Source of the DNA: a virus
IMG/VR virus record: IMGVR_UViG_3300044984_001443
Coordinates: 5,608 to 69,607 of that record
DNA length: 64,000 nucleotides
Reading direction: 5' to 3' (one strand)
Within the stretch, counting starts at the first letter, position 1; every line of letters begins with the position of its first letter. The position numbers were made by a program, and so were the translations under genes. The notes under the pieces were generated by a model. That model ran no database searches. It was not told the DNA's origin and worked only from the letters and a program-made list of their open reading frames with translations. Positions 1 through 64,000 of this stretch are shown in pieces.

Positions 1-3
1 CTA

Positions 4-516
4 TTGACCGATGTCGTGGGTGGCGAGAACGGCCCTGTCGGACTTGGACGTGATCCATTGGTTGCTCAGTATCTCCTACCCGAATGGTCTAAGAACATAA
101 GCGACGCGCTAATCAATCAGGCAAATATCAAGGGTAGTCCTGGATTTGATCCAGGATTTGAGCAAGCGAAGCAGGTAGAACAAATGACCGCATTGGGCCT
201 CAGTGTCCAAGACATTGCCGCGACCTTGAGAATTGAACCCAAGCTCCTTGAGAAGTATTACAAGTACGAGATTGAGACATCTGCCCAACGTATCAATCAA
301 GCGGTAGCCAAAGTCGCCCTCCAAAGCGCCCTCGGAGGAGATACGGATATGGTCAAATTCTGGCTCAAGACTCGAGCTGGATGGAAGGAGACGAAGGAAG
401 TTCAGATGACCGGAGCCAACGGAGGACCTATCCAATTTCAGGAAGTCAAGGCGAACTTCTTGGCCTCTATTGAAGCTGAGATCACCGACATTGATTACGA
501 AGAAGACTCGAAATAA
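4..516 (+). CDS. terS: terminase small subunit (true start may lie upstream of the window)
   Basis: HTH-like segment (GLSVQDIAATLRIEPKLLEKYY..EL), FWLKTRAGWKET and TGANGGPI motifs typical of TerS; upstream of TerL. Confidence 0.75.
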   Translation: MTDVVGGENGPVGLGRDPLVAQYLLPEWSKNISDALINQANIKGSPGFDPGFEQAKQVEQMTALGLSVQDIAATLRIEPKLLEKYYKYEIETSAQRINQAVAKVALQSALGGDTDMVKFWLKTRAGWKETKEVQMTGANGGPIQFQEVKANFLASIEAEITDIDYEEDSK

Positions 517-529
517 CGCGCCAACAAAA

Positions 530-541
530 TTGAGCTATACT
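530..541 (+). promoter_or_regulatory. putative late promoter -10 element TTGAGCTATACT (copy 1)
   Basis: identical 12-mer also at 3038-3049; both lie 30-32 nt upstream of a start codon. Confidence 0.5.
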
Positions 542-573
542 ACTCGCAGCAAACTTCGGCAGGTGATACGATC

Positions 574-1215
574 ATGCAAGGTATTCTTTCAGCGTTAGCA
601 AATAAATTTGGAAACAAAGCTCGCGACGATGTGATGCCGTTGATTGACAAAGCGTTACAAGGGAAATGGAAGGATCTTGCAGGAACTGCTTACGAAACTG
701 TTGCACCGCTCCCTTTGCAAGCGATGACGTATTCTCCAGAGGCCGAAGCTGCTCTGATAAAACTTTATCACGGTGGTAAAGCCTTCAAGAAATGGGATCC
801 TAAGAAGATTGGCAGCGGTGAAGGGTTCCTAATGCCGTTGGGTCCAGGATTGTATGCTGGAAACAATCCTCAATTGGCTGAGGTGTATATGAAATATGGC
901 GGAAAAGACCCCGCTCTTTTGGAACTGTTAGTAGACGATACGAACATTTTACAGACATCCAAAAAGATGTCACCGTTGCATCGAGCAGCGTATGATGCTG
1001 CAACAAAGCGATTTGATGAAATGGGTCTAAGAGGTAGTTCCAACGGTATCCCAAACTCATTTTTAAGTGGAAGATACTACGACAAAGAGTTGACTAGAAA
1101 TGCGCTCGTAGATTCTAAAATCGATGGTCTGAAACAGCATCTGAACGATGATTTCGGTGACGAATTTGCCATTTATAACCCTGACATCATCAAATCAATA
1201 ACAAGGTTAAAATGA
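574..1215 (+). CDS. ADP-ribosyltransferase-like protein (ART-PolyVal-like domain)
   Basis: LYHGG..F.KWD..KIGSGEG....GPGLY motif and C-terminal DEFAIYNP with candidate catalytic Glu. Confidence 0.55.
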   Translation: MQGILSALANKFGNKARDDVMPLIDKALQGKWKDLAGTAYETVAPLPLQAMTYSPEAEAALIKLYHGGKAFKKWDPKKIGSGEGFLMPLGPGLYAGNNPQLAEVYMKYGGKDPALLELLVDDTNILQTSKKMSPLHRAAYDAATKRFDEMGLRGSSNGIPNSFLSGRYYDKELTRNALVDSKIDGLKQHLNDDFGDEFAIYNPDIIKSITRLK

Positions 1216-2966
1216 CCGACGTTCTCAAGTCGACCGACAAACCGAGCGTCGAGTACCTCTCAGCCCGAGAAAAGTTTGACAGTCTGCCAGCGAAGAAGCG
1301 GGCGGAGATGGTACGCGCAATGTCAGACGAAGACGCTGCCAAGCTCCAATTTGACTGGGAGTTCCTTGGTCGCCCGAAACAATTGGCTCCAGATCACAAG
1401 AAGTCAAAAGCGACTTCTTACTGCATGTGCGCCTATCTCCGCGCTCAAAGTAAGACAGACAAAAAATTAAAAATCGAAAATTTTCCAGGGTGTCATCACC
1501 ATTCGAAAGTTGATCAATCGACACTTGACCGGCGTGAATGGGTTGAAGAAGAGAAAACAAACGTCGTAATCGCCTACGAACCGCCAGACGAAGACGGATG
1601 GACTCCAATCCAACATCTTACGCCGAACGTATGGATCAAAGAAGTACCGAATCCTAATGATGACGTTTGCGAGTTCCGCAAGCAATGGGCGACATGGGTT
1701 CTATTGGCAGGACGTGGATTTGGTAAGACTCGAGTCGGAGCTGAACTCGCTCGAGAGATGGTTGAAACGAATCAGGCGAAGCGCATCGCAGTCATCAGCC
1801 CGACTGCCTCAGACGCTCGTGACGTTGCGGTAGAAGGTCAATCAGGTCTAGTCAACGTTTGCCCTCCGTGGGCGCGTCCGTTGTATGAGTCAACGAAACG
1901 TCGAGTCACTTGGCCCAATGGAGCGCAAGCATCCCTCTTCTCAGCAGAAGAACCAGAACGATTACGCGGTCCTCAATTTGACTTCGCATGGGTTGACGAG
2001 ATTGCAGGTTACGACATCAACACGCAACAGATGACTTGGGACATGTTGCAGTTCTGTTTGCGCCTTGGAACAAATCCGCGATGCGTCGTAACGACAACTC
2101 CGAAACCCACTCCATTGATCCAGCAGTTGGTCAAACTCGCAAGGCATCCGATCAATAAGATCGTGATGACAACGGGATCAACGTATGAGAACAAGACCAA
2201 TCTTGCCGCGCCATTCATGCGGCAGATTACGCAATACGAAGGAACAAATCTAGGTCGTCAGGAGATCTATGCAGAACTGATTGACATCGAAGAATCGGGT
2301 ATCTTAAAGCGGTCTTGGTTCAAACAATGGTCTTCCAAGAAAGCGATGCCAGTCTTTGAATTCGTTCTTCAGAGTTACGACACTGCGTTCACAGAGAAAA
2401 CTGAAAATGATCCAACCGGATGTATCACCTTTGGCGTCTTCAGACCGACACCGGATGAACCTCATTGCGTCATGCTCCTGGATTGCTGGACCGAGCATCT
2501 GAAATACCCTGAACTCCGCAAGAAAGCAGTTGAAGAATTCAAATGCGTTTACGGAGACCAAGAAGCTCCAGTTGATATGCTGTTGATTGAAGACAAAGGT
2601 TCCGGTATTCCTTTGATTCAGGATTTGCAACGCGCAGGGTTACCGATACGGAAATACAATCCCGGAAGACCTGACAAGGTCATGCGCCTCCATGCTGTCT
2701 CTCACCTCGTTTACAATGGGCGCGTTTACATTCCTGAGAGCAAACAGGTTCCAGGGGAATTTGTCACATGGTCAGAAGACTTCCTGCGTGAGGTTTGTAG
2801 CTTCCCCAATAGCGCACATGATGAATATGTCGATTGCCTGAGCCAAGGTCTCGCAGTCTTCAGAGATCAGGAGTGGCTCTCCATTGATCCAGAACCTGAG
2901 CAGGATGATTGGGAACCTGACGAAGACGAGAAGAGAACCGTTTACAGTAACCCTTATGCGGCGTAG
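1212..2966 (+). CDS. terL: terminase large subunit
   Basis: Walker A AGRGFGKT, RLRGPQFDFAWVDE Walker B, TTTPKP, RNase H-like nuclease with SYDTA and FPNSAHDEYVD. Confidence 0.95.
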   Translation: MTDVLKSTDKPSVEYLSAREKFDSLPAKKRAEMVRAMSDEDAAKLQFDWEFLGRPKQLAPDHKKSKATSYCMCAYLRAQSKTDKKLKIENFPGCHHHSKVDQSTLDRREWVEEEKTNVVIAYEPPDEDGWTPIQHLTPNVWIKEVPNPNDDVCEFRKQWATWVLLAGRGFGKTRVGAELAREMVETNQAKRIAVISPTASDARDVAVEGQSGLVNVCPPWARPLYESTKRRVTWPNGAQASLFSAEEPERLRGPQFDFAWVDEIAGYDINTQQMTWDMLQFCLRLGTNPRCVVTTTPKPTPLIQQLVKLARHPINKIVMTTGSTYENKTNLAAPFMRQITQYEGTNLGRQEIYAELIDIEESGILKRSWFKQWSSKKAMPVFEFVLQSYDTAFTEKTENDPTGCITFGVFRPTPDEPHCVMLLDCWTEHLKYPELRKKAVEEFKCVYGDQEAPVDMLLIEDKGSGIPLIQDLQRAGLPIRKYNPGRPDKVMRLHAVSHLVYNGRVYIPESKQVPGEFVTWSEDFLREVCSFPNSAHDEYVDCLSQGLAVFRDQEWLSIDPEPEQDDWEPDEDEKRTVYSNPYAA

Positions 2967-3037
2967 AACGTGCGTCAATCGCTTCTGTTAAATGTCAATC
3001 GAATTAGACAGATAAATTGCAGCGCAGCAATAAATAG

Positions 3038-3049
3038 TTGAGCTATACT
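3038..3049 (+). promoter_or_regulatory. putative late promoter -10 element TTGAGCTATACT (copy 2)
   Basis: exact repeat of 530-541 in an intergenic gap. Confidence 0.5.
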
Positions 3050-3078
3050 GTGCTCAAACTTTTGTTTGCGGGTGATCT

Positions 3079-3861
3079 ATGGCAAAACCGACTTATCATG
3101 AACTGCTCAAACCGCATAAGGCTCGCAAGCCACATGATGTAGATAAGATCATTGCTCTGGCAAAATATTATAACGATCTGTTTGACCTGCCGGAGAACCT
3201 TGTCCCTGCTGCGGCAATGAAGGAGTCGGATTTTGACTATTTGGCAAAATCCCCCACTGGCCCATTAGGATTGATGCAGATGGGCGGTGCGGCGCGACGT
3301 GAAACAGGTGTCACAAATCCATTTGATCCTGAACAAAGTCTGATGGGCGGCGCGGCCTATTATCGCCATTTGATGGATAATTTCAAAGCCAAACCCACAA
3401 ATGTTAAAGAACTGAGCGCGATGTACACCGAAGGTCCAGGTGCAGGTGGTAAAATGGTTCGCGGCCTTCGCCCATACAATACGCAAGCAATTGAACATTA
3501 TAAGAAGTTGCAAAAAGGTCGACAGAAAATCAATAGTTCAGATGAAATGATTGCTCTTGCGAATGAGGAGCAAGAAGTCCAAGGTAATCCAATGGAAATT
3601 GATATCCCGATTAATTTCAACGGATATAGTGAAGGTTCTTTAGAACAAATCTTAAGCGGATATGGTCAGAACGAATCTAAAGGGTTAAGTACAAAGAAAT
3701 ACATGGAATTACCCAAGAAGGCACGCGAAATCTTGGAACGCTTTAAGAAGCTCTATATCGAACCTTCTCCTTCGCTAGTTGAACTACCTGAAGAATTTGA
3801 CGAATTGCAAGATATGATGAGTTCTGTAAACAATATCGACACTGTTCCGATTAGGTGGTAA
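3079..3861 (+). CDS. lytic transglycosylase (SLT domain) protein, probably virion-associated
   Basis: AMKESDF (catalytic ES), A.SPTGPLGLMQM, NPFDPEQSLMGGAAYY motifs. Confidence 0.85.
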   Translation: MAKPTYHELLKPHKARKPHDVDKIIALAKYYNDLFDLPENLVPAAAMKESDFDYLAKSPTGPLGLMQMGGAARRETGVTNPFDPEQSLMGGAAYYRHLMDNFKAKPTNVKELSAMYTEGPGAGGKMVRGLRPYNTQAIEHYKKLQKGRQKINSSDEMIALANEEQEVQGNPMEIDIPINFNGYSEGSLEQILSGYGQNESKGLSTKKYMELPKKAREILERFKKLYIEPSPSLVELPEEFDELQDMMSSVNNIDTVPIRW

Positions 3862-3863
3862 CG

Positions 3864-4253
3864 ATGCAAGGAATTTTAGAACTTCTCGCCAATCTAAAAC
3901 GCGCCAACAGTTACAGTGATCAGGCTGAAAAGCTGACTAATCACACTGACGGTTGGGAGAACAACGGTAATGGTGACGCACTGCGCCATGCCATCGCAGG
4001 TGGTTTGATTGCCCGCAACATTTCACCAGAAGCTGCGAAATCTGCCAATTGGATCCATGAAAATCTCCTCGGTCTCGGGCAACCTGATTCAGAAAAAGAA
4101 ATGGATCTGGCGAACACTCAGTTCGGCATAACTTATGGCCCTTCGTTCCCATCAGATCAAGAGTTCATTGATTATCTTCACCGCGTAAAGAACACAGGTC
4201 TCCTGAAGAAAATCAACAAGTCGCATCGTTACACCGCTGAACAGGACTATTGA
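3864..4253 (+). CDS. DUF6973/serum-amyloid-A-like domain protein
   Basis: GDALRHA...IHE...EKEMDLANT.FG pattern; ATG at 3864 after AGGTGG. Confidence 0.55.
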   Translation: MQGILELLANLKRANSYSDQAEKLTNHTDGWENNGNGDALRHAIAGGLIARNISPEAAKSANWIHENLLGLGQPDSEKEMDLANTQFGITYGPSFPSDQEFIDYLHRVKNTGLLKKINKSHRYTAEQDY

Positions 4254-4254
4254 C

Positions 4255-6198
4255 ATGGCCGACCTTTACGACCTCCTCGCTAAGATCAATAAGCAGAACA
4301 CCCTCAAAGCGCCAGATCGCAATCCGCTGATTTCAAATCAGGCGGAAATGGCGAAGAAGGTGAAAGCGTTTCTGAACAAATACGAAACGAAGAAGGTCGG
4401 CAAGATCGATTCACCTTGGAATAAATACGGTGCAGGTCACGAACTCGGTTCACTTCTATTTGGCGAATCACCCGAACTTCTTGACGACATGTCCTACGGT
4501 CTGAACCCGTTGACCTCAGGTGGTAGAACCGGGCGTCTTCCGATTCCTGACAAACGCCTGCTTGACATGCCTATCCCGACTCCTGTAGAAGGTATGCTCG
4601 GTGTTATCAAGAACAAAGGCGAAAATTGGCTGACTGGGTCGGTTGAAAATGCTTTGAAATATTTGCGACAAACTGAGGGGCCGGAAAATCCCATTGAATA
4701 TATGATGAGGAATCATCCTGATATCGCTAATCCAATTTTAGATCGACCTGATAATTTCAGAAATATAATCAATACTCCTGAATACAAAAGTTACGTTAAT
4801 TCATTACCTATTAATCAATGGATCGACGGTCCGCTTACAAACTACATCAAGAACTCAATGGCGACTCCGGAAGATCCGATTCGCCTGCGTGCAGATCGCC
4901 TTGCAAAAGCGGCAGAAGATCGCCTTTACGCAGCTAAAGATAAAGCATTCAAGAAGTATCCTGAAGGTGGTGTTCGTTTAGAAAACGATATCCGTCGTGC
5001 TCAAGAACGTTACGACGATGAAATGTCGGCGGCGTTGCATTATGATCCTTCATCATATACATTTAACACAGGGTTGTTGAATAAGAAAAGAGGTAATGAA
5101 AATTTTAATCCCGATGGGATGGCTTCTTCTGAACTTGCTAAAATGTGGGAGAATGCTTCAGATTCAGCGATACAACCAGATACTGCTGGAAACTATTCTA
5201 GAAACTGGTTATCTAATCAAACTCCTGAAAATATAGAAAAAGGTTACGTTAAAGAAAGTCCTAACCTATGGGTTAAAAATCTTCCTTCAGATTTGACAAA
5301 AGTTTACGAGCTTTCAGGAAATTCAGTAACCGGTTTCGACCACCTCGTCGACGAAATCGGCAACGCGCTCAGCCCGACATCCGACCTACCAAACAACCTT
5401 CGCCTCACTCCTGAAGACCTCGCAAACCCGCGCAGGAATTCTATGGAATCAATGGTTGACATGGTTGCCAAAATCAACCAACATCGCCGCCGCATGGCGA
5501 TCGAAGCTGAAAAGAAAGGTAACGAAGCGATTCGTGATTATCCTGATTGGAATGTTGTAAAAGAATACCCCGACGGTTATCGCATGGTACGCCTCCCTGA
5601 TGTTGCAGATTCTGAAGAAGCCTTCAAGATCGGTAAAGCCTGCGGCGAGAAAGGTGGATGGTGTACGCAAGGTGACAACATGATCCAGAACTATGGATCA
5701 GGTGAATCGCGTTTGAATCTCCTCCTTGATCCTGATGGAAAACCTGTTGCTCAGATTGAGACAACTAAAGAATATGTTGATCCGATAAATCACGTATATC
5801 ATAATCTTATGGACCATGACAGACGTGTAGAGATAGATGGGTATATGGGTCTCGATGACCGTGGGGCGGTCGATATGGACCCTTGGTACGCCGCCATCAA
5901 AGACTCTCCTGAATACCAAAACTATCTTCAAGAGTCTCCGAAATTCAACATCGGTCAAATCAAAGGTAAACATAACGGCAAACCGAAAGCCGAACATATT
6001 CCGTATCTTCAAGATTTCGTGAAGTCTGGTAACTTCTCGGATGTGAGTGATTTGGATAATGTGGAAATGTATCGAAAGAATTCATTAACCCCTGACGAGC
6101 AATTGTTGGCTGACACTGATTATTTGACAATGGAGCAGATTCAACAGCTCCGTGAAGGAAAACCTTGGACCCCAATTGACACCACTGAAGATTGGTAG
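4255..6198 (+). CDS. large protein with C-terminal PcfJ-GK-like domain (polyvalent-protein family)
   Basis: G..GGWCTQG...YGSG.SRL.LLLD.DGKP.AQIE...IGQIKGKHN. Confidence 0.55.
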   Translation: MADLYDLLAKINKQNTLKAPDRNPLISNQAEMAKKVKAFLNKYETKKVGKIDSPWNKYGAGHELGSLLFGESPELLDDMSYGLNPLTSGGRTGRLPIPDKRLLDMPIPTPVEGMLGVIKNKGENWLTGSVENALKYLRQTEGPENPIEYMMRNHPDIANPILDRPDNFRNIINTPEYKSYVNSLPINQWIDGPLTNYIKNSMATPEDPIRLRADRLAKAAEDRLYAAKDKAFKKYPEGGVRLENDIRRAQERYDDEMSAALHYDPSSYTFNTGLLNKKRGNENFNPDGMASSELAKMWENASDSAIQPDTAGNYSRNWLSNQTPENIEKGYVKESPNLWVKNLPSDLTKVYELSGNSVTGFDHLVDEIGNALSPTSDLPNNLRLTPEDLANPRRNSMESMVDMVAKINQHRRRMAIEAEKKGNEAIRDYPDWNVVKEYPDGYRMVRLPDVADSEEAFKIGKACGEKGGWCTQGDNMIQNYGSGESRLNLLLDPDGKPVAQIETTKEYVDPINHVYHNLMDHDRRVEIDGYMGLDDRGAVDMDPWYAAIKDSPEYQNYLQESPKFNIGQIKGKHNGKPKAEHIPYLQDFVKSGNFSDVSDLDNVEMYRKNSLTPDEQLLADTDYLTMEQIQQLREGKPWTPIDTTEDW

Positions 6199-6252
6199 CC
6201 AACAAGCTCCACAACCTGCTAAACTACGTCAATATTCTTAAAGAGAAACAAC

Positions 6253-9009
6253 ATGATTGAAATCACAGATCCGATGGAAGAAATGGAAGAATCAGCAGAA
6301 GAGATACTTCCGGAACAAGAAATCGATGAAGTCGTGGAACAAGAGGACGGATCTGCTGTTATTTCACTTGATGACCTTGAAGAAGGTCCGCAGATGTTTG
6401 ATGGTAATCTTGCGGAACACGTTTCTAGCAGCGAATTGTCGTATATTGCAGACGATTTGATCGAAGCGATTGAACGTGATCAGAAAGCTCGTGAGAAACG
6501 GGACAAACAATATGAAGAAGGTCTGCGTCGCACAGGTCTAGGTGACGACGCACCGGGCGGCGCTCAGTTTTCTGGCGCAAGCCGTGTCGTACACCCGATT
6601 CTTGCTGAAGCGTGTGTCGATTTCTCTGCGCGGGCGATCAAAGAATTGTTCCCCGCAGGCGGTCCGGTCAAAATTGAGTCCGATGGAGAGCTTAACCAGG
6701 AAGAAGAGAAACAAGCTGTCTCTCTTCGTAAATGCTTGAATGAGCAATTTGTTCGTAAAATGCCCGAATATCGACGCGTTTTTGAGCAAAAACTGACTCA
6801 ATTACCCCTTGGTGGTAGTCAATTCACGAAATTCTACTATGACGCGTCCAAAGGGCGTATTCGCAGTGAATTTGTTCCAATTGACGATATTTTCCTTCCT
6901 TATTACGCAGATTCGTTCTACGACGCAGAACGGGTCACGCATCGTCAGTATCTTGTTGAGTCAGATTACCGTTCACGCGTAGAATCTGGTCAATACTTGG
7001 ACACTGCGATCCTTGCTGCAACAGATCCTGAGTTCTCATCTTCCAAAGAAGCCAATGATAAGATCGAAGGTAAGGAACGCGACGGTTATAATGAAGACGG
7101 CGCTCGCATCGTTTATGAAGTCTACACATGGCTTGAAATCGATGACGATGAATTCACGCAAGGTGTCAAAGCGCCGTATATTGTCTCTATTGACGAGTAT
7201 GACCAGAAGGTTCTTAGTATCTATCGCAACTGGGAAGAGCAAGATATTACGCTCACCAAGCTCGATTGGATCGTTGAAGACATCTTTATCACTTGGCGCG
7301 GTGCATACGGTATCGGTTTACCACACCTGATCGGCGGTTTGTCTGCCGCTGCAACAGGTTCACTCCGCGCCCTACTTGACAGCGCTCACATCAACAACGC
7401 GCCCACATTGTTAAAGTTGAAGGCCAGTCGTATCTCTGGTCAGAATCAAACGGTTGCCGTAACGCAGATTGCAGATATTGAAGGCCCGGTCGGTATTGAT
7501 GATATTCGCAAGCATATCATGCCGATGCCGTTCAACCAACCTTCTCCAGTTCTGTTCCAACTTCTTGGTTGGCTGACCGATGCGGCAAAGGGTGTCGTTA
7601 GTACCGCAAGCGAAAAGATTGCTGATGCAACGTCAAATACTCCTGTAGGTACTGTTCAGGCGTTGATTGAACAAGGGGCTGTGATCTTCTCCAGCATCCA
7701 CAGTCGTTTGCATTACAGTCAGGCAAAAGCGTTTGAAATTGTTCTTCGCCTATTGAAGACATATCAACCGCAGGAATTGCAGAAGTTCGGCGTTGATCCG
7801 CAAGCGGCAAATCTGATCAACGTGCGCCCTGTAAGCGATCCGCAAATCTTCAGTGAAGCGCAACGCTTCGCACAGATGCAAGGTGTTCTTCAACTTGCCG
7901 CTTCTGATCCTGAAATGGCGATGAAGTACAATAAGGTGGAACTTCATCGCTCGATGTTGATGTTGATGAAGGTCAACAATGTTGATCGTATTCTTCCGCC
8001 TCCGCCGCAACCTCCGCAACCTGTTGATCCTGCTGGTGAGATGATCGCATGGATGCAGGGTAAACCTGTTGCAGTTGCCCCGCAGATGGACCACATGGCG
8101 CACATCATGGTTCACATGAACTACCTGCGGAACTCGATGTATGGGCGCAATCCTGTCATGGTTCCCATTACTGCCAAAGTTCTTGATCACCTTGGTGAGC
8201 ATCTTGGTTACTTCATGGCGATGCGTTTGGCAAACAGTGTTCAACAGTCGCAAATGGAAGCGCAACAGGTAATGCAGATGGGCGGTATCCCTGCTCAAAT
8301 TCCTCCTGAAACGTTGATGGCTCAGGAGTCTGCCAATATCCTTGGTATGGATGATGAAATCGCTTTTGAAGCTGTTCAGCTGATCGAAGAGATTGCTGAG
8401 TTCGTACGCATCAATGGGCCACAAGATCCTAATATGGCTTCTGTTAAGATGACTGCAGATATCCAGCGTATGGATATTGAGCGTCAGCGCGATAAAGACT
8501 TGATGGAAGCGAAATTGAAGTCTGAGGCAGAAATGCGTCGTGCAGAAGGTGACGCAATGAAGCTCCAACTTGACGAACGTAAGTTGGTCATGGCTCAGAT
8601 GGCTGAACAGATTCGTTCTGAAACCAGTAAGAATATTGAAGAAATGCGCCAAATGGTCGAACTTCGTAACAATGAAGAAGACAACCGTATTCGTCAAATG
8701 ACTGAGCTGATGAAGAATGAAGATGACAACCGCACTCGTTTGCTCGTTGAGAAGATGAAAGGTGAATTCACCGCTTTCGCACAATCTTTGAACTCTGATA
8801 AAGAGCAAAAGGACAAGGAGGAGTCTCCTCAGTTGAAACAGATTGAGAAGATGTTGCAGCAAGCGGAAGCCACCAAGCAGGATGATCGCCTCGGTGTGAT
8901 TATGGAAGGTCTTAAGGAAGCTATCGCTTCTGCAAGACAACCGCGAGTCACAACCGCAATGCGCGATGAAAATGGCGAATTAATTGGCGCACGTTCAGAA
9001 CTCGCTTAA
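6253..9009 (+). CDS. portal protein with long C-terminal coiled-coil extension
   Basis: GASRVVHPILAEAC, LPLGGSQFTKFYYD, GAYGIGLPHLIGGLSAAATGSLRALLDS, PVGTVQALIEQG motifs of podovirus-type portals; 918 aa. Confidence 0.9.
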   Translation: MIEITDPMEEMEESAEEILPEQEIDEVVEQEDGSAVISLDDLEEGPQMFDGNLAEHVSSSELSYIADDLIEAIERDQKAREKRDKQYEEGLRRTGLGDDAPGGAQFSGASRVVHPILAEACVDFSARAIKELFPAGGPVKIESDGELNQEEEKQAVSLRKCLNEQFVRKMPEYRRVFEQKLTQLPLGGSQFTKFYYDASKGRIRSEFVPIDDIFLPYYADSFYDAERVTHRQYLVESDYRSRVESGQYLDTAILAATDPEFSSSKEANDKIEGKERDGYNEDGARIVYEVYTWLEIDDDEFTQGVKAPYIVSIDEYDQKVLSIYRNWEEQDITLTKLDWIVEDIFITWRGAYGIGLPHLIGGLSAAATGSLRALLDSAHINNAPTLLKLKASRISGQNQTVAVTQIADIEGPVGIDDIRKHIMPMPFNQPSPVLFQLLGWLTDAAKGVVSTASEKIADATSNTPVGTVQALIEQGAVIFSSIHSRLHYSQAKAFEIVLRLLKTYQPQELQKFGVDPQAANLINVRPVSDPQIFSEAQRFAQMQGVLQLAASDPEMAMKYNKVELHRSMLMLMKVNNVDRILPPPPQPPQPVDPAGEMIAWMQGKPVAVAPQMDHMAHIMVHMNYLRNSMYGRNPVMVPITAKVLDHLGEHLGYFMAMRLANSVQQSQMEAQQVMQMGGIPAQIPPETLMAQESANILGMDDEIAFEAVQLIEEIAEFVRINGPQDPNMASVKMTADIQRMDIERQRDKDLMEAKLKSEAEMRRAEGDAMKLQLDERKLVMAQMAEQIRSETSKNIEEMRQMVELRNNEEDNRIRQMTELMKNEDDNRTRLLVEKMKGEFTAFAQSLNSDKEQKDKEESPQLKQIEKMLQQAEATKQDDRLGVIMEGLKEAIASARQPRVTTAMRDENGELIGARSELA

Positions 9010-9066
9010 ACTACTTGCACAATGCTCAAGGGCGTGTAAAATGAGTAAATACTTGTGGAGATACAA

Positions 9067-10080
9067 ATGAACCCGATGATGCAACCTCCCATTGGAATGA
9101 TGAATCGGCAACCTTCGCAAAATAACATGCCGGTCAGAGCACCGATGCCTCCTGGAATTCCTAATTCCCCGATGCCTCCTGCAGTCATGGGTCAATGGAG
9201 TCCTCCGCAAGCTCCCCAGTATATCAAAACGATGATTCAGAAAGGTGATACGCTTTCTGCATTGGCAAAACGTCATGGAACGACTGTAAGTTCTTTAATG
9301 TATTTGAATGGTATCAAAGATGCAGATACGATCTATGCAAATAAAGAAATAATGGTTCCTAACCCGCGTTTTCCCAAGATGCAACCTGGTATGACAATGG
9401 GTGGGCAAAACCCCGCGCTTGCTCCTGCCGGTGCTACACAGAGTATGCGTAACGGCCCCCAAAACCCGAGAGGTATGCCGCAAGAACTCGGTCCTGATCA
9501 AGTTAACGACGCTATGATGCAAATGTTACCTGCCGGAAAAGCTGCAACGTTGGGCGCTGGAGCGTTAGGTGCGTTGATGCCGAAGGCGATTCAGAAACTC
9601 GGGCAAATGGCTCCTCGCATGGCACAAGCCGGGAAAGTTGATGCAGGTATGATGCGTAAAGCGTTCGGTGCTCGCGGTGATATGCCGTTAGCAATGAATA
9701 ATGTTCGCCCCACAGGTGGAAACGCTCAAGGGATGGCAGCAGCAATGTTGTCCTCACCGCTTAATCGTGTTATGGCTGGTAGAGGTAGTATCCCCGCTGG
9801 TTCAATAGATGAAGCGATGGCGAGTCTTAAAAACATCCCACCGGGTTCTTTAGATGGCGTAATGGGTGCAGGCAAAAAGGCGGCTCCGAGTCTTCTGGAT
9901 GACGTTATGGCGGGGCGTAAAAACATTCCTCCAGGTTCAATTGACGACGTTATGGCGTCACGCGGAGATATTCCGGCAGGTTCATTGGACGATGCAATCG
10001 CATCTATAAATCAATCTCCGCTTGCCGAAGAACTCAAATCGATGTTGAATCATGTTGCCCATCGCAGTAGCAAGTGGTGA
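9067..10080 (+). CDS. LysM-domain protein with Pro/Met-rich low complexity and C-terminal tandem repeats
   Basis: IQKGDTLSALAKRHGTTVSSLMYLNGIKDADTIYANKEIMVP = LysM; GGAG RBS before ATG 9067. Confidence 0.75.
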   Translation: MNPMMQPPIGMMNRQPSQNNMPVRAPMPPGIPNSPMPPAVMGQWSPPQAPQYIKTMIQKGDTLSALAKRHGTTVSSLMYLNGIKDADTIYANKEIMVPNPRFPKMQPGMTMGGQNPALAPAGATQSMRNGPQNPRGMPQELGPDQVNDAMMQMLPAGKAATLGAGALGALMPKAIQKLGQMAPRMAQAGKVDAGMMRKAFGARGDMPLAMNNVRPTGGNAQGMAAAMLSSPLNRVMAGRGSIPAGSIDEAMASLKNIPPGSLDGVMGAGKKAAPSLLDDVMAGRKNIPPGSIDDVMASRGDIPAGSLDDAIASINQSPLAEELKSMLNHVAHRSSKW

Positions 10081-10185
10081 TTGTCGTTTTTGTAAACACT
10101 ACATAGAATATTTTGACATGTGCGCTTTCGGAAGACATGAATTTGTAAGCGGAAAACCTTGTCCGATCTTTCGGAGGAGAGGCGA

Positions 10186-10623
10186 ATGACTGTCACATCC
10201 AAGCAAGCTGAAGAGCGTTATGGCGACCCGAAGAAGGAAACCTTCATGGTGCTGTTTGACGTACCTCCGCGTCTTGAGATCGGCGTCATCCCGAACCGCA
10301 TCTACTGCAACTTGCACATGATCAAGCCGCTGACGGCTGCGTTCGAGAACCTGATCCAGCGCGGCAAGGTGGCAGAACTTAAGACATGGGATGGTTGTTT
10401 CAACATTCGCCAGAAACGCACAGGCGAGTCGATGTCCCTGCATTCATGGGGACTGGCAATCGATGTCAACGCAACCTGGAACCGCCTCGGTCGCCCGCCT
10501 GTTCTGTCACCTGAGTTCGTCGCCTGCTTAACTGATGCGGGTTTCGAATGGGGAGGGGATTGGAAACTCCCCGATGGAATGCACTTTCAACTTGCCGAGC
10601 TTCCTGCAAAGGGTTCGAAGTGA
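10186..10623 (+). CDS. endolysin, peptidase M15 family (L-Ala-D-Glu peptidase-like)
   Basis: GCFNIR, SLHSWGLAIDVN, WGGDW..PDGMHFQ Zn-binding motifs; strong RBS. Confidence 0.9.
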   Translation: MTVTSKQAEERYGDPKKETFMVLFDVPPRLEIGVIPNRIYCNLHMIKPLTAAFENLIQRGKVAELKTWDGCFNIRQKRTGESMSLHSWGLAIDVNATWNRLGRPPVLSPEFVACLTDAGFEWGGDWKLPDGMHFQLAELPAKGSK

Positions 10624-10862
10624 TTCAGTTTCTCATCGCCCTCGATCAGTTGATCAACACCCTGTTCAAGATCAAGGGTGACGGGCGAGGCTTTGCCGAC
10701 GAGACGATCTCGGCGCGGCTGTTTCGCTGTTACCTGCAAGGGCTGATTAGCGACAAGCCGTACCGAGCCATTGACGCGCTGTTCTTCTGGGAAGAGGCGC
10801 ACTGCTACAACAGTTGGACAGCGGAACGCGAGCGCAGACAACTGCCAGGGCACTACAAATGA
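10620..10862 (+). CDS. conserved phage lysis-region hypothetical protein
   Basis: IALDQLINTL...ADETISAR...IDALFFW..HC pattern; GTGA overlap with endolysin stop. Confidence 0.65.
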   Translation: MIQFLIALDQLINTLFKIKGDGRGFADETISARLFRCYLQGLISDKPYRAIDALFFWEEAHCYNSWTAERERRQLPGHYK

Positions 10863-11119
10863 CAGAGACGCTTAGCAACGGCCTGACAAAATTCTGGGAC
10901 TTCCTGGACACTCGCGGCGTCATCCGGCGAGTCGTGCTGGGCATCGCCATCTACATGCTCTGGGTGCAAGCGAACTGGGCCAACGAGTACGCGCTGACGG
11001 CGCTGGCGCTCGGCAAGTCGGATGCGTCCATCGCGGCAATTGTCGCGGCCATTTCAGCCCCGGCAACGATGCTGGTCGGGTACGTCTTCAAGAACTACCT
11101 TGATTCGAGGGCCACATGA
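10859..11119 (+). CDS. putative holin (2 TM segments)
   Basis: two hydrophobic helices, 86 aa, between endolysin and spanins. Confidence 0.55.
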   Translation: MTETLSNGLTKFWDFLDTRGVIRRVVLGIAIYMLWVQANWANEYALTALALGKSDASIAAIVAAISAPATMLVGYVFKNYLDSRAT

Positions 11120-11120
11120 A

Positions 11121-11624
11121 ATGCTCGCGTTCTGGACTTTTCTGCGAAGCCCCGTTGCGAGATACCTTGGCGCTGCTATTGCTCTCGCCGCTGTTGCTTG
11201 GGGCGCTTATCTGGCTGTTGATCATCGCGGTTTTGATCGTTGCACAGCAGAGCGCGATCTGGCTGATCTCCACGCTCAGGAAGAAGCGCACCAGTTTCTG
11301 CTCGCCGAGCAAGCCCGTGGCGATGCCATCAGCGCAGAACTTGCAAAAACCCAGGGGAAGCTGAATGCAACGAAAACGGAATACCTTGCTTACGCCAATA
11401 GCATTCACGGCCACTGCCCTGCTTCTCTCGGCTTGTTCCTCGGCACCGAAACCCTCACCCCTCCTCAACTGCCCGCAACCACCGGCGCATCTACTGACGC
11501 CGCCCCTCCCGTGGCTGCCGCTCAAATCGCAGCCAACATCGCCGAAAACAGATGGCGGTTTGAACTCAACCGCGCCCAGTGCGCCGCTCTCCTTGAGTGG
11601 CACGGCAAAGAGGCTTTGAAATGA
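11121..11624 (+). CDS. Rz-like inner-membrane spanin
   Basis: N-terminal TM anchor followed by Ala/Gln-rich coiled coil; lysis context. Confidence 0.7.
   Translation: MLAFWTFLRSPVARYLGAAIALAAVAWGAYLAVDHRGFDRCTAERDLADLHAQEEAHQFLLAEQARGDAISAELAKTQGKLNATKTEYLAYANSIHGHCPASLGLFLGTETLTPPQLPATTGASTDAAPPVAAAQIAANIAENRWRFELNRAQCAALLEWHGKEALK
11365..11619 (+). CDS. Rz1-like outer-membrane lipoprotein spanin embedded in the +1 frame of Rz
   Basis: signal peptide with lipobox LLLSA-C, Pro-rich CPQPP.HLLTPP; fully nested in Rz. Confidence 0.75.
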   Translation: MQRKRNTLLTPIAFTATALLLSACSSAPKPSPLLNCPQPPAHLLTPPLPWLPLKSQPTSPKTDGGLNSTAPSAPLSLSGTAKRL

Positions 11625-11701
11625 GAGAGTTCTGTGCCGCCTGCTTCGGTGCTGCGTTCATCGCTGTGGCGTTGTACGTCGTCGTGAGTTGGGCCATCTG
11701 A
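11621..11701 (+). CDS. 26-aa single-TM peptide
   Basis: manual translation MREFCAACFGAAFIAVALYVVVSWAI; ATGA overlap with Rz stop and GAGG RBS. Confidence 0.45.
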   Translation: MREFCAACFGAAFIAVALYVVVSWAI

Positions 11702-11937
11702 TGACTACCCCCGCTGACATGATCGCGCTGCTTGAGTACGCGCATCCTCACATCGCGCTGCGGATCAAGGTGCTATGGGGAATGCCGGAGTGCGCCGAGT
11801 ACATGACCAAGCTGATGCTGCCGCGCCGGGTGGATCGTGTTGGGTTTGATGAGCCGACTGCACAGTCATTGGTCGCCTTGCAAGAACTTCACGCCAAGCT
11901 GTTCCCGCAACCCCACGACGTTTGGGAGGCAGCGTGA
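11701..11937 (+). CDS. hypothetical protein
   Basis: LE..HPHI..RI..LWG..EC..Y...L....R.DR.GF pattern seen in small proteobacterial proteins; coupled to neighbours. Confidence 0.6.
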   Translation: MTTPADMIALLEYAHPHIALRIKVLWGMPECAEYMTKLMLPRRVDRVGFDEPTAQSLVALQELHAKLFPQPHDVWEAA

Positions 11938-12044
11938 CCCTCTACACCCTGTTGATCTTCGTTATCCCCGTTGCCCTGTTCGGCGCGGTCCTGTGGGCCG
12001 CGCTTGGCAAGTTCGATGACGAGATGAAGGGGTACGACAAATGA
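11934..12044 (+). CDS. 36-aa membrane peptide
   Basis: manual translation MTLYTLLIFVIPVALFGAVLWAALGKFDDEMKGYDK; GGAGG RBS; overlaps on both sides. Confidence 0.5.
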   Translation: MTLYTLLIFVIPVALFGAVLWAALGKFDDEMKGYDK

Positions 12045-12292
12045 GACTTTGGTATCCACGATTTGCCAACTGCATCATCTGGGCGATTGGTATGCAGCTT
12101 ACTCGCGGCGGCTGGGTCTGCTGGCGGAAGAGCACTACCGGCTGGTGGCCGCACGCTGTCTGGTCGCGTGATCGGATCGACTGGTACGAATATGTCCCGT
12201 TGAACTTCAGCGGGAAATTGAAATGGTGGCAAGTGCTCTGGATTGTGTTGTTCAGAGGTGGCCCGAGACATATTGACAGGGATGAACTCTGA
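12041..12292 (+). CDS. Trp-rich hypothetical protein
   Basis: ORF translationally coupled to neighbours. Confidence 0.55.
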   Translation: MRLWYPRFANCIIWAIGMQLTRGGWVCWRKSTTGWWPHAVWSRDRIDWYEYVPLNFSGKLKWWQVLWIVLFRGGPRHIDRDEL

Positions 12293-12558
12293 TGGTGACT
12301 AAACAGGAGAAGGACGATGTGGAAGCTCGGATTAATGCCGAAATCCAGGTGGAGGCGTTTCTTTCAATATTGGAAACACGGCACGGCCTTAAGTCTACGG
12401 ACATACCTGCGATCTTGGACGATATGCGGTGGCTGCGTGAACATCGCAATGGCATTAACCGTGTCAGCTGGTCTGTCGCATTGGGGATTCTAGCCATCGC
12501 ACTTTCAGGCGTCATGCACGCGTTATGGGAAGGCGTCAAAGCCTCCGCAGTTAAATAA
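12292..12558 (+). CDS. hypothetical membrane protein (C-terminal TM)
   Basis: ORF, hydrophobic C-terminal helix. Confidence 0.6.
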   Translation: MVTKQEKDDVEARINAEIQVEAFLSILETRHGLKSTDIPAILDDMRWLREHRNGINRVSWSVALGILAIALSGVMHALWEGVKASAVK

Positions 12559-12576
12559 CTTTTAAAGGAAACAATC

Positions 12577-13041
12577 ATGGCAACAGGTGACATCAAATGG
12601 ATTTCTGGCGGCTTGCTCGCCATCGGTAACAAGATTCACAACCTCAGCAGCGACACGTTCAAGGTTGGACTGGTGACAAGCGTTGTCACCCCCGCCATTG
12701 CAGACACGGACGGACGCTGGGGCGCAGGCGGCTCAGTTAACTACGCGACCAACCAAGTTACACCGGGCGGTAACTACTCAACGGGCGGGCCGGCATTAGC
12801 GTCTGTAGGCTGGACCAATGTGTCGAATGTACCGACTCTGCGTGCCGATGACGTAGCGATTGCACAGCACGCAAGTAATCCCACCAACGCACGTTGGGGC
12901 ATCATCTACAACGACACCGACGCCAGCAAACGGGCGATTGCCTTCGTTGATCTTGGTTCAGATCGCAACCTCACCACGGGCGCATTCTCCATCGATTTCG
13001 GTGGTGCTGGACGTGACGTATTGACCTTGACGCAGAGCTAA
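12577..13041 (+). CDS. putative virion structural protein
   Basis: HNLSSDTFKVGLV, GNYSTGG, ARWGIIYNDT..KRAIAFVDLG pattern common in phage structural modules. Confidence 0.65.
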   Translation: MATGDIKWISGGLLAIGNKIHNLSSDTFKVGLVTSVVTPAIADTDGRWGAGGSVNYATNQVTPGGNYSTGGPALASVGWTNVSNVPTLRADDVAIAQHASNPTNARWGIIYNDTDASKRAIAFVDLGSDRNLTTGAFSIDFGGAGRDVLTLTQS

Positions 13042-13043
13042 CC

Positions 13044-13490
13044 ATGACCACACTACTTGAAGAACTTACCACCGGACCGCTGGCCGCTGAACTCGCACCG
13101 CATATCGCAGCCGGCGCAGACGGCGTGGTTGCGGCCATTCTCAACCGGGCAGACATTCCCGCAAAGGGCAAAGTGACAAGCCACGACATCCGCCAATATT
13201 TGATGCTTGTGGATTTGCTGATTTCGATAGAAGCCAGCCCGCAGCCGGCTTGCGTCGCCGCAAAACGTGCGATGGAAGTCTTCCCAATCTTCGACCTCTC
13301 CAACCCGATGATTCTAGGCAAGTTCACTCAAGTCTTGGACGGTCTGGTGGCGGAAGAACTGATTCCAGATTTCACTGAAGTTCACAAACTCACGATTCTG
13401 AGTCTGGCAGATACGTTCATCAGCAGGGCGGAACAAGCAGGACTCGGTAACGTGACCATCGAACAAATCGCGCAAGCGACAAGGGGCTAA
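13044..13490 (+). CDS. hypothetical protein
   Basis: ORF in operon; C-terminal SRAEQAGLG.VT motif. Confidence 0.6.
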   Translation: MTTLLEELTTGPLAAELAPHIAAGADGVVAAILNRADIPAKGKVTSHDIRQYLMLVDLLISIEASPQPACVAAKRAMEVFPIFDLSNPMILGKFTQVLDGLVAEELIPDFTEVHKLTILSLADTFISRAEQAGLGNVTIEQIAQATRG

Positions 13491-13493
13491 GCC

Positions 13494-13931
13494 ATGACTA
13501 CTCATACCCTAGCGCAAGGCACGCGCAGCAGTGCTGTTCTAGCACTTGGCACGCTGGCGAGTGCAACCTATGTCACGTCTTCAGCGATTGACCTTGGCGC
13601 AGCGATTCCGATTGATGTGACCTTTGAAGTTGAGGCGAATGCCAACGGCACGCCATCGGGTAACAAACAGTTGATTCTGTTTTGTAAGTTCAGCCTGGAC
13701 AATTCAAACTGGGGGTCTGGCCCGGAAAGCGGAACCACGGCAACGGAAGAAGCCGACCTGCATTTCATAGGCGTGTTACCAATGGTGGATACCAACGACC
13801 ACCGTAAGTTCTTTTCGATCAGCGGATTGCCAACTGCGCGATACATGAAGCTGGTAGCGAAGAATGATCTTGGTGTGGCGTTGACTTCGGGCAACGTCTA
13901 TCAAGCCAATATCTCAGCTAACTCGGCGTAA
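13494..13931 (+). CDS. putative structural beta-sandwich protein
   Basis: ORF in operon, beta-rich composition. Confidence 0.55.
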   Translation: MTTHTLAQGTRSSAVLALGTLASATYVTSSAIDLGAAIPIDVTFEVEANANGTPSGNKQLILFCKFSLDNSNWGSGPESGTTATEEADLHFIGVLPMVDTNDHRKFFSISGLPTARYMKLVAKNDLGVALTSGNVYQANISANSA

Positions 13932-13934
13932 GCA

Positions 13935-14780
13935 ATGTCGTCGTTGATTTTGCCTCGGAGGTTTACGCAGCAACCGCAGGGGGCTGTTGAGGTTGCTGAT
14001 AGCTTAAAAAATGGTTCTATTTTTCTGCTTAATCCTGCGTTATCTCAGCCAAATAGACACATAAATTTAGTTGGAAAAAACCCAATCACGGTAGTTGGAA
14101 CGACACCAACAGCGGGTAATGTAATCACTCCTATCGGAAAAGGGCTGCAGTTCCATCCCGCTGGAGGGAGTAACGGAATTCCAGCGTTGTCTGTTTCTGC
14201 TACCGCATTGGATATAACAAAAGACCTTACCTATTTTTGGATTGGGTATCCTTCTAACGTAACGGGAACGTGTGAGCTACTAGCTAGGGGCACTGAATCA
14301 GGTAATTGGTCAATTAATTTTGGCATCTCATCTACTACTCGCGTATATGCTACTTACGTTGACAACCCACCAACGGCAGGATACACAGCAGCGTTAACAA
14401 GCCAAAGTTTTGCGATTGGTAAACTTGCTGCTGTTGCGTACCGTAGGTCGGCCAATGTTATTTCTGTTTTTGATGGCGTGGCAAAGGGTAAGGCATCAAC
14501 TACAGGAACAAACGCAGGATTTAGAAATACCACCAACACTCTTGTTTTGGGTGGCGGTGGGGTAACTTCAACACCATCACTGCACGCAAAAACAGTATTT
14601 GCGTTTGCCGTTAATTACGATATACCTGATGGCGAAGTTTTTTCTATCCTCGCAAATCCCTGGCAAATCTTCAAACCCCGCAAGAGTATCCTCTATTTCG
14701 ACGCCCCATCATTCCCCGTTCTATCCTCCCTAACTGCCAGCTATATCACCAGCAGCGGCGGTCGATTGACTGCGAACTGA
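13935..14780 (+). CDS. ConA/LamG-like lectin domain protein (putative receptor-binding)
   Basis: N-terminal LILP.RFTQQPQG and C-terminal LANPWQIFKP flanking a beta-rich core. Confidence 0.55.
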   Translation: MSSLILPRRFTQQPQGAVEVADSLKNGSIFLLNPALSQPNRHINLVGKNPITVVGTTPTAGNVITPIGKGLQFHPAGGSNGIPALSVSATALDITKDLTYFWIGYPSNVTGTCELLARGTESGNWSINFGISSTTRVYATYVDNPPTAGYTAALTSQSFAIGKLAAVAYRRSANVISVFDGVAKGKASTTGTNAGFRNTTNTLVLGGGGVTSTPSLHAKTVFAFAVNYDIPDGEVFSILANPWQIFKPRKSILYFDAPSFPVLSSLTASYITSSGGRLTAN

Positions 14781-14781
14781 C

Positions 14782-15927
14782 ATGCCGCAAACTTTATACA
14801 TCGTCACCTATCCCGCAGGCGGCGGAACACCGTCAAATGCGCAGATCGTCGCAGGGCAGAACGCATCCGGTGCAGCAGCATCATGGGCGGGTAATGCGAC
14901 GTGGACAGGATCAGGTCAGTATCTAGAGGCGACCGGGCTTTCAGCATCGACGGAATACGATAGTGCGGCCGTAATCTATGACGGCACGACGTATTCCAAT
15001 GTCGTTGAGGTTAGCGGGACTTGGACGACGCTGAGTTCTGGCGTCACAGTCACCTGTACCCCCGGCGCAACCACTGCCGCAGGTATTCAGGCCGGCATAT
15101 CGCAGGACATTACCCTTGCGACCAATCTTGGCAACGCAGTTGCAGCAGGTACAACAGCATCCGTCGCACAAGCTGTCGGCATCGCTTGCTCTCCCGGCGC
15201 AGCTACCGCAGCGGGCATCACCGCAGGCGTCACGCAGGCCATCGCCCTCGCCGCCACGTTAGGTAATGCCACCGCAGCGGGTACACATTCGGCAATCCAG
15301 CTAGGTTCTGACACCAACATCATCGCTGTCCCCGGAGCAGCGGTCGCGGCAGGCATACCCGCTACCGTCACGCAGCAAACAGACATCATCATCACCGCCA
15401 CCGCAGGAAGTGCAACGGCAGACGGTATCAGCGCGGGCGTCACCCAAGCGATCACGATCCAGACCACCGCAGACAACGCACTGGCGGCAGGTATCACGGC
15501 AGGTATTGACCTCGCTGGCGGTATCGACATCACTTGCTCAGTCGGTGGCGCGGTCGCTGCTGGCACTGTGGCGCAAGTCCTTGTCGGGATGACGATTGGC
15601 TGTCAGGTCGGCGATGCGACGGCGGATGGCACAGTAGCGACCATTAGGTTGTCAGATGGCAGCGGCGTCACCCTATCACCGGAAGACATTGCAGCGATTG
15701 CGGATGCCGTCTGGGCACATTCAACCGCCGTAGATTTTGCAGACAAGATGCTGATCTGCTCCCGCATTCTGCGCAACAAGACAGTCACCAACCCAACCAC
15801 AGGCGTGATGACCGTTTACGCCGACGATGGCACGACCCCGTATCTCACCGCTCAACTGCATGAAAACGTCGCTGAGACCCAGACCTATCGCGGTCAGGGG
15901 GCTGAAGTCAGGGATCGCCTACAATGA
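14782..15927 (+). CDS. repeat-rich fibre-like structural protein
   Basis: ~21-aa repeats (I...PG.A.AAG..A.V.Q); C-terminal IADAVWAH and RNKTVTNPTTG.MTVYADDGTT. Confidence 0.65.
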   Translation: MPQTLYIVTYPAGGGTPSNAQIVAGQNASGAAASWAGNATWTGSGQYLEATGLSASTEYDSAAVIYDGTTYSNVVEVSGTWTTLSSGVTVTCTPGATTAAGIQAGISQDITLATNLGNAVAAGTTASVAQAVGIACSPGAATAAGITAGVTQAIALAATLGNATAAGTHSAIQLGSDTNIIAVPGAAVAAGIPATVTQQTDIIITATAGSATADGISAGVTQAITIQTTADNALAAGITAGIDLAGGIDITCSVGGAVAAGTVAQVLVGMTIGCQVGDATADGTVATIRLSDGSGVTLSPEDIAAIADAVWAHSTAVDFADKMLICSRILRNKTVTNPTTGVMTVYADDGTTPYLTAQLHENVAETQTYRGQGAEVRDRLQ

Positions 15928-16412
15928 TTGTATCCCGTGGTTATGGTCTTCCACAGGTTGGTTCAATTGTCGCCAATGGACTTGGTCTTAAACCGCTTGA
16001 CGCCGCTATGCAGCATTCAGGTGTAGTGCGTTTGTGGATGCACGAATTGTACGCTCAGTCCATTGACGAAGATCATAAGAAACGTAAAATCGGTGCTTAT
16101 GCTGAACAACCGAAGGTTGAAACGCCAAAAGCCGCAAAACCAGTGCAAAGCAAGCCAAAAACAGCAAAACCCAAGCCTACCAGACAGCCAGCAAGCCGTG
16201 TTGAGCAAGTCCGCCCTACCTACCCTATACCCCGCGTTGCTCAGGTTGATGTTTTAAAAGGACTGGAAGAGGTTATCAATCATCTTCCGTTGCCAAACTA
16301 CAGCAAATTACTGAATCTTCCTAAGAACGTCAATAAACCTTTGGAAGAAAACGTAGTTCAACTAAAGCGCAGGAAGAAGGAAGAGGAGTGGTTGCTATTG
16401 CTCGCTGCGTGA
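15924..16412 (+). CDS. hypothetical protein
   Basis: MIVSRGYG start; C-terminal RRKKEEEWLLLLAA motif common in phage head modules. Confidence 0.6.
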   Translation: MIVSRGYGLPQVGSIVANGLGLKPLDAAMQHSGVVRLWMHELYAQSIDEDHKKRKIGAYAEQPKVETPKAAKPVQSKPKTAKPKPTRQPASRVEQVRPTYPIPRVAQVDVLKGLEEVINHLPLPNYSKLLNLPKNVNKPLEENVVQLKRRKKEEEWLLLLAA

Positions 16413-16425
16413 GGTATTATAAATC

Positions 16426-16599
16426 ATGAATGATCCTATATTGAATATATTGATAACTCATTTGAATGAGTTGAAAGAATCCATTATCAACTACCCTGCT
16501 CAGGATTATCCGTCCTATCGTGAGCGGGTCGGTCATTATCAAGGTTTTAAAGAAGCACTTGATATGGTGGCCGAAGCAATTAGTCAGGACGATAATTAA
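16426..16599 (+). CDS. small conserved protein preceding GroES
   Basis: manual translation MNDPILNILITHLNELKESIINYPAQDYPSYRERVGHYQGFKEALDMV...; GAGG RBS. Confidence 0.6.
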   Translation: MNDPILNILITHLNELKESIINYPAQDYPSYRERVGHYQGFKEALDMVAEAISQDDN

Positions 16600-16617
16600 C
16601 TTCTGAAGGAGAAGTGT

Positions 16618-17022
16618 ATGTACGATGTAAATTGGGCGTTTCCAGATGTTGACTCTGGGAATCGTCCGTTGGGTGGGCGCGTATTGGTTCAGCTTAAACG
16701 AATCAAACGCACCACGGCATCAGGTATTATCCTGAACCAAGAGACTCGTGATTTTGAGAAGTACAACACTCAAATCGCCAAAGTCGTTGCCCTTGGACCC
16801 CTTGCTTACAAAGACCGCCAAACGATGCAACCTTGGCCGGAAGGCACTTGGGCTGAAGTCGGCGACTTTGTTCGTGTTCCGAAATATGGTGGTGACCGCT
16901 TTGAGGTCGCTGTTCCTAATGAGCCTGAAGAACCGATTGTTTTCATGCTCATCAACGACGTTGAAATCAGCTCTGCCATTGTTGGCGACCCGCTGAGTTT
17001 TGACCACTACATCAATAAGTGA
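16618..17022 (+). CDS. groES: GroES-like co-chaperonin
   Basis: RPLGGRVLVQ, TTASGIIL, AKVVALGP, VGDFVRVPKYGG, MLINDVEI. Confidence 0.85.
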   Translation: MYDVNWAFPDVDSGNRPLGGRVLVQLKRIKRTTASGIILNQETRDFEKYNTQIAKVVALGPLAYKDRQTMQPWPEGTWAEVGDFVRVPKYGGDRFEVAVPNEPEEPIVFMLINDVEISSAIVGDPLSFDHYINK

Positions 17023-17029
17023 GGACAAT

Positions 17030-17980
17030 ATGCCAGATATTGTGAGTATCAACGAAGAAATTGAAAAAGAAGTAAATGTCAACGAAGAAGGCGAAGTCGT
17101 TGAAGGTTCTACCGAAAAACCTGTAGAAGAAGGTGAGCAACTGACTTCTGAAGAGCAGCACGAAGAAGACAGTGCTCAGAATGATGAAGAACGCGAAGCG
17201 ATTCGCGCTCGTCGCCGTCAGGAACGTCAGGACAAAAAGCGCCATCGTCAGGATAAGGAAGAATCTTATCGCCGCGAGATTGAAGGTCTGCGCCGTCAAG
17301 TTTCTGACATGAATGAATGGAAAAATACAGTTGAGCAGCGTCGCGTTCAGTCTGGAATTGGACAGATTGATCGCTCAATGAAAGAAGCAAACGATGCGAT
17401 TGAAATTGCCAAACAAGCGATTCGCGAGGCAACTGAGACGCAAAACGGCGCAGCATTGGTTGATGCTCAAGAGCTTTACTACGCTGCCCGCAAGCGTAGT
17501 GAGGAACTCAGTCAGTTCAAACAACGTGTCAATCAGCAAATGCAACAGCGTCCTCAGCAAAACATTGATCCTTCGATTGCAAAGAACGCGCAGAAGTGGA
17601 TGGATGGTAAGGACTGGTACGATCCTGTTGGCAAGAACTCGGACAGTAAGATTGCGCTGACTGTTGACAATGGATTGGCTGAAGAAGGTTGGGATCCACG
17701 CACTCCTGAATATTGGGAAGAGTTGGATAGCCGGCTCAAAAAATATTTACCGCACCGCTTTACAGGTGGTAATGCTCCGGCCTATAATGACTCTAACAGT
17801 TCACAAAGGAGGTCTCCGACAGGTGGTTCTGGTCAAGGTAAGTCTCAAGGTTCCGGAACTTTTACGCTTTCACCCGACAGGGTTAAGGCAATGAAAGAAG
17901 CAGGGATGTGGGATGATCCAGAAAAACGCAAGCGAATGACTAAGCGTTATATGGACATGGACAAACAGAATCGTAACTGA
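17030..17980 (+). CDS. capsid scaffolding-like protein
   Basis: acidic N-terminus, long coiled coil, EGWDP.TPEYWEELD.RL motif, position before capsid genes. Confidence 0.7.
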   Translation: MPDIVSINEEIEKEVNVNEEGEVVEGSTEKPVEEGEQLTSEEQHEEDSAQNDEEREAIRARRRQERQDKKRHRQDKEESYRREIEGLRRQVSDMNEWKNTVEQRRVQSGIGQIDRSMKEANDAIEIAKQAIREATETQNGAALVDAQELYYAARKRSEELSQFKQRVNQQMQQRPQQNIDPSIAKNAQKWMDGKDWYDPVGKNSDSKIALTVDNGLAEEGWDPRTPEYWEELDSRLKKYLPHRFTGGNAPAYNDSNSSQRRSPTGGSGQGKSQGSGTFTLSPDRVKAMKEAGMWDDPEKRKRMTKRYMDMDKQNRN

Positions 17981-17994
17981 AAAGGACACTCAAA

Positions 17995-18528
17995 ATGGAC
18001 GAACGTATTAAGAAGACCCAAGATGCAACGCGCCTCACCCGCTCTGCAGAAGTGCAACCTGCCCGTGAAGCTGCTGACGCATCGCTTGTTAGCTCACAAG
18101 AACGTCGTAAGATGTTTCGTGAGTTTTCACAAGAAGCATTGCCGACCCCGCCTGCCATTCCTGGATGGCATTTTATTTGGCTTTCGACAACCAACCAATA
18201 TGACCCGATTTACAAGCGCGAGCGAATGGGTTATGAGCCGGTGAAAGCAGAAGAAGTTCCGGGTTACACGAATTATCGTGTTAAATCTGGGGAATTTGAA
18301 GGTCTCGTTGCGGTAAACGAGATGTTACTGTTCAAAATCCCACAAGACATCTACCAAGAGATCATGGAAGAATATCATCACAATATGCCGCTTGAGGAAG
18401 AAGAAATGCTGAAAGCCAATATCGAAAAGATGGCTGACCGCGATTCTTCTGGCAAACGCCTCGGGTCAATTGAAGGTGATGGCATCAACTCCCTAGGTCA
18501 ACGGGTAAAAACTCCTGTTTTCTCTTAA
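17995..18528 (+). CDS. conserved head-module protein
   Basis: LPTPPAIPGWHFIWL...GYEPVKAEEVP...EMLLFKIP pattern. Confidence 0.65.
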   Translation: MDERIKKTQDATRLTRSAEVQPAREAADASLVSSQERRKMFREFSQEALPTPPAIPGWHFIWLSTTNQYDPIYKRERMGYEPVKAEEVPGYTNYRVKSGEFEGLVAVNEMLLFKIPQDIYQEIMEEYHHNMPLEEEEMLKANIEKMADRDSSGKRLGSIEGDGINSLGQRVKTPVFS

Positions 18529-18542
18529 TGAAAGGAATCTAA

Positions 18543-19166
18543 ATGAGCACTTCTAACGCTCCCTTTGGTTTCCGTCTGGCTCGTCAGCCTTCGGTTCACG
18601 GCATTGCCCGTAAGTTCCCGATTGCGTCTGGTTTGGCGGTAAATCTGTTTATGGGCGATGCAGTTAAATTGATCGGCACCATCACTGGTGAAGGTTCTAT
18701 TGACTTGGCAACGACTGACGGTACTCGTACCGGCACTGCCAGCACCGTTCCTGTCCTGGGTATCTTCGTCGGTTGTGAATACACTGACGGCAATGGTCGC
18801 CCTGTCAAAGACAATATGTGGCCGACTGGTCAAGTGTCTAGCGACGCTTTTGCATGGGTTATCGAAGGCGATCAGAACGAGTTTATCGTTCAAGCTGACG
18901 GTGCTGTTGTTGCTCTTGACATTGGTTCTCAAACCAATATCACTGGTTTCGCTGCTCCCGGTGGATCTACTATGACTGGTATCTCCGCCATGACTGTCTC
19001 TGCTACCCCGATCGCAGACGACGCACAAGGTCAATTCCAGGTCGTTGAGTTTGTTGAAGACGGTTCCAACACCGTTGGCGACACCTACACTCAATGTATC
19101 GTTCGTATCGCTAATCCGCAACTTGGCCGCGCCGGTCGTGTTGTTCAAAACGCCGCTGGCACCTAA
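18543..19166 (+). CDS. capsid decoration/minor capsid protein
   Basis: NAPFGFR, IASG...NLFMGD.V, GIFVGCEYTD; immediately upstream of MCP. Confidence 0.65.
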   Translation: MSTSNAPFGFRLARQPSVHGIARKFPIASGLAVNLFMGDAVKLIGTITGEGSIDLATTDGTRTGTASTVPVLGIFVGCEYTDGNGRPVKDNMWPTGQVSSDAFAWVIEGDQNEFIVQADGAVVALDIGSQTNITGFAAPGGSTMTGISAMTVSATPIADDAQGQFQVVEFVEDGSNTVGDTYTQCIVRIANPQLGRAGRVVQNAAGT

Positions 19167-19179
19167 GGAGAATTAGATC

Positions 19180-20094
19180 ATGGCTACTCCGATGCGTAGT
19201 ACGGATTTCCGCTCTATTGTTGAGCCGATTCTGAACGAGTCTTTCGATGGTATTTACGACCAGCGTAAGGACGAATGGAAACAATTCATGACCGAACAGT
19301 CGGGTACTCCGCGTTCGTATCATGAAGAAGTGATGCTGTATGGTATGGGTGCGGCTCCGGAACTGCCTGACGGCCAAGCTGTCACGTATCAATCCGGTGG
19401 CGAACTGTACGTTGCTCGCTACACCTACAAGGTCTTCGGTCTGGCTTATGCCCTGACTAAAGTCCTGGTTGAGGACGGCGATCACATCCGGATCGGCAAC
19501 ACTTTCTCGAAGCACTTGGCTCAGTCTATGATTGAAACCAAGGAAACCAACTGTGCGAACCTGCTGAACCGTGCGTTCAACAACTCGTACAAAGGTGGTG
19601 ACGGTGTTGAAATGATCTCCAATGCTCACCCGATCATTGGTGGTACTCAGTCCAACCTGCTGGCTTCCGCTGCCAATCTGTCGCAAACCTCTCTGGAACA
19701 GATGCTTATCCAGATTCGTAACGCGGCCGACAGCAACGGTAAGAAGATCCGTTTGAACCCGCAGAAACTGATCATCTCTCCTGCCAACGTGTTCCAAGCT
19801 GAGGTTATCCTCAAGTCGGTCCTGCGTTCTGGCACGGCGAACAATGACATCAACGCGGTCAAGTCCATGGGTCTGCTGTCTGGTGAAACCGGCGTCGTTA
19901 GCCGTATGACTAGCAACACCGCTTGGTTTGTCAAGACCGACAATGACGAAGGTATGAAACTTCTGATGCGTCGCCGTCTTGAGAAATCCATGGAAGGTGA
20001 TTTCGAGACTGACAGCGTGCGTTACAAGTCCACCGAGCGTTACGGCATGGGTTGGACCGACTGGCGCGGTATCTACGGCACTGCTGGCGTTTAA
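19180..20094 (+). CDS. major capsid protein (HK97 fold)
   Basis: ARYTYKVFGLAYALT, LAQSMIETKE..CANLLNRAF, MEGDFETDSVRYKSTERY..GWTDWRGIYG; strongly biased codons. Confidence 0.9.
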   Translation: MATPMRSTDFRSIVEPILNESFDGIYDQRKDEWKQFMTEQSGTPRSYHEEVMLYGMGAAPELPDGQAVTYQSGGELYVARYTYKVFGLAYALTKVLVEDGDHIRIGNTFSKHLAQSMIETKETNCANLLNRAFNNSYKGGDGVEMISNAHPIIGGTQSNLLASAANLSQTSLEQMLIQIRNAADSNGKKIRLNPQKLIISPANVFQAEVILKSVLRSGTANNDINAVKSMGLLSGETGVVSRMTSNTAWFVKTDNDEGMKLLMRRRLEKSMEGDFETDSVRYKSTERYGMGWTDWRGIYGTAGV

Positions 20095-20101
20095 TGCCAC
20101 T

Positions 20102-20171
20102 ACCTGTCGCTATTCAACACTGACGGTGCGAATCCGTGTTGTTCTCGAGTAGCATGAGAATAGCGACAGGT
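20102..20171 (+). other. structured intergenic RNA element after the MCP gene
   Basis: perfect 14-bp inverted repeat ACCTGTCGCTATTC/GAATAGCGACAGGT enclosing an internal hairpin. Confidence 0.55.
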
Positions 20172-20193
20172 TATCTAATCAAAGGAGCATTAA

Positions 20194-20631
20194 ATGACCT
20201 ACTTCACAGGTGCTGTCACGATCGGTAGTCACCCTTCCGAGGACGTTACTCCCGGGAAAGGTACTGTTGTTCTTTCTCAATCTACCACAGTCTCGACCGT
20301 CGCAGGTTCTCATGCTGCGGTTAGTTCTTCTGTAACACTTCCTGCCAATTCGAAGATCGTTGCGTATTATGTCGATACTTTGGTGGCTGCGACTGGAACG
20401 ATTGCCAACTTGACTACGACGGTTGGTAGTGCTGCTGGTGGCGCTCAGTATATGACGTCCACTGACTTCATTACTACGACTCGTGGTGCGGTTGCATTGA
20501 CCGTTGCTCAGTTGGCTGCGATGGCTAACATTGGTTCTAATACCGATGTGTTCATTACCATTGATGCTAATGCTGCTGCGACTACAACGCAAGGCACGCT
20601 TCAGTTGACCGTCCTTTACACGATGGCTTAA
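20194..20631 (+). CDS. virion structural protein
   Basis: Thr/Ala-rich, TLPANSKIV; highly expressed codon pattern; follows MCP. Confidence 0.65.
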   Translation: MTYFTGAVTIGSHPSEDVTPGKGTVVLSQSTTVSTVAGSHAAVSSSVTLPANSKIVAYYVDTLVAATGTIANLTTTVGSAAGGAQYMTSTDFITTTRGAVALTVAQLAAMANIGSNTDVFITIDANAAATTTQGTLQLTVLYTMA

Positions 20632-20636
20632 CAAAC

Positions 20637-20664
20637 TCTCCCGCTCCGGCGGGAGATTCAGTTT
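20637..20664 (+). terminator. possible intrinsic terminator/hairpin
   Basis: TCTCCCGC-TCCG-GCGGGAGA stem, weak U tract. Confidence 0.45.
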
Positions 20665-20674
20665 GGAGTATCAA

Positions 20675-20911
20675 ATGTACGCATTGGCCCCATTTTCAAA
20701 CGCGCTGACCGTCACTAAATCCGATAGCACTGCGGTCAATTGTACTGCAATCTATATCGGTGGCGCAGGTGACCTCCATGTCAAAATGACTGCCGGTGGA
20801 GCAACTGTTATCTTCGTTGCACCTCCTGTCGGAACAGTTCTAAATCTTCACATGAACAACGGTCGCATTATGGCAGCGACCACTGCGACCAACATTGTCG
20901 CCCTGAGCTGA
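20675..20911 (+). CDS. small structural (spike-base-like) protein
   Basis: AIYIGGAGDL.V.M, PVGTVL, TTATNIVAL motif. Confidence 0.6.
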   Translation: MYALAPFSNALTVTKSDSTAVNCTAIYIGGAGDLHVKMTAGGATVIFVAPPVGTVLNLHMNNGRIMAATTATNIVALS

Positions 20912-20912
20912 T

Positions 20913-21893
20913 ATGTCAACAAGCGGAACAGTTGGTAACACTCGCATCAGCGTAACGAAGCTGATCGAACATGCTGTCCGCCGTTGCGGGCTTTCTGTAA
21001 CGCAACAATCCGCTGAAACGCTAGACATTGCCAAAGATAACCTCTTCATGATGTTGTTGGCACTGGCAAATCGCGGGTATTACCTCTGGTGTCTTGAGAA
21101 ATATTTTGTATCGCTAACCTCTGATCGGGCGACGTATGACACGCCGATCGGTACAATTGACGTATCAGATTTGGTACATTCCAGACCAACCCGCGTCACA
21201 GGAACTGACACAATTGCGGTTGACAGTCACATCACTGAACTTGCTGAAGCGACTAGAATTGTTCGTTTTGGTATTGATTTTTCATTGATTACCCCTGCTG
21301 AAACTATAACGTTTTCAAGTTCAGTAGATGGTATCGCTTGGAATCCTGAGAAAACAATCGTTAAAACTGATTGGAATATTGACCAGTTGTATTGGTTCGA
21401 ACTTGAAACCAACGTAACTTCTGCGTTCTTCAAGATAGAGTCTACGACCGACGATATTGCTCTGAATGACTTTTACCTTGCTAACGCGGTTTATGATTTG
21501 CCGATGGCACCGATCAGTCGTGACACATATTCAGCAATGAATAAGTACGCGCTTGGTACAAGTATCAATTACTTGGTTGAAAAGAAGCTTCTGCCGACGT
21601 TGACCCTTTGGCCCATTCCCAACAACAGTTACAATCATTTGACTATCTGGGTACATCGCCAGATTCAAGATATTGGTGTTTTCACTAACGACCTTGAAAT
21701 TCCTAACCGTTGGATGGAAGCAGTTGTTTGGCAACTGGCCTTCCGCCTGTCAATGGAACTCCCTGGAATTGACCCTGCGCGTATTTCGTTGTTGAGCCAA
21801 GGTGCTGACAAGTACGTTATTGAAGCAGAACTGGATGAGGTTGACGGAATGCCTTCATACTTCCAACCTTCGATCGGTGTCTATACGTCATGA
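20913..21893 (+). CDS. head-tail connector/adaptor protein
   Basis: MSTSGT...LIEHAVRRCG...LANRG..LW, TLWPIP, IPNRWMEAVVWQLA. Confidence 0.7.
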   Translation: MSTSGTVGNTRISVTKLIEHAVRRCGLSVTQQSAETLDIAKDNLFMMLLALANRGYYLWCLEKYFVSLTSDRATYDTPIGTIDVSDLVHSRPTRVTGTDTIAVDSHITELAEATRIVRFGIDFSLITPAETITFSSSVDGIAWNPEKTIVKTDWNIDQLYWFELETNVTSAFFKIESTTDDIALNDFYLANAVYDLPMAPISRDTYSAMNKYALGTSINYLVEKKLLPTLTLWPIPNNSYNHLTIWVHRQIQDIGVFTNDLEIPNRWMEAVVWQLAFRLSMELPGIDPARISLLSQGADKYVIEAELDEVDGMPSYFQPSIGVYTS

Positions 21894-22111
21894 GATATTT
21901 GCCTGTCAGGACACGTGGTTCTGCGGCGATTGCAATTTGTGGGCGCTGTAGGAAAAAGGTCTATTACACAGACTTGATCAGAGATCCTAATGATCATCAA
22001 TTCTATTGTGAAGATTGTGTAGATGACCTTGATCCATATCGTAAACCTGCTCGTGAACCTGAGAATATAACACTCAGTCACCCAAGACCTGATGAGGCGT
22101 TAGATGGCTGA
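21890..22111 (+). CDS. small Zn-binding protein
   Basis: AICGRC...CEDC.D..DP...PRPD. Confidence 0.65.
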   Translation: MRYLPVRTRGSAAIAICGRCRKKVYYTDLIRDPNDHQFYCEDCVDDLDPYRKPAREPENITLSHPRPDEALDG

Positions 22112-22706
22112 AGCACTGACTTACGATTCATTGGTTTCCGATGTTGCGTTGTATGCTGAGCGTAGTGACGAACCGTTTATAACTCAGATTCCCAGGTTCA
22201 TTATGCTTGCCGAAAACCGATTGGCTAGTGAGCTTCGCGGTCTTGGATATCTTCGCTTTGCTAATTTCACAATGGAAATTGGACAACCTGTTTATTCCAA
22301 ACCTGCTAGGTGGCGTGAGACAAAAGATTTCTCTATCTTGATAAATGGTGAGCGTAAGTTCATTTATTTAAGATCGAATTCTTGGTGTCGCCAGTATTGG
22401 TCAAACACCGCTACGGTGAATGTTCCGGAATATTATTCCGATTACGATTACGAACATTTCTATATCGTCGGCACACCTGATCAAGCGTATGTCGCTGAAA
22501 TATCTTATCATGAACGTCCAGAGCCATTGTCTGAATCAAATCAAACGAATTGGACAACTCAGTACGCTCCGCAACTCATATTATATGCTACGTTATTAGA
22601 AGCACAGCCATTCTTGAAACTTCCTGAGAAACTCCAAGAATGGCAAGCAATGTTCGAAAGATCTGCTCAAGCATTCGCACATGAACAACAACTGAGGGTT
22701 CAATGA
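22104..22706 (+). CDS. tail adaptor (tubular protein A-like)
   Basis: TYDSL..DV..Y.ER, IPRFIMLAENR, TNWTTQYAPQLILYATLLEA.PFLK. Confidence 0.7.
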   Translation: MAEALTYDSLVSDVALYAERSDEPFITQIPRFIMLAENRLASELRGLGYLRFANFTMEIGQPVYSKPARWRETKDFSILINGERKFIYLRSNSWCRQYWSNTATVNVPEYYSDYDYEHFYIVGTPDQAYVAEISYHERPEPLSESNQTNWTTQYAPQLILYATLLEAQPFLKLPEKLQEWQAMFERSAQAFAHEQQLRVQ

Positions 22707-24814
22707 TGGCAGGATACACCGACGTACTGTTTAATGAAGCGATACCTTTAGCTGAATCTTCGTACGCTTCGTATTCGTTAACTGAGAACGAGACCTTTCA
22801 ATGGCCTTACAATTACTCAGGGGACGAACACGTTATATGTAAACTCATTGACGTAACGTGCTCAGCAGGGGTCGTTGTAACTGCGCCCGCTGCGAATCAG
22901 GTTTCTAAAGGTGAGTCGTTCATAGTCAGAAATATTGGTTCTGAACTGCTAACAATTCTTAAGAACGACGGCACGCCTCTGGTCACAGTTGATTTCGGTA
23001 AGACCACTTTCATATATGTCACAGACAATAGTGATGTCGGGGGTAATTGGGGCATAATTGAATTTGGAACAGGTGTTTCCGCCGCCGATGCTGTTTCCCT
23101 TGAAGGTTACGGACTCACCGTCATCGGTAGTGTCCTAAACTCTGCATTCCCCTCGGAGACACAATCTTCGAGTTGGACCATTGACCAGTATGACCGGGCA
23201 AAAGCCTTCATTTACACGGGAGGAGCTGGAACCCTAACCCTCCCCGCCTCAGCCACAGTGGGTGACGACTTCTTCTGTCTGTTGCGTAATGCCGGATCTG
23301 GTACACTGACCATTGACCCTGATTCTACTGAAACTGTTGATGATCAGGTCACCCTCCAGATCAACCCTGGTGAATCACTGATTCTGGTATGCAATGCGGT
23401 TGAATGGTACACCGTTGGATACGGTCGCTCAATGTTGTATCAGTTTACCCAGTTGACCAAAGACCTGACTGCTGGTGGAACCATCACCTTGTCCGACAGT
23501 GAGTCTAGCAACAAACTGTTCAAGTTCACAGGTACTCCTGCTGGAACTGTGAACGTAGTGGTTCCTGCGGTGGTTGCAGTCTATTACGTTTACAATGCCT
23601 TTTCCTCGGCTCAGAGCATTAACCTGAAGACCGCTTCCGGAGCCTCTGCCGCCATTGGACAAGGTCAACGCGCCATTGTATTCTGCGATGGAACCGATGT
23701 TCTGGCCGCTCAAACTGCTACGATTAGTGGTGATCTTAGTTTGACCGATGGCACAGCGGCTTCACCCTCACTAAAATTCGCTACATCCACTAACACTGGA
23801 CTACACAAGTATGGCGCGTCCGGACTGGGGTTCTCCGTAGCAGGTTCCTTGGCAGGTTTCTTTGGGACGGCAGGTTTCACGGTTTCTTCCGGGTATCTTC
23901 AACTCCCATCCAACACATCCCCAAGTCAAACCGCTGAGGGGGCGATGGTTTGGGATAATGATTCTGACTTGTTGGTAATTGGAACCGGGGCAAGTCAGAA
24001 AACAATGGTGGATACGAGCTCCACTCAAACCGTCGCGAATAAAACCCTCGCCTCTACAAATATGACTGTTGACACTAGGATTAGTGGGGTCCTAGTTTTA
24101 CCATCAGGAACTGGGGACATTGGGGAGGCGGTAACTCAGTGGAACAGTTCTACTGACCACCTTACTATCGGATCCGGATCTGCGATTAAGACGCTAGTCA
24201 ATGCTGATGATGTTATTGCCATAGCTCAAGGTGGAACCGGGCAGGCTTCTAAGACCCCCGCCTTTGACGCATTGGCTCCTACTACCGCCAAGGGTGACTT
24301 GATTGTCTACAACGGTACTGACAACATCCGATTGGCTGTTGGAACCAACGGACAGTTTGTATCTGCTGACTCTGCTGAAGCTTCTGGACTTAAATGGGCA
24401 TCACTACCTGCCGGCGAGGTCACACTGACTAATGCTGTAACCATCCAGAACAAGAAGCTCCAAGACTCCATCCTGATCAACTACGCAGAGTATGACAACG
24501 GAAACAAGACCGGTGCCACTGCTATCGCTTGGGTGAATGGTCAGCGTCAGAAGATGGCAATGACTGGAAGCTGCACCGTCACATTCGATTGGACTGGGTG
24601 TGAGGCTGGAACCTATATCCTGGTCGTGAGTATGACCAATAGCTCGGCCTATACGATCACCTGGAGCACTGGAACTCCAGCATCCACCAGTTGGATTGCT
24701 AGAACCTCTGCCCCGTCTCTTTACACTGGGGGATCCGGTCGTAAGACTATCTTCTGCTTCTACTACGACGGAACAAATGTAATCGGTTCTGGGGACAAAG
24801 TGGGGTCCGTATAA
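22703..24814 (+). CDS. tail fibre/structural protein
   Basis: TLPASATVGDDFFCLLRNAGSGTLTI, DGTAASPSL.F, IAQGGTGQ fibre motifs. Confidence 0.7.
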   Translation: MMAGYTDVLFNEAIPLAESSYASYSLTENETFQWPYNYSGDEHVICKLIDVTCSAGVVVTAPAANQVSKGESFIVRNIGSELLTILKNDGTPLVTVDFGKTTFIYVTDNSDVGGNWGIIEFGTGVSAADAVSLEGYGLTVIGSVLNSAFPSETQSSSWTIDQYDRAKAFIYTGGAGTLTLPASATVGDDFFCLLRNAGSGTLTIDPDSTETVDDQVTLQINPGESLILVCNAVEWYTVGYGRSMLYQFTQLTKDLTAGGTITLSDSESSNKLFKFTGTPAGTVNVVVPAVVAVYYVYNAFSSAQSINLKTASGASAAIGQGQRAIVFCDGTDVLAAQTATISGDLSLTDGTAASPSLKFATSTNTGLHKYGASGLGFSVAGSLAGFFGTAGFTVSSGYLQLPSNTSPSQTAEGAMVWDNDSDLLVIGTGASQKTMVDTSSTQTVANKTLASTNMTVDTRISGVLVLPSGTGDIGEAVTQWNSSTDHLTIGSGSAIKTLVNADDVIAIAQGGTGQASKTPAFDALAPTTAKGDLIVYNGTDNIRLAVGTNGQFVSADSAEASGLKWASLPAGEVTLTNAVTIQNKKLQDSILINYAEYDNGNKTGATAIAWVNGQRQKMAMTGSCTVTFDWTGCEAGTYILVVSMTNSSAYTITWSTGTPASTSWIARTSAPSLYTGGSGRKTIFCFYYDGTNVIGSGDKVGSV

Positions 24815-25300
24815 ATGGCGACTGCAACACTTTATGCTGACTCCCTTTACACTACATCCTCCAACTGTGGAAACAATTTGGGGAATTACATAGCCCAATT
24901 TTACACCTGTGATGTAAGTGATTATAGGTATTTCGATGTAACTTTCTCGGATTGGGATTCCATTCCTATCGGATCACATATTACGTCTATACAGGTTACA
25001 GCCACGGGGTACACAACGACCTCGGGTCTAGCCTACCCTCCACGTGGAGCGATCTATACAGCGTGTGGAGATTGGGAAACGGTTATCAGCCCTAATCCAA
25101 TAGCTAACGGTGTTGGATATTCTGGTGTTGATTATGTTGATATTTATCATACTGGATCTGAACCGAATGGATCCGGTTACGCATTAAGGATATATGTCAT
25201 AAACCAGGAGGGTTTTTACTCCTCGGATGGCGGGTTTACAAACCCACAATTGATTGTCACGTACACCGAACCCCCGGCGTCACTCTTACTAAGGGACTGA
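24815..25300 (+). CDS. hypothetical tail-associated protein
   Basis: Tyr/Thr-rich ORF ending PQLIVTY; tail operon. Confidence 0.55.
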   Translation: MATATLYADSLYTTSSNCGNNLGNYIAQFYTCDVSDYRYFDVTFSDWDSIPIGSHITSIQVTATGYTTTSGLAYPPRGAIYTACGDWETVISPNPIANGVGYSGVDYVDIYHTGSEPNGSGYALRIYVINQEGFYSSDGGFTNPQLIVTYTEPPASLLLRD

Positions 25301-25301
25301 G

Positions 25302-25754
25302 ATGTCAAAACATTTCTACCATGAAGAACTTGGGTTGCATACCGAAACCCCGTTTCGTAACTTCTTCTCAAGTATGTCACTCCCGTATGAGCTGAATGAT
25401 GAGGTTGTTAGAAACCTCGGATGGCTTCCGGTGGTTCGTGAACCTCGCCCCGAGGATGATGAGGTTCAGTCCTTCGTTCCTTATAACCGGGTCTCAGGAG
25501 AGAACTACGTATTCGGGTGGGCACCAGTTCCTCACACACAAGAGAAACTGGATAGCATCGCTAAGAGTAAGGTCAAGAAAGCCAATGCCAGAGAAGTGAA
25601 GGAAGACCTCCAAGTCCAAAATTTCCTGGATAAGACCCCGGCTCAGATGAATCAGTATATTGAGAATCAGGTGCTCGATATTGAATCTGCCAAGAAAATC
25701 ATGAAGCTGATGGGTCGTGTTTTACTGGTCATTGCCCGAAATGTCAATGAATGA
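25302..25754 (+). CDS. tail fibre assembly-like protein
   Basis: ORF between fibre genes. Confidence 0.5.
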   Translation: MSKHFYHEELGLHTETPFRNFFSSMSLPYELNDEVVRNLGWLPVVREPRPEDDEVQSFVPYNRVSGENYVFGWAPVPHTQEKLDSIAKSKVKKANAREVKEDLQVQNFLDKTPAQMNQYIENQVLDIESAKKIMKLMGRVLLVIARNVNE

Positions 25755-27276
25755 ACTCTCATCTGATATTCGCCAAGAGGATAAGTTCCCCTCAAGGGAT
25801 TCCCGCGTCTGGCAGGATTCTCAAGAGAAGATCCGTGAGGTCTCTGGCGACTATACGGTTTCAGCCGATGACGATTACCTGCTAGTAGATGCTACGTCAG
25901 GTAGTATTGATATAACTCTACCTGATGCCATCAGCCGTAGAAAATTAACCATCGTTAGAGTAGCAGGAACTAACACGGTCGTTTTGCTCCCGGTAGGTAC
26001 GGATACCATCGACGGAAGTGTTAGCAAAACGATCAGTTCTTCTAACAACCCTGTATATCTTAAGGGAGTTCCTGGTGGGTATGTGACCTCAGCCACGGGT
26101 GCAACACTAGGAGCGAACACGTTCACTGCTACTCAGACCATCCAGGGTAACTTGGCGTTTGACGGCACTGGTAGAAGGATTACTGGCGACTTCAGCAATG
26201 CGACTATTGCTAATCGTACACTGTTTCAGACGAATTTAATAAACGGATCTACCTCTGTAGGAGCCGTTCCGAATGGAACCAATGTAAATGCTCAATTCAT
26301 TGCGTTTTCTAACAGTGATCCTACTAATTCTTCCTTAATAAACATTACAACAGCATTAGGGTCCGACGTTAGATTAACATCGGGGGCTACCGGAACCGGA
26401 ACATCGCTCCCATTGACCATCTACACGGCGGGTGCTGAGAGGGTAAGGATTGATACGAGTGGGAATGTTGGGATTGGACAAGCACCAGTGGCAAGGCACA
26501 ACGTAGTCAATACAACTGCGTCCACAGATGCCTTCTCGCTCTACCAGAACGGCTCTACCGGATTAAGTGCTTCCGATGGTTTCAAGGTTGGTGTTGGGTC
26601 GGACAACCTAGCTTATATTTGGTCGTTTGATCTTAACGACATTAAGTTTGGGACATCCAACACTGAGAGGATGCGGATAGCGTCATCTGGCTATGTGGGG
26701 ATCGGTGGAACTGCATCAACGAAACTCCAAATATATTCTTCCGCAAACACAGGTTTATTGGTTTCATCCACAGATGGAACTACCTTTAAAGGGATTATGT
26801 ACAACACCAACGACACCCAATTAACAGTTGGTACGGTGACTAATCATCCACTTGTTTTATATACAAATAATACCGAGAGGGTGCGGCTCAATTCATCCGG
26901 TAACCTCCTAGTCACCCATCCCGCATCACTAGGCTACGGGGTAGGCGCAGGTGGAACAGTTACACAGGCTACAAGCAAAGCTACGACGGTGGCGCTAAAT
27001 AAACCCTGCGGCACTATCACAACACACAATGCTAACTTGAACGCTGGTGCATCGGTTACCTTTTATTTTCAGAACGACCTTATTACAACAGGCGATGTAT
27101 TGATACTATGCCCAAGTTGGACTGCAATAAGTCCAACAAACTATAATATTGAAGTGGTAGGTTATGGGTCAGGAACTCCGAACTTCTTCATAATAAAGAT
27201 AACCAATATTTCAGCTACTAACCGAGCGGAAGTAATTACCATACCTTTTGTAGTAATTAAGGGGTACAGTTCGTGA
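25747..27276 (+). CDS. tail fibre protein
   Basis: three ER(V/M)R(I/L).(S/T)SG repeats; C-terminal GYG.GAGGTVTQATSK.T.V.LNKPCGTIT. Confidence 0.8.
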   Translation: MNELSSDIRQEDKFPSRDSRVWQDSQEKIREVSGDYTVSADDDYLLVDATSGSIDITLPDAISRRKLTIVRVAGTNTVVLLPVGTDTIDGSVSKTISSSNNPVYLKGVPGGYVTSATGATLGANTFTATQTIQGNLAFDGTGRRITGDFSNATIANRTLFQTNLINGSTSVGAVPNGTNVNAQFIAFSNSDPTNSSLINITTALGSDVRLTSGATGTGTSLPLTIYTAGAERVRIDTSGNVGIGQAPVARHNVVNTTASTDAFSLYQNGSTGLSASDGFKVGVGSDNLAYIWSFDLNDIKFGTSNTERMRIASSGYVGIGGTASTKLQIYSSANTGLLVSSTDGTTFKGIMYNTNDTQLTVGTVTNHPLVLYTNNTERVRLNSSGNLLVTHPASLGYGVGAGGTVTQATSKATTVALNKPCGTITTHNANLNAGASVTFYFQNDLITTGDVLILCPSWTAISPTNYNIEVVGYGSGTPNFFIIKITNISATNRAEVITIPFVVIKGYSS

Positions 27277-27737
27277 ACACACTAAAACAAGTAATCCACT
27301 ATCCAGATACCAATTCAGTTGAAGCAACTTGGATTGATGAAAATAACATTCAAATCAAATGTCACTCCTATGCTGATGTTCAAATGTATTTGTTCCGTGC
27401 TGATGCTTTGGAACTAGGTACACCCTTAACAGAATATGAGGAAATGATTGCTTTGGTAGAAGCCAACATTGTTCCTTATGTTGAGCCTCCTCCTATTATC
27501 CCTGAAGCAGTCACTATGCGGCAAGCACGGTTGGCTTTATTAGGCGCGGGGATGCTTACCTTTGCGAATGACGCTATCGCTGCGATGGAAGGTGTCGAGG
27601 GGGAAGCTGCGCGGATTGAGTGGGAGTACGCCCACGAAGTGCGCCGAGATGCACCTCTGGTATCAGGTATGGCGTCTGCTCTTAGTTTGACTGAAGAACA
27701 ACTTGATACATTGTTCCTTACTGCTCAGGGGTTATGA
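27273..27737 (+). CDS. tail fibre-associated protein
   Basis: VTMRQARLALL...IEWEYA.EVRRD.PLV..M...L.LTEEQLD.LF motif. Confidence 0.65.
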   Translation: MNTLKQVIHYPDTNSVEATWIDENNIQIKCHSYADVQMYLFRADALELGTPLTEYEEMIALVEANIVPYVEPPPIIPEAVTMRQARLALLGAGMLTFANDAIAAMEGVEGEAARIEWEYAHEVRRDAPLVSGMASALSLTEEQLDTLFLTAQGL

Positions 27738-27740
27738 GAT

Positions 27741-29459
27741 ATGTCTGATGTAAAGAATCTGGTCTCCCTCCTCCCCAAACCCGGAGTTCAGCGGGATGGA
27801 ACGTCATTGGACTCAGATCAATACACAGATGGTCAATGGGTGAGATTCCAGCGTGGACGTCCACGTAAGATGGGTGGATTCTTTCGCATATCAGACCGTA
27901 TGCGCGGCCCAATCAATAACACCTATGTCTTCTCTGAAGAAGGTATTCATTACATCAGTTCTTTCTCACCATCTGGAATTGAGGGTATTGGTGTAGATGA
28001 CAATGGTTTAGGAGGCGCAGTAGCTGATCGGACTCCGTCAGGTTATACCAGCATCGAGGGCGCACGTTGGTCGGTAGATTCAATGTTCGATGCTGCCGCA
28101 GGTAGTCAGAAATCCATTATCCTGACCACCCCAACAGTTCCAAATTCTTCAACCGAACAGGCTGTGTATTGGGCCGATGCGAGTGACCTCAGTCAATTTG
28201 TTGAAATTACCGACGTCAATGCGGTGGCATCAGGTGGGGTATTCTGTGCCCCACCCTACGCAGTTCTATATGGAACTGATGGTAAAGTGACTTGGTCTAA
28301 TCAGAACGAGCCGCAGAATTACACCACTGGGGATGCTGGTACAGCGCGCGTCACGGGGGCAAAGATCGTTCAGGGTTATTCCATGAGAACCGGCGCTGGT
28401 CTGGGCGGGCTACTTTGGTCACTGGACGCAGTTATCCGTATGGATTACATTGGTGGTCAGGCGGTTTTCCGGTTCCAGAAACTATCACAGTCAGCATCGA
28501 TATTGACTCAGAACACCGTGGTTGAATACGACGGAATGTATTTCTGGATAGGTAATGATCGGTTCCTGATGACCGATGGTTCCAGGGTTGAGGAGCTACA
28601 GAACACCTGTAATTTGAATTGGTTCTTTGATAACCTGAACCCAGCGAATAAGAACAAAGTTTGGGGAATGAAGATTCCACGATTCGGGGAGATTTGGTGG
28701 TTCTTCCCATTTGGTGAAAACACTGAATGTAGTCATGCTGTAATCTACAACATTCGTGAGAAGACTTGGTATGATGTAGAACTTCCACGTTCAGCCGGAT
28801 TCCATGCCCAAACATTGCCGTTTCCCCTGATGTATCAGTCGGTAGCTGACAACTTGGTTAGGATAACATTGTCTGGTGTCACCGGATCATTCACTGTAGA
28901 AGATCTAGTCAAAGGTGCAACTTCTAAGGCCGTGGGTCAGATCATGAGTATTGTTGGATCTAACTACTATGTCAAGTTGGTTTCTGGTACATTGTTACAT
29001 GCTGAAGTCATCAGTAACTTAACTATCACGGGTTCAGCAACCATTGATACTCTGAACTCAACCTATAGTTTGTTTGGACATGAACGTGGTAAAGACAAAG
29101 TTGAGGGTGAGAGCATCACTGCTATCGACAGCTATTACACTACCCTGGACTTTGGTATGCCCACTGGTGGACTTGATCCGCAGGCATTACAGGGAGCAAA
29201 CCGTTGGACCCGCATCACCCGTATCGAACCTGACTTAGTTCAGGTCGGTGAGATGACGGTTGAAGTGTTGAGTAGAGAATTTGCCAACTCCCCTGAGATA
29301 GCAGTTGTATCTGAACCATTTCAACCCACCACTGAAAGAATTGACATAAGAACCCAAGCTAGACACCTCAAGTTGAGATTCCGATCTAATACTCAAGGTG
29401 GTCATTACGAAGCAGGGCGCACACTGCTTCATATTGAAGTCGGTGATAACAGGACATAA
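27741..29459 (+). CDS. tail nozzle/stabilisation protein (tubular protein B-like)
   Basis: KPGVQRDGT, DGQWVRFQRGRPRKMGG, FGEIWWFFP, IYNIREKTWY, RITRIEPD. Confidence 0.8.
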   Translation: MSDVKNLVSLLPKPGVQRDGTSLDSDQYTDGQWVRFQRGRPRKMGGFFRISDRMRGPINNTYVFSEEGIHYISSFSPSGIEGIGVDDNGLGGAVADRTPSGYTSIEGARWSVDSMFDAAAGSQKSIILTTPTVPNSSTEQAVYWADASDLSQFVEITDVNAVASGGVFCAPPYAVLYGTDGKVTWSNQNEPQNYTTGDAGTARVTGAKIVQGYSMRTGAGLGGLLWSLDAVIRMDYIGGQAVFRFQKLSQSASILTQNTVVEYDGMYFWIGNDRFLMTDGSRVEELQNTCNLNWFFDNLNPANKNKVWGMKIPRFGEIWWFFPFGENTECSHAVIYNIREKTWYDVELPRSAGFHAQTLPFPLMYQSVADNLVRITLSGVTGSFTVEDLVKGATSKAVGQIMSIVGSNYYVKLVSGTLLHAEVISNLTITGSATIDTLNSTYSLFGHERGKDKVEGESITAIDSYYTTLDFGMPTGGLDPQALQGANRWTRITRIEPDLVQVGEMTVEVLSREFANSPEIAVVSEPFQPTTERIDIRTQARHLKLRFRSNTQGGHYEAGRTLLHIEVGDNRT

Positions 29460-29513
29460 TATTGTTTACAACCCGAGTAACAGTTGCTACAATGTAACGA
29501 GATGAATTAGGAG

Positions 29514-30983
29514 TTGCCCGTGTTATCTTTCGACGAATGGCAGAAGTCGCAGCAACAACCGGCGCAAGCGCAACAACCTCTGTCATTCACTGATTGGCAA
29601 CAACCTATGTCGCTCCCTGATTGGGAATATGACTATGCGTATGACCCCGCCAAAGGTGTGACCCAGAACGATCTGTTGGGTGACTACTACGGCAAACTCT
29701 CCAACGAATATCTTCCTCAGCTAGATACGTTTGCTCAGCAGAATGCTGGACGAATGGTTGCGTTTGATCCTAACAAATTCAAATCCATCGAGGATTTTGG
29801 ATGGGGTGATAGTCGGGGAGATCTTCGTGGAGATTTGATAGCAGACGGTTATTACATCGGTGATCAATTCACAAGTTTTAGTTCTAATCCATGGGATGGT
29901 TTTGCTGAAGATAGACAAGTTGGAACAGGTCCGTATTATCAAGATGCTGATGGAAAATGGCAGCAGTTTAATTCTGGATATGACCCCTCAACAGGTAGAA
30001 GAATAGACGAATGGAAAAGGTATTCTGATTCGTTAGCCGACGGAACATTGCTTCATTCGGGTTATATGGACGAGTATGGTTCTTTTCAATCTACCAAAGA
30101 ACTCGGAGCATTCCGTAACGCCAGTGAAGAACAACGGTTAAAAGATATCATTGTTCAGGATGGATCCTACAAAACGGGGAACAAGGGTTATCACGACTTC
30201 ATGAGTTCTCAACAACTTGTTGATGCCTCTAAGAAAGGCGATGAGAAGTGGAGTAAAGATTATGCCTATGAAGAATCTATTGCACCACTGCTGAATGATC
30301 CTAATTGGGTTCAGCGGGATGAGTCTGGGAATATAACAAATATCCGAGCAGAACTATATCCTTATCTAATGCGTCAAGCACTAGGCGATGAATATAGCGG
30401 CATGTCTCGTGGGGGTACAAAGAGGTCCGGTGGTTTTGGTGATGTGGTCAAAGGTCTGGTATTAGGTGTCGCTACTGGAGGACTAGGTTTGGCCGGAGCA
30501 GGGGCACTCGGTTTGGCCTCGGGTAGTCTTGCAAGCGGTCTGACAGCAGGCGCTATTTCCGGCGGACTATCATCTGCATTGACTGGTGGCGATGTTCTCA
30601 AAGGCGCTTTGACGGGTGGTGTCACTGGTGGTTTGACAAAGTTCGCAAGTCCTTATGTTGGTAGTGGATTGAATAACATGGGTGTTACAAACCCATTGCT
30701 TAACAAAACTCTAACCGGGGGTATAATTGGCTCCGGTGTAAGTGCTGTAAAAGGTGGAAACGCAGGAACAGGTTTCTTGACAGGTGCGACAAATGCACTT
30801 GGTCAACAATTAGGAAATCAAGTGTTCGGTTCCGACAAGTCCTTTGTAAAAGATCTAGCTGTCAACGCCGGTACAGGCGCAGTCAATTCAGCTATCACCG
30901 GTCGCAAATACGACCCATCTTCGTTGATTAACGGTAAGAATTTAATGTCTTTTGCTGACTGGGTCAGCTCTCAGAACGGGTGA
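29514..30983 (+). CDS. putative internal virion/ejection protein
   Basis: Gly/Ala/Leu-rich C-terminal zipper (GGLSSALTGGDVLKGALTGG); after tail genes. Confidence 0.55.
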   Translation: MPVLSFDEWQKSQQQPAQAQQPLSFTDWQQPMSLPDWEYDYAYDPAKGVTQNDLLGDYYGKLSNEYLPQLDTFAQQNAGRMVAFDPNKFKSIEDFGWGDSRGDLRGDLIADGYYIGDQFTSFSSNPWDGFAEDRQVGTGPYYQDADGKWQQFNSGYDPSTGRRIDEWKRYSDSLADGTLLHSGYMDEYGSFQSTKELGAFRNASEEQRLKDIIVQDGSYKTGNKGYHDFMSSQQLVDASKKGDEKWSKDYAYEESIAPLLNDPNWVQRDESGNITNIRAELYPYLMRQALGDEYSGMSRGGTKRSGGFGDVVKGLVLGVATGGLGLAGAGALGLASGSLASGLTAGAISGGLSSALTGGDVLKGALTGGVTGGLTKFASPYVGSGLNNMGVTNPLLNKTLTGGIIGSGVSAVKGGNAGTGFLTGATNALGQQLGNQVFGSDKSFVKDLAVNAGTGAVNSAITGRKYDPSSLINGKNLMSFADWVSSQNG

Positions 30984-30987
30984 TAAA

Positions 30988-31830
30988 ATGGATGACTATG
31001 GTGATCTTTTCGGCGGTACTTACGAACCTGTAGATTACAGTTCTTCAAATTGGGTACCTACCCCTTGGGATACACCTCAAACTTACGACGGACTGTCACT
31101 TACCCCTGTTGATTGGAGTCAGACGACACCTGAGCAAGAAGGTGTCGGTGTTGGTAGTTTTGGAGATTATTCGTACGATGAAGTCCTTGGGTCAATGTTT
31201 GCACCTGAATCTAATGCGAATCAAAGTACGCTGAGCAAAATTGGCAGTTTCCTTGGTGACAACTGGAAAGGTCTTTTGGCAACAGGTGTCGCAGGATTTG
31301 ATGCGTATAATCGTTACGATCAACAAAACGATAAATCCGCACAAGACGCCTTAACTGCAAACTCAACTATCCTCGGTAACGACTTCCGTAATTACTCGGG
31401 AATGACTTCCGGTGCAAGTGATCAAACGACTAAGGCGCGTGATAATGTTCTTGTCGAAGATTATATGGCTAGACAAGCATTAAGAGACGAAGTTCAACGG
31501 AGTATTTTAGAAAAAGATGGTGTCAACACAGGTGGTCTTTCTGCAATAATGAAACAATTGAACCCTGGTTACGCGGATAGAACTTCTAGAGTCGCGGGTT
31601 ACGAAAATAACTTCAATCAGTATGCAGATGACTTACTCGGTGTTCGCGATGTGCAAGGTAATTATGACCGTCTAAAGTTTGCTCAGCCACAAATTCAAAC
31701 GATCGCACCAACTTCACCAGTTCAAACGGAAAATCCATTTGCAAGCCTACTATCGGGTATCCCTGAAGATGTAGACCCTGCACTTTCTTCAGCGTATATG
31801 TCCTACCTCAATTCCTTTGGTCAGGGTTAA
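30988..31830 (+). CDS. putative internal virion/ejection protein
   Basis: ORF in ejectosome-like block. Confidence 0.5.
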   Translation: MDDYGDLFGGTYEPVDYSSSNWVPTPWDTPQTYDGLSLTPVDWSQTTPEQEGVGVGSFGDYSYDEVLGSMFAPESNANQSTLSKIGSFLGDNWKGLLATGVAGFDAYNRYDQQNDKSAQDALTANSTILGNDFRNYSGMTSGASDQTTKARDNVLVEDYMARQALRDEVQRSILEKDGVNTGGLSAIMKQLNPGYADRTSRVAGYENNFNQYADDLLGVRDVQGNYDRLKFAQPQIQTIAPTSPVQTENPFASLLSGIPEDVDPALSSAYMSYLNSFGQG

Positions 31831-31832
31831 TC

Positions 31833-32750
31833 ATGGCACAAATCCAAGACGCCTTCCAGTACAGCAGTCAGTCCAATAGTTCAGGTAGTTCTTCAACTGA
31901 CCAGCTTCCGAATTGGTATTTGAATGCTGGGAATAAGTCTACTGACTATTTCAATAAACAACTGAACAATCTTCCGACGCAAGGTTATCAGGGTGATCGC
32001 TACGCCGGTTTGTCTGGTCTACAGCAGTCGGGTATCGGACAAGGTCAGGGGTACATTGACCAAAGTCAACCGATGTACGGTCAGGGTGCAAACATGATGG
32101 GTCAGGGTGGAAACCTGATGCAAGGGGCATACAATCGCTTGAGCGGTGCTGGTCAGTATGATCCTGCTCAGATGCAACAGCACATGAACCCGTATTTGAA
32201 CGGCGCATTGAACACAATGACCAATCTGGCAAATAGGAACTTGACTGAGAACGTTATGCCCGGAGTAAACAGTACCTTTACCGGGGCAGGGCAGTTTGGC
32301 TCTACACGCAACGCTGATTTTATGAACCGTGCAATTCGTGACAACCAAGACAGTATCAACAATGCAGCGGGGACAATGTTGAACCAGTCTTACGATCAAG
32401 CTGCAAATGACTATCTGAACTGGGATAAATCTGCCATTGACGCAGGTCAGGCGATGGGTTCTACTGGTCAGAATATGGGTGCGCTCGGACAAATGATGGG
32501 CCAATATGGTATCACTGGTCTGAACACTGGTATGAACCTTGGTCAAATGTCACAAGCTGATCAACAGGCTGCACTTGATGCACAGAAAGCTCAATGGACT
32601 GAGAACTACACGTTCCCGAACGATGTTTACGGTGGTCTTTCTAACGCCTACAACACCTCTGTCGGACGTCTTACCAATCAAGGTTCCATGTCTCAAAGTT
32701 CTAGCGGATCGAATACTTCGTATCGTACTGACAGCGGTATCACTGTTTAA
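31833..32750 (+). CDS. DNA pilot/ejection protein
   Basis: Gln/Gly-rich; MNPYL..A, AGQFGSTR motif typical of podovirus ejection proteins. Confidence 0.65.
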   Translation: MAQIQDAFQYSSQSNSSGSSSTDQLPNWYLNAGNKSTDYFNKQLNNLPTQGYQGDRYAGLSGLQQSGIGQGQGYIDQSQPMYGQGANMMGQGGNLMQGAYNRLSGAGQYDPAQMQQHMNPYLNGALNTMTNLANRNLTENVMPGVNSTFTGAGQFGSTRNADFMNRAIRDNQDSINNAAGTMLNQSYDQAANDYLNWDKSAIDAGQAMGSTGQNMGALGQMMGQYGITGLNTGMNLGQMSQADQQAALDAQKAQWTENYTFPNDVYGGLSNAYNTSVGRLTNQGSMSQSSSGSNTSYRTDSGITV

Positions 32751-32759
32751 GGAATCAAA

Positions 32760-34385
32760 ATGGCGTCTCCTTTGGATATCTACGCAGACCTGCAAGAGGA
32801 ATACGGTCGCCTCACGCAAGAGGAATTGGCTAACCGCGCAGCGCAAGTCAGTTCCCTTGGTGGCGCATTGTCGCAGATGAAGTCTGCTCGTGGTTCCCGC
32901 CTTGATCCTCAGTTCTCAGCTTTGATTGGTGCGCTAGGTGGTGCTTTCCGCAACAATACCTCTGCCGGTGCAGAAGGTCTGAAGGCGTACAACGAAGCTC
33001 AGGCACAACTCGAAGCCGATCCGGTTAACGAATACAATGCCGTCGGCGGTTATTTGACCAAAGAGACCGATCGTATTACCGAACTCAAGAAAGCCCTTTT
33101 GGCAGGTATGAAGGGGTTGAAGGCAGATCAAGGGAATGGTTGGAGAAGTGATTTCAAAGTAATCGGTAACGCAGGCGTTGCTTTCAATCCGAACACAATG
33201 GAAGTAGAAGAGATTTATCGTAACGAAGCCAATTCGCCTTTGTATGGCAGAATTTATGATGAATTCTTGAAGCAATCTTTGAAACCTGAACTTCGTTTTG
33301 AAGGTCCTGATGCAGATGAAAAACGTCTGGCATGGGTGGCAAACAAAACTGATGCCGCTATGAAAATGGCTAAAGCTACTGACAAGACTCGTATCGGTAG
33401 CCCTGATCCTTACCCGACTGACGGTGGTGTTCATCGCCCTGGAATGGACCCTAACACTTTGCCGAAACCTGTTCAGTTCAGCTTTACACCTGATCAAATC
33501 GCTAAGTTCAAAGACCCTGCTTATTTGGCGCATGTTAGAAAGTCAATGTTACCTGAAGAAGCAGCACAGTTTGACGCATGGTTGAAAGCGCAGGCTCCTA
33601 CATTGGCGCAACCCGCTGGCCCAGTGAGCGGTGCTCCTGCTGCAAAAGCGGCAAGTGGTGGTCCGGAGTTAATGACTCCTGAAATTCTGAAGATGAAGGA
33701 AGAGCAGTACAAGAACTACGCTAAGGAACACGCTGCTGATAAGGATGCACTCAAGTCTTCTTTGAGCATGATACCTTCAATGAGCGTGATGAAAGCCATC
33801 CTTAGTAACAAAGACATGCGTATGATGAGTGGTCCGTTGCATGAGAAATTGGTTGCCGGTGCGGGTTATTTGAACTATCTTGATCCTGACAGTAAGTTTG
33901 TCAAGGTAGGTGATGATGTGCCGACATACTTCTCCAATATGATGAACTTGGTTCGTGACAAAATTCAAGCTCTTGGTTCAGGTACAGCAGTGTCTAACCT
34001 TGACTTGATCGTTACGCAAAAGTCCGTTGGTGACCTTCGTAACAATCCTGAAGGTAACAAGAAATTGCTCGCCATCATGGACTTGCAGAATGCCACTTTG
34101 AATGAGAAGTTGGGCAAAAAGATTGGTTACTTTGAATCCAATAAGAACGGATATGAAGGTTATGATCAGGTTGCGATAAAGAACGCGGATGAGCCGACGC
34201 ACATTATTCGCCGTGATCAGAACACTGGGAATTATTACGTCCAGAACAAATCTGATTGGGTCAAAGAATGGTCTGCCAAGAAAAAGATGAAACCTGAAGA
34301 AATCGTTAAGTATTGGAAGAACGAAGCCAATGACGCTACGGCGAAATTGGTTGACGGTACTTCTATCAAGTTCGGAGGTCGGTAA
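32760..34385 (+). CDS. putative ejection protein
   Basis: helical; GSGTAVSNLDL motif; block position. Confidence 0.55.
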   Translation: MASPLDIYADLQEEYGRLTQEELANRAAQVSSLGGALSQMKSARGSRLDPQFSALIGALGGAFRNNTSAGAEGLKAYNEAQAQLEADPVNEYNAVGGYLTKETDRITELKKALLAGMKGLKADQGNGWRSDFKVIGNAGVAFNPNTMEVEEIYRNEANSPLYGRIYDEFLKQSLKPELRFEGPDADEKRLAWVANKTDAAMKMAKATDKTRIGSPDPYPTDGGVHRPGMDPNTLPKPVQFSFTPDQIAKFKDPAYLAHVRKSMLPEEAAQFDAWLKAQAPTLAQPAGPVSGAPAAKAASGGPELMTPEILKMKEEQYKNYAKEHAADKDALKSSLSMIPSMSVMKAILSNKDMRMMSGPLHEKLVAGAGYLNYLDPDSKFVKVGDDVPTYFSNMMNLVRDKIQALGSGTAVSNLDLIVTQKSVGDLRNNPEGNKKLLAIMDLQNATLNEKLGKKIGYFESNKNGYEGYDQVAIKNADEPTHIIRRDQNTGNYYVQNKSDWVKEWSAKKKMKPEEIVKYWKNEANDATAKLVDGTSIKFGGR

Positions 34386-36163
34386 TGGGCTTTACATCTG
34401 ACGAAGACTTTGCTTCAACAATGATTAAACCTGAAGGTTTGAAACAAGGGTTTACCACTGAAAAAGATTATGGCGCTCCGACCAACGATGCGAATTTGAA
34501 CGTCGCAAAAAGTCGCGGACGCATGTCTTCGTTTGGTACAGGTGTCGGTTACGGTACAAAGCAAATCAAGAACGCTTTAGAAGAAGCGTATCTGAAGTTT
34601 GTTGGTACTGACCAAGAACGTGAAGACTTGCAGAAAGAAATCGCGCATGAGAAGGACGTTTACGGGCGCGTCACCTCTAAATGGAATCCAAATGCAGGGT
34701 ACATGAAGGGTGGTAACACTGCTGCTCAGGTTGGATTTGGCATGGCACTGCCGACTGCACAATCAAAAACAATGGGTGCGCGTGCGTTGGTCAATGCACT
34801 TATCGGCGGTGGTTACGAAGGACTGACCACATCAGGTTCTTTTGGTGACCGTTTGGGTGCTGCTGGCCTTGGCGCTACCGGTTCTGGAGCAGGTTCCGTT
34901 GGTATGGATTTGATTGCCAAGCGTCTTAGCTCTTGGTTGGGAAAAAGTACGCAACCTGAAGCAATCGCTCGTCGTGACGCAATGGTTCGTAAAGGTTTTG
35001 AACCTCGTATCGGTGATATTGCAGACCCCCATACCGCAACCTTACTTAAATCTGGCGAGAACCTGTTGGCTGATACCACGTTGGGCGCAACAAAGTTCAC
35101 CGATGATATCGCTGGTATCGAACGCATGATTGTTCCAGATCGTGCAACAGGTATCAATGCGCTGACCTCAATCGGTAAAGAAACTGAAAAAGGTGTTCGC
35201 GCAGCTTCCAATGTAATGTGGGAACCGTTTGAACAAGCCATTCAAGGGAATGTTACCAAGGTTCGCCCCGTTGGTTTACATGAATCATTAAATAAGATCC
35301 TTGTTGAATATCCGCAAGTGTTTAGTCAGACCAATATCCCAAATCAAATTACTCGGGATAAGCTGATGAACATTGCAAGCATGGATCCTAAGAAATTGCA
35401 ATCTATTCCAATAGGTGAATATCATGATCTTCGCAAAGCGTTAGGTGCAGTCACGGCCAATGTAAAGATCAAGGCCACCCCGATTGCAGCAGGGTCTCCC
35501 GCTCCATTGGATAAGAAAGCTGTAGGGATGGTTAAAGATCTTTACCGCAAAAGTTCAGAGGACATTGACCGTTGGGGTCGCAACGGAAGTAATCAAAAAG
35601 CGCATCAGCTTTTCAGCAAGGCCAATGAAGAGTACAAGAACGTAATCCTTCCTTGGGAAGAGAACACTATTGCCAAAGGGTTGAAAGAAGGTCCGGATAA
35701 GTTCGGTACAAAGGAAACCGCCCAATTGGTCAGTGGTGGAGATCGCCTTGAAGCCAATGAGGTTAGAGACCTTATCAAGAAGTTCGGTCCGTATGGTGAA
35801 TCTGATGCGATTGATGTGTTAACAGGTATGAGTCGTCAAGGGCAAGGTGTTACAGGGCATGATCCAATTCTTTCTGGTATGGATGTGACCAGAGGTATCT
35901 TGGCATCACCATTGGCAATGGCTTCGCGAATGAAACCTGTTCAAGATGTTTACTTTGGTGATCCACTGCTTGGCAGTAAAGCGATGAACACTGCTCGCCG
36001 TGCAGGTATGGGTTACGCAAGAGAACACGGTGATGTTCCATTAGTTGGTGGTTTGGCACTTTACGATCTTTTGTTTGGTGGCGGTGAAGACGGCGATCGT
36101 AATTCTGACGAACCGGGTGTCAATATGCCTATCAGCAGTGCAAATCAAATGGGCACAAGGTAA
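34385..36163 (+). CDS. putative ejection protein
   Basis: Gly/Ala-rich N-terminal half, helical C-terminal half; last gene of the virion block. Confidence 0.55.
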   Translation: MGFTSDEDFASTMIKPEGLKQGFTTEKDYGAPTNDANLNVAKSRGRMSSFGTGVGYGTKQIKNALEEAYLKFVGTDQEREDLQKEIAHEKDVYGRVTSKWNPNAGYMKGGNTAAQVGFGMALPTAQSKTMGARALVNALIGGGYEGLTTSGSFGDRLGAAGLGATGSGAGSVGMDLIAKRLSSWLGKSTQPEAIARRDAMVRKGFEPRIGDIADPHTATLLKSGENLLADTTLGATKFTDDIAGIERMIVPDRATGINALTSIGKETEKGVRAASNVMWEPFEQAIQGNVTKVRPVGLHESLNKILVEYPQVFSQTNIPNQITRDKLMNIASMDPKKLQSIPIGEYHDLRKALGAVTANVKIKATPIAAGSPAPLDKKAVGMVKDLYRKSSEDIDRWGRNGSNQKAHQLFSKANEEYKNVILPWEENTIAKGLKEGPDKFGTKETAQLVSGGDRLEANEVRDLIKKFGPYGESDAIDVLTGMSRQGQGVTGHDPILSGMDVTRGILASPLAMASRMKPVQDVYFGDPLLGSKAMNTARRAGMGYAREHGDVPLVGGLALYDLLFGGGEDGDRNSDEPGVNMPISSANQMGTR

Positions 36164-36831
36164 CTTGAGCAAAGTGCGGTAGGCTACCATAGCTACCCAC
36201 TTGCTCAAACCCTGCTGCTGGCCGTCTCCTGGCCTGCTACAAAGCAATTTAGCGCCCGTTTTGCCCTGTGTTTACAGGTTACACGGTAAGGCGTCATTTA
36301 ATTTGTAAACATTCGTAAGGTCAGATGTTTACAACCTTGCTCAACAACCCTACAGTGTAGTGCCGATTTAGCATATAGGGTTTATTGCATTGCAACAAAG
36401 CATTAGGGGTTAGCTAAGTTTATTGCCACCAAAACATATTGCAAAATAAAAAGCCGGCATATATTACTAGCCTAACTTACTAAACATTGGTGTAAGTGCT
36501 TGTTTTTATTGGGCAGTTCACTAAACACAAATCGATCACTTTAACGTTAGCGTGACAGCATAAGCAAACGCTTATATAGGTATGCTTAAATTGTCGTCTT
36601 AGGAGTTTGTGCACTGCAACAATTGTAATGCTTTGGTTAATGAAACTCACTCTGACGCGGGATAGAATATTATATAAATATTTCTTGAGAATTGAGACGA
36701 TATGGGTGGTCGAAGGACGATTGTTTGAGCAACTGTTGCTGCGACGTTTGGTTGCAATGACAATTGTTTTGTGCCACAATTGGCTTACTGTTAATTAACA
36801 GTATCGTAAAACATAGGTTAAAGGAGAAGTT
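36164..36831. other. non-coding control region (candidate replication origin or genome-end region)
   Basis: ~670 nt without a convincing ORF; hairpin 36166-36208; inverted repeat TTGTAAACAT/ATGTTTACAA 36303-36334; AT-rich; GA/TC-free tract. Confidence 0.5.
36752..36780 (+). promoter_or_regulatory. sigma70-like promoter TTGCAA-17-CACAAT
   Basis: hexamers with 17-nt spacer; member of repeated promoter family. Confidence 0.55.
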
Positions 36832-37050
36832 ATGTTACCGAGTTTTAAATTTGGTCCGGTTGTATTGGTGATTATCGCAGCTATATCAATTGGATATTAT
36901 GCAGGACGTAATTCAATAAAACAGATTGATCGTATATGCCCTGAGCAGAAGGCGAAGTTGATAACGTCAAGTCATTCAAATGCTGGTACGATTTGTGTCT
37001 ATCAAGAACCTTGGAAGAACAAAGGTAAGATCAAGAGGATTGAACTATGA
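36832..37050 (+). CDS. small membrane-anchored protein
   Basis: AAGGAG RBS, N-terminal TM. Confidence 0.6.
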   Translation: MLPSFKFGPVVLVIIAAISIGYYAGRNSIKQIDRICPEQKAKLITSSHSNAGTICVYQEPWKNKGKIKRIEL

Positions 37051-38498
37051 TTTTCAAACGTAAGCCGCGTGACTATCAGCTTGAAGACTTTGAACGGTCA
37101 AAAGACCTGCGAAACTTCGCCCTTCTATTCGAAATGGGGTTAGGGAAATCCAAGGTAACAAATGACACTGCGTTGCACTTATACAGCAAGGGGAAGATCA
37201 ATGCTGTTGCGATCATTGCCCCGAAAGGTATTCATGCAAAATGGGCCAAGGAAGATTTTCCTAATGACTTCCCAGATGGATTGGAATACCGTGCCGCCGT
37301 TTGGCGTTCTGGTAATCAGAAGTCAATTGATGAATGTGAGCGATTATTCAACCCTGGTGAGCGACTTCGCATACTTTGTATGAACATTGAGGCGTTGAGT
37401 CAAGACAAAGGTCCTGCTGAAAAGTTCCTGATTCGCTTTCTTGACTCGACTGATTGCATGTTGGTTGTTGATGAGTCTGATACTATCAAGAATCCAGATG
37501 CCAAACGAACAAAACGCTTGCTCAAATTGGGTGACAAAGCATCTTACAAGCGGATATTGACAGGTACTCCGATCAATAACTCGGTTTTTGATCTGTATTC
37601 GCAAATGACCTTCCTTGACACTGACATCTTTGGTCAATCGTTTACGAGTTTCAAGCACACTTACGCAGAAGTTCTGCCTCCGACACATCCTACAATGATG
37701 GCAATCATGCGGAAAGGTGCGCGTTTTGCTCCAGTGCTGGTTGAAAAGGATGTTGACGGTAAGCCGAAGTGGAAGAATCTTGATAAGTTGAAAGAGGTGA
37801 TGAAACCGTATGTCGCAATACGGCTCAAGAAAGACCATTCAGATCTCCCTGACAAAGTATATCAGTCAATTTATTATGATCTTGAACGTCGGCAGCGCAG
37901 ATTATACGATGAATTAAAGCTCAAAGCGAAGATCGCACTTGAAGATGATACGGTGACTGTCCTGCATAAGATGACATTGATCATGCGTTTGCAGCAAGTT
38001 TTGTCAGGTTATCTTCCAGGTGATACGACTGATGATTTGATTCCATTGTTCAACAATCCAAAAGACAATCCGCGCATTGAAGCTCTATTGACCTTGCTTG
38101 AAACAGTGAGCGGTCAGGTTATCATTTGGTGTCGCTTTGTTGATGAAATCAAACAAATTGCCAAACTTCTTGGTGACGAATGTATCACCTACTTCGGTGA
38201 GACTACGAATCGTGAAGAACGCATTGAATTGTTCAAGACCGGAAAGGTTCGCTACATGGTTGCGAACACTGCGGTCGGCGGAGCAGGTTTGAACTTGTCA
38301 AACAGTGCGACGGCTGTCTACTACAGTAACGACTTCAGTTATCGCAACCGCGCTCAGTCGGAAGACCGACAACACCGCATCGGTCAAACTGAAACTGTGA
38401 CCTGTATTGATATCGTTGCTGATAATACTGTTGATGAGCATATCACCAAGATTCTTCGTGACAAGAAGGATATCAGTCATGAAATGATGACGTTATAA
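37047..38498 (+). CDS. SNF2-family (superfamily 2) helicase
   Basis: EMGLGKS, VVDES, LTGTP, GGAGLNL, QSEDRQHRIGQ. Confidence 0.92.
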   Translation: MIFKRKPRDYQLEDFERSKDLRNFALLFEMGLGKSKVTNDTALHLYSKGKINAVAIIAPKGIHAKWAKEDFPNDFPDGLEYRAAVWRSGNQKSIDECERLFNPGERLRILCMNIEALSQDKGPAEKFLIRFLDSTDCMLVVDESDTIKNPDAKRTKRLLKLGDKASYKRILTGTPINNSVFDLYSQMTFLDTDIFGQSFTSFKHTYAEVLPPTHPTMMAIMRKGARFAPVLVEKDVDGKPKWKNLDKLKEVMKPYVAIRLKKDHSDLPDKVYQSIYYDLERRQRRLYDELKLKAKIALEDDTVTVLHKMTLIMRLQQVLSGYLPGDTTDDLIPLFNNPKDNPRIEALLTLLETVSGQVIIWCRFVDEIKQIAKLLGDECITYFGETTNREERIELFKTGKVRYMVANTAVGGAGLNLSNSATAVYYSNDFSYRNRAQSEDRQHRIGQTETVTCIDIVADNTVDEHITKILRDKKDISHEMMTL

Positions 38499-38504
38499 CG
38501 CCGC

Positions 38505-38533
38505 TTGCATTGACCTGTAATAGTGGGTAAACT
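38505..38533 (+). promoter_or_regulatory. sigma70-like promoter TTGCAT-17-TAAACT
   Basis: hexamers with 17-nt spacer in intergenic gap. Confidence 0.6.
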
Positions 38534-38568
38534 TGCTGCACTTACTAAATTGTTTATAGGGTAACAAA

Positions 38569-38916
38569 GTGTCTAAAGTGTACTGCGTGACTGAACCGAT
38601 CACTTACCGAGATGGTAATCCAGTTCCGTTATTTGATATTACGCCAGCGATTGAATATGGTGAGATTGAGATTTTGACTCGTCATAATCAGTCGATGCAA
38701 TTCAGCGTTCCAATGATTAGAAGTTTGCGCGACAAGTTGAAGGATTTCAATGACAATGATTTCATTCTTCCTGTTGGTGACCCGATAACTATTGGAGCAG
38801 TCTGCGCGGTTGTAGCTGATATCAATGGTGGTTATTACAAGGTGCTCAAGTGGGATAAGAGAACTCGCAAGTACATGCCGATTGAAATTCAAGTGTGGGG
38901 TAGTCAACTTTCTTAA
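38569..38916 (+). CDS. conserved phage hypothetical protein
   Basis: DITPAIEYGEI, LKDFNDNDFILPVGDP, LKWDKR..KY.PI. Confidence 0.7.
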   Translation: MSKVYCVTEPITYRDGNPVPLFDITPAIEYGEIEILTRHNQSMQFSVPMIRSLRDKLKDFNDNDFILPVGDPITIGAVCAVVADINGGYYKVLKWDKRTRKYMPIEIQVWGSQLS

Positions 38917-38929
38917 TATAGGTGCTATA

Positions 38930-39439
38930 ATGGAAAAAGAATTTACGTTGAAAGACTTGATTTTTGCTGCAAAGTTGCAACAGGAGCTTGAGAATCAACT
39001 CATTAACGAAGAAAATAGGTTGAAAGAAATAAAAGAACAATTGAACTACCAGCGGTACGAAATTGTTCCTGGGATGATGCAAGAACTTGGTATCAACTCA
39101 TTTGAACTTGACAACGGTTACAAGGTGTCAATCAAGGATGAGTATTACGCCAAGATCCCTGAAGCGTTTCAGTATGAGTGTTTCGAGTGGTTGCGTAAGA
39201 ACGAACTTGACGGCATTATCAAAACTGCGGTAAACATGAATTTTGGCAAGGGTGAAGATGAATCTGCTCAACATCTGATTGATTGGATGACTGAGAACGG
39301 TTTAACACCTAATGTCAAAGAAACTGTTCACCCGCAGACCCTCCGCGCCTTTGTAAAGGAAAGGTTATCTAATGGTTTGGAACTTCCTATTGACTATTTT
39401 GGAGCTTCAGTAGTAAAAACTACTGTTATTTCAAAATGA
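38930..39439 (+). CDS. conserved phage replication-module protein (HNH target gene)
   Basis: IVPGMMQELGI.SF.L.NG, FEWLR.N.L.GIIK, VHPQTLRAFVKE pattern. Confidence 0.75.
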   Translation: MEKEFTLKDLIFAAKLQQELENQLINEENRLKEIKEQLNYQRYEIVPGMMQELGINSFELDNGYKVSIKDEYYAKIPEAFQYECFEWLRKNELDGIIKTAVNMNFGKGEDESAQHLIDWMTENGLTPNVKETVHPQTLRAFVKERLSNGLELPIDYFGASVVKTTVISK

Positions 39440-39996
39440 AACTTATCGATTTGGAAAGATTGAAAGAACTTCTGGACTATGATCCAGAAACAGGTTTGTT
39501 TAAGTGGAAGGTTCATTTAAAATATTCTCCAAGATACGAAGGTGACTTGGCAGGTTACAATAATGAAGGTTATGTTAAGATAACCATCGACGGCCTATCT
39601 TATAGAGCACATCACTTAGCATGGTTTATAACTACTGGAAATTGGCCCAAGTTAGAGATTGATCATATTAATGGTGACAAATCTGACAATTCAATCTCTA
39701 ACCTCAGAGATGTGACCAGAATTGTCAATATGCACAACAAAGGTGAATACAAAAATAACAAAACAGGATACACAGGTGTTCACTGGTATCCTAGATATGA
39801 AAAGTTTGCAGCACAGATAAGAACTAATGGTAAGTGTAAGACGTTAGGTTATTTTGAAACCGCTGAAGAAGCTCACGAGGCTTATCAAGAAGCCAAACTG
39901 AAACAACACCCTTCAGCGTTTGTTAAAGAACGTATGTCGGCAGGTCTTGAACTACCTGTTGACTTTTCGGAGCCTCTGTCGTTAAAACGACGGTGA
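39436..39996 (+). mobile_element. free-standing HNH homing endonuclease with AP2-like domain
   Basis: LLDYDPETGLFKW, YRAHHLAW, IDHINGDKSDNSISNLR, NNKTGYTGVHW...LGYFETAEEAHEAY; AT-rich codons. Confidence 0.9.
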
Positions 39997-40007
39997 TTTC
40001 GAAGTAA
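39916..40007 (+). pseudogene. orphaned original 3' end of gene 38930-39439
   Basis: encodes AFVKERMSAGLELPVDF(fs)GASVVKTTVISK*, a duplicate of the upstream gene's C-terminus with a 1-nt deletion. Confidence 0.85.
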
Positions 40008-40223
40008 AGACTTTGCTGGCAGGCTGACAATCCTACTGTCGTTAACGGAGCATTCTGCACCTGACTTGTCTAACGGTGTGGCGTTAGTTGTGGAACGTAG
40101 ATCCGGGGCGAGCATAGCCCGATTGGTCACAACGAGTGCCGACTGACCGGCGTAAGCGGTCATTCTTCAGACTGTGGCAAGTTTGGAGTCTCTCCCTTAA
40201 TTGCCAATCAAAAGGAGCCGATC

Positions 40224-41009
40224 ATGGCGAAAACCGAAGTTGCTGTAAAAGAAAACACCGCTGTTGCAATTGCTGATGATGTCTATTCGCAGGACGCTGG
40301 AAGTGGTTTTGAGGAAACGTCGCAAGAAAGTTATGCGATTCCGTTTCTGAGTATCCTTCAGTCCGGTAGCCCGCAAGTCAAGAAGTCTGATGGGGCATAT
40401 ATCAAAGGTGCTGAAGAAGGTATGCTATTCAACTCTGTCACCCAGGAATGCTACGGTGAAGAAGGTGTTGAGGTCATCCCCTGTCACTACACGCAACGCT
40501 TTATTGAATGGGGTACGCGTGAATCCGGTGGCGGTTTCTTTGGTGAGCACCTACCATCTGATCCGATTTGCAGCACTACGACTCGTGACGAAAAAGGTCG
40601 CAACCTGTTGCCGAACGGCCATGCTCTCAATGACACGCGCAATCACTACGTCCTGATTCGCCGCAATGGTCAGTTGTCGCCGGCCATCATGAGCTTGAGT
40701 TCCACCCAAATCAAAGCATCCAAGCAGTGGATGTCGATGATGCAAGGTATCAAGCAAAAGAACCCGGCGACAGGTATGTTTGAAATTGCACCGATGTTCA
40801 GCCATGCGTACAAAATCAACACCGTTGCTCAGTCTAACGACAAAGGTTCTTGGTTTGGTTACAAGTTTGCAATGGTCGGTAAGGTGACTGATCAGGCTGA
40901 GTACGAGGAAGCCAAACAGTTCAACCACATTGTCAAGTCTGGTTTGGCAAAGGTCGAGCGCAAGATGGAAACTGAGGCTGCGAGCAATACTGCGACTGAG
41001 AAGTTCTAA
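40224..41009 (+). CDS. putative ssDNA-binding/recombination protein
   Basis: DAGSGFE...YAIPFLSILQSGSPQV, SSTQIKASKQW, SNDKGSWFG; acidic C-tail ending in F; strong codon bias. Confidence 0.65.
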   Translation: MAKTEVAVKENTAVAIADDVYSQDAGSGFEETSQESYAIPFLSILQSGSPQVKKSDGAYIKGAEEGMLFNSVTQECYGEEGVEVIPCHYTQRFIEWGTRESGGGFFGEHLPSDPICSTTTRDEKGRNLLPNGHALNDTRNHYVLIRRNGQLSPAIMSLSSTQIKASKQWMSMMQGIKQKNPATGMFEIAPMFSHAYKINTVAQSNDKGSWFGYKFAMVGKVTDQAEYEEAKQFNHIVKSGLAKVERKMETEAASNTATEKF

Positions 41010-41068
41010 TCAGGTGTAAGGGTTAAAGGTTCACTAACCTTCGAGCGGGTGAAAAGCCCGTACGAATA

Positions 41069-41097
41069 TTGCAGTGTTACCGGGCAGGGTGTAAAGT
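41069..41097 (+). promoter_or_regulatory. sigma70-like promoter TTGCAG-17-TAAAGT, -10 inside an inverted repeat
   Basis: hexamers; CGGGCAGG/CCTGCCCG arms 41081-41110. Confidence 0.55.
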
Positions 41098-41142
41098 AAT
41101 AGCCTGCCCGCTATAGGGGTCACATAGAAAATAAAGGCACGA

Positions 41143-42651
41143 GTGATGAGTCTTGCAGAACGCTTTTTCAATATCTACGGCGGTTTAGATCGGGCAAGAG
41201 GTAAGAATAAAACAACTGCAAAAGTTGGTAAGAATGGTAAGCGGGATTCAAGTAATCAAACCTTACGCGAACCTTACGATGTCAGGTGTTGGGATCGTCA
41301 TCTCAACGGTGAAGAAGGTCTCGGTGTTATTCCGATTACTGACAATGCGACCTGTAATTGGGGCGCAATTGACGTAGACATCTACCCGCTTGATCTGGTT
41401 GAACTTGAAGCTAAGATCAACGGTTTAGAACTCCCATTCGTTGTTCTTAAAACCAAATCAGGTGGGGCACATCTTACAGCATATTTCAAAGAGTTCCAAT
41501 CGTGTGCTGAAGTACGGGCAAAGATGGCCGAGGCCAGTTTTGCTTTAGGACTTGGAGAACGTGAGTTCTATCCAAAGCAGGTCAAGTTAGCGAACTCAAG
41601 TGACATTGGAAACTGGCTAAACATGCCATATTTTCAAGGCGCATTGACCGAACGCTATGCAATTATCAATGGTAAGCCCGCCACACCGGAACAGTTCCTT
41701 GACTACGTTGATTCAATCCGTTTAGATGCAGTAATTGACTTCGTTGTACCAGAGACAACTTCAGAGTTCTCAGACGGCCCGCCTTGCTTGCAAGCGATCA
41801 CAAGTTCAAAAGCGGGTGAAGGTGAGCGTAATACCGTCCTGTTCAATATCGGTGTCTACTGCCGAGCCAAATTTGAATCAAGTTGGGAAGACAAACTCAG
41901 CGAGTTCAATCATCAATTTGTAGCACCTCCATTAAACCATCGTGAAGTTACGGCGATTGTAAAGTCACTTGAGAAAAAGAATTATGCGTACACTTGTAAC
42001 AACGTTCCTCTATGCAATAACTGCAATCGAGAGACGTGTAAGGGTAGAGATTATGGAATTCACGCTTTTCAGCATATTGATGTTGGTATCGCATTAGACA
42101 GCATTACCAAGATGAACTCAGAGCCACCGATGTGGATTCTGTCAATTGAGGGTGTGCGTACTGAGGTAGAAACAGAAGATATATTGTCGCAAGAACGTTT
42201 CAAGATCGTTTGCGTAAACACCATAAACAAGATCCCAGGTAAGATGAAGGCCGAAGAATGGGATAAATTTATGCGGAACAAGTTGTCAACCATAGAGATT
42301 ATAGAAGTACCTAAAGAAACGCGCATGAGCGATCGTATTACAGATCACTTGACACGCTACTTTGCAACGACTCCGCCGGCAAGGTCTCCAACCGACATTA
42401 ATATTGGTCGTTGGGTTGACGAACCAGATGGTTACTATACTCGAGGTTCTGACTTTATGGACTACCTTAGAAGGCAGAACATTGAATTTGATGCTCGTAA
42501 AGTCTGGGTACTGATGATGGACTTAGGTGTAAAACCGATATATTATAGGAAAAATGAATGTTGGATTGTACCAAAAGAAGTGTATGACCCAAACGGCAAA
42601 GAAAAGAAGTTATCACTCCCACCAAAGGACATAAAGCATGAGGATTTCTGA
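41143..42651 (+). CDS. AEP-superfamily primase with PriCT-like domain
   Basis: WGAIDVD, KTKSGGAH, GNWLNMPY, GPPCL, GEGERN. Confidence 0.85.
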   Translation: MMSLAERFFNIYGGLDRARGKNKTTAKVGKNGKRDSSNQTLREPYDVRCWDRHLNGEEGLGVIPITDNATCNWGAIDVDIYPLDLVELEAKINGLELPFVVLKTKSGGAHLTAYFKEFQSCAEVRAKMAEASFALGLGEREFYPKQVKLANSSDIGNWLNMPYFQGALTERYAIINGKPATPEQFLDYVDSIRLDAVIDFVVPETTSEFSDGPPCLQAITSSKAGEGERNTVLFNIGVYCRAKFESSWEDKLSEFNHQFVAPPLNHREVTAIVKSLEKKNYAYTCNNVPLCNNCNRETCKGRDYGIHAFQHIDVGIALDSITKMNSEPPMWILSIEGVRTEVETEDILSQERFKIVCVNTINKIPGKMKAEEWDKFMRNKLSTIEIIEVPKETRMSDRITDHLTRYFATTPPARSPTDINIGRWVDEPDGYYTRGSDFMDYLRRQNIEFDARKVWVLMMDLGVKPIYYRKNECWIVPKEVYDPNGKEKKLSLPPKDIKHEDF

Positions 42652-44170
42652 TAATCAGTCGTTGATACTTGGCCCTCCAGGATGCGGCAAAACGACGAAA
42701 GTGTTGAGTGAGATCGACACGTTGTTGCAAGCTGGGGAATCACCTGACAGAATAGCATTTGTCAGTTTTACAAAGAAGGCGATTGCAGAGGCAACGGGCA
42801 GAGCAGGTGAAAAGTTCAATCTCAAACCGCGTCAATTGCCGATGTTCAAAACGGTTCACGCAATGTGCTTCGCCGGACTTGGCATAGGTAAGAATGATGT
42901 CGTTGGTAAGGAACATTATAGAGAACTTGGAGAATGGTTAGGTTATCGGTTTGAAGGTACTTGGGATGAAAGTGAAGGAATTCCAGTTGGCAGTGAAAAA
43001 GGCGACACGCTTTTGTTCCTGGATAATCTTGCGCGGATTACACAGAAACCGCTTCGGGAAGTATGGGAAGAGAATTACCACGAATGTGAGTGGGAAGAAT
43101 TAGAACGCTTCCAAGAAGGTTATCAAGACTTCAAGTCCAGCAAGTATGTCATGGACTTTACCGACATGTTGTCTGCTTATATTGCGATGTGCGACCCATC
43201 TCCGGCGCGGCAGGTGATTGTTGATGAAGCGCAGGACTTATCTTCACTCCAATGGTCTGTTTTGAAACACGCTTACGGCAATGTTCGGAAAACGATAATT
43301 GCTGGTGACGATGATCAAAGTATCTACAAATGGTCTGGCGCGGATGTTAATGCGTTTCTTGCATTAGAAGGTGACAAAACTATTCTGAGCAAGTCGTACC
43401 GTCTGCCGCGTTCTGTTCATGAAATTGCCAACGGTATAGTTCAGAAGATTGAGAACCGCTTTGACAAACCGTTTGACCCGCGTGATTCAGAAGGTGAAGT
43501 CAATTTCATGACCTCACTTGAAGAAGTTACAGTGGGTGACGAAAGTACATTGTTCCTTGTTCGCAATACTTATCTTGCAAGGCGTGTGCAAGATTACATG
43601 CACCGAATGGGTATCCCTTATACGAACAAGTATGGTTTCTCATCAGTACGTTCGGCGCATATCAAAGCTATTGAAGGTGTGGAGAAGCTGCGTAAGGCTG
43701 AACCAGCAACGGGTGCAGAAGTCAAGGCAATGTATGACAATATGCGAATTGGTGAATACCTAGCTCGCGGCTTTAAGGTCAAGGTTGCCAACCTCAAAGA
43801 TACCGATCTATTTAGCTTTGCAGAACTGCGAAATAATTTTGGCCTATTAGACATAAGTTTATGGCAAAATGTACTTAGCGGTATTGGTGACGACCTTATA
43901 GCCTATTATCAAAGATTGAAAGCAAATGGTTACAATCTTGATTCAAAACCCAACTGTTCAATATCAACAATTCATGCTGCAAAAGGAGGTGAAGCTGATC
44001 ATGTGGTCCTTCTTTCAGACATGGCTTACCGTTCTCACCAAGAATATGTGAAGCAGCCAGACAATGAACGTCGGGTTGCTTATGTTGGTGTAACAAGAGC
44101 AAAGGAAAAACTGACCATCGTTCTTCCTTCTTCAAAACTTTTCTACGATTACTACGGAGAGAGTCAATGA
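42638..44170 (+). CDS. UvrD/Rep-like superfamily 1 helicase
   Basis: GPPGCGKTT, VDEAQDLS, AGDDDQSIY, KSYRLP, STIHAAKGGEAD, YVGVTRA. Confidence 0.92.
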   Translation: MRISDNQSLILGPPGCGKTTKVLSEIDTLLQAGESPDRIAFVSFTKKAIAEATGRAGEKFNLKPRQLPMFKTVHAMCFAGLGIGKNDVVGKEHYRELGEWLGYRFEGTWDESEGIPVGSEKGDTLLFLDNLARITQKPLREVWEENYHECEWEELERFQEGYQDFKSSKYVMDFTDMLSAYIAMCDPSPARQVIVDEAQDLSSLQWSVLKHAYGNVRKTIIAGDDDQSIYKWSGADVNAFLALEGDKTILSKSYRLPRSVHEIANGIVQKIENRFDKPFDPRDSEGEVNFMTSLEEVTVGDESTLFLVRNTYLARRVQDYMHRMGIPYTNKYGFSSVRSAHIKAIEGVEKLRKAEPATGAEVKAMYDNMRIGEYLARGFKVKVANLKDTDLFSFAELRNNFGLLDISLWQNVLSGIGDDLIAYYQRLKANGYNLDSKPNCSISTIHAAKGGEADHVVLLSDMAYRSHQEYVKQPDNERRVAYVGVTRAKEKLTIVLPSSKLFYDYYGESQ

Positions 44171-44280
44171 GCGAAGCGATAGCGATGTTGAAAGCGGTTT
44201 ATAATCGTCTTATAGAGTTACAAAGGTATGTTCCGGCAGCAGAAGTTAAACGAATTATCGAAAGGTTAGAAAATGACTGA
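44167..44280 (+). CDS. small hypothetical protein (37 aa)
   Basis: manual translation MSEAIAMLKAVYNRLIELQRYVPAAEVKRIIERLEND; GGAG RBS, overlaps on both sides. Confidence 0.5.
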   Translation: MSEAIAMLKAVYNRLIELQRYVPAAEVKRIIERLEND

Positions 44281-45130
44281 AATGGAAGAATTGTTCGTTT
44301 ATTGGGTCAAAGAACGTGAAGCAATCCGTGTCAAGAAAGAAGCGGGTGAGCCAAAACCTTGGACTGATGACCCTATTTTCCAGACTTACAAGTTCACAAA
44401 TGTAAGGCGTGAAGATGATACGGTCAGCAAGTGGATCACTGAAAACTGGATTGAGCCGAACGACCCGCATCCGAACATGTGGTTTGCGATGATCGTTGCA
44501 CGTTTGTTCAATTGGCCTCCGACACTTGAAGAGATTTGTTTCCCGCAAATCACCTTTCCAGAACTTAAAGAAAAGTGGCGGCGCAATCTCAAAGGTCTGC
44601 GTGACATTGGTAAAGAGAAGATCTTCACAGGGGCATATCTTGTTTCAACCAACGGTGTGAAGATGGACAAGATTGATTACATTCTTGACCGCGTGTTGAC
44701 TCCGATATGGGAGAAGGGTCGTGCTCCTAAGATACAGTTGCTAAATGAAAATAAACCAGAATCACTCGAAGGATACTGGACACACTTGCGCCAATTCGAC
44801 GGTCTCGGTAGTTTCATGGCAGGGCAGGTGATTGCAGACTTGAAGTTTACTTCTGAACTCAAAGATGCACCAGACTGGTGGACTTGGGCACCCCTTGGAC
44901 CGGGTTCAATTCGTGGTTTGAATCGTTTTCACGGTCGCCCCGTTGATAAATCGTTGCGCCAAGACAAAGGGCTAGAAGAAATTCGTGAAGCACAGCGATT
45001 GTTGTACGACGAACTTGAATGGCATCTTCCGGCGCACAACATACAGAACTGCTTTTGCGAATTTGACAAATACCTTCGCGTCAAGAACGGCGAAGGTCGT
45101 CCCCGTTCACTTTACCCAGGAGTTAAGTAA
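44273..45130 (+). CDS. aGPT-Pplase1-family DNA base-hypermodification protein (HhH-glycosylase-like fold)
   Basis: EREAIR.KKEAGEPKPWTDDPI.QTYKFTNVRREDD, RLFNWP.TL, GLGSFMAGQVIADL, GPGSIRGLNR, QNCFCEFDKY. Confidence 0.85.
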   Translation: MTEMEELFVYWVKEREAIRVKKEAGEPKPWTDDPIFQTYKFTNVRREDDTVSKWITENWIEPNDPHPNMWFAMIVARLFNWPPTLEEICFPQITFPELKEKWRRNLKGLRDIGKEKIFTGAYLVSTNGVKMDKIDYILDRVLTPIWEKGRAPKIQLLNENKPESLEGYWTHLRQFDGLGSFMAGQVIADLKFTSELKDAPDWWTWAPLGPGSIRGLNRFHGRPVDKSLRQDKGLEEIREAQRLLYDELEWHLPAHNIQNCFCEFDKYLRVKNGEGRPRSLYPGVK

Positions 45131-45468
45131 TGACAATGCAAATCAAAGTTTGCGGTTTACCGTTTGATGTCAACTTTGTTGAAGGTGGTCATGCCGTAAG
45201 TCACAATAAAGAACGTATCCATCTATACGGCGAAGTGTCTTACGAAAATGAGTCAATTCGCATTGACAATACCAAATCGTTGCAGATGATGAACCAAACG
45301 TTCTGGCATGAAGTTATGCACGTTATTGTCGAACGTATGAGTATTCGTGAGTTAATGACTCAAGACAATTGTCACCTTGAAGTACCGATTGATCAAATTG
45401 CCCTCGGTATCTTCACTGTTTTGAATAGTATCGATAAAGATGTAATTGTCTACAAGGAGGAAGCATAA
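45130..45468 (+). CDS. HEXXH zincin-like protein
   Basis: YGEVSY..ESIRID...QTFWHEVMH. Confidence 0.6.
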   Translation: MTMQIKVCGLPFDVNFVEGGHAVSHNKERIHLYGEVSYENESIRIDNTKSLQMMNQTFWHEVMHVIVERMSIRELMTQDNCHLEVPIDQIALGIFTVLNSIDKDVIVYKEEA

Positions 45469-46434
45469 ATGCTAGTTATCCGTGGTCAAAATGTAAACGA
45501 TATCTTGCCAGTCGGCATCATGCACTTGAAGAATGGAGAAAAACGTGACTCAAGAAACGGACCGGTCCTCGAAATCCCAACAACTGTTGCAGTGCATTAC
45601 GACTATCCCGATGAACGTGTCCTCTTCGAGCCTTTGCGAGACGCCAACCCCTTCTTTCATCTCTTCGAAAGTCTCTGGATGCTCGCTGGACGCAACGATG
45701 TGGGATTCCTTAATGAATACAACTCAAGAATGGCGCAGTACAGCGATGACGGGCAAGGATTCAATGCTGCCTACGGGCAAAGACTTCGTTCCGGATTTGG
45801 CTATGATCAACTTGATGAAGTCATTAAACGTCTCAGAAAAGATCCCGACGATAGACAGGTCGTACTTCAAATATGGGATACCGCTGACCTTACAAAAGAC
45901 ACTAAAGATAAAGCCTGTAACCTAGTTATCACCCCGCGCATCCGTAACGGCAAACTCGACTGGACAGTGTTCAATCGTAGCAATGATTATTTGCTCGGCA
46001 TGACCGGAGCTAATGTCGTTCACATGTCGATCATTCAAGAATATGTTGCTCGTATGATCGGTGTGCCAATGGGCAGCTACGAGCAGATCAGCAATTGTCT
46101 ACACGTTTATACAGAACTGACGCCGCATTGGGAGAAGATGAAAGACCTACCTTTGACCGTTGACTGCCCTTACAAATCTGCCCGCGTTACACCGTTCCCA
46201 TTGATAACCAACAAAGAAAGTTGGATGTCAGATCTGTACACTTGGATGGACAAGCTGTGGGGCGGACAGGTTTACGTTGATCCGTTCTTTAACTACGTTG
46301 CGAAGCCGATGGCTATCGCGCACCGGGCACACAAGGATGGGCGCAACGGGTTACAATATGTAAACGCTATACAGGCAACCGACTGGAGATTAGCTTGTGA
46401 ACAATGGCTTACTCGCCGTGAATCAAGTGTTTGA
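45469..46434 (+). CDS. thymidylate synthase-family enzyme, probably dUMP hydroxymethylase
   Basis: SRNGPV, RDANPFFHLFESLWMLAGRND, AYGQRLR, KDKACN (catalytic Cys), NRSND..LG..GANVVH (Asn at the dUMP-specificity position). Confidence 0.85.
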   Translation: MLVIRGQNVNDILPVGIMHLKNGEKRDSRNGPVLEIPTTVAVHYDYPDERVLFEPLRDANPFFHLFESLWMLAGRNDVGFLNEYNSRMAQYSDDGQGFNAAYGQRLRSGFGYDQLDEVIKRLRKDPDDRQVVLQIWDTADLTKDTKDKACNLVITPRIRNGKLDWTVFNRSNDYLLGMTGANVVHMSIIQEYVARMIGVPMGSYEQISNCLHVYTELTPHWEKMKDLPLTVDCPYKSARVTPFPLITNKESWMSDLYTWMDKLWGGQVYVDPFFNYVAKPMAIAHRAHKDGRNGLQYVNAIQATDWRLACEQWLTRRESSV

Positions 46435-46504
46435 AGATTGTATGCAAAACATTTCAAACACAATTGAAAAGAATATTAACAACACCCTCGCTAAAGGACC
46501 ATTT

Positions 46505-47035
46505 ATGTCAGCAAATGATAAGCAAATCGGCGGCAACCACTATGATAAAAGTGGTGAGCAACATTGGGATCGTATGTTCCGCTTGTATGGACGAGGTTAT
46601 TTTGTCGGATGTTCGACAGGTTATATTGAACGTTACCATTTGAAGAACGGTAAGCAAGATCTTAAGAAAGCCATCCACTTCATTCAGAAGTTGATTGAAC
46701 TTGAGTATCCTGAAGAGAAGGAAAAAGGTTTAGATATAGCTTTGAAAGAACCTGCTAACTGGGATGAATTCTACGCAAAACAGAGTTCCGAACCGATTTC
46801 CGATATTCTTAAAGAATTGGATAGTATGGCGAGAGAAGTTGCAGGTATTCCCGACCATCTCAAAGAGTTCGTTCCTACCGACCGGCAGAAAGAAGTCGCT
46901 GCAAAGTTCGAAGATCTACGCGAAAAACACATGAATGCCATCAGCCCGATGATGCAAAGAATCTTGGAAGATAAAGAATGGGACGTTGACGCCGATGAAC
47001 CGTTACCCAACGGTTATGTAAACCAAGACAAATAG
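46505..47035 (+). CDS. DUF3310-like protein
   Basis: ANDKQIGGNHY...QHWD...YIERY..KNG.QDLKKA.HFI.KLIE. Confidence 0.75.
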   Translation: MSANDKQIGGNHYDKSGEQHWDRMFRLYGRGYFVGCSTGYIERYHLKNGKQDLKKAIHFIQKLIELEYPEEKEKGLDIALKEPANWDEFYAKQSSEPISDILKELDSMAREVAGIPDHLKEFVPTDRQKEVAAKFEDLREKHMNAISPMMQRILEDKEWDVDADEPLPNGYVNQDK

Positions 47036-47047
47036 TTGTGGTAATAT
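47019..47047 (+). promoter_or_regulatory. extended -10 promoter TG-G-TAATAT followed by a hairpin
   Basis: TGTGGTAATAT; GTTGTGCCG/CGGCACAAC hairpin at 47051-47077; GA 15 nt upstream of -10. Confidence 0.5.
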
Positions 47048-47098
47048 GGGGTTGTGCCGTTTGTATAGCGGCACAACAACTAATCTTATAGGTGATAT

Positions 47099-47263
47099 AT
47101 GAAACATGAGCAAAGTTTGCAGTCGCAAGAAGACGAAGTTATCATTTGCCCAGAATGCGGGTCAGATGATGTTTCTCCGTTGCACTATCAAGGCGATTAC
47201 GCTGTTCCTGAAACGAACTACAATCATTGTAATGAATGCGGTTATTCTTGGGGGTACGAATGA
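47099..47263 (+). CDS. Zn-ribbon protein
   Basis: manual translation MKHEQ...CPECGSDDV...HCNECGYSWGYE. Confidence 0.6.
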   Translation: MKHEQSLQSQEDEVIICPECGSDDVSPLHYQGDYAVPETNYNHCNECGYSWGYE

Positions 47264-47484
47264 TGATCTGTCCACACTGCCACGCAGAAGTTGAAGGTAA
47301 ATGGGTTGACGAAGGTATCGGCGCTTACGAATATTGGGGCGCGAAAGGTAACGATGTGCAAATGGACTTTGTATGTGAAGAATGCGACGGTCAACTAGAA
47401 TCTGAGCAATCGTACAGCGATTACGTTTCTGACATGAAAGCTGACTACGAAATTGAATGTTACCGTGACCGGTGGGACATCTAA
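47260..47484 (+). CDS. Zn-finger protein
   Basis: CPHC...DEGIGAYEYWGAKG...CEEC. Confidence 0.65.
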   Translation: MMICPHCHAEVEGKWVDEGIGAYEYWGAKGNDVQMDFVCEECDGQLESEQSYSDYVSDMKADYEIECYRDRWDI

Positions 47485-47651
47485 TGCAAACCTTCTTACT
47501 GACCATAACACTGACGCAGTTACAGAAGGAACTTCTCCAGGAGATTGTTGAAAAAGAACTGATGAGTATCCAAAGTTCAAACCCTTGGCCCGGTGGAGGT
47601 AAATCTCAAGTAATTATGTCTTTAAAATTCTTACTGGCGAAACTTAAATGA
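47484..47651 (+). CDS. small hypothetical protein (55 aa)
   Basis: manual translation MQTFLLTITLTQLQKELLQEIVEKEL...; TAATG and ATGA overlaps on both sides. Confidence 0.5.
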   Translation: MQTFLLTITLTQLQKELLQEIVEKELMSIQSSNPWPGGGKSQVIMSLKFLLAKLK

Positions 47652-49663
47652 CCGACAAACTCTTCCTCGACCTTGAAGTTTATCCAAACTACTTCCTTGC
47701 CAAACTCATGAACGACGAAGGTCGTTTTCGTGAGTTTGAAATGTATGAAGGGCAGGGATTAGATGTTGTCAAACTTCGCGCACTGCTCAATTCTTACACT
47801 GTTGTCACCTTCAACGGAAATAATTACGATTGGCCGATTCTGTCACTTGCTTTGAACGGTGCTGATAACGAAGCATTGAAAGAAGCTTCCGACGCCATCA
47901 TTGTCAATGACATGAAACCTTGGAACTTCTACAAGCATTTCCGTTGCCAAGCGTTGAGCTATGACCACATTGACATCAAGGAAGTTGCACCCGGCGTCAT
48001 GGTCAGTTTGAAGTTGTATGCAGGGCGACTCCATGCACCAAAGATGCAAGACCTACCTTACGACCCTGATTCATTGTTGACACGTGAACAGATGCAAGCG
48101 GTCAACCTGTATTGTGGTAACGACTTGCATGTTACGAAGCAGTTGTTTGATGCAATCAAAGGGCGTGTGACGTTGCGGGAAACTATGTCAGCAGAATACC
48201 GTACTGACCTCCGCAGCAAGTCTGACGCCCAAGTGGCCGAGGCAGTAATCAAAACGGAACTATTCCGGTTGACCAATAAGAAACTTGTCAAACCTTCAGT
48301 AAAGGAAAAAGAATTCTTTTACAAGGTTCCGGAGTACATGAGTTTTCACACTGACCAGTTGAACAATGTGTTTGAAATGGTCAAACGCAGCCCTTTCACT
48401 GCCAAGACTAACGGTCAGATTGAGATGACCGAGGAACTTGCCAATACGCTGATTCACATCAATGGTACGACTTACAAGTTAGGCATCGGCGGTTTGCACA
48501 GTCAGGAAAGTGAGATCAGCTATCAAGCTGACGATGAGCACATGATCGTTGACCGTGACGTTACTTCGTATTACCCTAGCATCATTCTTAACCAAGGGTT
48601 GTATCCTGAAACCCTCGGTCCGCATCTGTTGGAAGTGTTCAAAGTTCTTGTTGACAGGCGCGTTGCTGCCAAGCGTAAGAACCGTGAACTTAAGAAGTTA
48701 GGTGTGAAGGGTCACACGTACAGAAGTTATTTAGAAAAGTCAAACAAAGATGACGCGTTTTCTTGTACAGAATATAAGGAACGCGTCTCACTCGAACAAG
48801 ACCTTGACTTCGACCGTTCTGTCACTGTTATGGATTCATTGCGAATTACTATTAACGGGGCATTCGGTAAGTTAGGTTCTGTTTACTCTGCATTGTATGC
48901 ACCTGACTTGATGATTCAAGTTACTGTTACCGGGCAATTGACATTGTTGATGTTGATTGAGCGTTTTGAAATGGCGGGCATTAAAGTCATCAGTGCAAAT
49001 ACTGACGGTATTGTGACCCGTTACCCGCGTTCACGGCATGAGGAAATCGCTGCACTTGTTAAGCAGTTTGAACAGGAGACGCAATTTGAATTTGAAGACA
49101 CGCACTATTCGGGACTATATTCGCGCGATGTCAATAACTACATCGCTATCAAGCCAGACGGCGAGGTTAAGACCAAAGGTACGTTCAAAGCAGGAGATCT
49201 TCAGAAGAATACTCAGAACGATATCTGCAACGAAGCGTTGATTGCTTACCTGAAAAACGGTACACCGATTGAAGAAACAATCCGCGCTTGCAAAGACATA
49301 CGAAAGTTTGTTACGGTGCGAACTGTGAAGGGTGGTGGTCAATTCAATCCTAAAGAAGAGCACCCTGTTGTCGCAGCCGTTCGCGCAGTTACAAGCGGCA
49401 AAGAACCACCTGTTCAGAAGTACCTCGGTAAAGTTGTCCGTTGGTACTACGGAACTGAAGACACCGGAACAATCAACTACGTCAAGTCAGGTAACAAAGT
49501 CCCACGAACAGATGGATGTGTGCCTTTGATGGATTTACCGCTTGACTTTCCTAGCAATGTAGACTATAATTTTTACATTAACGAGGTTAATGATTTGTTG
49601 ATGGATATAGGTTTAGTCGCCCGACCACCTGTAGTTAAGAAGACAAGGAGTAAGAAAGTATGA
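47648..49663 (+). CDS. family B-like DNA polymerase with 3'-5' exonuclease
   Basis: ExoI DLEVYPNYF, ExoII TFNGNNYD, ExoIII YCGND, motif A DVTSYYP, motif B RITINGAFGK, motif C NTDG. Confidence 0.92.
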   Translation: MTDKLFLDLEVYPNYFLAKLMNDEGRFREFEMYEGQGLDVVKLRALLNSYTVVTFNGNNYDWPILSLALNGADNEALKEASDAIIVNDMKPWNFYKHFRCQALSYDHIDIKEVAPGVMVSLKLYAGRLHAPKMQDLPYDPDSLLTREQMQAVNLYCGNDLHVTKQLFDAIKGRVTLRETMSAEYRTDLRSKSDAQVAEAVIKTELFRLTNKKLVKPSVKEKEFFYKVPEYMSFHTDQLNNVFEMVKRSPFTAKTNGQIEMTEELANTLIHINGTTYKLGIGGLHSQESEISYQADDEHMIVDRDVTSYYPSIILNQGLYPETLGPHLLEVFKVLVDRRVAAKRKNRELKKLGVKGHTYRSYLEKSNKDDAFSCTEYKERVSLEQDLDFDRSVTVMDSLRITINGAFGKLGSVYSALYAPDLMIQVTVTGQLTLLMLIERFEMAGIKVISANTDGIVTRYPRSRHEEIAALVKQFEQETQFEFEDTHYSGLYSRDVNNYIAIKPDGEVKTKGTFKAGDLQKNTQNDICNEALIAYLKNGTPIEETIRACKDIRKFVTVRTVKGGGQFNPKEEHPVVAAVRAVTSGKEPPVQKYLGKVVRWYYGTEDTGTINYVKSGNKVPRTDGCVPLMDLPLDFPSNVDYNFYINEVNDLLMDIGLVARPPVVKKTRSKKV

Positions 49664-51048
49664 ACATCGCATTAGTCTATCATGAAAGTGGTATTCCCGG
49701 AGGTCACTGTGAATACAGTGACGTTCTGTTGCAAGGGTTGAGAGAAAACGGTGCGAATGTTCGTTTCTTTTACATTAGCCCTAATGTGCAAAATAATGGG
49801 GCGCGTGCTGCCCAAAAGAGCGCGTCTCTGAGCGCTACAGCAGGCGTAGACCAAAAGGGCAATAGGTATACCTATGGTAAAAATGTCGAGTGCTTTTACC
49901 ATAGCGAGACAGGGTTTGTAAAAGAGAAAGACTTGTACGGTAACGCATTTTTGGCAAAACAACTGCGTTCTAAATTGAATCAGTTTGATGTGATCATTTG
50001 GCAAGACCTTGGTGGTTTTAAGAATCCTCATAATGAAAAGAATAAGGACTGGTTGAAACTTGTTCAGCGCAGACCGGGGCAGAAACAGATTGCAATGTTC
50101 CACGACCACGGTGCATTTTTGAGATACCCTTGGTTTGACAAGATTCAAGATCAGTTTGACTTCTTGGTAACGGTACATCCTGCGAGTTACAACATGGGTG
50201 CGAACTTTGATATCCCGCGTTGCATGATCTTGAATCCTCAGTTCTTACCTGATGAGGTGGTTTCTAATTGGCGCAATAGAGACAAGATGACAACGATGTC
50301 CATCGGTGCTTGGAAGGGTTCCAAGAAAATGCACGAAGTTGTTATGGCCGTCCCTTGGATGAATCGTGATATCAAAATAGATATGTGTGGCGATGGTACA
50401 GAGCGCCGGTATTTGACTGCAACTGATAAGTGTAAACCTACCTATATTCGTAACAAACAGACCGATCCTAATTTTACAAAAGAAATGTCTCTTGAAGACG
50501 ATCGTTTTTGGAACCATGCACTGAATCACCCTGGATTCAAATGGCACGGCCCGGTGGATGCGGTAACAAGGGACAACCTGTACGACAACTGTTTCATGTT
50601 CGTTGACCCTGCATGGTATTCTGTAAACGCTAAGATCGATGCTCACTTCTCAAGGGTGTTGGTTGAAGCTATGAAGAACGGAATCGTTCCTTTTGCAAGG
50701 GACTTGGGTTTGGGTTATGGTAACGGTACTGGTAGCATGTTTGTTTCAGGAGAGCATTATGTTAATATCCCTTGGAACGCTACGCCAAAACAGTTCGCTG
50801 ACATTGTCAATAGGTTTATGGAAACCATCAATGAAGGTGAGTACGAACGAATTGTTTCTAACAATCTGAAACTAGTCGGTCAAACAGACTATCGATTGAT
50901 TGGTAAGCAATTTATTGAGGCCATTGAGGGTACTGAAACTCCGGGCTATTATGGAAAATGGGAGATCGGTAAAACTTCTGCAAAGTTTAAAGAAGCTTCT
51001 GATAAACAGTGGTATGGCGAGTCCAAAGGTTTTTGTTTTGAAAGGTGA
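49660..51048 (+). CDS. GT-B glycosyltransferase (putative DNA-modifying)
   Basis: MNIALVY..G.PGG, FHDH, SIGAWKGSKK, C-terminal FVDPA...FSRVLVEAMKNGIVP GT-B signature; coupled to polymerase. Confidence 0.7.
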   Translation: MNIALVYHESGIPGGHCEYSDVLLQGLRENGANVRFFYISPNVQNNGARAAQKSASLSATAGVDQKGNRYTYGKNVECFYHSETGFVKEKDLYGNAFLAKQLRSKLNQFDVIIWQDLGGFKNPHNEKNKDWLKLVQRRPGQKQIAMFHDHGAFLRYPWFDKIQDQFDFLVTVHPASYNMGANFDIPRCMILNPQFLPDEVVSNWRNRDKMTTMSIGAWKGSKKMHEVVMAVPWMNRDIKIDMCGDGTERRYLTATDKCKPTYIRNKQTDPNFTKEMSLEDDRFWNHALNHPGFKWHGPVDAVTRDNLYDNCFMFVDPAWYSVNAKIDAHFSRVLVEAMKNGIVPFARDLGLGYGNGTGSMFVSGEHYVNIPWNATPKQFADIVNRFMETINEGEYERIVSNNLKLVGQTDYRLIGKQFIEAIEGTETPGYYGKWEIGKTSAKFKEASDKQWYGESKGFCFER

Positions 51049-51051
51049 GAC

Positions 51052-52029
51052 ATGTACAACAAAACAGCGATGGTTGACTTCGACGACACGTTATCGTTCA
51101 CAACGAACAGAGACTTTGAAAATGCAAGGTGTGACTACGACGTTGTTGCCAAACTTCATCAGTTGAAAGCACTAGGTTGGACAATTGTTATACAGACGGC
51201 AAGGGGTTATCTTTCTTGCAACGGTGATCGCGCTGCTGCTGATAAGAAGTACCGTGGTCAAATAGAATCATGGTTGAAACAACATGGTGTTCCTTACGAT
51301 GAGCTCACGTTTGAAAAACGCCTTGCCCAACTTTACATTGATGACAAAGCAATGACCCCTGAATCTTTTAAAGATACGGTTTTCACCGAAGAAAAAGGGT
51401 TGTCAGGGGCATATGTAATACGAATTGGTAATCGTATTCATAAGACCTCACCAACTGTAAAGAAAGAAGCCGCGTGGTATGACAAAGCAGGTGGGTTCTA
51501 TGTACCTGATAATCGCATCTTGTGTGGCGAAACCTTGTCAATGGATTTCATTCCGACAAACTCTGGTTACAAGTGGTATCCGATACTAGATGTGTTAGAT
51601 ACGATGTCAATGACAGAAGTCGATTGTAAAGATTGGTCGCATTACATCGATCGTTTGAAAGACCACGCCTCGTTAGCGGGTCTAGACTGCTCAAAAATTG
51701 AGCAACTCGGTATGAAATTTGAAACTAGAGCGAACGAACATCGGAGTTTTTGCCACGGTGACTTCTCTATTGACAATATTATCTGGTTTAACGAACTACC
51801 TTATCTGATTGATCCAATTGATATGAGCGATTCATATTCTTCGTGGGTGCTTGACTACAGTAAACTGATTCAATCTGCTGAACGTGCAGGGGTTGTTATC
51901 AAGACTGAACCACTGTTATCGCAGGATTTCTTAGGTTTCCTTGTGATGAGTCATTGGTTACGCTTGATCAAATATGTTTCAGGTGATCTGAAAGAACGCG
52001 CCATTTTGAAAGTGAAGGTATATGTTTAA
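51052..52029 (+). CDS. fusion of HAD phosphatase (capsule-biosynthesis EcbF/BcbF-like) and APH/choline-kinase-like kinase
   Basis: N-terminal DFDDT, QTARG, WLKQHGVPYDEL.FEK, YIDDKA; C-terminal CHGDFSIDNII..YLIDP. Confidence 0.75.
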   Translation: MYNKTAMVDFDDTLSFTTNRDFENARCDYDVVAKLHQLKALGWTIVIQTARGYLSCNGDRAAADKKYRGQIESWLKQHGVPYDELTFEKRLAQLYIDDKAMTPESFKDTVFTEEKGLSGAYVIRIGNRIHKTSPTVKKEAAWYDKAGGFYVPDNRILCGETLSMDFIPTNSGYKWYPILDVLDTMSMTEVDCKDWSHYIDRLKDHASLAGLDCSKIEQLGMKFETRANEHRSFCHGDFSIDNIIWFNELPYLIDPIDMSDSYSSWVLDYSKLIQSAERAGVVIKTEPLLSQDFLGFLVMSHWLRLIKYVSGDLKERAILKVKVYV

Positions 52030-52456
52030 GAACGCTAGAGCGCTAGGATTGAAAATTGGATTCACCTGCTCAACTTTTGATCTTCTTCACGCAGGTCATA
52101 TTGCAATGCTTGAAGAGGCCAAAGAACAATGCGAATTCTTGATTGTAGGTCTATTGTCTGACCCTACTATCGACAGACCTGATACGAAGAACAAACCTGT
52201 TCAGTCGTTGTTTGAAAGGTGGTTGCAGTTGCAAAGTGTGCGATACGTCGATATGATTGTACCGTTTTCAAATGAAAAGGACATTGTCGACATGTTGTTG
52301 ATAATTAGACCGGACGTTAGGATAGTGGGTGAAGAGTATCGCGGGACAAACTTCACAGGGCACGATCTTCCGATAGAATTGTATTTTAACAAACGCGAAC
52401 ATAGCTTCAGTTCATCCGAACTCAGATGTCGCGTTGTAAATGGAGAAAAGAAATGA
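52022..52456 (+). CDS. tagD: glycerol-3-phosphate cytidylyltransferase-like (HxGH nucleotidyltransferase)
   Basis: FTCSTFDLLHAGH, LIVGL..DPTIDRP..KNKPVQSL.ER, R.HSFSSSELR. Confidence 0.85.
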   Translation: MFKNARALGLKIGFTCSTFDLLHAGHIAMLEEAKEQCEFLIVGLLSDPTIDRPDTKNKPVQSLFERWLQLQSVRYVDMIVPFSNEKDIVDMLLIIRPDVRIVGEEYRGTNFTGHDLPIELYFNKREHSFSSSELRCRVVNGEKK

Positions 52457-53187
52457 ACCCTGTTCCGCATTATACATGGAGTTTCAGTAGCTTAGGTCTC
52501 TTCGAGTGTCCCCGTAAGTACGAGTTGCTCCGCGCAAAACGGTTGATCGAAGTACCGAAGTCAGAAGCTGGTAACGAAGGTGCGCGGTTACATGAATTGA
52601 TTGAAGCGTATATCAAGGGTGGTGAACTTGATCCCGATATTACCCGGTGGAAGCGCATCCTTGATGTCTACAAGGCAAAGGACGGAAAGTGCGAAGAGGA
52701 ATATGCGTTCAAGTGGGAGAATAGCGGGACACTTGGTGAATTTATGGACGGCACAAACGAACGCAAACTTGTACGTTGCAGAGCCGACGACCCCGACAGG
52801 TATTACCTCGGTTACATCGATTGGATGAAGATTGACGGTAACAAGTGTGAAATTGCTGACTGGAAGACTGGTAAGGTCAAGGTGACGAAGCAGTTGCAGC
52901 TATACGCATGGGTCGTTATGCTCGCACACCCTGAAGTTGACACGGTAAAGGTCACATTCCACTTCTTGAACTATAACGACCAAGTGAGTGATTGGTTCTA
53001 CCGTAAAGACATGGACAAGATGTTCAAATACTTCAAGGACATTCTTGAAGAGATTGACAACTGTTATCGCACCGATGTTTGGTTTGAAATCCCTGGAGAT
53101 ATAGTCAAGAAGACCGGACGCGGGCAACACTGTTCGTACTGCCCTGCAACATTGGAACACTGTTCACATGGAAAGGAGACGTTTTGA
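52453..53187 (+). CDS. PD-(D/E)XK exonuclease (Cas4/RecB-like)
   Basis: WSFSSL..FECP, G.RLHE..E, GYID, ADWKTGK, QLQLYA, C..CP. Confidence 0.85.
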   Translation: MNPVPHYTWSFSSLGLFECPRKYELLRAKRLIEVPKSEAGNEGARLHELIEAYIKGGELDPDITRWKRILDVYKAKDGKCEEEYAFKWENSGTLGEFMDGTNERKLVRCRADDPDRYYLGYIDWMKIDGNKCEIADWKTGKVKVTKQLQLYAWVVMLAHPEVDTVKVTFHFLNYNDQVSDWFYRKDMDKMFKYFKDILEEIDNCYRTDVWFEIPGDIVKKTGRGQHCSYCPATLEHCSHGKETF

Positions 53188-53417
53188 AACAGACGAATAG
53201 TCTCAATCTTAATCGCTTCATAAATGCAGATAAGAAGCGTCGTAATTTACTTTCTCTTCTCCCTGATCAATTCACACCCGTACAGGCGGTTGAAAAGTGG
53301 GGTATGTCAAGAGCCAATGTTGACGCAATGACGCAAAAGATGAGGTGGTACAATTTGATTGTACCGAATGAAGGTAAGAAAGGTCGTATTTTCACCAAAG
53401 TAAAGGAACGACTATGA
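53184..53417 (+). CDS. small winged-helix-like protein
   Basis: LPDQFT...WGMS......KM...NLI......GRIFTKV; similar to 54072 and 55823. Confidence 0.55.
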   Translation: MKQTNSLNLNRFINADKKRRNLLSLLPDQFTPVQAVEKWGMSRANVDAMTQKMRWYNLIVPNEGKKGRIFTKVKERL

Positions 53418-53620
53418 GTGTCACTTATACTTGTGATGTTTTCTGTGACAGATGTGGAGACTGGACACATGGGCTTTGTTCAGATAAACCGACAGGTTTG
53501 GCAAGCAAGGCGTTGAAGATTGCAAAGAAGGAAGGTTGGTCTCGTGATGTTAAATCAACGTTCTTAGACCTATGTCCAAACTGTCTTAATGAATTTAGAA
53601 AGGAAGAAAATGGAAATTAA
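53414..53620 (+). CDS. Zn-finger protein
   Basis: FCDRC...AKKEGW...DLCPNC. Confidence 0.65.
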   Translation: MSVTYTCDVFCDRCGDWTHGLCSDKPTGLASKALKIAKKEGWSRDVKSTFLDLCPNCLNEFRKEENGN

Positions 53621-54075
53621 GTTCTTAGATAAGAGGTTGGCTGAGTTCAAACCTTCAACCAAGTTGGCAGCAGGTTACGATCTTCGTGCTTGCATTGACA
53701 AAGATGTGTGGATTCCACCGGGAGGGCAGGAGAAGATTCCTACGGGGGGTTGCAATGGATATTTCAACTTTGATCGACGATGAAGAAAAGGTTGAAGAAA
53801 TCGTTCCTTGTGCCATCATCATGCCGCGTTCTGGCCTCGGTTGCAAAGGTGTAAAGCCTCGCAATACACCCGGCTTGATTGATGCTGACTATCAAGGTGA
53901 GATCATTGTCTGCTTATACAACGAAGGAAACGATTCAGTTCATATTCAACCGATGGACCGCATTGCACAACTCGTATTCACCCTTGCAATCCACCCGGTA
54001 ATGCAGCAAGTTCAAGAGTTCAGCAATGCGACTGAGCGCGGTGCAAATGGATTCGGAAGTACGGGGAAGCAGTGA
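53610..54075 (+). pseudogene. dut: trimeric dUTPase split by a +1 frameshift in a G6 run (53744-53749)
   Basis: frame 1: AAGYDLRA...KIPTG; frame 2: VAM...PRSGLG, GLIDADYQGEI, DRIAQL, ERGANGFGSTG; removing one G restores PTGVAM. Confidence 0.85.
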
Positions 54076-54311
54076 TGCCATTTAACTTTTCAGGTATGAC
54101 GAAGTTGTCAGGTGATGCAGAAAAGATGAGTCTTTCTTGTTTGAAACTTGTTAAAGATGAGTTCACTCGTAAAGACTTCATTGAAGCGGGTAATCTTAAA
54201 CCGAGCACTGCAACAAAGTATCTTCATCATTTGATAGGCGCAGGTAAGATTAAAGAAACGTCTGCTTACAAGACGCCAAGGACGTATATTAAGGTTGCGG
54301 CAGACGGCTAA
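54072..54311 (+). CDS. small winged-helix-like protein
   Basis: KDEFTRKDF...NLKPSTATKYLHHLIGAGKI......PRTYIKV. Confidence 0.6.
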   Translation: MMPFNFSGMTKLSGDAEKMSLSCLKLVKDEFTRKDFIEAGNLKPSTATKYLHHLIGAGKIKETSAYKTPRTYIKVAADG

Positions 54312-54324
54312 CGTGTAGCACAAT
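54295..54324 (+). promoter_or_regulatory. sigma70-like promoter TTGCGG-18-CACAAT
   Basis: hexamers, interrupted inverted repeat, GA/TC-free downstream. Confidence 0.5.
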
Positions 54325-54366
54325 ACACCTGCCGCACTTTTACGGCTTACATATAGGGTGTATAGC

Positions 54367-54576
54367 ATGACACGCAACGAAATTGAAAGCTGGTTACTTG
54401 AAAAGCTGGAAAGTCAAATTGCAAAAGCCAAAGTAGCAATGGAAAAGGTACTGACCCATCTTAATCTACACGACTGGCGTGCAGCAAGTGACGCACATCG
54501 TGAGATTGATTACTGGCTCAGTCGGTGCAAGAATACTCAGAGACTTATTGACGAACTTGACGAGGTGACGAAATGA
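54367..54576 (+). CDS. hypothetical protein
   Basis: ORF after promoter; AGGG RBS. Confidence 0.55.
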   Translation: MTRNEIESWLLEKLESQIAKAKVAMEKVLTHLNLHDWRAASDAHREIDYWLSRCKNTQRLIDELDEVTK

Positions 54577-54758
54577 AATTCACTGTCTGCGAACATAAAG
54601 GTAACTCCCGCGTTGCATTGTTGTCTGAGAATGATGACCCTAAAGATTGGAATGCAAACGGGCAAGAGATTGAAGCTACCGACTGGCAAGAAGCCCGCAA
54701 CAAGGTTGACATGTCGAACATCTGGGAATCTCCGTATGGGGAATATTTCTATGTCTGA
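54573..54758 (+). CDS. hypothetical protein
   Basis: GAGG RBS, ATGA overlap. Confidence 0.55.
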   Translation: MKFTVCEHKGNSRVALLSENDDPKDWNANGQEIEATDWQEARNKVDMSNIWESPYGEYFYV

Positions 54759-54915
54759 TAACCCTGACCACATGGATTTAATTACTGAGAATCAACAGTT
54801 GCGCGAGATTCTAGAAGAAATTCGTCAAAGGTTGGTACTTGATCTTCCTATTAACGATAGCGATATTCCCGAATTGATCGATATAATTCTCGGTTACGCG
54901 GAGGAAGAAGAATGA
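54751..54915 (+). CDS. hypothetical acidic protein
   Basis: ORF overlapping neighbours. Confidence 0.5.
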   Translation: MSDNPDHMDLITENQQLREILEEIRQRLVLDLPINDSDIPELIDIILGYAEEEE

Positions 54916-55826
54916 AACAGTTTAAACCTATGCTCGCTAGTCCTGCTGACATGAGTAAGTTACGCTTTCCGCTTTGGCTCAGCCCGAAGTTGGATGGTAT
55001 CCGTGCTCTAGTCATCAATGGTGTTGTGATGAGCCGCAGTCTCAAGCCGATACCAAATCAACATGTTCAAGAACTATTTGGTCATCTTGAAGGTTACGAC
55101 GGTGAACTGATTGTTGGCTCACCAACTGACAAAGATTGCTTCCGCAATACAACGTCAGGCGTAATGTCACGCGACGGTAAACCTGATGTCAATTACCATG
55201 TCTTTGATCGGCATGATTTGATCGACACACCTTGGAATTCTAGATTCTGCTCTATTACAACTTCTTCCAAAGTCTTTCTTGTTCCACATTACGATGTTCA
55301 TAGTCTTGAAGAGATAGAAAATGAAGAATTGGGCCATTTAGATATGGGTTACGAAGGTGTCATGCTTCGTGATCCTAATGGTCCATACAAGAACGGTCGG
55401 TCAACTGCGAAGGAAGGTTGGTTGTTGAAAGTCAAGCGGTTTGAGGACAGTGAAGCCCTTGTGCTCGGTATGGAAGAGAAATTGCACAATGGGAACGAGG
55501 CAACGGTCGGCGAACTTGGGCAGACCAAGCGAACCTCACATCAGGAAAACCTCGTACCGCTGAATACGATGGGTGCGTTGATTGTGCGTGACCTGAAGAC
55601 TGGGACGCAGTTCAACATCGGGACAGGGTTTACCGATGAAGAACGTGCTTGGTGGTGGAAGTTCTTCGGCAATCAAACCGATGACTTCAAAATGAACAAC
55701 GGCGCTTGGTGTAGGTTGGTGAAATATCCAAGTGAAGTTGTCAAGTACAAATACTTCGCACAAGGAAGTAAAGATAAACCTCGCTTTCCTGCGTATCTCG
55801 GCTTGCGCCACAAGGAGGACATGTGA
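54912..55826 (+). CDS. ATP-dependent DNA ligase
   Basis: SPKLDGIR (motif I), YDGEL, VFD, EGVMLR, LLKVKRFEDSE, IGTGF, PRFP. Confidence 0.92.
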   Translation: MKQFKPMLASPADMSKLRFPLWLSPKLDGIRALVINGVVMSRSLKPIPNQHVQELFGHLEGYDGELIVGSPTDKDCFRNTTSGVMSRDGKPDVNYHVFDRHDLIDTPWNSRFCSITTSSKVFLVPHYDVHSLEEIENEELGHLDMGYEGVMLRDPNGPYKNGRSTAKEGWLLKVKRFEDSEALVLGMEEKLHNGNEATVGELGQTKRTSHQENLVPLNTMGALIVRDLKTGTQFNIGTGFTDEERAWWWKFFGNQTDDFKMNNGAWCRLVKYPSEVVKYKYFAQGSKDKPRFPAYLGLRHKEDM

Positions 55827-56125
55827 TGTCCAACCGTAAACGCGGCGAGGCCCACGCCGAGCGGGTCACGATGCTGGCCGAGATGCCCGATGGGTTCTCG
55901 ATCTGGGAGTTTGCAGATCACTTTGGGCTGAAGTACCAGCAAGCTCGTCACACCATCAACGCTATGGAACACAGCGGGCTTATCACCAAAACCGGTCCTC
56001 ACAGCGGACGCATATTCAGAAAGGTTGTAAGTGTTGACACTCGTACTCTCGATATTCCTTACTTCAACCCCTCCGCCACCTCAACCCCCACAGGGTTGGC
56101 TGGATTGTTCTTTCGATATTCATAA
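55823..56125 (+). CDS. small winged-helix-like protein
   Basis: MPDGFSIWEFADHFGLKYQQARHTINAMEHSGLI......GRIFRKV. Confidence 0.6.
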   Translation: MMSNRKRGEAHAERVTMLAEMPDGFSIWEFADHFGLKYQQARHTINAMEHSGLITKTGPHSGRIFRKVVSVDTRTLDIPYFNPSATSTPTGLAGLFFRYS

Positions 56126-56143
56126 CAACTATCGGTGCAAACC

Positions 56144-56317
56144 ATGACCTGGAAGATTCATCATTACGAACCTGAAACCCGGTGGTGTTCTTCTTGTAGG
56201 AACACCAAGATTGCGAAGGGTGGTGAGTTCATCACCTATAACAATGGTCTTAATCGGAAATGGATATGCTATGACTGTCGAATCGATAAAAGCGCAGATA
56301 GACCAGTTAGCGAATGA
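56144..56317 (+). CDS. small Zn-binding protein
   Basis: WCSSC...WICYDC. Confidence 0.5.
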   Translation: MTWKIHHYEPETRWCSSCRNTKIAKGGEFITYNNGLNRKWICYDCRIDKSADRPVSE

Positions 56318-56564
56318 TTGCTACGAAGATGGTTGGAAAGATTGTAAGGAGAACCTTTCTTTACAACCTTTTGAACCTGAAAGAACTGAGCGACTAGAGC
56401 GTGAGTGTAAAGAATTAGCTGCAAAGAATCGTATTCAAGCTAAGAAGCTGAACTTAGCAGTGAAGTTACTACGATCAGCGCAAGCGTCCGAATGCGGACA
56501 ACTTGGTCAGTACGACAGGTTCTTTCAAGAAGGTTACGAAGTCGGGTTTGAGGAACAGGCTTGA
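56271..56564 (+). CDS. hypothetical protein
   Basis: ORF, coiled-coil-like. Confidence 0.5.
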   Translation: MTVESIKAQIDQLANDCYEDGWKDCKENLSLQPFEPERTERLERECKELAAKNRIQAKKLNLAVKLLRSAQASECGQLGQYDRFFQEGYEVGFEEQA

Positions 56565-56637
56565 TCAACGGGTCGCCCAACTTTTCCGAAAGGAGAAGCT
56601 GATACCGGGATGCTTGGCGACCCACCCTTTAAAATAG

Positions 56638-56665
56638 TTGCTAATGATTTTAAATGCTGTAAACT
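56638..56665 (+). promoter_or_regulatory. sigma70-like promoter TTGCTA-16-TAAACT
   Basis: hexamers; family member. Confidence 0.55.
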
Positions 56666-56799
56666 TGTAACTGCGCTGCTTAGTTATTAGAGCAATGCCG
56701 CCTTCTTCGGTTCGTATGCTTGGGGCGTTAAATGAAGAAACGGACGTATCTCAACCCAAGACCTGTCCAATAGGAAGGTCGAACATAAGGAGTTTCGAA

Positions 56800-57285
56800 A
56801 TGAAACTCGTTAAGATCTTAGCTGAAAATTGGTTCAAAAACGCCCCGTTCCATGAAGTGAAAATGGTCGGTATCAAACATCTTGGCATCCCCGCTGAGAA
56901 GTTTGAGAACAAGCAACCTGAAGGATTCAAACGGGCGCTTGTGCGGCAGACGTTCAATGCAGGTCATGAATACGGTGAGGAGTTCGAAATTATCGAACCG
57001 CCGAATCCTTTTGGAACCCCCGGTAAGCGCAAGACAGGTAGTGAGAATTACGAATATTCGTTTGTAAGAAACGGTCTTCGTCTTCCACATACAGATTTCC
57101 GTTGGGAAATGTTGGCGGTGATTGCTCGTAACACCTCCTGGAAAGATGCTGTTGCCGATTGGGAAACAGATCATAAGCCCAATGAACGATATGTGAAACC
57201 TACTGAAAAGAAAACAACGGTTTCTTTTAAAGAACAGATCGCCTTTGCTCTGAAGCAAGGCTGGATCATCAAGACTGGAGAATGA
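56800..57285 (+). CDS. hypothetical protein
   Basis: TAAGGAG RBS before ATG 56800. Confidence 0.7.
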   Translation: MKLVKILAENWFKNAPFHEVKMVGIKHLGIPAEKFENKQPEGFKRALVRQTFNAGHEYGEEFEIIEPPNPFGTPGKRKTGSENYEYSFVRNGLRLPHTDFRWEMLAVIARNTSWKDAVADWETDHKPNERYVKPTEKKTTVSFKEQIAFALKQGWIIKTGE

Positions 57286-57288
57286 ATC

Positions 57289-57504
57289 ATGCTCTACAAC
57301 ATCTACAAACAAAATATCCCTTCAGTCATCGCCAAGAGTAAGAGCAATTATACAAAGATGTTCGAAGCTGATCTTCAATTAGTCGACACCATCTACGTTG
57401 AACGTGGTTGTCCGTTTGATGCAGCGAAAGCAAAAGGTTACATTCACCCGGTAATCGAAGCCGTCAATGGATATCACCCTGAAACAGGGAAACCGTTAAA
57501 ATGA
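57289..57504 (+). CDS. hypothetical protein
   Basis: ORF with GGAG RBS. Confidence 0.55.
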   Translation: MLYNIYKQNIPSVIAKSKSNYTKMFEADLQLVDTIYVERGCPFDAAKAKGYIHPVIEAVNGYHPETGKPLK

Positions 57505-57749
57505 AATTCTCTCCTGATACGTTAAGTGTGATCATTCAGGTTGTCAACGCTATTGCACCCGATGCAATGGATATTTGCGAAGCGAATGATGAGTTGATTG
57601 AAATGGCGATCGATGCCAACCGGCCGAGCACCTTCTGCGGTACGAAAGGTGAGGAAGCTGAACTTGAGATCACCGCGCTCATCAAAGAACACGGTTACGA
57701 GGTTGTTCTTGAGCACTTGTCAAAGCAACGTAATCTGCAGTTTATTTAG
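57501..57749 (+). CDS. hypothetical protein
   Basis: ATGA overlap with upstream ORF. Confidence 0.6.
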   Translation: MKFSPDTLSVIIQVVNAIAPDAMDICEANDELIEMAIDANRPSTFCGTKGEEAELEITALIKEHGYEVVLEHLSKQRNLQFI

Positions 57750-57750
57750 C

Positions 57751-57795
57751 TTGTTAATGAACTTACGGCATGGCACTATTTGCTTGCCGTAAGTT
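57751..57795 (+). promoter_or_regulatory. sigma70-like promoter TTGTTA-17-CACTAT, -10 in loop of an 11-bp inverted repeat
   Basis: AACTTACGGCA/TGCCGTAAGTT arms. Confidence 0.65.
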
Positions 57796-57821
57796 TACGG
57801 CCAACCATATAGGAGCTAGAA

Positions 57822-58040
57822 ATGAAATTCGGAATGCGTATCAGTTACAATCAATACTTGGTCATGGACCAAGCGACCTTCAACAAACTCACTGAAGTGC
57901 TGAGCAAGTCTGAAGTCCGTTATCAAAACGGTTATGGTGCTGACGCACTGTTCACACCTGACCAGATGGAAATTGCTATCGCAACCATCAAGGAGCATCA
58001 GTTGGTTGACGCTCTTCCTTCTGTTGAACCTGCTGAATAA
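57822..58040 (+). CDS. hypothetical protein
   Basis: AGGAG RBS. Confidence 0.65.
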   Translation: MKFGMRISYNQYLVMDQATFNKLTEVLSKSEVRYQNGYGADALFTPDQMEIAIATIKEHQLVDALPSVEPAE

Positions 58041-58086
58041 CTTTCCGCCGGAGGCGTAACAACCTCCGGCACTTAGGAGAAATGAA

Positions 58087-59193
58087 ATGAGTCATGAATT
58101 AGATTTTAGCACCGGCGAAGCTGCGATCGCATATACAGGAACGAATGTTCCTTGGCACGGCCTGGGATTTAACCTTGAAAAAGGTGCGTCTATTGAGGAC
58201 TGGTCAAAAGCTGCACGAATGGAATGGGAGATTTTCCGTGCTCCTGTGAAGTTTGATGTGGTTAATGACATTGCGAATGTCGACGAACTGACAAAGACTC
58301 TTATCTATCCTGACAAGCATGTCTTATATCGCAGTGATACGAACAGCCCGTTGTCAGTAGTTAGTCCGTCGTACAACATTGTGCAACCTCAGGAAGTGCT
58401 TGAGTTTTACCGTGACCTCGTCGGTACGGCGGATATGCAACTTGAGACAGCAGGTGTTCTGTTTGGCGGGCGGCGGTTCTGGGCCTTGGCTAATACCGGA
58501 AGAATGGTTGACCTTGCCGGTACGAAGGTCGACGGAAAGACAATACCCGACACAGTCAAAGGTTATCTCTTGTTGACTACGTCATGCGATGGTACGTTGG
58601 CAACGACGGCGCAATTCACCAGCGTTCGCGTTGTCTGTAATAATACCTTGTCTGTTGCAACGAAGGATAACAATACGCGCATTCGTGTTCCTCACAATCG
58701 GGTCTGGAAACCTTCGGAAGTCAAAGAACAACTTGGCTTCGTTGACGAAGGTTGGAATAAGTTCTCGCAGCAATTGAAGTTGCTTTCGCAAGCAACTGCG
58801 CCGCGTGATCGTGCCGTAGAGTATTTAGTGACTCTATTTGGTGATCTTGATGTTGTTCAACGTCCGAAGCCAGCGGGTAATCGGGAAGGTGAGAATGACG
58901 CATTCTTGAAGGCGAGTCAAGATTGGTGGGATGAAACCATTGCCTCTCAATCACCTGCGGTGACACAGAAATGTGCCAACATCTGGTCGTTGTTTTCCGG
59001 AGAAGGTATGGGTAGCGATTATACGAGCAGCGATGGAACTTGGTTCGGTTTGATGAACGCTATCACCGAAACAATGGATTACCACACCTCGCACCGTACT
59101 ACTGACAGTCGCTTGAACAATTCCTGGTATGGTGCAGGAAACGCGCTGAAGACCAAGGCGTTTGAACTTGCACTTGACTACGCCACGGTTTAA
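58087..59193 (+). CDS. DUF932 family phage/plasmid protein
   Basis: PWHGLG, LYRSDT..PL.VVS..Y.IVQP.EVLEFY, LETAGVL.GGRRFWALA, SCDGTLAT, RVVCNNTL, GTWFGL.NAITE. Confidence 0.85.
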   Translation: MSHELDFSTGEAAIAYTGTNVPWHGLGFNLEKGASIEDWSKAARMEWEIFRAPVKFDVVNDIANVDELTKTLIYPDKHVLYRSDTNSPLSVVSPSYNIVQPQEVLEFYRDLVGTADMQLETAGVLFGGRRFWALANTGRMVDLAGTKVDGKTIPDTVKGYLLLTTSCDGTLATTAQFTSVRVVCNNTLSVATKDNNTRIRVPHNRVWKPSEVKEQLGFVDEGWNKFSQQLKLLSQATAPRDRAVEYLVTLFGDLDVVQRPKPAGNREGENDAFLKASQDWWDETIASQSPAVTQKCANIWSLFSGEGMGSDYTSSDGTWFGLMNAITETMDYHTSHRTTDSRLNNSWYGAGNALKTKAFELALDYATV

Positions 59194-59228
59194 ATGACGC
59201 TGCCGCATGGCATAATACCCATGCGGCA
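59188..59228 (+). promoter_or_regulatory. promoter with -10 CATAAT in loop of a 10-bp inverted repeat
   Basis: TGCCGCATGG-CATAATAC-CCATGCGGCA; weak -35. Confidence 0.55.
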
Positions 59229-59256
59229 TTTACCGCTAACTGAATAGGGGTACGAA

Positions 59257-59649
59257 ATGTTTGAAACTATGTTGCGTGAAATGTTACTTCATCTGGTTCG
59301 TGAAGATGCGGAGTTTCGCAGTGAAATTTATGGTCTGTGTGAGGAGCAATATAATCGTTCTGTTGGTGTGGCGGTTCAGTACGTTATTCTGAACGACGGT
59401 ATTGCGAAAGCTACGATTAGGCAAATGATAAAGCAGTCACTTGAAGAAGATGGTGATATACAGGACGTCATTCGCAAGCAAGCGACAACGGATACCGGTG
59501 AGTTGATTATCGATATGATTGAACGTGACCTGTCTGTTAATCAAGCGTTGATAAGCAAAATCGAACTGGTATTAGAAGACAACCCGTTTATTGCTGAAAC
59601 GATAGACGACAAAATTAAAGACCTAACCTTCGAGGTATCTGTATCTTGA
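59257..59649 (+). CDS. hypothetical acidic protein
   Basis: ORF with AGGGG RBS. Confidence 0.65.
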   Translation: MFETMLREMLLHLVREDAEFRSEIYGLCEEQYNRSVGVAVQYVILNDGIAKATIRQMIKQSLEEDGDIQDVIRKQATTDTGELIIDMIERDLSVNQALISKIELVLEDNPFIAETIDDKIKDLTFEVSVS

Positions 59650-59888
59650 CCAACAACCTTGTCAATCTTTTCCCTACAACCAACGATGTTCAATCGGAAA
59701 CACCTGAGCAGTTGTTGGAGCGCACGTTGCCAGTTATCAAAGGCTGCGATAAGGTGATCATCATTACCGTTGATGATCGCGCTGGTTTCTGGCAGACCAA
59801 TATCTTCAAAGCCGGGGCGTCAAATGCTGAAGCAAACTTGGCAGTTGACATTGTTAAACGTCATCTGTTAGATACGATTACTTCGTAA
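59646..59888 (+). CDS. hypothetical protein
   Basis: TTG start with GAGG RBS, overlap with upstream stop. Confidence 0.55.
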   Translation: MTNNLVNLFPTTNDVQSETPEQLLERTLPVIKGCDKVIIITVDDRAGFWQTNIFKAGASNAEANLAVDIVKRHLLDTITS

Positions 59889-59901
59889 GAAAGGAAAGAA
59901 C

Positions 59902-60057
59902 ATGGATGTCGAACTTGAACTTTATTTACCTGAAGACTTATACAATAAGTTGCTGCAAACTGCGAACCTTTCAGATCAATCGATTCAGGATGTGGTGCGC
60001 GTTTTGCTTGCAATCGTTGTGTTAGAAGGAGCTGAAGATGATTCAATTGACGCTTGA
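59902..60057 (+). CDS. ribbon-helix-helix (Arc/CopG-like) DNA-binding protein
   Basis: manual translation MDVELELYLPEDLYNKLLQTANLSDQSIQDVVRVLL...; AAGGA RBS. Confidence 0.5.
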   Translation: MDVELELYLPEDLYNKLLQTANLSDQSIQDVVRVLLAIVVLEGAEDDSIDA

Positions 60058-60220
60058 AGATGGAAGTATCGGACTGATCAATGAACAACAGATTCTTGCT
60101 GTTACGCCGAATGATCAGAATCCTCAAACAACGGATGTCTTTGTTGCAGGTGAACTTTGTATCCCTGTGCAGGAAAAGGTAAGTGAGATCCTCGCGCTTA
60201 TTCAAATGAAGTTCAACTGA
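60038..60220 (+). CDS. FlbD/SwrD-like small protein
   Basis: MIQLT.EDG....IN..QI.AV......T.V...GE..I.VQE.V.EI..LI pattern; AAGGAG RBS. Confidence 0.5.
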   Translation: MIQLTLEDGSIGLINEQQILAVTPNDQNPQTTDVFVAGELCIPVQEKVSEILALIQMKFN

Positions 60221-60235
60221 GAGCGAAAATAGTTG

Positions 60236-60263
60236 TTGCTTTTGACGGTGGTCGTAGTATAAT
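60236..60263 (+). promoter_or_regulatory. sigma70-like promoter TTGCTT-16-TATAAT
   Basis: perfect -10; predicted start coincides with 5' end of a long stem. Confidence 0.65.
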
Positions 60264-60271
60264 TCTTGGTA

Positions 60272-60434
60272 GTGGGATAGGTTGTATAAGTTCTGAGTTG
60301 TTGCTTAGATATTCCGGGTATCTAAGCTGAGTTGGGGAAGTGCCACCACATCCGTGACCAACGATATGCGAGGCGAGAGCTTCGAGTGTTGAGGTAGGTG
60401 GGTAGCAACTCAGAACTTATGCAACTTATCCCAC
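60272..60434 (+). ncRNA. putative structured ncRNA with 31-bp closing stem
   Basis: 60272-60302 pairs with 60404-60434 with three G-U wobbles; internal hairpins GCTTAGATA/TATCTAAGC and CGAGGC-GAGA-GCTTCG. Confidence 0.65.
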
Positions 60435-60480
60435 CCCTTATCTTTTAAACATTTTGCCGGAATGGCAATAGGAGAATCAA

Positions 60481-60987
60481 ATGTCTGATGAAATGATGGT
60501 TGCTGAGAAAGCCGGTATGTTGGTTGGTACGACTGACGAAGGTGCTGTTGAGGTTATCGGTTGGGTGATGGCAGGTGATGAGTATGACCTGCGCGAAGGT
60601 GAAACTCTGGTTACGCATCACAAGACCGCTGAGAAATTGGGTGTTGGCGATATGTTCAAGACCATGAAAGCTGAGAACGCCCCGGTGAAAGCCAAGAAAG
60701 AAAAGGTCGAAGGTGAGCCGGGTGAACGTGCTGCTCGTGAGCGTTTCGAACTGACTCCTGAAATGAACTTCGAAGTGCTGCGCCCTGACTTCGTTGCCGC
60801 AACTACTGAAGATGATCGCGGTGAAACCTATCGCCTGCTGTTTGATTTGAAGAACGTCGGTAAGTTCTTTGAAGCGACCAAAGGTTATAAGTTCATCGGC
60901 GAGCGTGACGGTAAAGAGAAGTTCTGTACCGCTCGCGAATGCGTAGTCTATGCCTTCAAACGCGGCGCTATCACACGCCCTGCTTAA
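60481..60987 (+). CDS. hypothetical protein, probably highly expressed
   Basis: TAGGAG RBS, biased codons. Confidence 0.75.
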   Translation: MSDEMMVAEKAGMLVGTTDEGAVEVIGWVMAGDEYDLREGETLVTHHKTAEKLGVGDMFKTMKAENAPVKAKKEKVEGEPGERAARERFELTPEMNFEVLRPDFVAATTEDDRGETYRLLFDLKNVGKFFEATKGYKFIGERDGKEKFCTARECVVYAFKRGAITRPA

Positions 60988-61025
60988 TTGAACTCCCTTG
61001 TAGCGTTCTCACTAAACGCTGCTTT

Positions 61026-61061
61026 GCCCGCCCAGTCTTCGGATTCGGCGGGCTTTTTCTT
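61026..61061 (+). terminator. intrinsic terminator
   Basis: GCCCGCC...TTCG...GGCGGGC followed by TTTTTCTT. Confidence 0.8.
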
Positions 61062-61171
61062 GGGCGTTATACGACGCGTTTTAAGGCGTTAGAGCACAGC
61101 AAGGTATGCCGTACTATATGCAAGGTAACTCTGATGCGCTGTAGGCGGTCGTATATGGGTTAAATAGTGGC

Positions 61172-61200
61172 TTGCTAAAGAATTAAACCTTGGCTACCAT
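61172..61200 (+). promoter_or_regulatory. sigma70-like promoter TTGCTA-17-TACCAT
   Basis: hexamers; family member. Confidence 0.6.
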
Positions 61201-61242
61201 GCAATTGCCGTTATGTAACGGTTTATCTTATAGGGGCTAGAA

Positions 61243-61320
61243 ATGAAACACTTTGAACAGCATCAATTCTACTGGTTTGTCGCACTTCCTTGTGATCTTC
61301 CGCGTTGCTATCTTATCTAA
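61243..61320 (+). CDS. 25-aa peptide
   Basis: manual translation MKHFEQHQFYWFVALPCDLPRCYLI; first ORF after promoter, TAGGGG RBS. Confidence 0.45.
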   Translation: MKHFEQHQFYWFVALPCDLPRCYLI

Positions 61321-61330
61321 GGAGAATGAA

Positions 61331-61363
61331 ATGAGCGATTACGAAATGGTTGCGATTCTCTAA
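61331..61363 (+). pseudogene. orphaned original 5' end (MSDYEMVAIL*) of gene 62041-62232
   Basis: strong TAAGGAG RBS; EMVAIL repeated in the downstream gene's N-terminus. Confidence 0.75.
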
Positions 61364-61409
61364 CACTTGTGGTACAATTTACAATGTACCATACTTAATG
61401 GAGAGTATC

Positions 61410-62054
61410 ATGGAATGGAGGTCTTTGGAAGAGTTTCCCAGTTATCAATTTTCAGACACAGGTCTTGTTAAGAAAGGCGACAAGTATGTGAACGTACATT
61501 TCTGGGGAAGATACCCTGCGGTAAGTTTATCAAATGGTTTTATGAGAAAGAGATTCAGAATCCATCGTGTTGTCGCATTGCTGTTTATTGGACCTTGTCC
61601 AGATGGGCAAATGGTTAGACATCTAGATGATGATCCTGAGAACAATAATGTTTCCAATCTTGCTTATGGAACCAGAGAAGATAACATTGCAGATGCCATT
61701 CGTAACGAAAGATTTAAGAAAGGTGACGAACATCATTCTAGAATAAATCCTGAATGTATGGCGAGCGGTGATAGAAATGGTGCAAGAACTCACCCTGAAA
61801 GTTTATCTAGAGGAGATAAGCATTGGACAAAACTCGACCCTGAAAAGTTGGCAAAAGGTAATAAACACGGTTCTAAAACTCATCCAGAAAGAGTGGCGAG
61901 GGGTGAACGGTGTGGCGCATCAAAGTTGACACAAGAGGCGGTTGATGAAATACGAGCTACTGAAAATTACTATGGTTGTGTGAATGCGTTGGCTAAGAAG
62001 TTCAACGTGAATCGGCAAACTATTACAAAGGTCAGAAAACATGAAACATGGTGA
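61410..62054 (+). mobile_element. free-standing NUMOD4-HNH homing endonuclease with C-terminal 15-aa repeats
   Basis: MEWRSL..FP.YQFSD.G (NUMOD4), IHRVVA..FIGP.P, VRHLDDDPENNNVSNL.YGT.EDN, repeats (H/D/N)PE...(R/K/S)G, C-terminal HTH. Confidence 0.9.
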
Positions 62055-62232
62055 TCAGTTTGAAATGGTAGCAATCTTAATGGCGCGTGACGGTATGTCT
62101 CGTGAAGAGGTCATGGAACAAATCAACGGGTTCAAGGAAGAGATCTTGATCAACGGTTGTTACGATGTTGAGGAAGACTTTATGTTAGAGTTCGGACTTG
62201 AACCTGATTACTTGGTTGATATTTTGTTTTAA
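62041..62232 (+). CDS. conserved small phage protein (HNH target gene, recoded N-terminus)
   Basis: LMARDGMSREE...FGLEPDYL.D pattern. Confidence 0.7.
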   Translation: MKHGDQFEMVAILMARDGMSREEVMEQINGFKEEILINGCYDVEEDFMLEFGLEPDYLVDILF

Positions 62233-62243
62233 GGAGAAATGAA

Positions 62244-62387
62244 ATGTCTAACCTTTCAGGTAAAAAGTGGTTCTATTCGATGGGTCAAAGGGATGCTTCC
62301 GTCAATAAGCGCATGTTGAATCGTAAGCAAAGTTCTTGGCCCGCGTGGGCTAGAAGTGCTTATGTCAATGGTTTTCACGGGCTTTAA
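62244..62387 (+). CDS. 47-aa basic protein
   Basis: manual translation MSNLSGKKWFYSMGQRDASVNKRMLNRKQSSWPAWARSAYVNGFHGL; TAAGGAG RBS. Confidence 0.55.
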   Translation: MSNLSGKKWFYSMGQRDASVNKRMLNRKQSSWPAWARSAYVNGFHGL

Positions 62388-62394
62388 CCTGCGC

Positions 62395-62439
62395 TTGTTA
62401 CCGACGTTGCGGCATTGCATAATTTGCTTGCCGCAATGT
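62395..62439 (+). promoter_or_regulatory. sigma70-like promoter TTGTTA-17-CATAAT, -10 in loop of an inverted repeat
   Basis: ACGTTGCGGCA/TGCCGCAATGT arms; near-copy of the 57751 promoter. Confidence 0.65.
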
Positions 62440-62461
62440 TGCGGCTTATAGGAGAAACGAA

Positions 62462-62662
62462 ATGAGCGCTGTAGAAGAACTTCAATTGAGAATCTGCAAA
62501 GCACCTTGTTCAGATGAGGTTTATAAGATCGTTGAAGATGCGCTGAACGTAATTGGTCACCTTGAAGCAACCTTGGCGTTTCGTAACTTTGAAGTTAAGC
62601 GGTTGACGGAAAAGAACCAACGTCAGGTCAAAATGCTTGAACAATGTGGATACGGAGAATAA
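62462..62662 (+). CDS. hypothetical protein
   Basis: TAGGAG RBS. Confidence 0.6.
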   Translation: MSAVEELQLRICKAPCSDEVYKIVEDALNVIGHLEATLAFRNFEVKRLTEKNQRQVKMLEQCGYGE

Positions 62663-62663
62663 A

Positions 62664-62900
62664 ATGATCAAAGTCAACTTCGAAGTTACCGATACGTTCG
62701 GTGGTGAAGCGAACTATGCGTGGGTCAATCGCGGCAGCGTGGAGTTCAAGAAACAGCCGACGCAACGGCAGATTGTTATCGCGTTGAAGAAGTTCGCAGG
62801 ATTGGTCGGTATTCGGTGTCGTAAGGATGACTACGGTGATCAAATTGTGTTACATCCTGCCGGTCAGTGTATTGTCGCTTTTGCTAATGTGGAGTATTGA
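62664..62900 (+). CDS. conserved phage hypothetical protein
   Basis: EVTDTFGGEANYAWV.R motif. Confidence 0.65.
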   Translation: MIKVNFEVTDTFGGEANYAWVNRGSVEFKKQPTQRQIVIALKKFAGLVGIRCRKDDYGDQIVLHPAGQCIVAFANVEY

Positions 62901-62901
62901 A

Positions 62902-63138
62902 ATGAAAACCTTTATTCTTATTGTGTGCGCTGTTGTTTATGCGACAGCAGTTCTTATGTTCTTCGATTGGGAGCTCTTGCTGTTCTTGACTCCGTTCCTT
63001 GTCTTGCTTGCGTTCGTTGTTTGGAACGGTCTTGCTTATTCAAGGGAGATGGATGATCTTGCTGAACAATATGAACGGGAACAAGAATTCACCGTTGTTG
63101 AGAAGGACGGGTTGACTTATGTGGAGCCAAAGAAATGA
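62902..63138 (+). CDS. 2-TM membrane protein
   Basis: two hydrophobic segments, GGAG RBS. Confidence 0.6.
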   Translation: MKTFILIVCAVVYATAVLMFFDWELLLFLTPFLVLLAFVVWNGLAYSREMDDLAEQYEREQEFTVVEKDGLTYVEPKK

Positions 63139-63368
63139 GAACAGTTGAATTAGAACTCGACTTTCCGATTGATGTGCCAATGGATAAACTGTTCAATGCG
63201 ATTGGTTATCTTTCAACATGGAACACGAACTATCCGAAAGTTTCAATCTATCGTGATAACAAGTCTCCTAACCTGATGGCACATTACTTCAAAGAGAACG
63301 GAGACTGCGGATATACAATCGGTGCTATCTGGGATGGAACTTGTCAGAGTTATTCGTTTCACTCTTAA
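63135..63368 (+). CDS. hypothetical protein
   Basis: ATGA overlap; ends YSFHS. Confidence 0.6.
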   Translation: MRTVELELDFPIDVPMDKLFNAIGYLSTWNTNYPKVSIYRDNKSPNLMAHYFKENGDCGYTIGAIWDGTCQSYSFHS

Positions 63369-63373
63369 ACCTG

Positions 63374-63394
63374 TCCGCCGCAAGGCGGATTTTT
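63374..63394 (+). terminator. intrinsic terminator
   Basis: TCCGCC-GCAA-GGCGGA-TTTTT. Confidence 0.8.
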
Positions 63395-63569
63395 ATTTGC
63401 TGCGATTAGTCAGGTGATCGTTTGATTGGCGTTGTTGGCGCAGTTCACCGACCGTTTTAACGCACCAGAGCAATGTGGTGTATAGGGTATGTTAGGTAAC
63501 GCTGCTCGGTGCTGCGTTTGGTGGCTTGTTGCTTGTCCCTGCGGCATGTTTTGCATGGTAAATTGGCGC

Positions 63570-63953
63570 TTATACGGCGCAATTTACGGCAAGCCACTGA
63601 ATCAAGTTCAACATGAATGGTGAGTGTCTGCGGATATACACACCGAGACTAGAACAATCAGTCATGCGATCATCGTAGTCAAGAAATCGTATATCCTTGT
63701 TATATTCTGTAACGACCCATGCCTTACCATTGGTAAGATTGTGAGCATGAGACCAGTTCAACTGCTCAAAAGAAACAACGTAGTCTTGAGTCTTCGTCTC
63801 TAGCCAGCAGGTGAATCCGTTGAAGCTGAAGTAATTGTCGGGTACACCTGATCCTGTTGATGTTTCGATCCGCTGAAGCATCCATCTCCCTTTGGGTAAG
63901 AGTTTAGATAGTTGGTTCTTGAGTTTGGCGTGGAGTTTCTGTTCGGGTGTCAT
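63570..63953 (-). CDS. VRR-NUC/Holliday-junction-resolvase-like PD-(D/E)XK nuclease
   Basis: E......K...RIET..G.GVPD......WLETK......EQLNW motif. Confidence 0.7.
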   Translation of the reverse strand: MTPEQKLHAKLKNQLSKLLPKGRWMLQRIETSTGSGVPDNYFSFNGFTCWLETKTQDYVVSFEQLNWSHAHNLTNGKAWVVTEYNKDIRFLDYDDRMTDCSSLGVYIRRHSPFMLNLIQWLAVNCAV

Positions 63954-64000
63954 GTCATTTACCTTTGTTTAATTACCTGCAATTGAACTTAAATGCAGGT

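Follow-up and report, generated by a model that had tools for sequence, protein, structure and literature searches.

The closest described systems are phages with a 5-hydroxymethyl-dU (5-hmdU) DNA kinase, including M6, ViI, phiW-14 and Acinetobacter phage SH-Ab 15599, which carry this kinase together with a thymidylate-synthase homologue. According to the available parts of the reports on them, the modified subset of T would be set by its 3′ neighbour, and dinucleotide-specific hypermodification (TG and/or TC) has been inferred from restriction resistance (PMC6449724; PMC13458397). The present phage, uncultured and from lake water, has a genome of 69,607 bp (69.6-kb), most of which is covered by the window analysed here (64,000 nucleotides). 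It has the same enzyme family in common with these phages. However, the context that we infer for it is TC alone, TG being abundant inside its promoters, and profile and family searches of its genes found no aGPT-Pplase-type transferase.

Single modifiable sites at fixed promoter positions can tie promoter activity to modification or replication state, as in the Dam (GATC) methylation-sensitive promoters of the IS10 transposase and phage Mu mom. There the mark is N6-methyladenine, placed by a host enzyme on a 4-bp motif that is not known to be depleted in the neighbouring DNA, whereas the mark in the present phage would be a bulky thymine adduct of putative function. In phage SPO1, both TF1 and the RNA polymerase as modified by the phage prefer DNA that contains hmU, a likeness in that thymine replacement affects protein recognition of the promoter. 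However, every T of SPO1 is replaced, with no known context-specific subset or modification-free window. The PeSLs of T4-like phages are, like the elements here, short repeated cassettes of an early-type promoter and a stem-loop between small variable genes (PMC4122927). Compared by description, they are composite terminator/promoter motifs mediating recombination, and a dinucleotide purge is not described in the available part of that account (PMC4122927). The stem-loop of the present phage lies downstream of the promoter. Phage YuA, which carries a 5-hmdU kinase, also has a conserved promoter family (annotated repeat regions, NC_010116), and the available text on its motif reports no activity from it when placed in a plasmid promoter trap and proposes a need for phage factors (PMC10914365). 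Unlike the present family, the YuA motif is TC-rich, and YuA lacks GA/TC-free gaps and has a palindrome signal pointing to TG. No report of a modification context being purged from promoters was found in those parts of the literature that our search covered.

In the present phage, putative promoters lie inside stretches of 45-65 bases that hold no GA or TC, except for a single GA at a fixed place. The family consists of 11 elements in the window, listed below, and a twelfth upstream of it. Relatives with 70-88% amino-acid identity are given by their L numbers.

36752..36831, + strand, promoter 1: TTGCAA at 36752, lone GA at 36759, -10 CACAAT at 36775, start codon at 36832; palindromic hairpin followed by ATAGG; GA/TC-free 36760-36804; orthologues in L002, L005 and L006 still have the GA 16 nt before the -10
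38505..38568, + strand, promoter 2: TTGCAT at 38505, lone GA at 38512, -10 TAAACT at 38528, GTG start at 38569 of a Pam3 gp32-like gene; GA/TC-free 38513-38572 (59); spacer diverged in L002/3/4/7/8 with no GA/TC gained
41069..41145, + strand, promoter 3, positioned GA absent: TTGCAG at 41069, -10 TAAAGT at 41092, start of the primase gene at 41146; strong inverted repeat around the -10; GA/TC-free 41065-41120 (55-position gap), nearest GA at -28; orthologues in L002, L004, L005 and L006 are GA/TC-free too, likewise without the positioned GA
47027..47098, + strand, promoter 4: lone GA at 47027, extended -10 TGg-TAATAT at 47042, start codon at 47099 of a 54-aa zinc-ribbon-like ORF; 9-bp 5′ hairpin (-14.1 kcal/mol, z=-4.0); GA/TC-free 47028-47084
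54295..54366, + strand, promoter 5: TTGCGG at 54295, lone GA at 54303, -10 CACAAT at 54319, start codon at 54367; GA/TC-free 54304-54369 (65); orthologue in L010
56638..56694, + strand, promoter 6: TTGCTA at 56638, lone GA at 56646, -10 TAAACT at 56660, start codon at 56695; GA/TC-free 56647-56690
57751..57821, + strand, promoter 7: TTGTTA at 57751, lone GA at 57759, -10 CACTAT at 57774, start codon at 57822; inverted repeat across the -10 and 5′ hairpin; GA/TC-free 57760-57813 (53)
59189..59256, + strand, promoter 8: TTTAAA at 59189, lone GA at 59196, TGg-CATAAT at 59211, start codon at 59257; GA/TC-free 59197-59242
60236..60480, + strand, promoter 9, atypical: TTGCTT at 60236, GA at 60244, perfect TATAAT at 60258; counted from the -10 start, TC at -6 and +6 and GA at +18; GA/TC content normal in the 220-nt leader, which has no ORF ahead of 60481
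61172..61242, + strand, promoter 10: TTGCTA at 61172, lone GA at 61180, -10 TACCAT at 61195, start codon at 61243; 5′ hairpin; 25-aa ORF, then HNH endonuclease gene; GA/TC-free 61181-61226
62395..62461, + strand, promoter 11: TTGTTA at 62395, lone GA at 62403, -10 CATAAT at 62418, start codon at 62462; 13-bp inverted repeat across the -10 and 5′ hairpin; GA/TC-free 62404-62452 (48)

The earlier note had listed the ten GA-bearing promoters of the window, and all of its GA and -10-like hexamer coordinates proved correct, as did the free stretches that it quoted at promoters 2, 5, 7 and 11, the extra TC that it saw in promoter 9 and its description of promoter 3 as GA/TC-free but devoid of the positioned GA. 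In nine of those ten promoters a gap of 43-65 positions directly follows the GA, the exception being promoter 9 (60258). The -35 element is TTG(C/T)NN, and the canonical TTGACA, in which a GA is present, does not occur at all; the spacer is 16-18 nt and the -10 is often of the extended TGn type. Leaders carry an SD-like TATAGG(A/G)G and usually a 5′-terminal hairpin, and ATAGG precedes the start codon in most members, in line with the TATAGG ending noted before. Only 2 of the 11 were picked up by a generic sigma-70 scan. Counted from the -10 start, the free zone begins at about -32..-47 and ends at +28..+48, an extent that roughly matches the textbook footprint of RNA polymerase.

GA/TC depletion is real and far beyond chance, as had been claimed. 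In comparison with 100 first-order Markov simulations of the whole 69,607-bp genome, there are 34 GA/TC-free gaps of at least 40 positions (10.3 expected), 20 of at least 50 (1.67 expected, simulation maximum 7) and 14 of at least 60 (0.30 expected), and the longest gap has 152 positions against a simulation maximum of 77. When gap-length thresholds were set so that about one gap per genome is expected, GA/TC was the outlier among the 10 strand-symmetric dinucleotide classes, with 19 gaps versus 1.07 expected, followed by AA/TT (8) and GC (6). Across 11 promoter regions, each taken to begin 12 nt ahead of the -10 and to end 13 nt ahead of the start codon, 7 GA/TC were observed versus 62.5 expected (z=-8.9), a count reached by none of 2000 mononucleotide shuffles; the second-lowest class was AG/CT (z=-3.0). 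The promoter set had been chosen partly through its GA/TC depletion, whereas the genome-wide gap and class scans are free of this selection bias. Moreover, shuffling within alignment columns of the 12 promoters between -13 and +28, where mean pairwise identity is 37%, gave 36.2 GA/TC versus 4 observed (minimum 20 in 5000 shuffles); hence, the depletion is not a by-product of a shared motif. Between -45 and -17 the same shuffle gave 36.0 versus 17 observed (1/5000 shuffles).

GA/TC content is normal or high in other non-coding stretches, for example at 39997-40223 and in the iteron region at genome 3250-3650; thus, the purge is not general to non-coding DNA. In addition, few GA/TC occur at the synonymous sites of an entire gene that follows a family promoter at genome 3818-4279, beyond the window (0.035 versus 0.088; z=-5.85). 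This is the sole strongly depleted gene among 83 tested, the next lowest z being -2.5, and its synonymous-site depletion points to selection at the DNA level.

The relatives also show an excess of GA/TC gaps, with 5 observed versus 1.2 expected in L002, 5 versus 1.05 in L005, 6 versus 1.05 in L006, 7 versus 1.03 in L010 and 6 versus 1.12 in L011, GA/TC being the top dinucleotide class in each of these five. The excess is weaker in L004 (3 versus 1.4). Among other kinase-bearing phages, YuA and RHph_TM26 have neither GA/TC-free gaps nor dinucleotide-free promoters and PaMx11 gives only a weak signal, so that phages with such a kinase do not share the purge as a rule.

The genes of the phage support an encoded pathway of thymidine hypermodification, as judged from profile matches:

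44273..45130, + strand, 5-hmdU DNA kinase (Pfam HMUDK_hel PF18723, E=1.2e-42, 146.7 bits, cut-off 25)
45469..46434, + strand, thymidylate-synthase homologue (Pfam PF00303, 80.4 bits; phrog_5131, E=5.6e-108)
46505..47035, + strand, nucleotide kinase-like gene (phrog_236, phrog_5839)
49660..52456, + strand, three genes, possible builders of the appended group

The kinase is a candidate source of sequence-context specificity, and the thymidylate-synthase homologue is a candidate dUMP hydroxymethylase by matches that do not tell hydroxymethylase and synthase apart. Both occur in all relatives covering that region. A dUTPase-like gene is also encoded. The genes at 49660..52456 may build the appended group; they are weakly glycosyltransferase-like (462 aa), HAD-phosphatase-like with kinase-like parts (325 aa) and a cytidylyl/adenylyl-transferase (144 aa), and their nucleotidyltransferase domain alone passes a curated cut-off (TIGR00125, 57.8 versus 27.7).

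Palindromes offer support for a TC/GA context that is independent of the promoters, though indirect. The 16 six-base palindromes with TC/GA have a median observed/expected ratio of 0.90 versus 0.36 for the 48 without (p=1.3e-5), which means that palindromes are strongly avoided unless they contain TC/GA. The contrast holds when GC content is included as a covariate (t=4.25) and within GC classes (0.96 versus 0.46; 0.88 versus 0.30). Pooled relatives gave 0.88 versus 0.48 (p=0.006). The same test singles out CA/TG in YuA (0.77 versus 0.13, p=0.0013) and in RHph_TM26, and both CA/TG and GA/TC in PaMx11; CAjan and T7 show no GA/TC effect. Palindromes of 4 bp showed no difference (GATC 0.90 and TCGA 0.73 versus a median of 0.85 for the others).

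We consider it rather probable that T in 5′-TC-3′ is hypermodified and that TC/GA has been purged from promoters read by the host RNA polymerase. According to this model, the phage would replace T with 5-hydroxymethyl-dU, and after replication a subset, most likely T in 5′-TC-3′ on either strand (read as TC or GA on the + strand), would be hypermodified via the 5-hmdU DNA kinase pathway. The elements would be sigma-70-type promoters with 5′ leaders. Because infecting DNA would arrive already modified and would have to be read by the host RNA polymerase, TC and GA would be selected out of the polymerase-bound zone, about -45 to +30 from the likely start site, which would keep bulky adducts out of the major groove there. 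The retained GA would be an invariant promoter element. Bulky major-groove groups are described, in the available part of the source, to block bacterial RNA polymerase at promoters, 5-hmU being tolerated or stimulatory (PMC11550810). The earlier note had already proposed a bulky modification in a TC (GA) context that is excluded from promoters; pathway genes, palindromes and the footprint-like zone all suggest this indirectly for the present phage, but it does not extend to kinase phages in general.

Avoidance alone does not account for a single GA always being kept. In 11 of the 12 promoters this dinucleotide stands 14-16 nt before the -10, in every case as GA rather than TC, and corresponds to a template-strand T at about -26; it is the sole invariant in the otherwise variable stretch between TTG and the -10, and the whole set holds one further GA/TC between -27 and -1. 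Of the 24 gaps of this genome that are edged by GA on the gene strand, 11 have a -10-like hexamer at +14..16, against a background rate of 6-8% and 0/33 on the opposite strand. The positioned GA recurs in the relatives on the gene strand only (3/7, 2/2, 4/9, 5/7, 6/9 and 6/8 by the same test). Since the invariant dinucleotide belongs to exactly the class purged elsewhere, the template-strand T might be hypermodified and act as a modification-dependent mark read by the host polymerase or a phage factor, in which case mature modified DNA and fresh replication products with 5-hmU only would differ in promoter activity. This reading, the 'epigenetic promoter code', would add to the purge model rather than replace it, and we hold it tentatively, as possible but unlikely. 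As with the TG of extended -10 promoters, two invariant bases could just as well be a plain sequence contact, and their chance of falling in the purged class is only about 1 in 8. Moreover, the primase promoter (41092) and its orthologues manage without the positioned GA, and no candidate reader protein was found.

The depletion by itself does not name what disfavours GA/TC, and a DNA- or RNA-level cause unrelated to thymidine hypermodification might also produce it. One such cause would be a TC-specific enzyme (nuclease, deaminase or ADP-ribosyltransferase) that attacks promoter DNA once it is melted; others would be a protein binding GA/TC whose access has to be prevented, or signals for cleaving the 5′ leader RNA. 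Bacteria are known to have toxins that act on DNA with a preference for TC, and the free zone extends into the transcribed leader up to the ribosome-binding site. However, GA and TC are both absent from one strand and the zone includes DNA 30-45 nt upstream of the -10 that the promoter does not transcribe, which argues against a purely RNA-level cause. Such causes also leave unexplained the sparing of restriction-type palindromes containing TC/GA and the co-occurrence with the 5-hmdU kinase in every relative covering the region, and we regard them as distinctly improbable.

The repeated family, with its shared layout and flanking small variable genes, resembles the PeSLs of T4-like phages (PMC4122927 in its available part), but descent from one mobile regulatory cassette whose ancestor lacked GA/TC by chance is scarcely credible, being contradicted by the column shuffle and by copies far from near-identical, by the freedom from GA/TC of unrelated sequences (the primase promoter, the 152-position non-coding stretch and the synonymous sites of a whole ORF) and by orthologues that diverged without GA/TC gain.

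The whole-genome gap scan also located the following non-coding feature:

36228..36518, no strand assigned, two non-coding stretches free of GA/TC, 66 and 152 positions long

These stretches have no Rfam match; they are conserved in L002, L005 and L006, and an element of ~230 nt within them is repeated at genome 2780-3060, outside the window.

The genome of this phage holds many long runs of DNA depleted of GA and TC, and the depletion is specific to this dinucleotide class. The whole genome was scanned and compared with 100 first-order Markov simulations, a procedure in which the choice of promoters plays no part. It gave 34 gaps (runs of positions without GA or TC) of at least 40 positions where 10.3 were expected, 20 of at least 50 positions (1.67 expected, simulation maximum 7) and 14 of at least 60 positions (0.30 expected), and the longest gap was 152 positions vs a simulation maximum of 77. 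When the gap threshold was tuned to about one per genome for each of the ten strand-symmetric dinucleotide classes, GA/TC was the outlier, with 19 long gaps vs 1.07 expected; AA/TT reached 8, GC 6 and the remaining classes 0-4.

An earlier note had described a family of putative promoters here that lack GA and TC downstream of one positioned GA. Its coordinates were all correct on re-check, and the stretches at the elements it listed were each nearly empty once GA and TC were marked. Counted against shuffled controls, 11 promoter regions (from 12 nt upstream of the -10 box to 13 nt short of the start codon) hold 7 GA/TC, far below the 62.5 that their base composition predicts (z=-8.9; 0/2000 shuffles), in a set that was picked with the GA/TC feature in view, a choice of which the gap scans are free; the next-lowest class in these regions is AG/CT (z=-3.0). 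The run without GA/TC directly after the positioned GA is found at nine of the ten promoters listed (gaps of 43-65 positions), the exception being the promoter with its -10 box at 60258.

Promoter GA/TC depletion is not an artefact of a common motif. For the eleven promoters of the window and a twelfth at genome position 3772 (coordinates of the whole record, L001), letters were permuted within each column, which keeps any position-specific consensus. Between -13 and +28, where ungapped identity among the twelve is only 37%, 4 GA/TC were observed vs 36.2 by column shuffle (minimum 20 in 5000), and between -45 and -17 there were 17 vs 36.0 (1/5000). Related phage loci, retrieved via SNF2 helicase, DUF932 and small-ORF proteins at 70-88% amino-acid identity, have the same promoter architecture with different sequences. 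GA/TC ranks first for long gaps in L002, L005, L006, L010 and L011, with a weaker signal in L004 (3 vs 1.4), and the signal is absent from the distant loci L012 and L013 (36-40% identity). A promoter model built with MAFFT and nhmmer was dropped, as the alignment was poor and matches were weak (best E=0.05).

With positions counted from the first base of the -10 hexamer, A2 and T6 are present in 12/12 promoters (CACAAT, TAAACT, TAAAGT, TAATAT, CACTAT, CATAAT, TATAAT and TACCAT occur), TGn directly precedes the -10 box in several, and TTG lies at -22 to -24 in 10/12. The putative -35 hexamers are of TTGC or TTGT types, and TTGACA, which contains GA, is used in none. A generic sigma-70 scan (at least 9/12 matches) caught only 2 of the 11 window promoters and was unspecific (38 vs 24 expected, 20 vs 23). 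Apart from the positioned GA, only one GA/TC falls between -27 and -1 in any of the twelve, a TC at -6 in promoter 60258. Upstream of this free zone the nearest GA/TC is at -28 to -47; downstream it is at +28 to +42, or there is none before the Shine-Dalgarno (SD) sequence or start codon, with the exceptions of 60258 and genome 3772 (TC at +9). If the first -10 base is assumed to precede the transcription start by about 12 nt, the empty zone would extend from about -45 to +30, roughly the footprint of RNA polymerase.

Secondary structure is also frequent in these regions. A clean 5'-proximal hairpin of 4-9 bp is found in 7/11 leaders, and 5/11 promoters have a strong inverted repeat around the -10 box (-17 to -25 kcal/mol):

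41070-41120, 54295-54345, 57755-57800, 59198-59240 and 62400-62445: inverted repeats of 8-13 bp enclosing the -10 box.

One arm lies in the spacer and the other just 3' of the -10 box. The latter has a second partner, a third arm with which it forms the 5' leader hairpin. Arm sequences vary between promoters with complementarity kept. In layout these promoters resemble PeSL (promoter-early stem-loop) cassettes, which are composite terminator/promoter elements at indel boundaries in hyperplastic regions.

ATAGG(A/G)G is an SD variant and not part of the promoter, since it also occurs at SD distance from internal start codons that have no promoter. We rejected TATAGG as the signal of a phage single-subunit RNA polymerase on the same copies, and also because no RNA-polymerase family match was found with Pfam (66 ORFs, without about 30 structural-region ORFs) or PHROGs. 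Metatranscriptome contigs (X15, X19, X22; depth 2-7) and X24 contigs, which are labelled RNA-Seq and are probably DNA, gave no transcript starts at this low depth. One contig (57698-57848) spans promoter 7 and may reflect DNA carry-over or read-through.

The genome is a single piece of 69,607 bp with a G+C content of 46%, of which the window is bases 5608-69607, and public runs containing this phage are lake-water metagenomes. Megablast (24 kb vs 50,697 phage records) found no near relative, and relatives were reachable by protein searches only; the family-B DNA polymerase shares about 43% identity with its counterparts in Seuratvirus coliphages and Pseudomonas phage PAJD-1. Nearly all genes are on the + strand:

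1-36163: terminase, structural and lysis genes.
36832-54311: replication and nucleotide-metabolism genes.
44273-45127: 5-hmdU DNA kinase (Pfam PF18723 HMUDK_hel, E=1.2e-42, 146.7 bits vs a cut-off of 25).
45469-46431: thymidylate-synthase homologue (PF00303, 80.4 bits; phrog_5131), with a fold that fits a hydroxymethylase or an ordinary synthase.
49660-52456: a weak glycosyltransferase-like gene, a HAD-like/kinase-like gene and a nucleotidyltransferase, 3' of the polymerase (Pfam, PHROGs, NCBIfam).
54367-63368: many small ORFs.

The nearest cultured homologues of the kinase are 32-40% identical, and a nucleotide kinase and a dUTPase/dCTP-deaminase-like gene are also encoded (Pfam, PHROGs). Queuosine-pathway or DpdA-type genes gave no match in Pfam (66 ORFs, without about 30 structural-region ORFs) or PHROGs (85 window ORFs). 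On this predicted content, that is, the kinase, the thymidylate-synthase homologue and the nucleotide genes with no queuosine or DpdA genes, the phage probably belongs to the thymidine-hypermodification kind. A deazaguanine modification at GA, like that of phage CAjan, was rejected because these Pfam and PHROGs scans matched none of its genes, and CAjan itself shows neither the gap nor the palindrome signal. No aGPT-Pplase was matched in Pfam (the same 66 ORFs), PHROGs (the 85 window ORFs of at least 60 aa) or NCBIfam (eight ORFs), and the genes at 49660-52456 are candidate substitutes for this missing type of transferase. Together with its absence, they suggest a thymine adduct of a type not described before, possibly based on a sugar- or polyol-phosphate. 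Rfam gave 0 matches over the window and the first 5.7 kb of the genome, and no tRNAs were found.

The modified context can be approached independently of promoters. Restriction selects against short palindromes in phage genomes, and a site shielded by modification can escape this selection. We therefore compared the observed/expected ratios of six-base palindromes with and without TC/GA. The 48 palindromes without TC/GA have a median ratio of 0.36, nine of them at zero copies vs 3-15 expected, and the 16 with TC/GA have a median of 0.90 (Mann-Whitney p=1.3e-5). No rival dinucleotide class separates palindromes as well, and the effect persists with GC content as covariate (t=4.25) and within GC classes (medians 0.96 vs 0.46 and 0.88 vs 0.30). 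It is also found in the pooled relatives (91 kb; 0.88 vs 0.48, p=0.006), is absent from the controls CAjan and T7, and is not seen with four-base palindromes. Among other phages with a 5-hmdU kinase, palindromes single out CA/TG in YuA (0.77 vs 0.13, p=0.0013), where TG sites are spared and those containing GA/TC are avoided more, TC sites being hit hardest; CA/TG and GA/TC are both spared in PaMx11, and CA/TG in RHph_TM26. From this indirect evidence we infer that TC/GA is the likely modified context in the present phage. These results agree with PMC6449724 and PMC13458397, in which thymine hypermodification at TG and/or TC was inferred from restriction. The palindrome test may be a general route from sequence to modification context.

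According to our model, T in 5'-TC-3' would be hypermodified after replication, and the incoming genome would be fully modified when host RNA polymerase has to read it. The introduction of PMC11550810 describes that bacterial polymerase is blocked at promoters by bulky groups in the major groove and not by 5-hmU. Modified infecting DNA and such blocking would together account for early/middle promoters and initially transcribed DNA being cleared of TC on both strands. We regard T-in-TC hypermodification with a promoter purge for the host polymerase as a rather probable account, in which the context and the interference are what we infer, starting from the observed depletion, its GA/TC specificity and the gene content.

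Several observations count against it. No aGPT-Pplase-type transferase was matched among the ORFs scanned, promoter 60258 has TC at -6 and +6, and the non-coding 39997-40223 and iteron-like genome 3250-3650 are normal or high in GA/TC. The purge is also without counterpart in YuA and RHph_TM26, which have no GA/TC-free gaps of this kind, and is weak in PaMx11, so that a general trait of kinase-bearing phages was rejected. CA/TG-free gaps of YuA and the PaMx11 gaps fall in low-complexity repeats, and YuA promoter repeats are TC-rich (L009 7722-7749, 10500-10527, 22639-22666, 29058-29085, 31098-31125), unlike those of this phage.

The positioned GA itself (the lone GA) is 14-16 nt upstream of the first -10 base in 11/12 promoters and is mostly followed by A or C. 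The interval from TTG to the -10 box varies, and the GA alone is fixed. Across the genome, a -10-like hexamer stands 14-16 nt downstream in 11/24 gene-strand gaps of at least 40 positions edged by GA, and in relatives in 3/7, 2/2, 4/9, 5/7, 6/9 and 6/8, vs a background of 6-8% at all GA sites and 0/33 on the opposite strand. The lone GA is missing from the primase promoter (-10 at 41092) and its orthologues. TGAC as a shifted -35 element was rejected, with a spacer of only 10-12 nt. This strict orientation and spacing suggest that some factor may read the lone GA. Through it, the template strand would carry a single modified T at about -26, which by our reckoning of helical geometry faces away from the -35 and -10 contacts and so may be tolerated. 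That the reader needs the modification seems doubtful to us. Slightly less likely still is an epigenetic switch. Early regulatory DNA would use a reduced alphabet without the dinucleotide targeted by the phage's own hypermodification, apart from exactly one GA per promoter, whose bulky template-strand T would distinguish modified (mature) from 5-hmU-only (freshly replicated) DNA and time the activity of the family.

Depletion is not limited to promoters, and one gene and one repeated element share it:

Genome 3818-4279 (L001:3818-4279): ORF of 153 aa, 1.3-1.8 kb upstream of the window, behind the family promoter at genome 3772.
Window 36290-36560 and L001:2780-3060: two copies of a non-coding element of about 230 nt, flanking the structural-gene block at both ends.

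The ORF has a GA/TC density of 0.035 vs 0.088 by codon resampling from genome-wide usage (z=-5.85) and is the only strongly depleted gene of 83 tested (others -2.5 to +6.9); its orthologues have 0.035-0.048. From this synonymous-site depletion, GA/TC is counter-selected at the DNA level across the whole gene, beyond any motif. The product has N-terminal ATKP-type repeats, and a strong terminator lies 3' of the gene. A protein-atlas look-up returned small AbiEi-type regulators at scores of 0.83-0.84, below the meaningful level of the tool, and kinship to such HTH regulators is a weak lead. The element is GA/TC-free for up to 152 positions, is kept in L002, L005 and L006, and contains a CATATAGGGT core and a GCCAGC...GCTGGC hairpin; Rfam has no match for it.

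Thymine hypermodification in a specific context and phage promoter families of the sigma-70 type have both been described before. Searches of full-text literature, with subscription-only work and bioRxiv supplements outside their scope, yielded no report of promoters from which a modification context had been purged, or in which one such site was kept. Hypermodified bases are armour against restriction, and to our knowledge how phages keep armoured DNA readable by host polymerase is largely unexplored. If our model is true, this genome encodes an answer, namely a polymerase footprint free of modification sites. The modification context of uncultured phages could then be predicted from sequence alone by two signatures, promoters that lack a dinucleotide and palindromes that are spared, and the invariant lone site would be a concrete candidate for modification-dependent promoter control.

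Other non-coding features deserve mention. Behind the strongest-looking promoter (TATAAT, promoter 9), the leader at 60264-60480 is 220 nt long without an ORF, normal in GA/TC, and may encode a non-coding RNA; contigs from RNA libraries match 60438-60614 exactly. The iteron-like region L001:3250-3650, with direct repeats of about 35 nt, has a very high GA/TC and GATC content, contrary to the promoters, and may be an origin or a phage-protein binding site. Tandem 7-mers (CGCCAGC x7) occupy L001:4440-4495 within the GA/TC-free non-coding stretch genome 4422-4679, and a relative has CCAG-type short-repeat runs at L015:1790-1915. Four HNH endonuclease genes are present (window 39436-39996 and 61350-62054; genome 908-1378 and 4833-5333), and the one at 61350-62054 is preceded, behind promoter 10, by an ORF of 25 aa and a tiny one, which looks like an insertion into a small gene. 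GTGGTACAAT occurs four times (window 53345 and 61369; genome 5425 on the + strand and 1575 on the - strand), twice just 5' of HNH endonuclease genes and once 5' of the late (terminase/structural) block, and looks like a second promoter type with an extended -10 box that is not GA/TC-free.

Follow-up and report, generated by a model that had tools for sequence, protein, structure and literature searches.

Does a phage that sets a ThyA homologue, a glycosyltransferase and sugar-activating enzymes around its family B DNA polymerase put a sugar on the thymine of its DNA, and by which route? The phage in question is an uncultured IMG/VR record with a complete genome of 69,607 bp (~70 kb). A sequence-only reading of the window (the whole stretch of DNA analysed, 64,000 nt) had proposed a new hypermodification pathway here, coupling 5-hydroxymethyl-2'-deoxyuridine (5-hmdU) synthesis to a glycosyltransferase and to enzymes that make its activated donor. 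The five genes that it named are all present in the ORF list, on the + strand, and their domain or fold matches agree with the names. With their neighbours, they are arranged as follows.

44273..45130, + strand: HMUDK_hel / aGPT-Pplase clade-1 protein (M6 gp55 homologue), 285 aa; PF18723
45130..45468, + strand: 112-aa ORF with an HExxH motif; phrog_1233, weak Peptidase_M78
45469..46434, + strand: ThyA-family enzyme with a dUMP hydroxymethylase signature; PF00303, phrog_5131, residues
47648..49663, + strand: family B DNA polymerase (PolB); phrog_1252, E 9.7e-193
49542..49570, + strand: promoter-like site TTGACT-17-TATAAT; consensus match only
49660..51048, + strand: GT4-like GT-B glycosyltransferase (GT), 462 aa; AF2 model, Foldseek
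51052..52029, + strand: HAD phosphatase + APH-like sugar kinase fusion (HADkin); TIGR01689, PDB profile matches, hhalign
52022..52456, + strand: cytidylyltransferase-fold nucleotidyltransferase (NT), 144 aa; PF01467
53686..54075, + strand: dUTPase / dCTP-deaminase-like enzyme; PF00692, E 7.4e-22

The promoter-like site agrees with the consensus at 11 of 12 hexamer positions and lies ~90 nt 5' of the GT start. The 112-aa ORF (phrog_1233, E 3.7e-10; weak Peptidase_M78, E 0.018) falls outside the conserved module; it is missing in the sister phage L098 (PolB 88% and primase 89% identical), where ThyA directly follows HMUDK_hel.

The ThyA homologue (PF00303, E 1.5e-22; phrog_5131, E 5.6e-108; catalytic residue Cys150) reads D/C/D/N at the aligned positions of E. 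coli L143/C146/D169/N177, the same combination as in the M6 gp58 homologue. The alignment also sets the control classes apart, with D/C/D/D in dCMP-type homologues and E/C/N/D in the ThyA of the arabinosyl-5hoC phage 92A1. The residue rules for ThyA-family substrate classes, taken from PMC13326640, point to an enzyme that would make 5-hmdUMP; the Asn previously noted at the dUMP-specificity site does occupy the N177 position, among dUMP-hydroxymethylase residues. Having neither D169N nor N177D, it should therefore not be a 5hodCMP synthase. Its dUMP is likely supplied by the dUTPase-like enzyme, a homologue of which adjoins the module in L004, L006-L009, L012, L014 and L015.

Upstream of ThyA, the 44273..45130 protein matches PF18723 HMUDK_hel over profile positions 2-277 of 281 (E 1.2e-42), its sole Pfam match even at E<=10, and aligns with M6 ORF055/gp55 at 33% over 96% of the query (tblastn). 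The annotation of a ViI-like homologue reads 'alpha-glutamyl/putrescinyl thymine pyrophosphorylase clade 1', so the aGPT-Pplase1 name given to it earlier is a synonym and no error. Its model (pLDDT 79) has PaMx11 gp46 as top VIA-align match (8z2n_B; Z 10.5, rmsd 4.3, 226 residues aligned). HMUDK_hel has a helix-hairpin-helix, DNA-glycosylase-like fold and is a paralogue of the amino-acid:DNA transferases (ADDTs). The enzymes of the kinase route are missing: profile searches for the 5-hmdU DNA kinase (PF18748) and ADDT (PF18724) found neither in the complete genome nor in five related records, two of them at least 99% complete, and both positive controls (M6 and RHph_TM26) were positive. Pfam scans of the submitted ORFs gave no PLP or radical SAM domain. 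Among 80 HMUDK_hel loci, the kinase occurs in 35, this GT family in 4 and both in none; the GT and kinase/ADDT routes are mutually exclusive at these loci. Since another 40 have neither kinase, ADDT nor this GT family, HMUDK_hel may have a broader role in hmdU phages; here it is the putative partner of GT.

A search for the gene combination in other phage genomes, one of the checks suggested at the outset, finds the same five genes side by side in ~8 different viral contig types. HADkin and NT adjoin GT in every one of the 12 loci found with GT, while HMUDK_hel is within the locus in 10 and ThyA in 8 (in the complete genome L010, ThyA is present outside the GT locus). GT and HMUDK_hel are fused in a single 837-aa ORF at L014:9986-12499, and the GT profile is also covered by P0018, a representative of 829 aa. 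In L098, the interval between PolB and a PD-(D/E)XK nuclease holds a TAGT (PF20691, E 4e-12) and an rSAM/SPASM gene; judged by its Pfam match, a TET-associated DNA glycosyltransferase stands there in place of the GT cassette. The wider GT family (240 representatives at E<=1e-3) has a Tet_JBP gene directly upstream in 7/7 sampled loci. Because 77 of 80 loci of the wider clade are without HMUDK_hel, the family can do without that protein. The functional link first drawn from gene position is thus strengthened by the conserved neighbourhood, the fusion, the kinase/ADDT exclusion, the TAGT swap and the linkage to Tet/JBP.

GT itself scores below the Pfam cut-off for Glycos_transf_1 (20.3 vs 26.4 bits). 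Its AlphaFold model (pLDDT 82, pTM 0.83) matches GT4 GT-B enzymes in Foldseek, namely PimA (E 8e-12), SdgB, HepE, BshA and MshA, in keeping with its earlier assignment as GT-B. It is predicted to be a candidate DNA 5-hmdU glycosyltransferase. The acceptors of BshA and MshA are small molecules, which counts against a DNA acceptor.

The two genes downstream would supply the donor. HADkin combines a HAD domain (residues ~1-115; TIGR01689, E 8.6e-19; PDB 1xpj, E 1.9e-23) with an APH/choline-kinase-like part (~120-325) in which the HGD..N and IDP motifs are invariant; the protein matches PDB 9iqw (E 7.3e-20), and its catalytic motifs are unchanged in 11/11 sequences. By hhalign, the HAD half is related to a 92A1 AfhF-like protein (prob 99.4, E 3e-21) and the kinase half to an AfhE-like C-terminal domain (prob 78, E 1.7e-5); the phosphatase/kinase fusion is confirmed. 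NT is, by its profile matches (PF01467, E 6.6e-14), a cytidylyltransferase-fold enzyme of the superfamily that includes HldC/RfaE domain II, TagD and ECT. It had been called TagD-like; the fold stands and the specific likeness does not, as NCBIfam places it nearer RfaE domain II (TIGR02199, 85.6 bits, E 2.8e-24) than TagD (60.8 bits), both scores being under the NCBIfam cut-off, with no other cut-off reached. By PDB profile (3elb 1e-19, 5x9q 4e-13, 1coz 6e-13), it is as near the phospho-alcohol cytidylyltransferases (ECT, TagD) as HldC. NT is 48-73% identical across module loci. In phages with a dCMP hydroxymethylase, the HADkin-NT pair also has as its neighbour a DNA glucosyltransferase like T4 AGT (PF11440, E 7e-15). 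Pfam scans of the genome's ORFs turned up neither a sugar isomerase nor a dNMP kinase nor an enzyme that would exclude dTTP, a point against the proposal below where the extent of T replacement and the source of the sugar are concerned.

These observations fit a pathway in which the ThyA homologue, from its residues, would turn dUMP from the dUTPase-like enzyme into 5-hmdUMP, and 5-hmdU would be incorporated into DNA instead of thymidine. By homology and one published reconstitution of a like cassette, HADkin may add a phosphate at the anomeric position of a sugar phosphate from the host and strip the distal one, and NT may use the resulting sugar-1-phosphate to make an NDP-sugar, NDP-heptose being the likeliest. 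Fold and gene context suggest that GT then moves the sugar onto the 5-CH2OH of hmdU after replication. In the least certain step, HMUDK_hel would aid GT, its probable task being to recognise hmdU or flip it. We consider it fairly likely that the phage DNA carries glycosylated 5-hmdU made without the kinase/amino-acid-transferase route. The sugar is probably heptose, because a like-built cassette, 'contig 53' of Pyle et al., puts heptose on 5hmC (bioRxiv 10.1101/2023.12.21.572611, cited in PMC13229309 as Cell Rep 2024). According to the accessible part of that preprint, its HAD/APH bifunctional enzyme, cytidylyltransferase and GT-B are all needed for mono-/di-heptosyl-5hmC in E. coli.

Heptose is the less secure part of this proposal, and there is some chance, if clearly the lesser one, that the sugar is activated as described and is arabinofuranose (RB69-type), another pentose or a hexose. 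The HADkin halves are homologous to AfhF and AfhE, enzymes of UDP-arabinose synthesis, which would suit this, as would the dependence of the sugar in Pyle et al. on the E. coli metabolite pool (10.1101/2023.12.21.572611, accessible part); however, NT is HldC/RfaE-domain-II-like, unlike the MurU/LicC-type domain of AfhE, and no arabinose-5-P isomerase was found in Pfam ORF scans of the genome, whereas 92A1 encodes one. A CDP-activated alcohol or polyol phosphate (CDP-glycerol or CDP-ethanolamine type), giving a phospho-alcohol or polyol-phosphate hmdU, is improbable. It would account for the top PDB match of NT, ethanolamine-phosphate cytidylyltransferase (E 1e-19; TagD 6e-13), and for weak choline-kinase matches of the kinase half, but a kinase-to-cytidylyltransferase alcohol route leaves the HAD phosphatase, an AfhF homologue, without a role, and the transferase is GT4-like, with no TagF/LicD-type enzyme among the Foldseek matches listed. 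A HAD phosphatase is essential in the bisphosphate sugar route to ADP-heptose. It is likewise essential in that to UDP-Araf (PMC13326640), and the like-built cassette yielded heptose in the portion of Pyle et al. available. Of the NDP-sugar or CDP-polyol donor first envisaged, the NDP-sugar is therefore favoured, on the AfhF/AfhE C-terminal domain homology and the heptosyl-5hmC cassette.

Other readings move the acceptor. GT4 enzymes and HldC/GmhB-like steps are part of LPS core synthesis, and the three genes might be a moron acting on LPS or capsule of the host or on a virion protein, placed in the replication module by chance. L005, a 27-kb, 46%-complete contig with GT-HADkin-NT and neither HMUDK_hel nor ThyA, speaks for this and against the favoured explanation. 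Yet the PolB stop is overlapped by the GT start (ORF coordinates), the cassette adjoins HMUDK_hel and ThyA in unrelated backbones, and the L014 fusion, the TAGT in the L098 slot and the Tet/JBP genes beside all seven sampled family members tie it to DNA, making a moron quite unlikely. Alternatively, HMUDK_hel could itself act on DNA, coupling a small-molecule glycoside built by GT to hmdU. Its top structural match, gp46, is a 5-PmdU glycinyltransferase; C262 and E263 form a conserved Cys-Glu pair (Cys in 6/7 sequences, Glu in 7/7); the sole hhalign segment sets the Cys on the ADDT Cys; and the small acceptors of BshA and MshA would fit. That segment is not significant, though (prob 1%, E 0.05), L012 has Tyr for the Cys, no leaving group is created on hmdU without the kinase, and the GT family beside Tet/JBP functions without any HMUDK_hel; this mechanism is very improbable. 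Direct glycosylation of hmdU in DNA by GT thus remains the preferred reading.

The predicted product, DNA 5-hydroxymethyluracil with an O-linked sugar, is of the same class as base J (beta-D-glucosyl-hydroxymethyluracil, kinetoplastids) and the products of phage T-dioxygenase/GT clusters (PMC13229309). For base J, JBP oxidises T within the DNA, after which a JGT of GT-A fold acts (10.1101/2023.12.21.572611, accessible part), whereas hmU here would come from the nucleotide pool and the transferase is GT-B; Pfam ORF scans show no Tet_JBP gene within the window. According to the available portion of PMC12686479, SP-15, YerA41 and Carin-5 also have a sugar-bearing thymidine replacement (glycosylated dihydroxypentyl-uracil) and GT and sugar-nucleotide genes beside the polymerase, but differ in the pentyl linker, PolA-UDG polymerase and other enzymes, and that portion describes no ThyA-hm/HMUDK_hel module for them.

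M6, PaMx11, ViI and PhiW-14 share the ThyA subtype, HMUDK_hel (M6 gp55) directly upstream and the genome region beside a family B polymerase. Their route runs through dUMP hydroxymethylase, 5-HMUDK, amino-acid:DNA transferase and PLP/rSAM tailoring, whereas this phage is without 5-hmdU DNA kinase, ADDT, PLP or rSAM enzyme, and decoration is predicted to fall to a glycosyltransferase whose donor the phage would make itself. The arabinosyl-5-hydroxycytosine pathway of RB69, DLP3, HY126 and 92A1 uses AfhE, AfhF, A5P isomerase and GT-B arabinosyltransferases (PMC13326640). It resembles the present one in the AfhF-homologous HAD (prob 99.4), the kinase related to the AfhE C-terminal domain (prob 78) and GT4-like GT-B transferases sharing PDB neighbours 2gej, 3mbo and 3c4q. 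In contrast, this phage has a ThyA without D169N/N177D, an NT of another fold class, no isomerase, and kinase and phosphatase fused.

As far as the accessible part of the preprint describes it, contig 53, a subclass III cluster, comes close: a HAD+APH fusion, CTP_transf_like and a GT-B resembling BshA/MshA, a likeness of domain architecture only, with a phage-made sugar nucleotide moved to a hydroxymethylpyrimidine in DNA. There, however, the acceptor is 5hmC, made post-replication by a methyltransferase and TET, whereas here the hydroxymethyl base is predicted to arise pre-replication via a dUMP-hydroxymethylase-type ThyA, with HMUDK_hel in the module. The novelty first claimed would lie in the sugar on hmdU, since the donor cassette with GT-B has already been shown on cytosine. 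If the proposal is true, this locus is the thymine counterpart of a DNA-sugar pathway shown so far for cytosine only.

The five genes on which the sequence-only reading had built a DNA hypermodification pathway are all real, and they lie with the polymerase gene in the replication part of the genome:

44273-45130, plus strand, HMUDK_hel, a PF18723-family protein
45469-46434, plus strand, the ThyA homologue
47648-49663, plus strand, PolB, the polymerase
49660-51048, plus strand, GT, a predicted DNA glycosyltransferase
51052-52029, plus strand, HADkin, a HAD phosphatase fused to an APH-like kinase
52022-52456, plus strand, NT, a nucleotidyltransferase of the cytidylyltransferase fold

The stop of PolB and the start of GT overlap, HADkin follows GT after 3 bases, and NT overlaps HADkin by 8 bases. 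A promoter-like sequence close to the sigma-70 consensus (TTGACT-17-TATAAT, 49542-49570) is found inside the 3' end of PolB, some 90 nt ahead of where GT starts. A terminator scan was uninformative, since 8 were seen against 9.5 expected. Between HMUDK_hel and the ThyA homologue, an HExxH-containing ORF of 112 aa (45130-45468; phrog_1233; weak Peptidase_M78/IrrE match) has an overlapping stop and start with its neighbours; it is not present in the sister phage L098 (L-numbers denote viral loci or contigs).

The window covers bases 5608-69607 of its IMG/VR source record, which spans 69,607 bp, ends in direct terminal repeats and has a rated completeness of 100%. The replication module comes after genes for terminase, capsid and tail, and nearly all genes are on the plus strand. 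Megablast of the region found no close nucleotide-level relative among 50,697 phage records, and distant blastn against the same set returned short PolB pieces only. Just upstream of the primase, three successive genes (38569-41009) match Pam3 gp32-, gp33- and gp34-like families. The segment 10001-16000 is GC-rich (0.54-0.57 versus ~0.45 elsewhere), and its ORFs, including two on the minus strand (11942-12632), are without a Pfam match. Four HNH endonuclease genes of the genome (window 39436-39996 and 61350-62054; L003:908-1477 and L003:4833-5333, both minus strand), of which two or three also encode an AP2 domain, are likely homing endonucleases.

The ThyA homologue is a clear member of its family (PF00303, 80.4 bits against a cut-off of 24.3), and its catalytic Cys150 aligns with E. 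coli C146. In E. coli numbering, N177 denotes dUMP and an Asp at that position dCMP, an acidic residue at L143 accompanies hydroxymethylation rather than methylation, and D169N is the mark of 5-hydroxy-dCMP (5hodCMP) synthases (PMC13326640). The aligned residues here are D147 (L143), D173 (D169) and N182 (N177), the last being the Asn already noted at the dUMP-specificity site. At these three positions, a single alignment sorts the enzymes into three classes: D/D/N in those linked to HMUDK_hel and in that of M6, D/D/D in the dCMP-type enzyme of four loci, and E/N/D in Serratia phage 92A1, named as an arabosyl-5hoC phage (PMC13326640). By residues and domain, the window enzyme is thus assigned to the dUMP hydroxymethylase subtype and predicted to make 5-hmdUMP.

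The known kinase route from hmdU is missing from this phage. Profiles for the 5-hmdU DNA kinase (PF18748) and for the amino-acid:DNA transferase ADDT (PF18724, formerly aGPT-Pplase2) found nothing at E≤1 across the complete genome, with M6 and RHph_TM26 as positive controls, and M6 gp54 and gp51 as protein queries had no match there either. Both genes are also missing from five related records, of which two have a completeness of 99% or more. PLP, radical SAM, SIS isomerase, HD (nucleotidase) and dNMP kinase domains were likewise absent from the Pfam-scanned ORFs of the genome, which include part of the small ORFs and part of the minus-strand ORFs overlapping genes. The sequence-only reading had recognized no P-loop 5-hmdU kinase, PLP enzyme or radical SAM gene, and these searches bear it out.

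GT belongs to a conserved group of genes. A close-set (A1) search returned 12 viral GT loci, in all of which HADkin and NT adjoin GT; HMUDK_hel is present in 10 and the ThyA homologue in 8, mostly in the order HADkin-NT-GT-HMUDK_hel-ThyA. HMUDK_hel is missing from two loci, of which one is a 5.6-kb fragment and the other a contig with a rated completeness of 46%. Because L006-L009 are nearly identical to one another, as are L014 and L015, the loci represent about eight independent contig types, whose backbones differ (L006, for example, has a Pol III alpha polymerase). The gene combination that was to be sought in other phages does therefore recur. In L014 and L015, GT and HMUDK_hel form one 837-aa ORF, and an 829-aa representative also exists; this fusion argues that the two proteins act together in this module. 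Other genes are found nearby in individual contigs. An extra tailoring gene lies between HMUDK_hel and GT in two of them, encoding a radical SAM/SPASM protein (L010:11408-12376) or an FkbM-type methyltransferase (L235:8294-9004), and in a module-bearing phage a GmrSD N-terminal domain (PF03235, E 1.2e-15; L013:13296-13856) comes right after the ThyA homologue.

Seen from HMUDK_hel, the associations are broader. Among 80 of its loci, the ThyA homologue is found in 62, the kinase in 35, ADDT in 16 and this GT family in 4, and GT and kinase are together in none (0/80); 40 loci are without kinase, ADDT and this GT family. HMUDK_hel occurs with the ThyA homologue irrespective of the type of decorating enzyme, and it may therefore serve hmdU DNA in general. 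The protein matches PF18723 over nearly its full profile (positions 2-277 of 281; E 1.2e-42; 146.7 bits against a cut-off of 25), and other Pfam families give no match even at E≤10. M6 ORF055/gp55 and YuA gp14 are homologues, and the annotation of a ViI-like homologue reads 'aGPT pyrophosphorylase clade 1', in keeping with the aGPT-Pplase1 label proposed for this gene. In current Pfam, M6 gp51 is PF18724 'ADDT', gp54 is PF18748 and gp55 is PF18723; gp51 and gp55 are the two aG/PT-PPlase paralogues of M6 according to Lee et al. (PMC5889632). No significant relation was detected by hhalign between HMUDK_hel and two ADDTs (probability 1%). Searching PDB sequences with the HMUDK_hel profile gave nothing meaningful (best E 0.12). 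Foldseek with the structural model (pLDDT 79) returned HhH DNA glycosylases and PaMx11 gp46, all weak with E at least 0.1. VIA-align placed PaMx11 gp46 first (8z2n_B; Z 10.5, rmsd 4.3, 226 aligned), followed by DUF2419 (Z 9.6) and Mag/AlkA/EndoIII (Z 7-8.7), values that are weak for helical proteins (Z below ~13). Conservation is complete at E263, K266, Y267 and a GPG..G hairpin, among other positions, and Cys262 is present in 6 of 7 sequences.

The GT model (pLDDT 82, pTM 0.83) matches GT4 enzymes of the GT-B class in Foldseek, namely PimA (8e-12), SdgB, HepE, BshA and MshA, and the GT-B call made from sequence is upheld by this modelling. The protein is accordingly modelled as a GT4-like GT-B enzyme with two Rossmann folds; it is a predicted DNA glycosyltransferase. 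Its PF00534 score of 20.3 falls below the cut-off of 26.4, which relatives pass (e.g. L010, 44.1 bits). Tblastn against the 50,697 phage records had no match, and a locus search with the single GT sequence found one near-identical fragment only. Only 9 relatives were recovered at word-index level; profile searches raised this to 240 representatives at E≤1e-3, or to 127 at the stricter 1e-30.

A more distant GT clade (A7) is found in 220 viral contigs. In 80 of these loci, examined with seven home-made profiles, GT was alone in 73, with NT in 3 and with a HADkin fragment in 1; HMUDK_hel and ThyA occurred in only 3, two of which are the L014 and L015 contigs. Taken as a whole, the wider GT family thus shows no fixed association with HMUDK_hel. 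Pfam annotation of seven A7 loci, drawn from the 'GT alone' or 'GT+NT' classes, placed the gene of a Tet_JBP dioxygenase immediately upstream of GT in all seven, with NT between in 2. With either a ThyA-type hydroxymethylase or a Tet_JBP enzyme beside it, the GT family is thus a partner of hydroxymethylpyrimidine-creating enzymes, by either route. Glycosyltransferases are often adjacent in one clade of phage T-dioxygenases, according to PMC13229309. The seven loci (L190, L220, L239, L241, L249, L227 and L240) belong to T4-like uncultured phages, with GT at ~9001-10300 directly after the dioxygenase, and no C5 methyltransferase lies within the scanned ±4.5 kb; they are candidate sources of a base-J-like glycosylated 5hmU formed post-replicatively.

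Both halves of HADkin are as the sequence-only reading described them. The N-terminal half is a HAD phosphatase (TIGR01689, 8.6e-19; PDB 1xpj, 1.9e-23, and 9iqw, 7.3e-20) and the C-terminal domain is APH-like; the motifs DxDDT, TARG, K, DD, HGD..N and IDP show no variation among the 11 sequences aligned. NT belongs to PF01467, and PDB profiles match it to ECT, HldC (5x9q) and TagD. Its description as TagD-like is too specific: RfaE domain II outscores TagD, both below cut-off. The NT family extends to at least 594 viral contigs, with HADkin beside NT in 22 of 80 examined. A second arrangement is seen in L038, L040, L043 and L044, where HADkin-NT lies between a dCMP-hydroxymethylase-type ThyA plus dCMP deaminase and a 410-470-aa protein; that of L043 matches T4 DNA alpha-glucosyltransferase (PF11440, E 7e-15). 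This cassette is probably a sugar-on-5hmC pathway with the same donor supply. The full order, for example in L043:5395-11002, is short ThyA, dCMP deaminase, HADkin, NT, the 410-470-aa protein and a C5 cytosine methylase homologue.

The sister phage L098 is closely related in PolB (88% identity), primase (89%) and helicase (89%), and shares HMUDK_hel (72%) and ThyA (75%). Between its PolB and PD-(D/E)XK nuclease genes (L098:15005-16790), a TET-associated glycosyltransferase (TAGT; PF20691, E 4e-12) and a radical SAM/SPASM protein replace GT-B, HADkin and NT. This slot therefore holds interchangeable DNA-glycosylation cassettes in this phage lineage. L098 also carries a pyrimidine-dimer-glycosylase-like gene (12395-12853).

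Transfer to hmdU in DNA of a sugar activated by HADkin and NT, the mechanism first proposed from sequence, is judged the best explanation of the module, given the linkage of its genes across conserved loci, the fusion of GT to HMUDK_hel and the mutual exclusion of GT and kinase. By analogy, heptose is the favoured sugar. In its fullest form, held tentatively and at somewhat less than even confidence, a heptosyl- (or other glycosyl-) oxymethyluracil would replace thymine in the virion DNA of this phage and of some eight related contig types, and HMUDK_hel (aGPT-Pplase-1) would be an hmdU-recognizing partner subunit, sometimes fused to the DNA glycosyltransferase. If true, bacterial viruses would possess their own equivalent of base J, derived from pre-replicative hmdU without a kinase step, and a sugar-bearing thymine would join the list of phage DNA bases. 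The hmdU plus HMUDK_hel route to modified thymidine would become a chassis for interchangeable decorating cassettes (kinase plus amino-acid transferase; GT-B plus donor supply; TAGT plus radical SAM), and the HMUDK_hel family would gain its first functional context. The module would also be a source of 5hmU-directed glycosyltransferases that could serve 5hmU labelling or mapping. Which defences a phage evades or sets off, whether restriction, CRISPR or glycosylase systems, is determined by modified bases of this kind.

Compared with thymidine hypermodification of the M6/ViI type, which uses the PF18748 kinase and the PF18724 ADDT, this genome has neither. The Afh pathway to UDP-arabinose offers a parallel: a kinase makes arabinose-1,5-bisphosphate, a phosphatase takes off the 5-phosphate and a nucleotidyltransferase yields UDP-arabinose (PMC13326640). 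An AfhF-type HAD phosphatase is common to both systems, and the HAD half aligns well with the AfhF-like protein of 92A1 (hhalign probability 99.4, E 3.3e-21, 33% identity); the kinase half is weakly related to the AfhE-like C-terminal domain (probability 78, E 1.7e-5). The ADP-heptose route follows the same logic as the Afh route. The two systems differ in that AfhE has a MurU/LicC-type nucleotidyltransferase domain whereas the window NT is PF01467, in the phage arabinose-5-P isomerase of the Afh pathway (Pfam scans of ORFs of this genome found no SIS domain), and in the D169N 5hodCMP synthase, the window ThyA homologue retaining D169. A close counterpart is contig 53 of Pyle et al. (bioRxiv 10.1101/2023.12.21.572611), which shares with the window, by domain architecture, a bifunctional HAD+APH protein, a CTP_transf_like enzyme and a GT-B. 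There, the HAD/APH enzyme, cytidylyltransferase and GT-B are reported as all required for mono- and di-heptosyl-5hmC in E. coli, with heptosyl-5hmC observed at 449 u. In the accompanying survey, GT-B genes neighbour ThyS more frequently than they do 5mYOX, and APH phosphotransferases also occur in these neighbourhoods. No description of the hmdU/HMUDK_hel/GT module was found in the literature searched. The module is not a new kind of system, because a donor cassette of this type with a GT-B has already been shown to act on cytosine.

Follow-up and report, generated by a model that had tools for sequence, protein, structure and literature searches.

Stem-loops at the 5' termini of bacterial mRNAs, of the ompA and papA type, reportedly act as stabilisers of those messages, following the work of Emory, Bouvet and Belasco in 1992. 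Phage leaders can also contain signals for RNase III, including R0.3 of T7, situated between the early promoters and gene 0.3, and the site in the lambda N leader. In T7, the RNase III sites have an internal loop, span about two helical turns, and are found between cistrons. Promoter-proximal attenuation is represented by lambda pR'-tR', which yields the short '6S' transcript.

The locus considered here lies in a window (the whole 64,000-nt stretch of DNA that was analysed) covering bases 5608-69607 of a 69,607-bp IMG/VR record. At 60272-60434 on its + strand is a domain of 163 nt. This element resembles the ompA/papA-type stabilisers in having a helix at or near the predicted transcript start, within the 5' UTR and upstream of the ribosome site of one gene. 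However, hairpins of that type are short and simple, whereas the phage element has a 31-bp stem and a multi-hairpin interior within its 163 nt, behind a start site that is itself predicted. Like T7 R0.3 and the lambda N leader, it is a long phage helix placed after a host-polymerase promoter and before the first gene. Unlike the T7 sites, its closing helix is uninterrupted and stands at the predicted extreme 5' end, and the corresponding stems of the related loci L006, L014, and L013 (13, 9, and 7 bp) are too short; the resemblance to RNase III leader sites is predicted from helix length and applies to this phage only. The order of constitutive-looking promoter, immediately adjoining structured RNA, U-rich tract, and gene also recalls lambda pR'-tR', but here the tail is weak (score of 0.64, versus 4.33 for the terminator of the gene), and no Q-like protein was recognised in the phage. 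We conclude that the structure is real and striking, and that it is probably a lineage-specific, oversized variant of a familiar device; a new RNA gene is unlikely. The specific fold is unannotated, and the underlying principle is textbook.

The structured element and its transcription unit

The element and the unit to which it belongs contain the following features.

60236-60263, + strand: sigma-70-type promoter (-35 TTGCTT at 60236-60241, 16-nt spacer, -10 TATAAT at 60258-60263), from sequence and a looser scan
60272-60302, + strand: 5' arm of closing helix P1, 31 nt, from fold and repeat finder
60303-60327, + strand: hairpin P2, 10-11 bp, coaxial with P1 (pair probabilities 0.95-0.99)
60328-60361, + strand: central segment of uncertain fold (pair probability about 0.25; centroid differs from minimum-energy fold)
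60362-60391, + strand: hairpin P4, 12 bp with a bulge and the GNRA tetraloop GAGA at 60375-60378, from pair probabilities
60392-60403, + strand: purine-rich single-stranded junction strand, GAGGUAGGUGGGUA region, from fold and pair probabilities
60404-60434, + strand: 3' arm of P1, from fold and repeat finder
60435-60453, + strand: U/A-rich single-stranded linker CCCUUAUCUUUUAAACAUU, with an AUCUUUU core kept in L006 and L014
60454-60468, + strand: conserved 5-bp hairpin UUGCC-GGAAU-GGCAA, from sequence and relatives
60470-60474, + strand: Shine-Dalgarno (SD) sequence AGGAG, after the pre-SD hairpin, from sequence
60481-60987, + strand: open reading frame for a conserved 168-aa protein, sole cistron of the unit
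61026-61058, + strand: intrinsic terminator GCCCGCC...GGCGGGC followed by UUUUU (-19.8 kcal/mol, z -4.2)

The + strand of 60272-60434 has a predicted folding energy of -86.2 kcal/mol. Dinucleotide-shuffled versions averaged -44.1 (sd 3.7), which corresponds to a z of -11.5, and none out of 200 shuffles was as stable. Helix P1 comprises 31 pairs without interruption, formed between 60272-60302 and 60404-60434 with pair probabilities of at least 0.75 (mean 0.99). Exactly three of its pairs are not Watson-Crick, and all are wobbles (G60280-U60426, U60285-G60421, and U60301-G60405). P2 stacks directly and coaxially on P1, giving 31 + 11 stacked pairs, and CCACC at ~60344-60348 may pair with GGUGG at ~60397-60401. 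These results confirm the structure in an initial annotation made from the sequence, which had described a 163-nt structured RNA with a 31-bp closing stem, three stem deviations that were all + strand G-U wobbles, an interior hairpin of 9-10 bp (here P2), and a GAGA-capped GNRA hairpin (here P4). In the rest of the interior, 60392-60403 is a purine-rich single strand and 60328-60360 is poorly determined (pair probability about 0.25).

Within the window, the intergenic gap that holds the element has the top folding-energy density among 28 gaps. A coarse scan in 160-nt frames with 20-nt steps (mean -39.6, sd 7.4) did not sample the exact element in register, and its frame at 60281 did no better than share first place, at -69.0, with a coding frame at 15541. 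The arms of P1 were the best of seven inverted repeats reported by the repeat finder (29 nt, 93% complementarity, compared with 72%-79% for the remaining six). No second copy of the arm sequence was found in the window or in the whole 69.6-kb record. In a 249-nt fold, the 163-nt domain remains an independent unit that does not engage the ribosome site, with both the SD sequence at 60470-60474 and the AUG at 60481 outside it.

A non-coding, RNA-type structure on the + strand directly behind a promoter, also proposed at the outset, is supported: no ORF of at least 30 aa overlaps the element, and the fold has a strand bias. The reverse strand of the element reaches -64.3, 22 kcal/mol worse than the + strand, and the + strand was favoured in all four loci compared (+/- energies of -86.2/-64.3 for the window, then -27.1/-16.5, -30.7/-25.3, and -4.9/0). 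Modelled as single-stranded DNA, the inverted repeat folds too (-40.4, z -9.3 for the + strand; -32.8, z -7.4 for the - strand), a property in keeping with a DNA-level signal such as a cruciform, a single-strand initiation site, a replication origin, or a protein-binding inverted repeat. We consider such a signal extremely improbable: the strand asymmetry fits an RNA made from the adjacent promoter, there is no GC-skew turn at the element, the position is about 4 kb past the replication gene block, and the related phages retain just a short helix at the transcript start.

The promoter has a weak -35 (TTGCTT, three of six matches), and for this reason a stricter sigma-70 scan did not list the site at 60236-60263, which the looser scan found with nine of 12 matches. 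Upstream of the -35 and overlapping it is an A/T-rich box (GAAAATAGTTGTTG); both the box and the position of the -10 are kept in L006, L013, and L014. Judged from the -10 spacing alone, transcription would start at 60270-60272. The stem begins 8 nt after a perfect TATAAT, as initially described, and the equivalent distance is 7 nt in L006, 9 nt in L014, and 8 nt in L013, which predicts zero to three unpaired bases ahead of the helix. Promoter, linker, pre-SD hairpin, 168-aa gene, and intrinsic terminator together form a single-gene unit. The terminator of the gene is the same hairpin in L006 and a different hairpin in L013.

We considered the possibility that stem and U-rich tract act as a promoter-proximal attenuator or terminator, which would halt most transcripts, whether from the unit's own promoter or from an operon upstream, in the absence of antitermination. 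Behind the stem, the window, L006, and L014 all have AUCUUUU, the tail in L014 has a terminator-like score (3.22), and a hairpin followed by UUAU... also stands behind two other nearby promoter-like sites. Nevertheless, we judge this role very unlikely. The tails in the window (0.64) and L006 (0.58) are poor, with a CCC or ACCC spacer between stem and U-run, the terminator scan left the stem unflagged, and no antiterminator gene was recognised. Additionally, an RNA-library contig of a variant strain bridges the stem into the gene, with DNA carry-over possible. The unflagged stem and the tail score, set against that of the gene terminator, likewise led us to reject the intrinsic terminator/attenuator class as an assignment for the element.

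All 34 homologues of the 168-aa protein are unnamed or labelled 'hypothetical', and the protein had no match in Pfam or PHROG, no Foldseek match in the PDB at E 0.001 or better, and no usable hit in the ESM Atlas. VIA-align gave Z values of at most 5.0, with many winged-helix rows at Z ~3-4 over residues 100-168, a hint that the C-terminal half of the modelled protein may be weakly winged-helix-like. It is possible, on the basis of the model, that the protein binds nucleic acid, and it might regulate its own unit. The structural model has two domains, with a disordered Lys-rich linker between them at residues 69-85, and an overall pLDDT of 79.8.

Known families, related phages, and RNA libraries

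No Rfam 15 family reached its gathering score in the window, a check that the initial annotation had proposed, or in the five related loci. The best sub-threshold match was to a plant miRNA precursor (20.1 bits, where the cut-off is 119; E 0.34). ARAGORN found no tRNA or tmRNA genes in the 64 kb, in agreement with the initial annotation. A retron msr-msd RNA was rejected, as the 69.6-kb record contains no match to RVT_1 in a search whose control was positive in three of 14 genomes, and a bacterial Y RNA was rejected on the lack of both a TROVE match (the Ro60 partner) and an Rfam hit. The element is single-copy in all searches and shows no visible flanking target-site duplication, which argues against a MITE or other small mobile inverted-repeat element. 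Beyond chance 20-mers, no other copies were found in 50,697 phage records, IMG/VR, or GTDB genomes; an interior 20-mer matched two other viral contigs and two bacterial contigs, where BLAST aligned the 20-30 nt word alone. The phage encodes no RNase III gene.

Relatives were sought in IMG/VR by protein, by profile, and with three DNA patterns, which yielded five contigs with the full gene. The usable loci comprised three distinct relatives (L006, which equals L012 and L016; L013; and L014) and two near-identical fragments. A sixth IMG/VR row (L015) matched at residues 56-102 with E 1e-5 and was left out of the comparison. A metagenome scan found at least one locus, identical to L006. GTDB genomes held no homologous locus, and the 50,697 phage GenBank records had neither a DNA nor a protein match, and so no cultured relative.

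Protein identity to the 168-aa product of the window was 67% for L006, 49% for L013, and 45% for L014. All three distinct relatives keep the promoter box, the -10, the linker or pre-SD hairpin, and the gene, and L006 keeps the box, -10, linker, pre-SD hairpin, and terminator together. Between the -10 and the linker, L006 has a fold of 71-72 nt (z -4.2) with a 13-bp closing helix that includes four wobbles. L014 has an 85-nt fold of three hairpins with a 9-bp closing helix (z -3.2), and L013 has just a 7-bp hairpin of ~19 nt (z -2.3). Similarity among the relatives is limited to the base of the closing stem, where GUGG(U)GAUAGG and CCUAUC(A)CCAC are the paired strands; one additional U-A pair there, visible on both arms, is carried by L006 and L014. 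The interiors of L006, L014, and L013 are unrelated and of other sizes, and a search for the 163-nt sequence in the records of the three relatives gave no match. G-U pairs number three in the outer helix of the window and four in that of L006. The stems fell out of register in a MAFFT alignment of the homologues, and with three distinct homologous loci, too few for statistical covariation, the apparent covariation between these sequences is anecdotal.

At shorter evolutionary distance, the near-identical contig L005 (protein 96% identical; the contig ends in the 5' arm) differs at three of 142 shared element bases. One change converts the tetraloop from GAGA to GGGA, so that the GNRA motif is retained. 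The other two (60416 C>T and 60431 C>T) fall in P1 opposite G, and pairing is retained. Two further changes occur among the first five bases of the linker.

In L014, at ~1258-1292, we also observed a perfect 14-bp hairpin (TTGTCTTGACAGTT-CTT-AACTGTCAAGACAA) just upstream of the homologous promoter, which is absent from the window.

These comparisons bear on the first option offered by the initial annotation, an autonomous small RNA or decoy. Such an RNA, released at ~100-170 nt by RNase III cutting in P1 or RNase E cutting in the linker, would persist as a stable species and act in trans by binding or titrating a host or phage factor; it might, for instance, decoy a dsRNA-binding or defence protein. 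Its attractions are an autonomous and extremely stable domain, defined internal hairpins of which one has a GNRA cap that L005 retains, an A/U-rich single-stranded linker directly 3', and the presence of the full-length form in a ~10%-divergent strain with small indels only. However, the interior is not conserved across relatives (71, 85, and ~19 nt), whose records lack the 163-nt sequence. The stem is also followed by a poor tail (0.64 versus 4.33) rather than a terminator of its own, no Rfam family matches, and the phage offers no candidate partner (Ro60/TROVE, reverse transcriptase, or RNase III). We therefore regard a released small RNA as unlikely, and the first option did not hold up well. 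A stronger form of the idea, which we find distinctly unlikely, is that the domain is a phage RNA in its own right, excised by host RNase III or RNase E, that would act in trans early in infection. It might, for instance, occupy a host nuclease or defence sensor as a long-dsRNA or protein decoy, and the mRNA behind it would be a by-product of their shared promoter. If this were true, the rapid turnover between related phages would reflect an arms race and not drift.

The range of sizes among relatives, which is 8-fold, could also be explained by neutral or selfish palindrome growth, in which template-switch duplication, or the insertion of a small inverted-repeat element, extended an ancestral stem of ~10 bp and the extra length has no function. 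In keeping with this, CTGAGTTG occurs twice in direct orientation (60293 and 60327) and once inverted (60406), and, of three near-identical public contigs, two have a break inside the element or at its edge. We nonetheless hold such growth to be highly improbable. Searches of the window, the record, the records of the three relatives, the 50,697 phage records, IMG/VR, and GTDB gave no further copy, and no target-site duplication is visible. Moreover, every deviation in the stem is a + strand wobble, and the changes in L005 preserve pairing.

The contig breaks themselves occur at the equivalent of 60432 (base 1 of L004) and of 60293 (base 1 of L005) in two independent, near-identical IMG/VR contigs. 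This hints that assemblies break at the element through strain microdiversity or the inverted repeat.

The sequencing runs that contain the phage are lake and freshwater metagenomes. Three RNA-library runs (one study, two from one sample) and one DNA run were considered, all as contigs. The phage and two variants occur in the RNA libraries as contigs for which DNA carry-over is possible. Contigs of the exact strain start at 60439 (X13, 156 nt) and 60447 (X15, 404 nt), at low depth in one study, and none is listed over the element, a lack of cover that at this depth and from one study is no evidence. Contigs of an abundant variant (depth 36-41) reach upstream past the equivalent of 60471 by just 23 and 38 bases. 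We set aside the reading of contig starts past the stem as a processed 5' end, given that they come from low-depth contigs of a single study in which missing cover carries no weight. In the ~10%-divergent variant, one contig (X17 record 26, whose form recurs in DNA run X10) spans 60182-60706, from the upstream gene across the element to the start of the 168-aa gene, with small indels in P2. This variant may have a different P2, with a 9-letter loose end after 60304 and insertions at 60320-60325.

Proposed protection of the 5' end and its possible extension to RNase III

The reading that we prefer, and to which we give about an even chance, is that the element is a fast-evolving structure at the extreme 5' end of a single-gene mRNA, where it would hide the end from 5'-end-dependent decay, and that in this lineage it has grown to the length of an RNase III substrate. 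The second option of the initial annotation, a processed leader for the gene at 60481, is the best fit, with the order of promoter, structure, linker, hairpin, gene, and terminator syntenic in the relatives. That the relatives conserve the position of the helix, and not its sequence or size, fits a generic role in 5' protection.

No RNA polymerase was recognised among the phage proteins scanned, so we assume that the host enzyme transcribes the phage. On the preferred reading, host RNA polymerase would initiate at the conserved sigma-70-type promoter, and the first transcribed bases would form the 5' arm of P1. The transcript would continue through the U-rich linker, the small hairpin, the Shine-Dalgarno sequence, and the 168-aa gene, and would stop near 61026-61058. 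It is established that RppH and RNase E need single-stranded 5' ends, so that secondary structure there stabilises mRNA (PMC3997798). Since RppH and RNase E (or RNase J) require such an end, a 5' end locked in a helix is predicted to shield the message from this route of decay.

The length of the helix adds a second possibility. RNase III accommodates ~22 bp of dsRNA (PMC6212723), and the 31 + 11 stacked pairs of P1 and P2 exceed this span, so that cleavage by the host enzyme would be expected. With 31 bp set against a requirement of ~20-22 bp, cleavage of P1 is plausible on helix length. A cut in P1 would create a new mRNA 5' end that is still paired to the leftover short 5' fragment. RNase III cutting cannot be the ancestral role, because the closing helices of the relatives are just 13, 9, and 7 bp.

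Several considerations weigh against 5' protection as the whole explanation. A domain of 163 nt with three hairpins far exceeds what protection needs, given that L013 manages with 7 bp, and the internal hairpins look maintained, as with the GNRA loop kept in L005. In addition, an RNase III cut in a 31-bp helix could destabilise the message instead. Elsewhere in the phage, two nearby promoter-like sites (61172 and 62395) each have a hairpin 6 nt downstream, and promoter-then-hairpin may be a habit of its small-gene units.

If protection of the 5' end is the correct reading, these phages provide a natural series from a 7-bp hairpin through folds of 71 and 85 nt to one of 163 nt, in which promoter, ribosome site, gene, and terminator remain constant as a protective hairpin expands. 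Such a series would inform how phages tune the stability and processing of messages, and could supply strong leader parts for expression design. It also urges caution with very stable 'orphan RNAs' immediately downstream of phage promoters, which are often leaders and not RNA genes.

Genome setting and neighbouring loci

The ends of the record share a 127-bp repeat that looks like the overlap of a circular assembly. Genes lie nearly all on the + strand and fall into the following blocks.

0-36 kb: terminase and virion genes
37-56 kb: replication block with SNF2 and UvrD helicases, primase, DNA polymerase, and ligase
56-64 kb: many small genes

Upstream of the element, among small genes, 58087-59193 encodes a DUF932 protein (Pfam E 1e-51). 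Downstream, the non-coding stretch at 61060-61170, which separates the terminator from the next promoter, shows good conservation when the window is compared with L006 (GCGTTTTAAGGC ... TAACTCTGATGCGCTGTAGG). It is followed at 61172-61320 by a second mini-unit, which consists of a promoter-like TTGCTA-17-TACCAT, a 6-nt gap, the hairpin GCCGUUAUGUAACGGU (61207-61222), AGGGG, and a 25-aa ORF at 61243-61320 (MKHFEQHQFYWFVALPCDLPRCYLI). This mini-unit is conserved in L006 and largely so in L013. A third promoter-like site, at 62395-62461, has the form TTGTTA-17-CATAAT with the hairpin GCCGCAAUGUUGCGGC after 6 nt (-10.7 kcal/mol, z -2.7), then UAUAGGAG and an ATG at 62462.

At 61331-62232, an HNH homing endonuclease gene (61350-62054; PHROG 59, Pfam HNH_3) interrupts a small gene. 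The upstream stub encodes MSDYEMVAIL* at 61331-61363, and the remainder after the HNH gene (62041-62232) restarts with ...FEMVAILMARDGMS, so that the 'EMVAIL' codons are duplicated. In L006, at ~3880-3960, the same small gene is uninterrupted (MSEDYEMIAILMSRDGMS...) and has no HNH gene.

A cluster at 45469-52456, adjoining the DNA polymerase gene, contains a thymidylate-synthase-like gene, a nucleotide kinase gene, a weakly glycosyltransferase-like gene (462 aa), and phosphoheptose-isomerase-like and heptose-phosphate adenylyltransferase-like genes. This content suggests modification of DNA bases or sugars.
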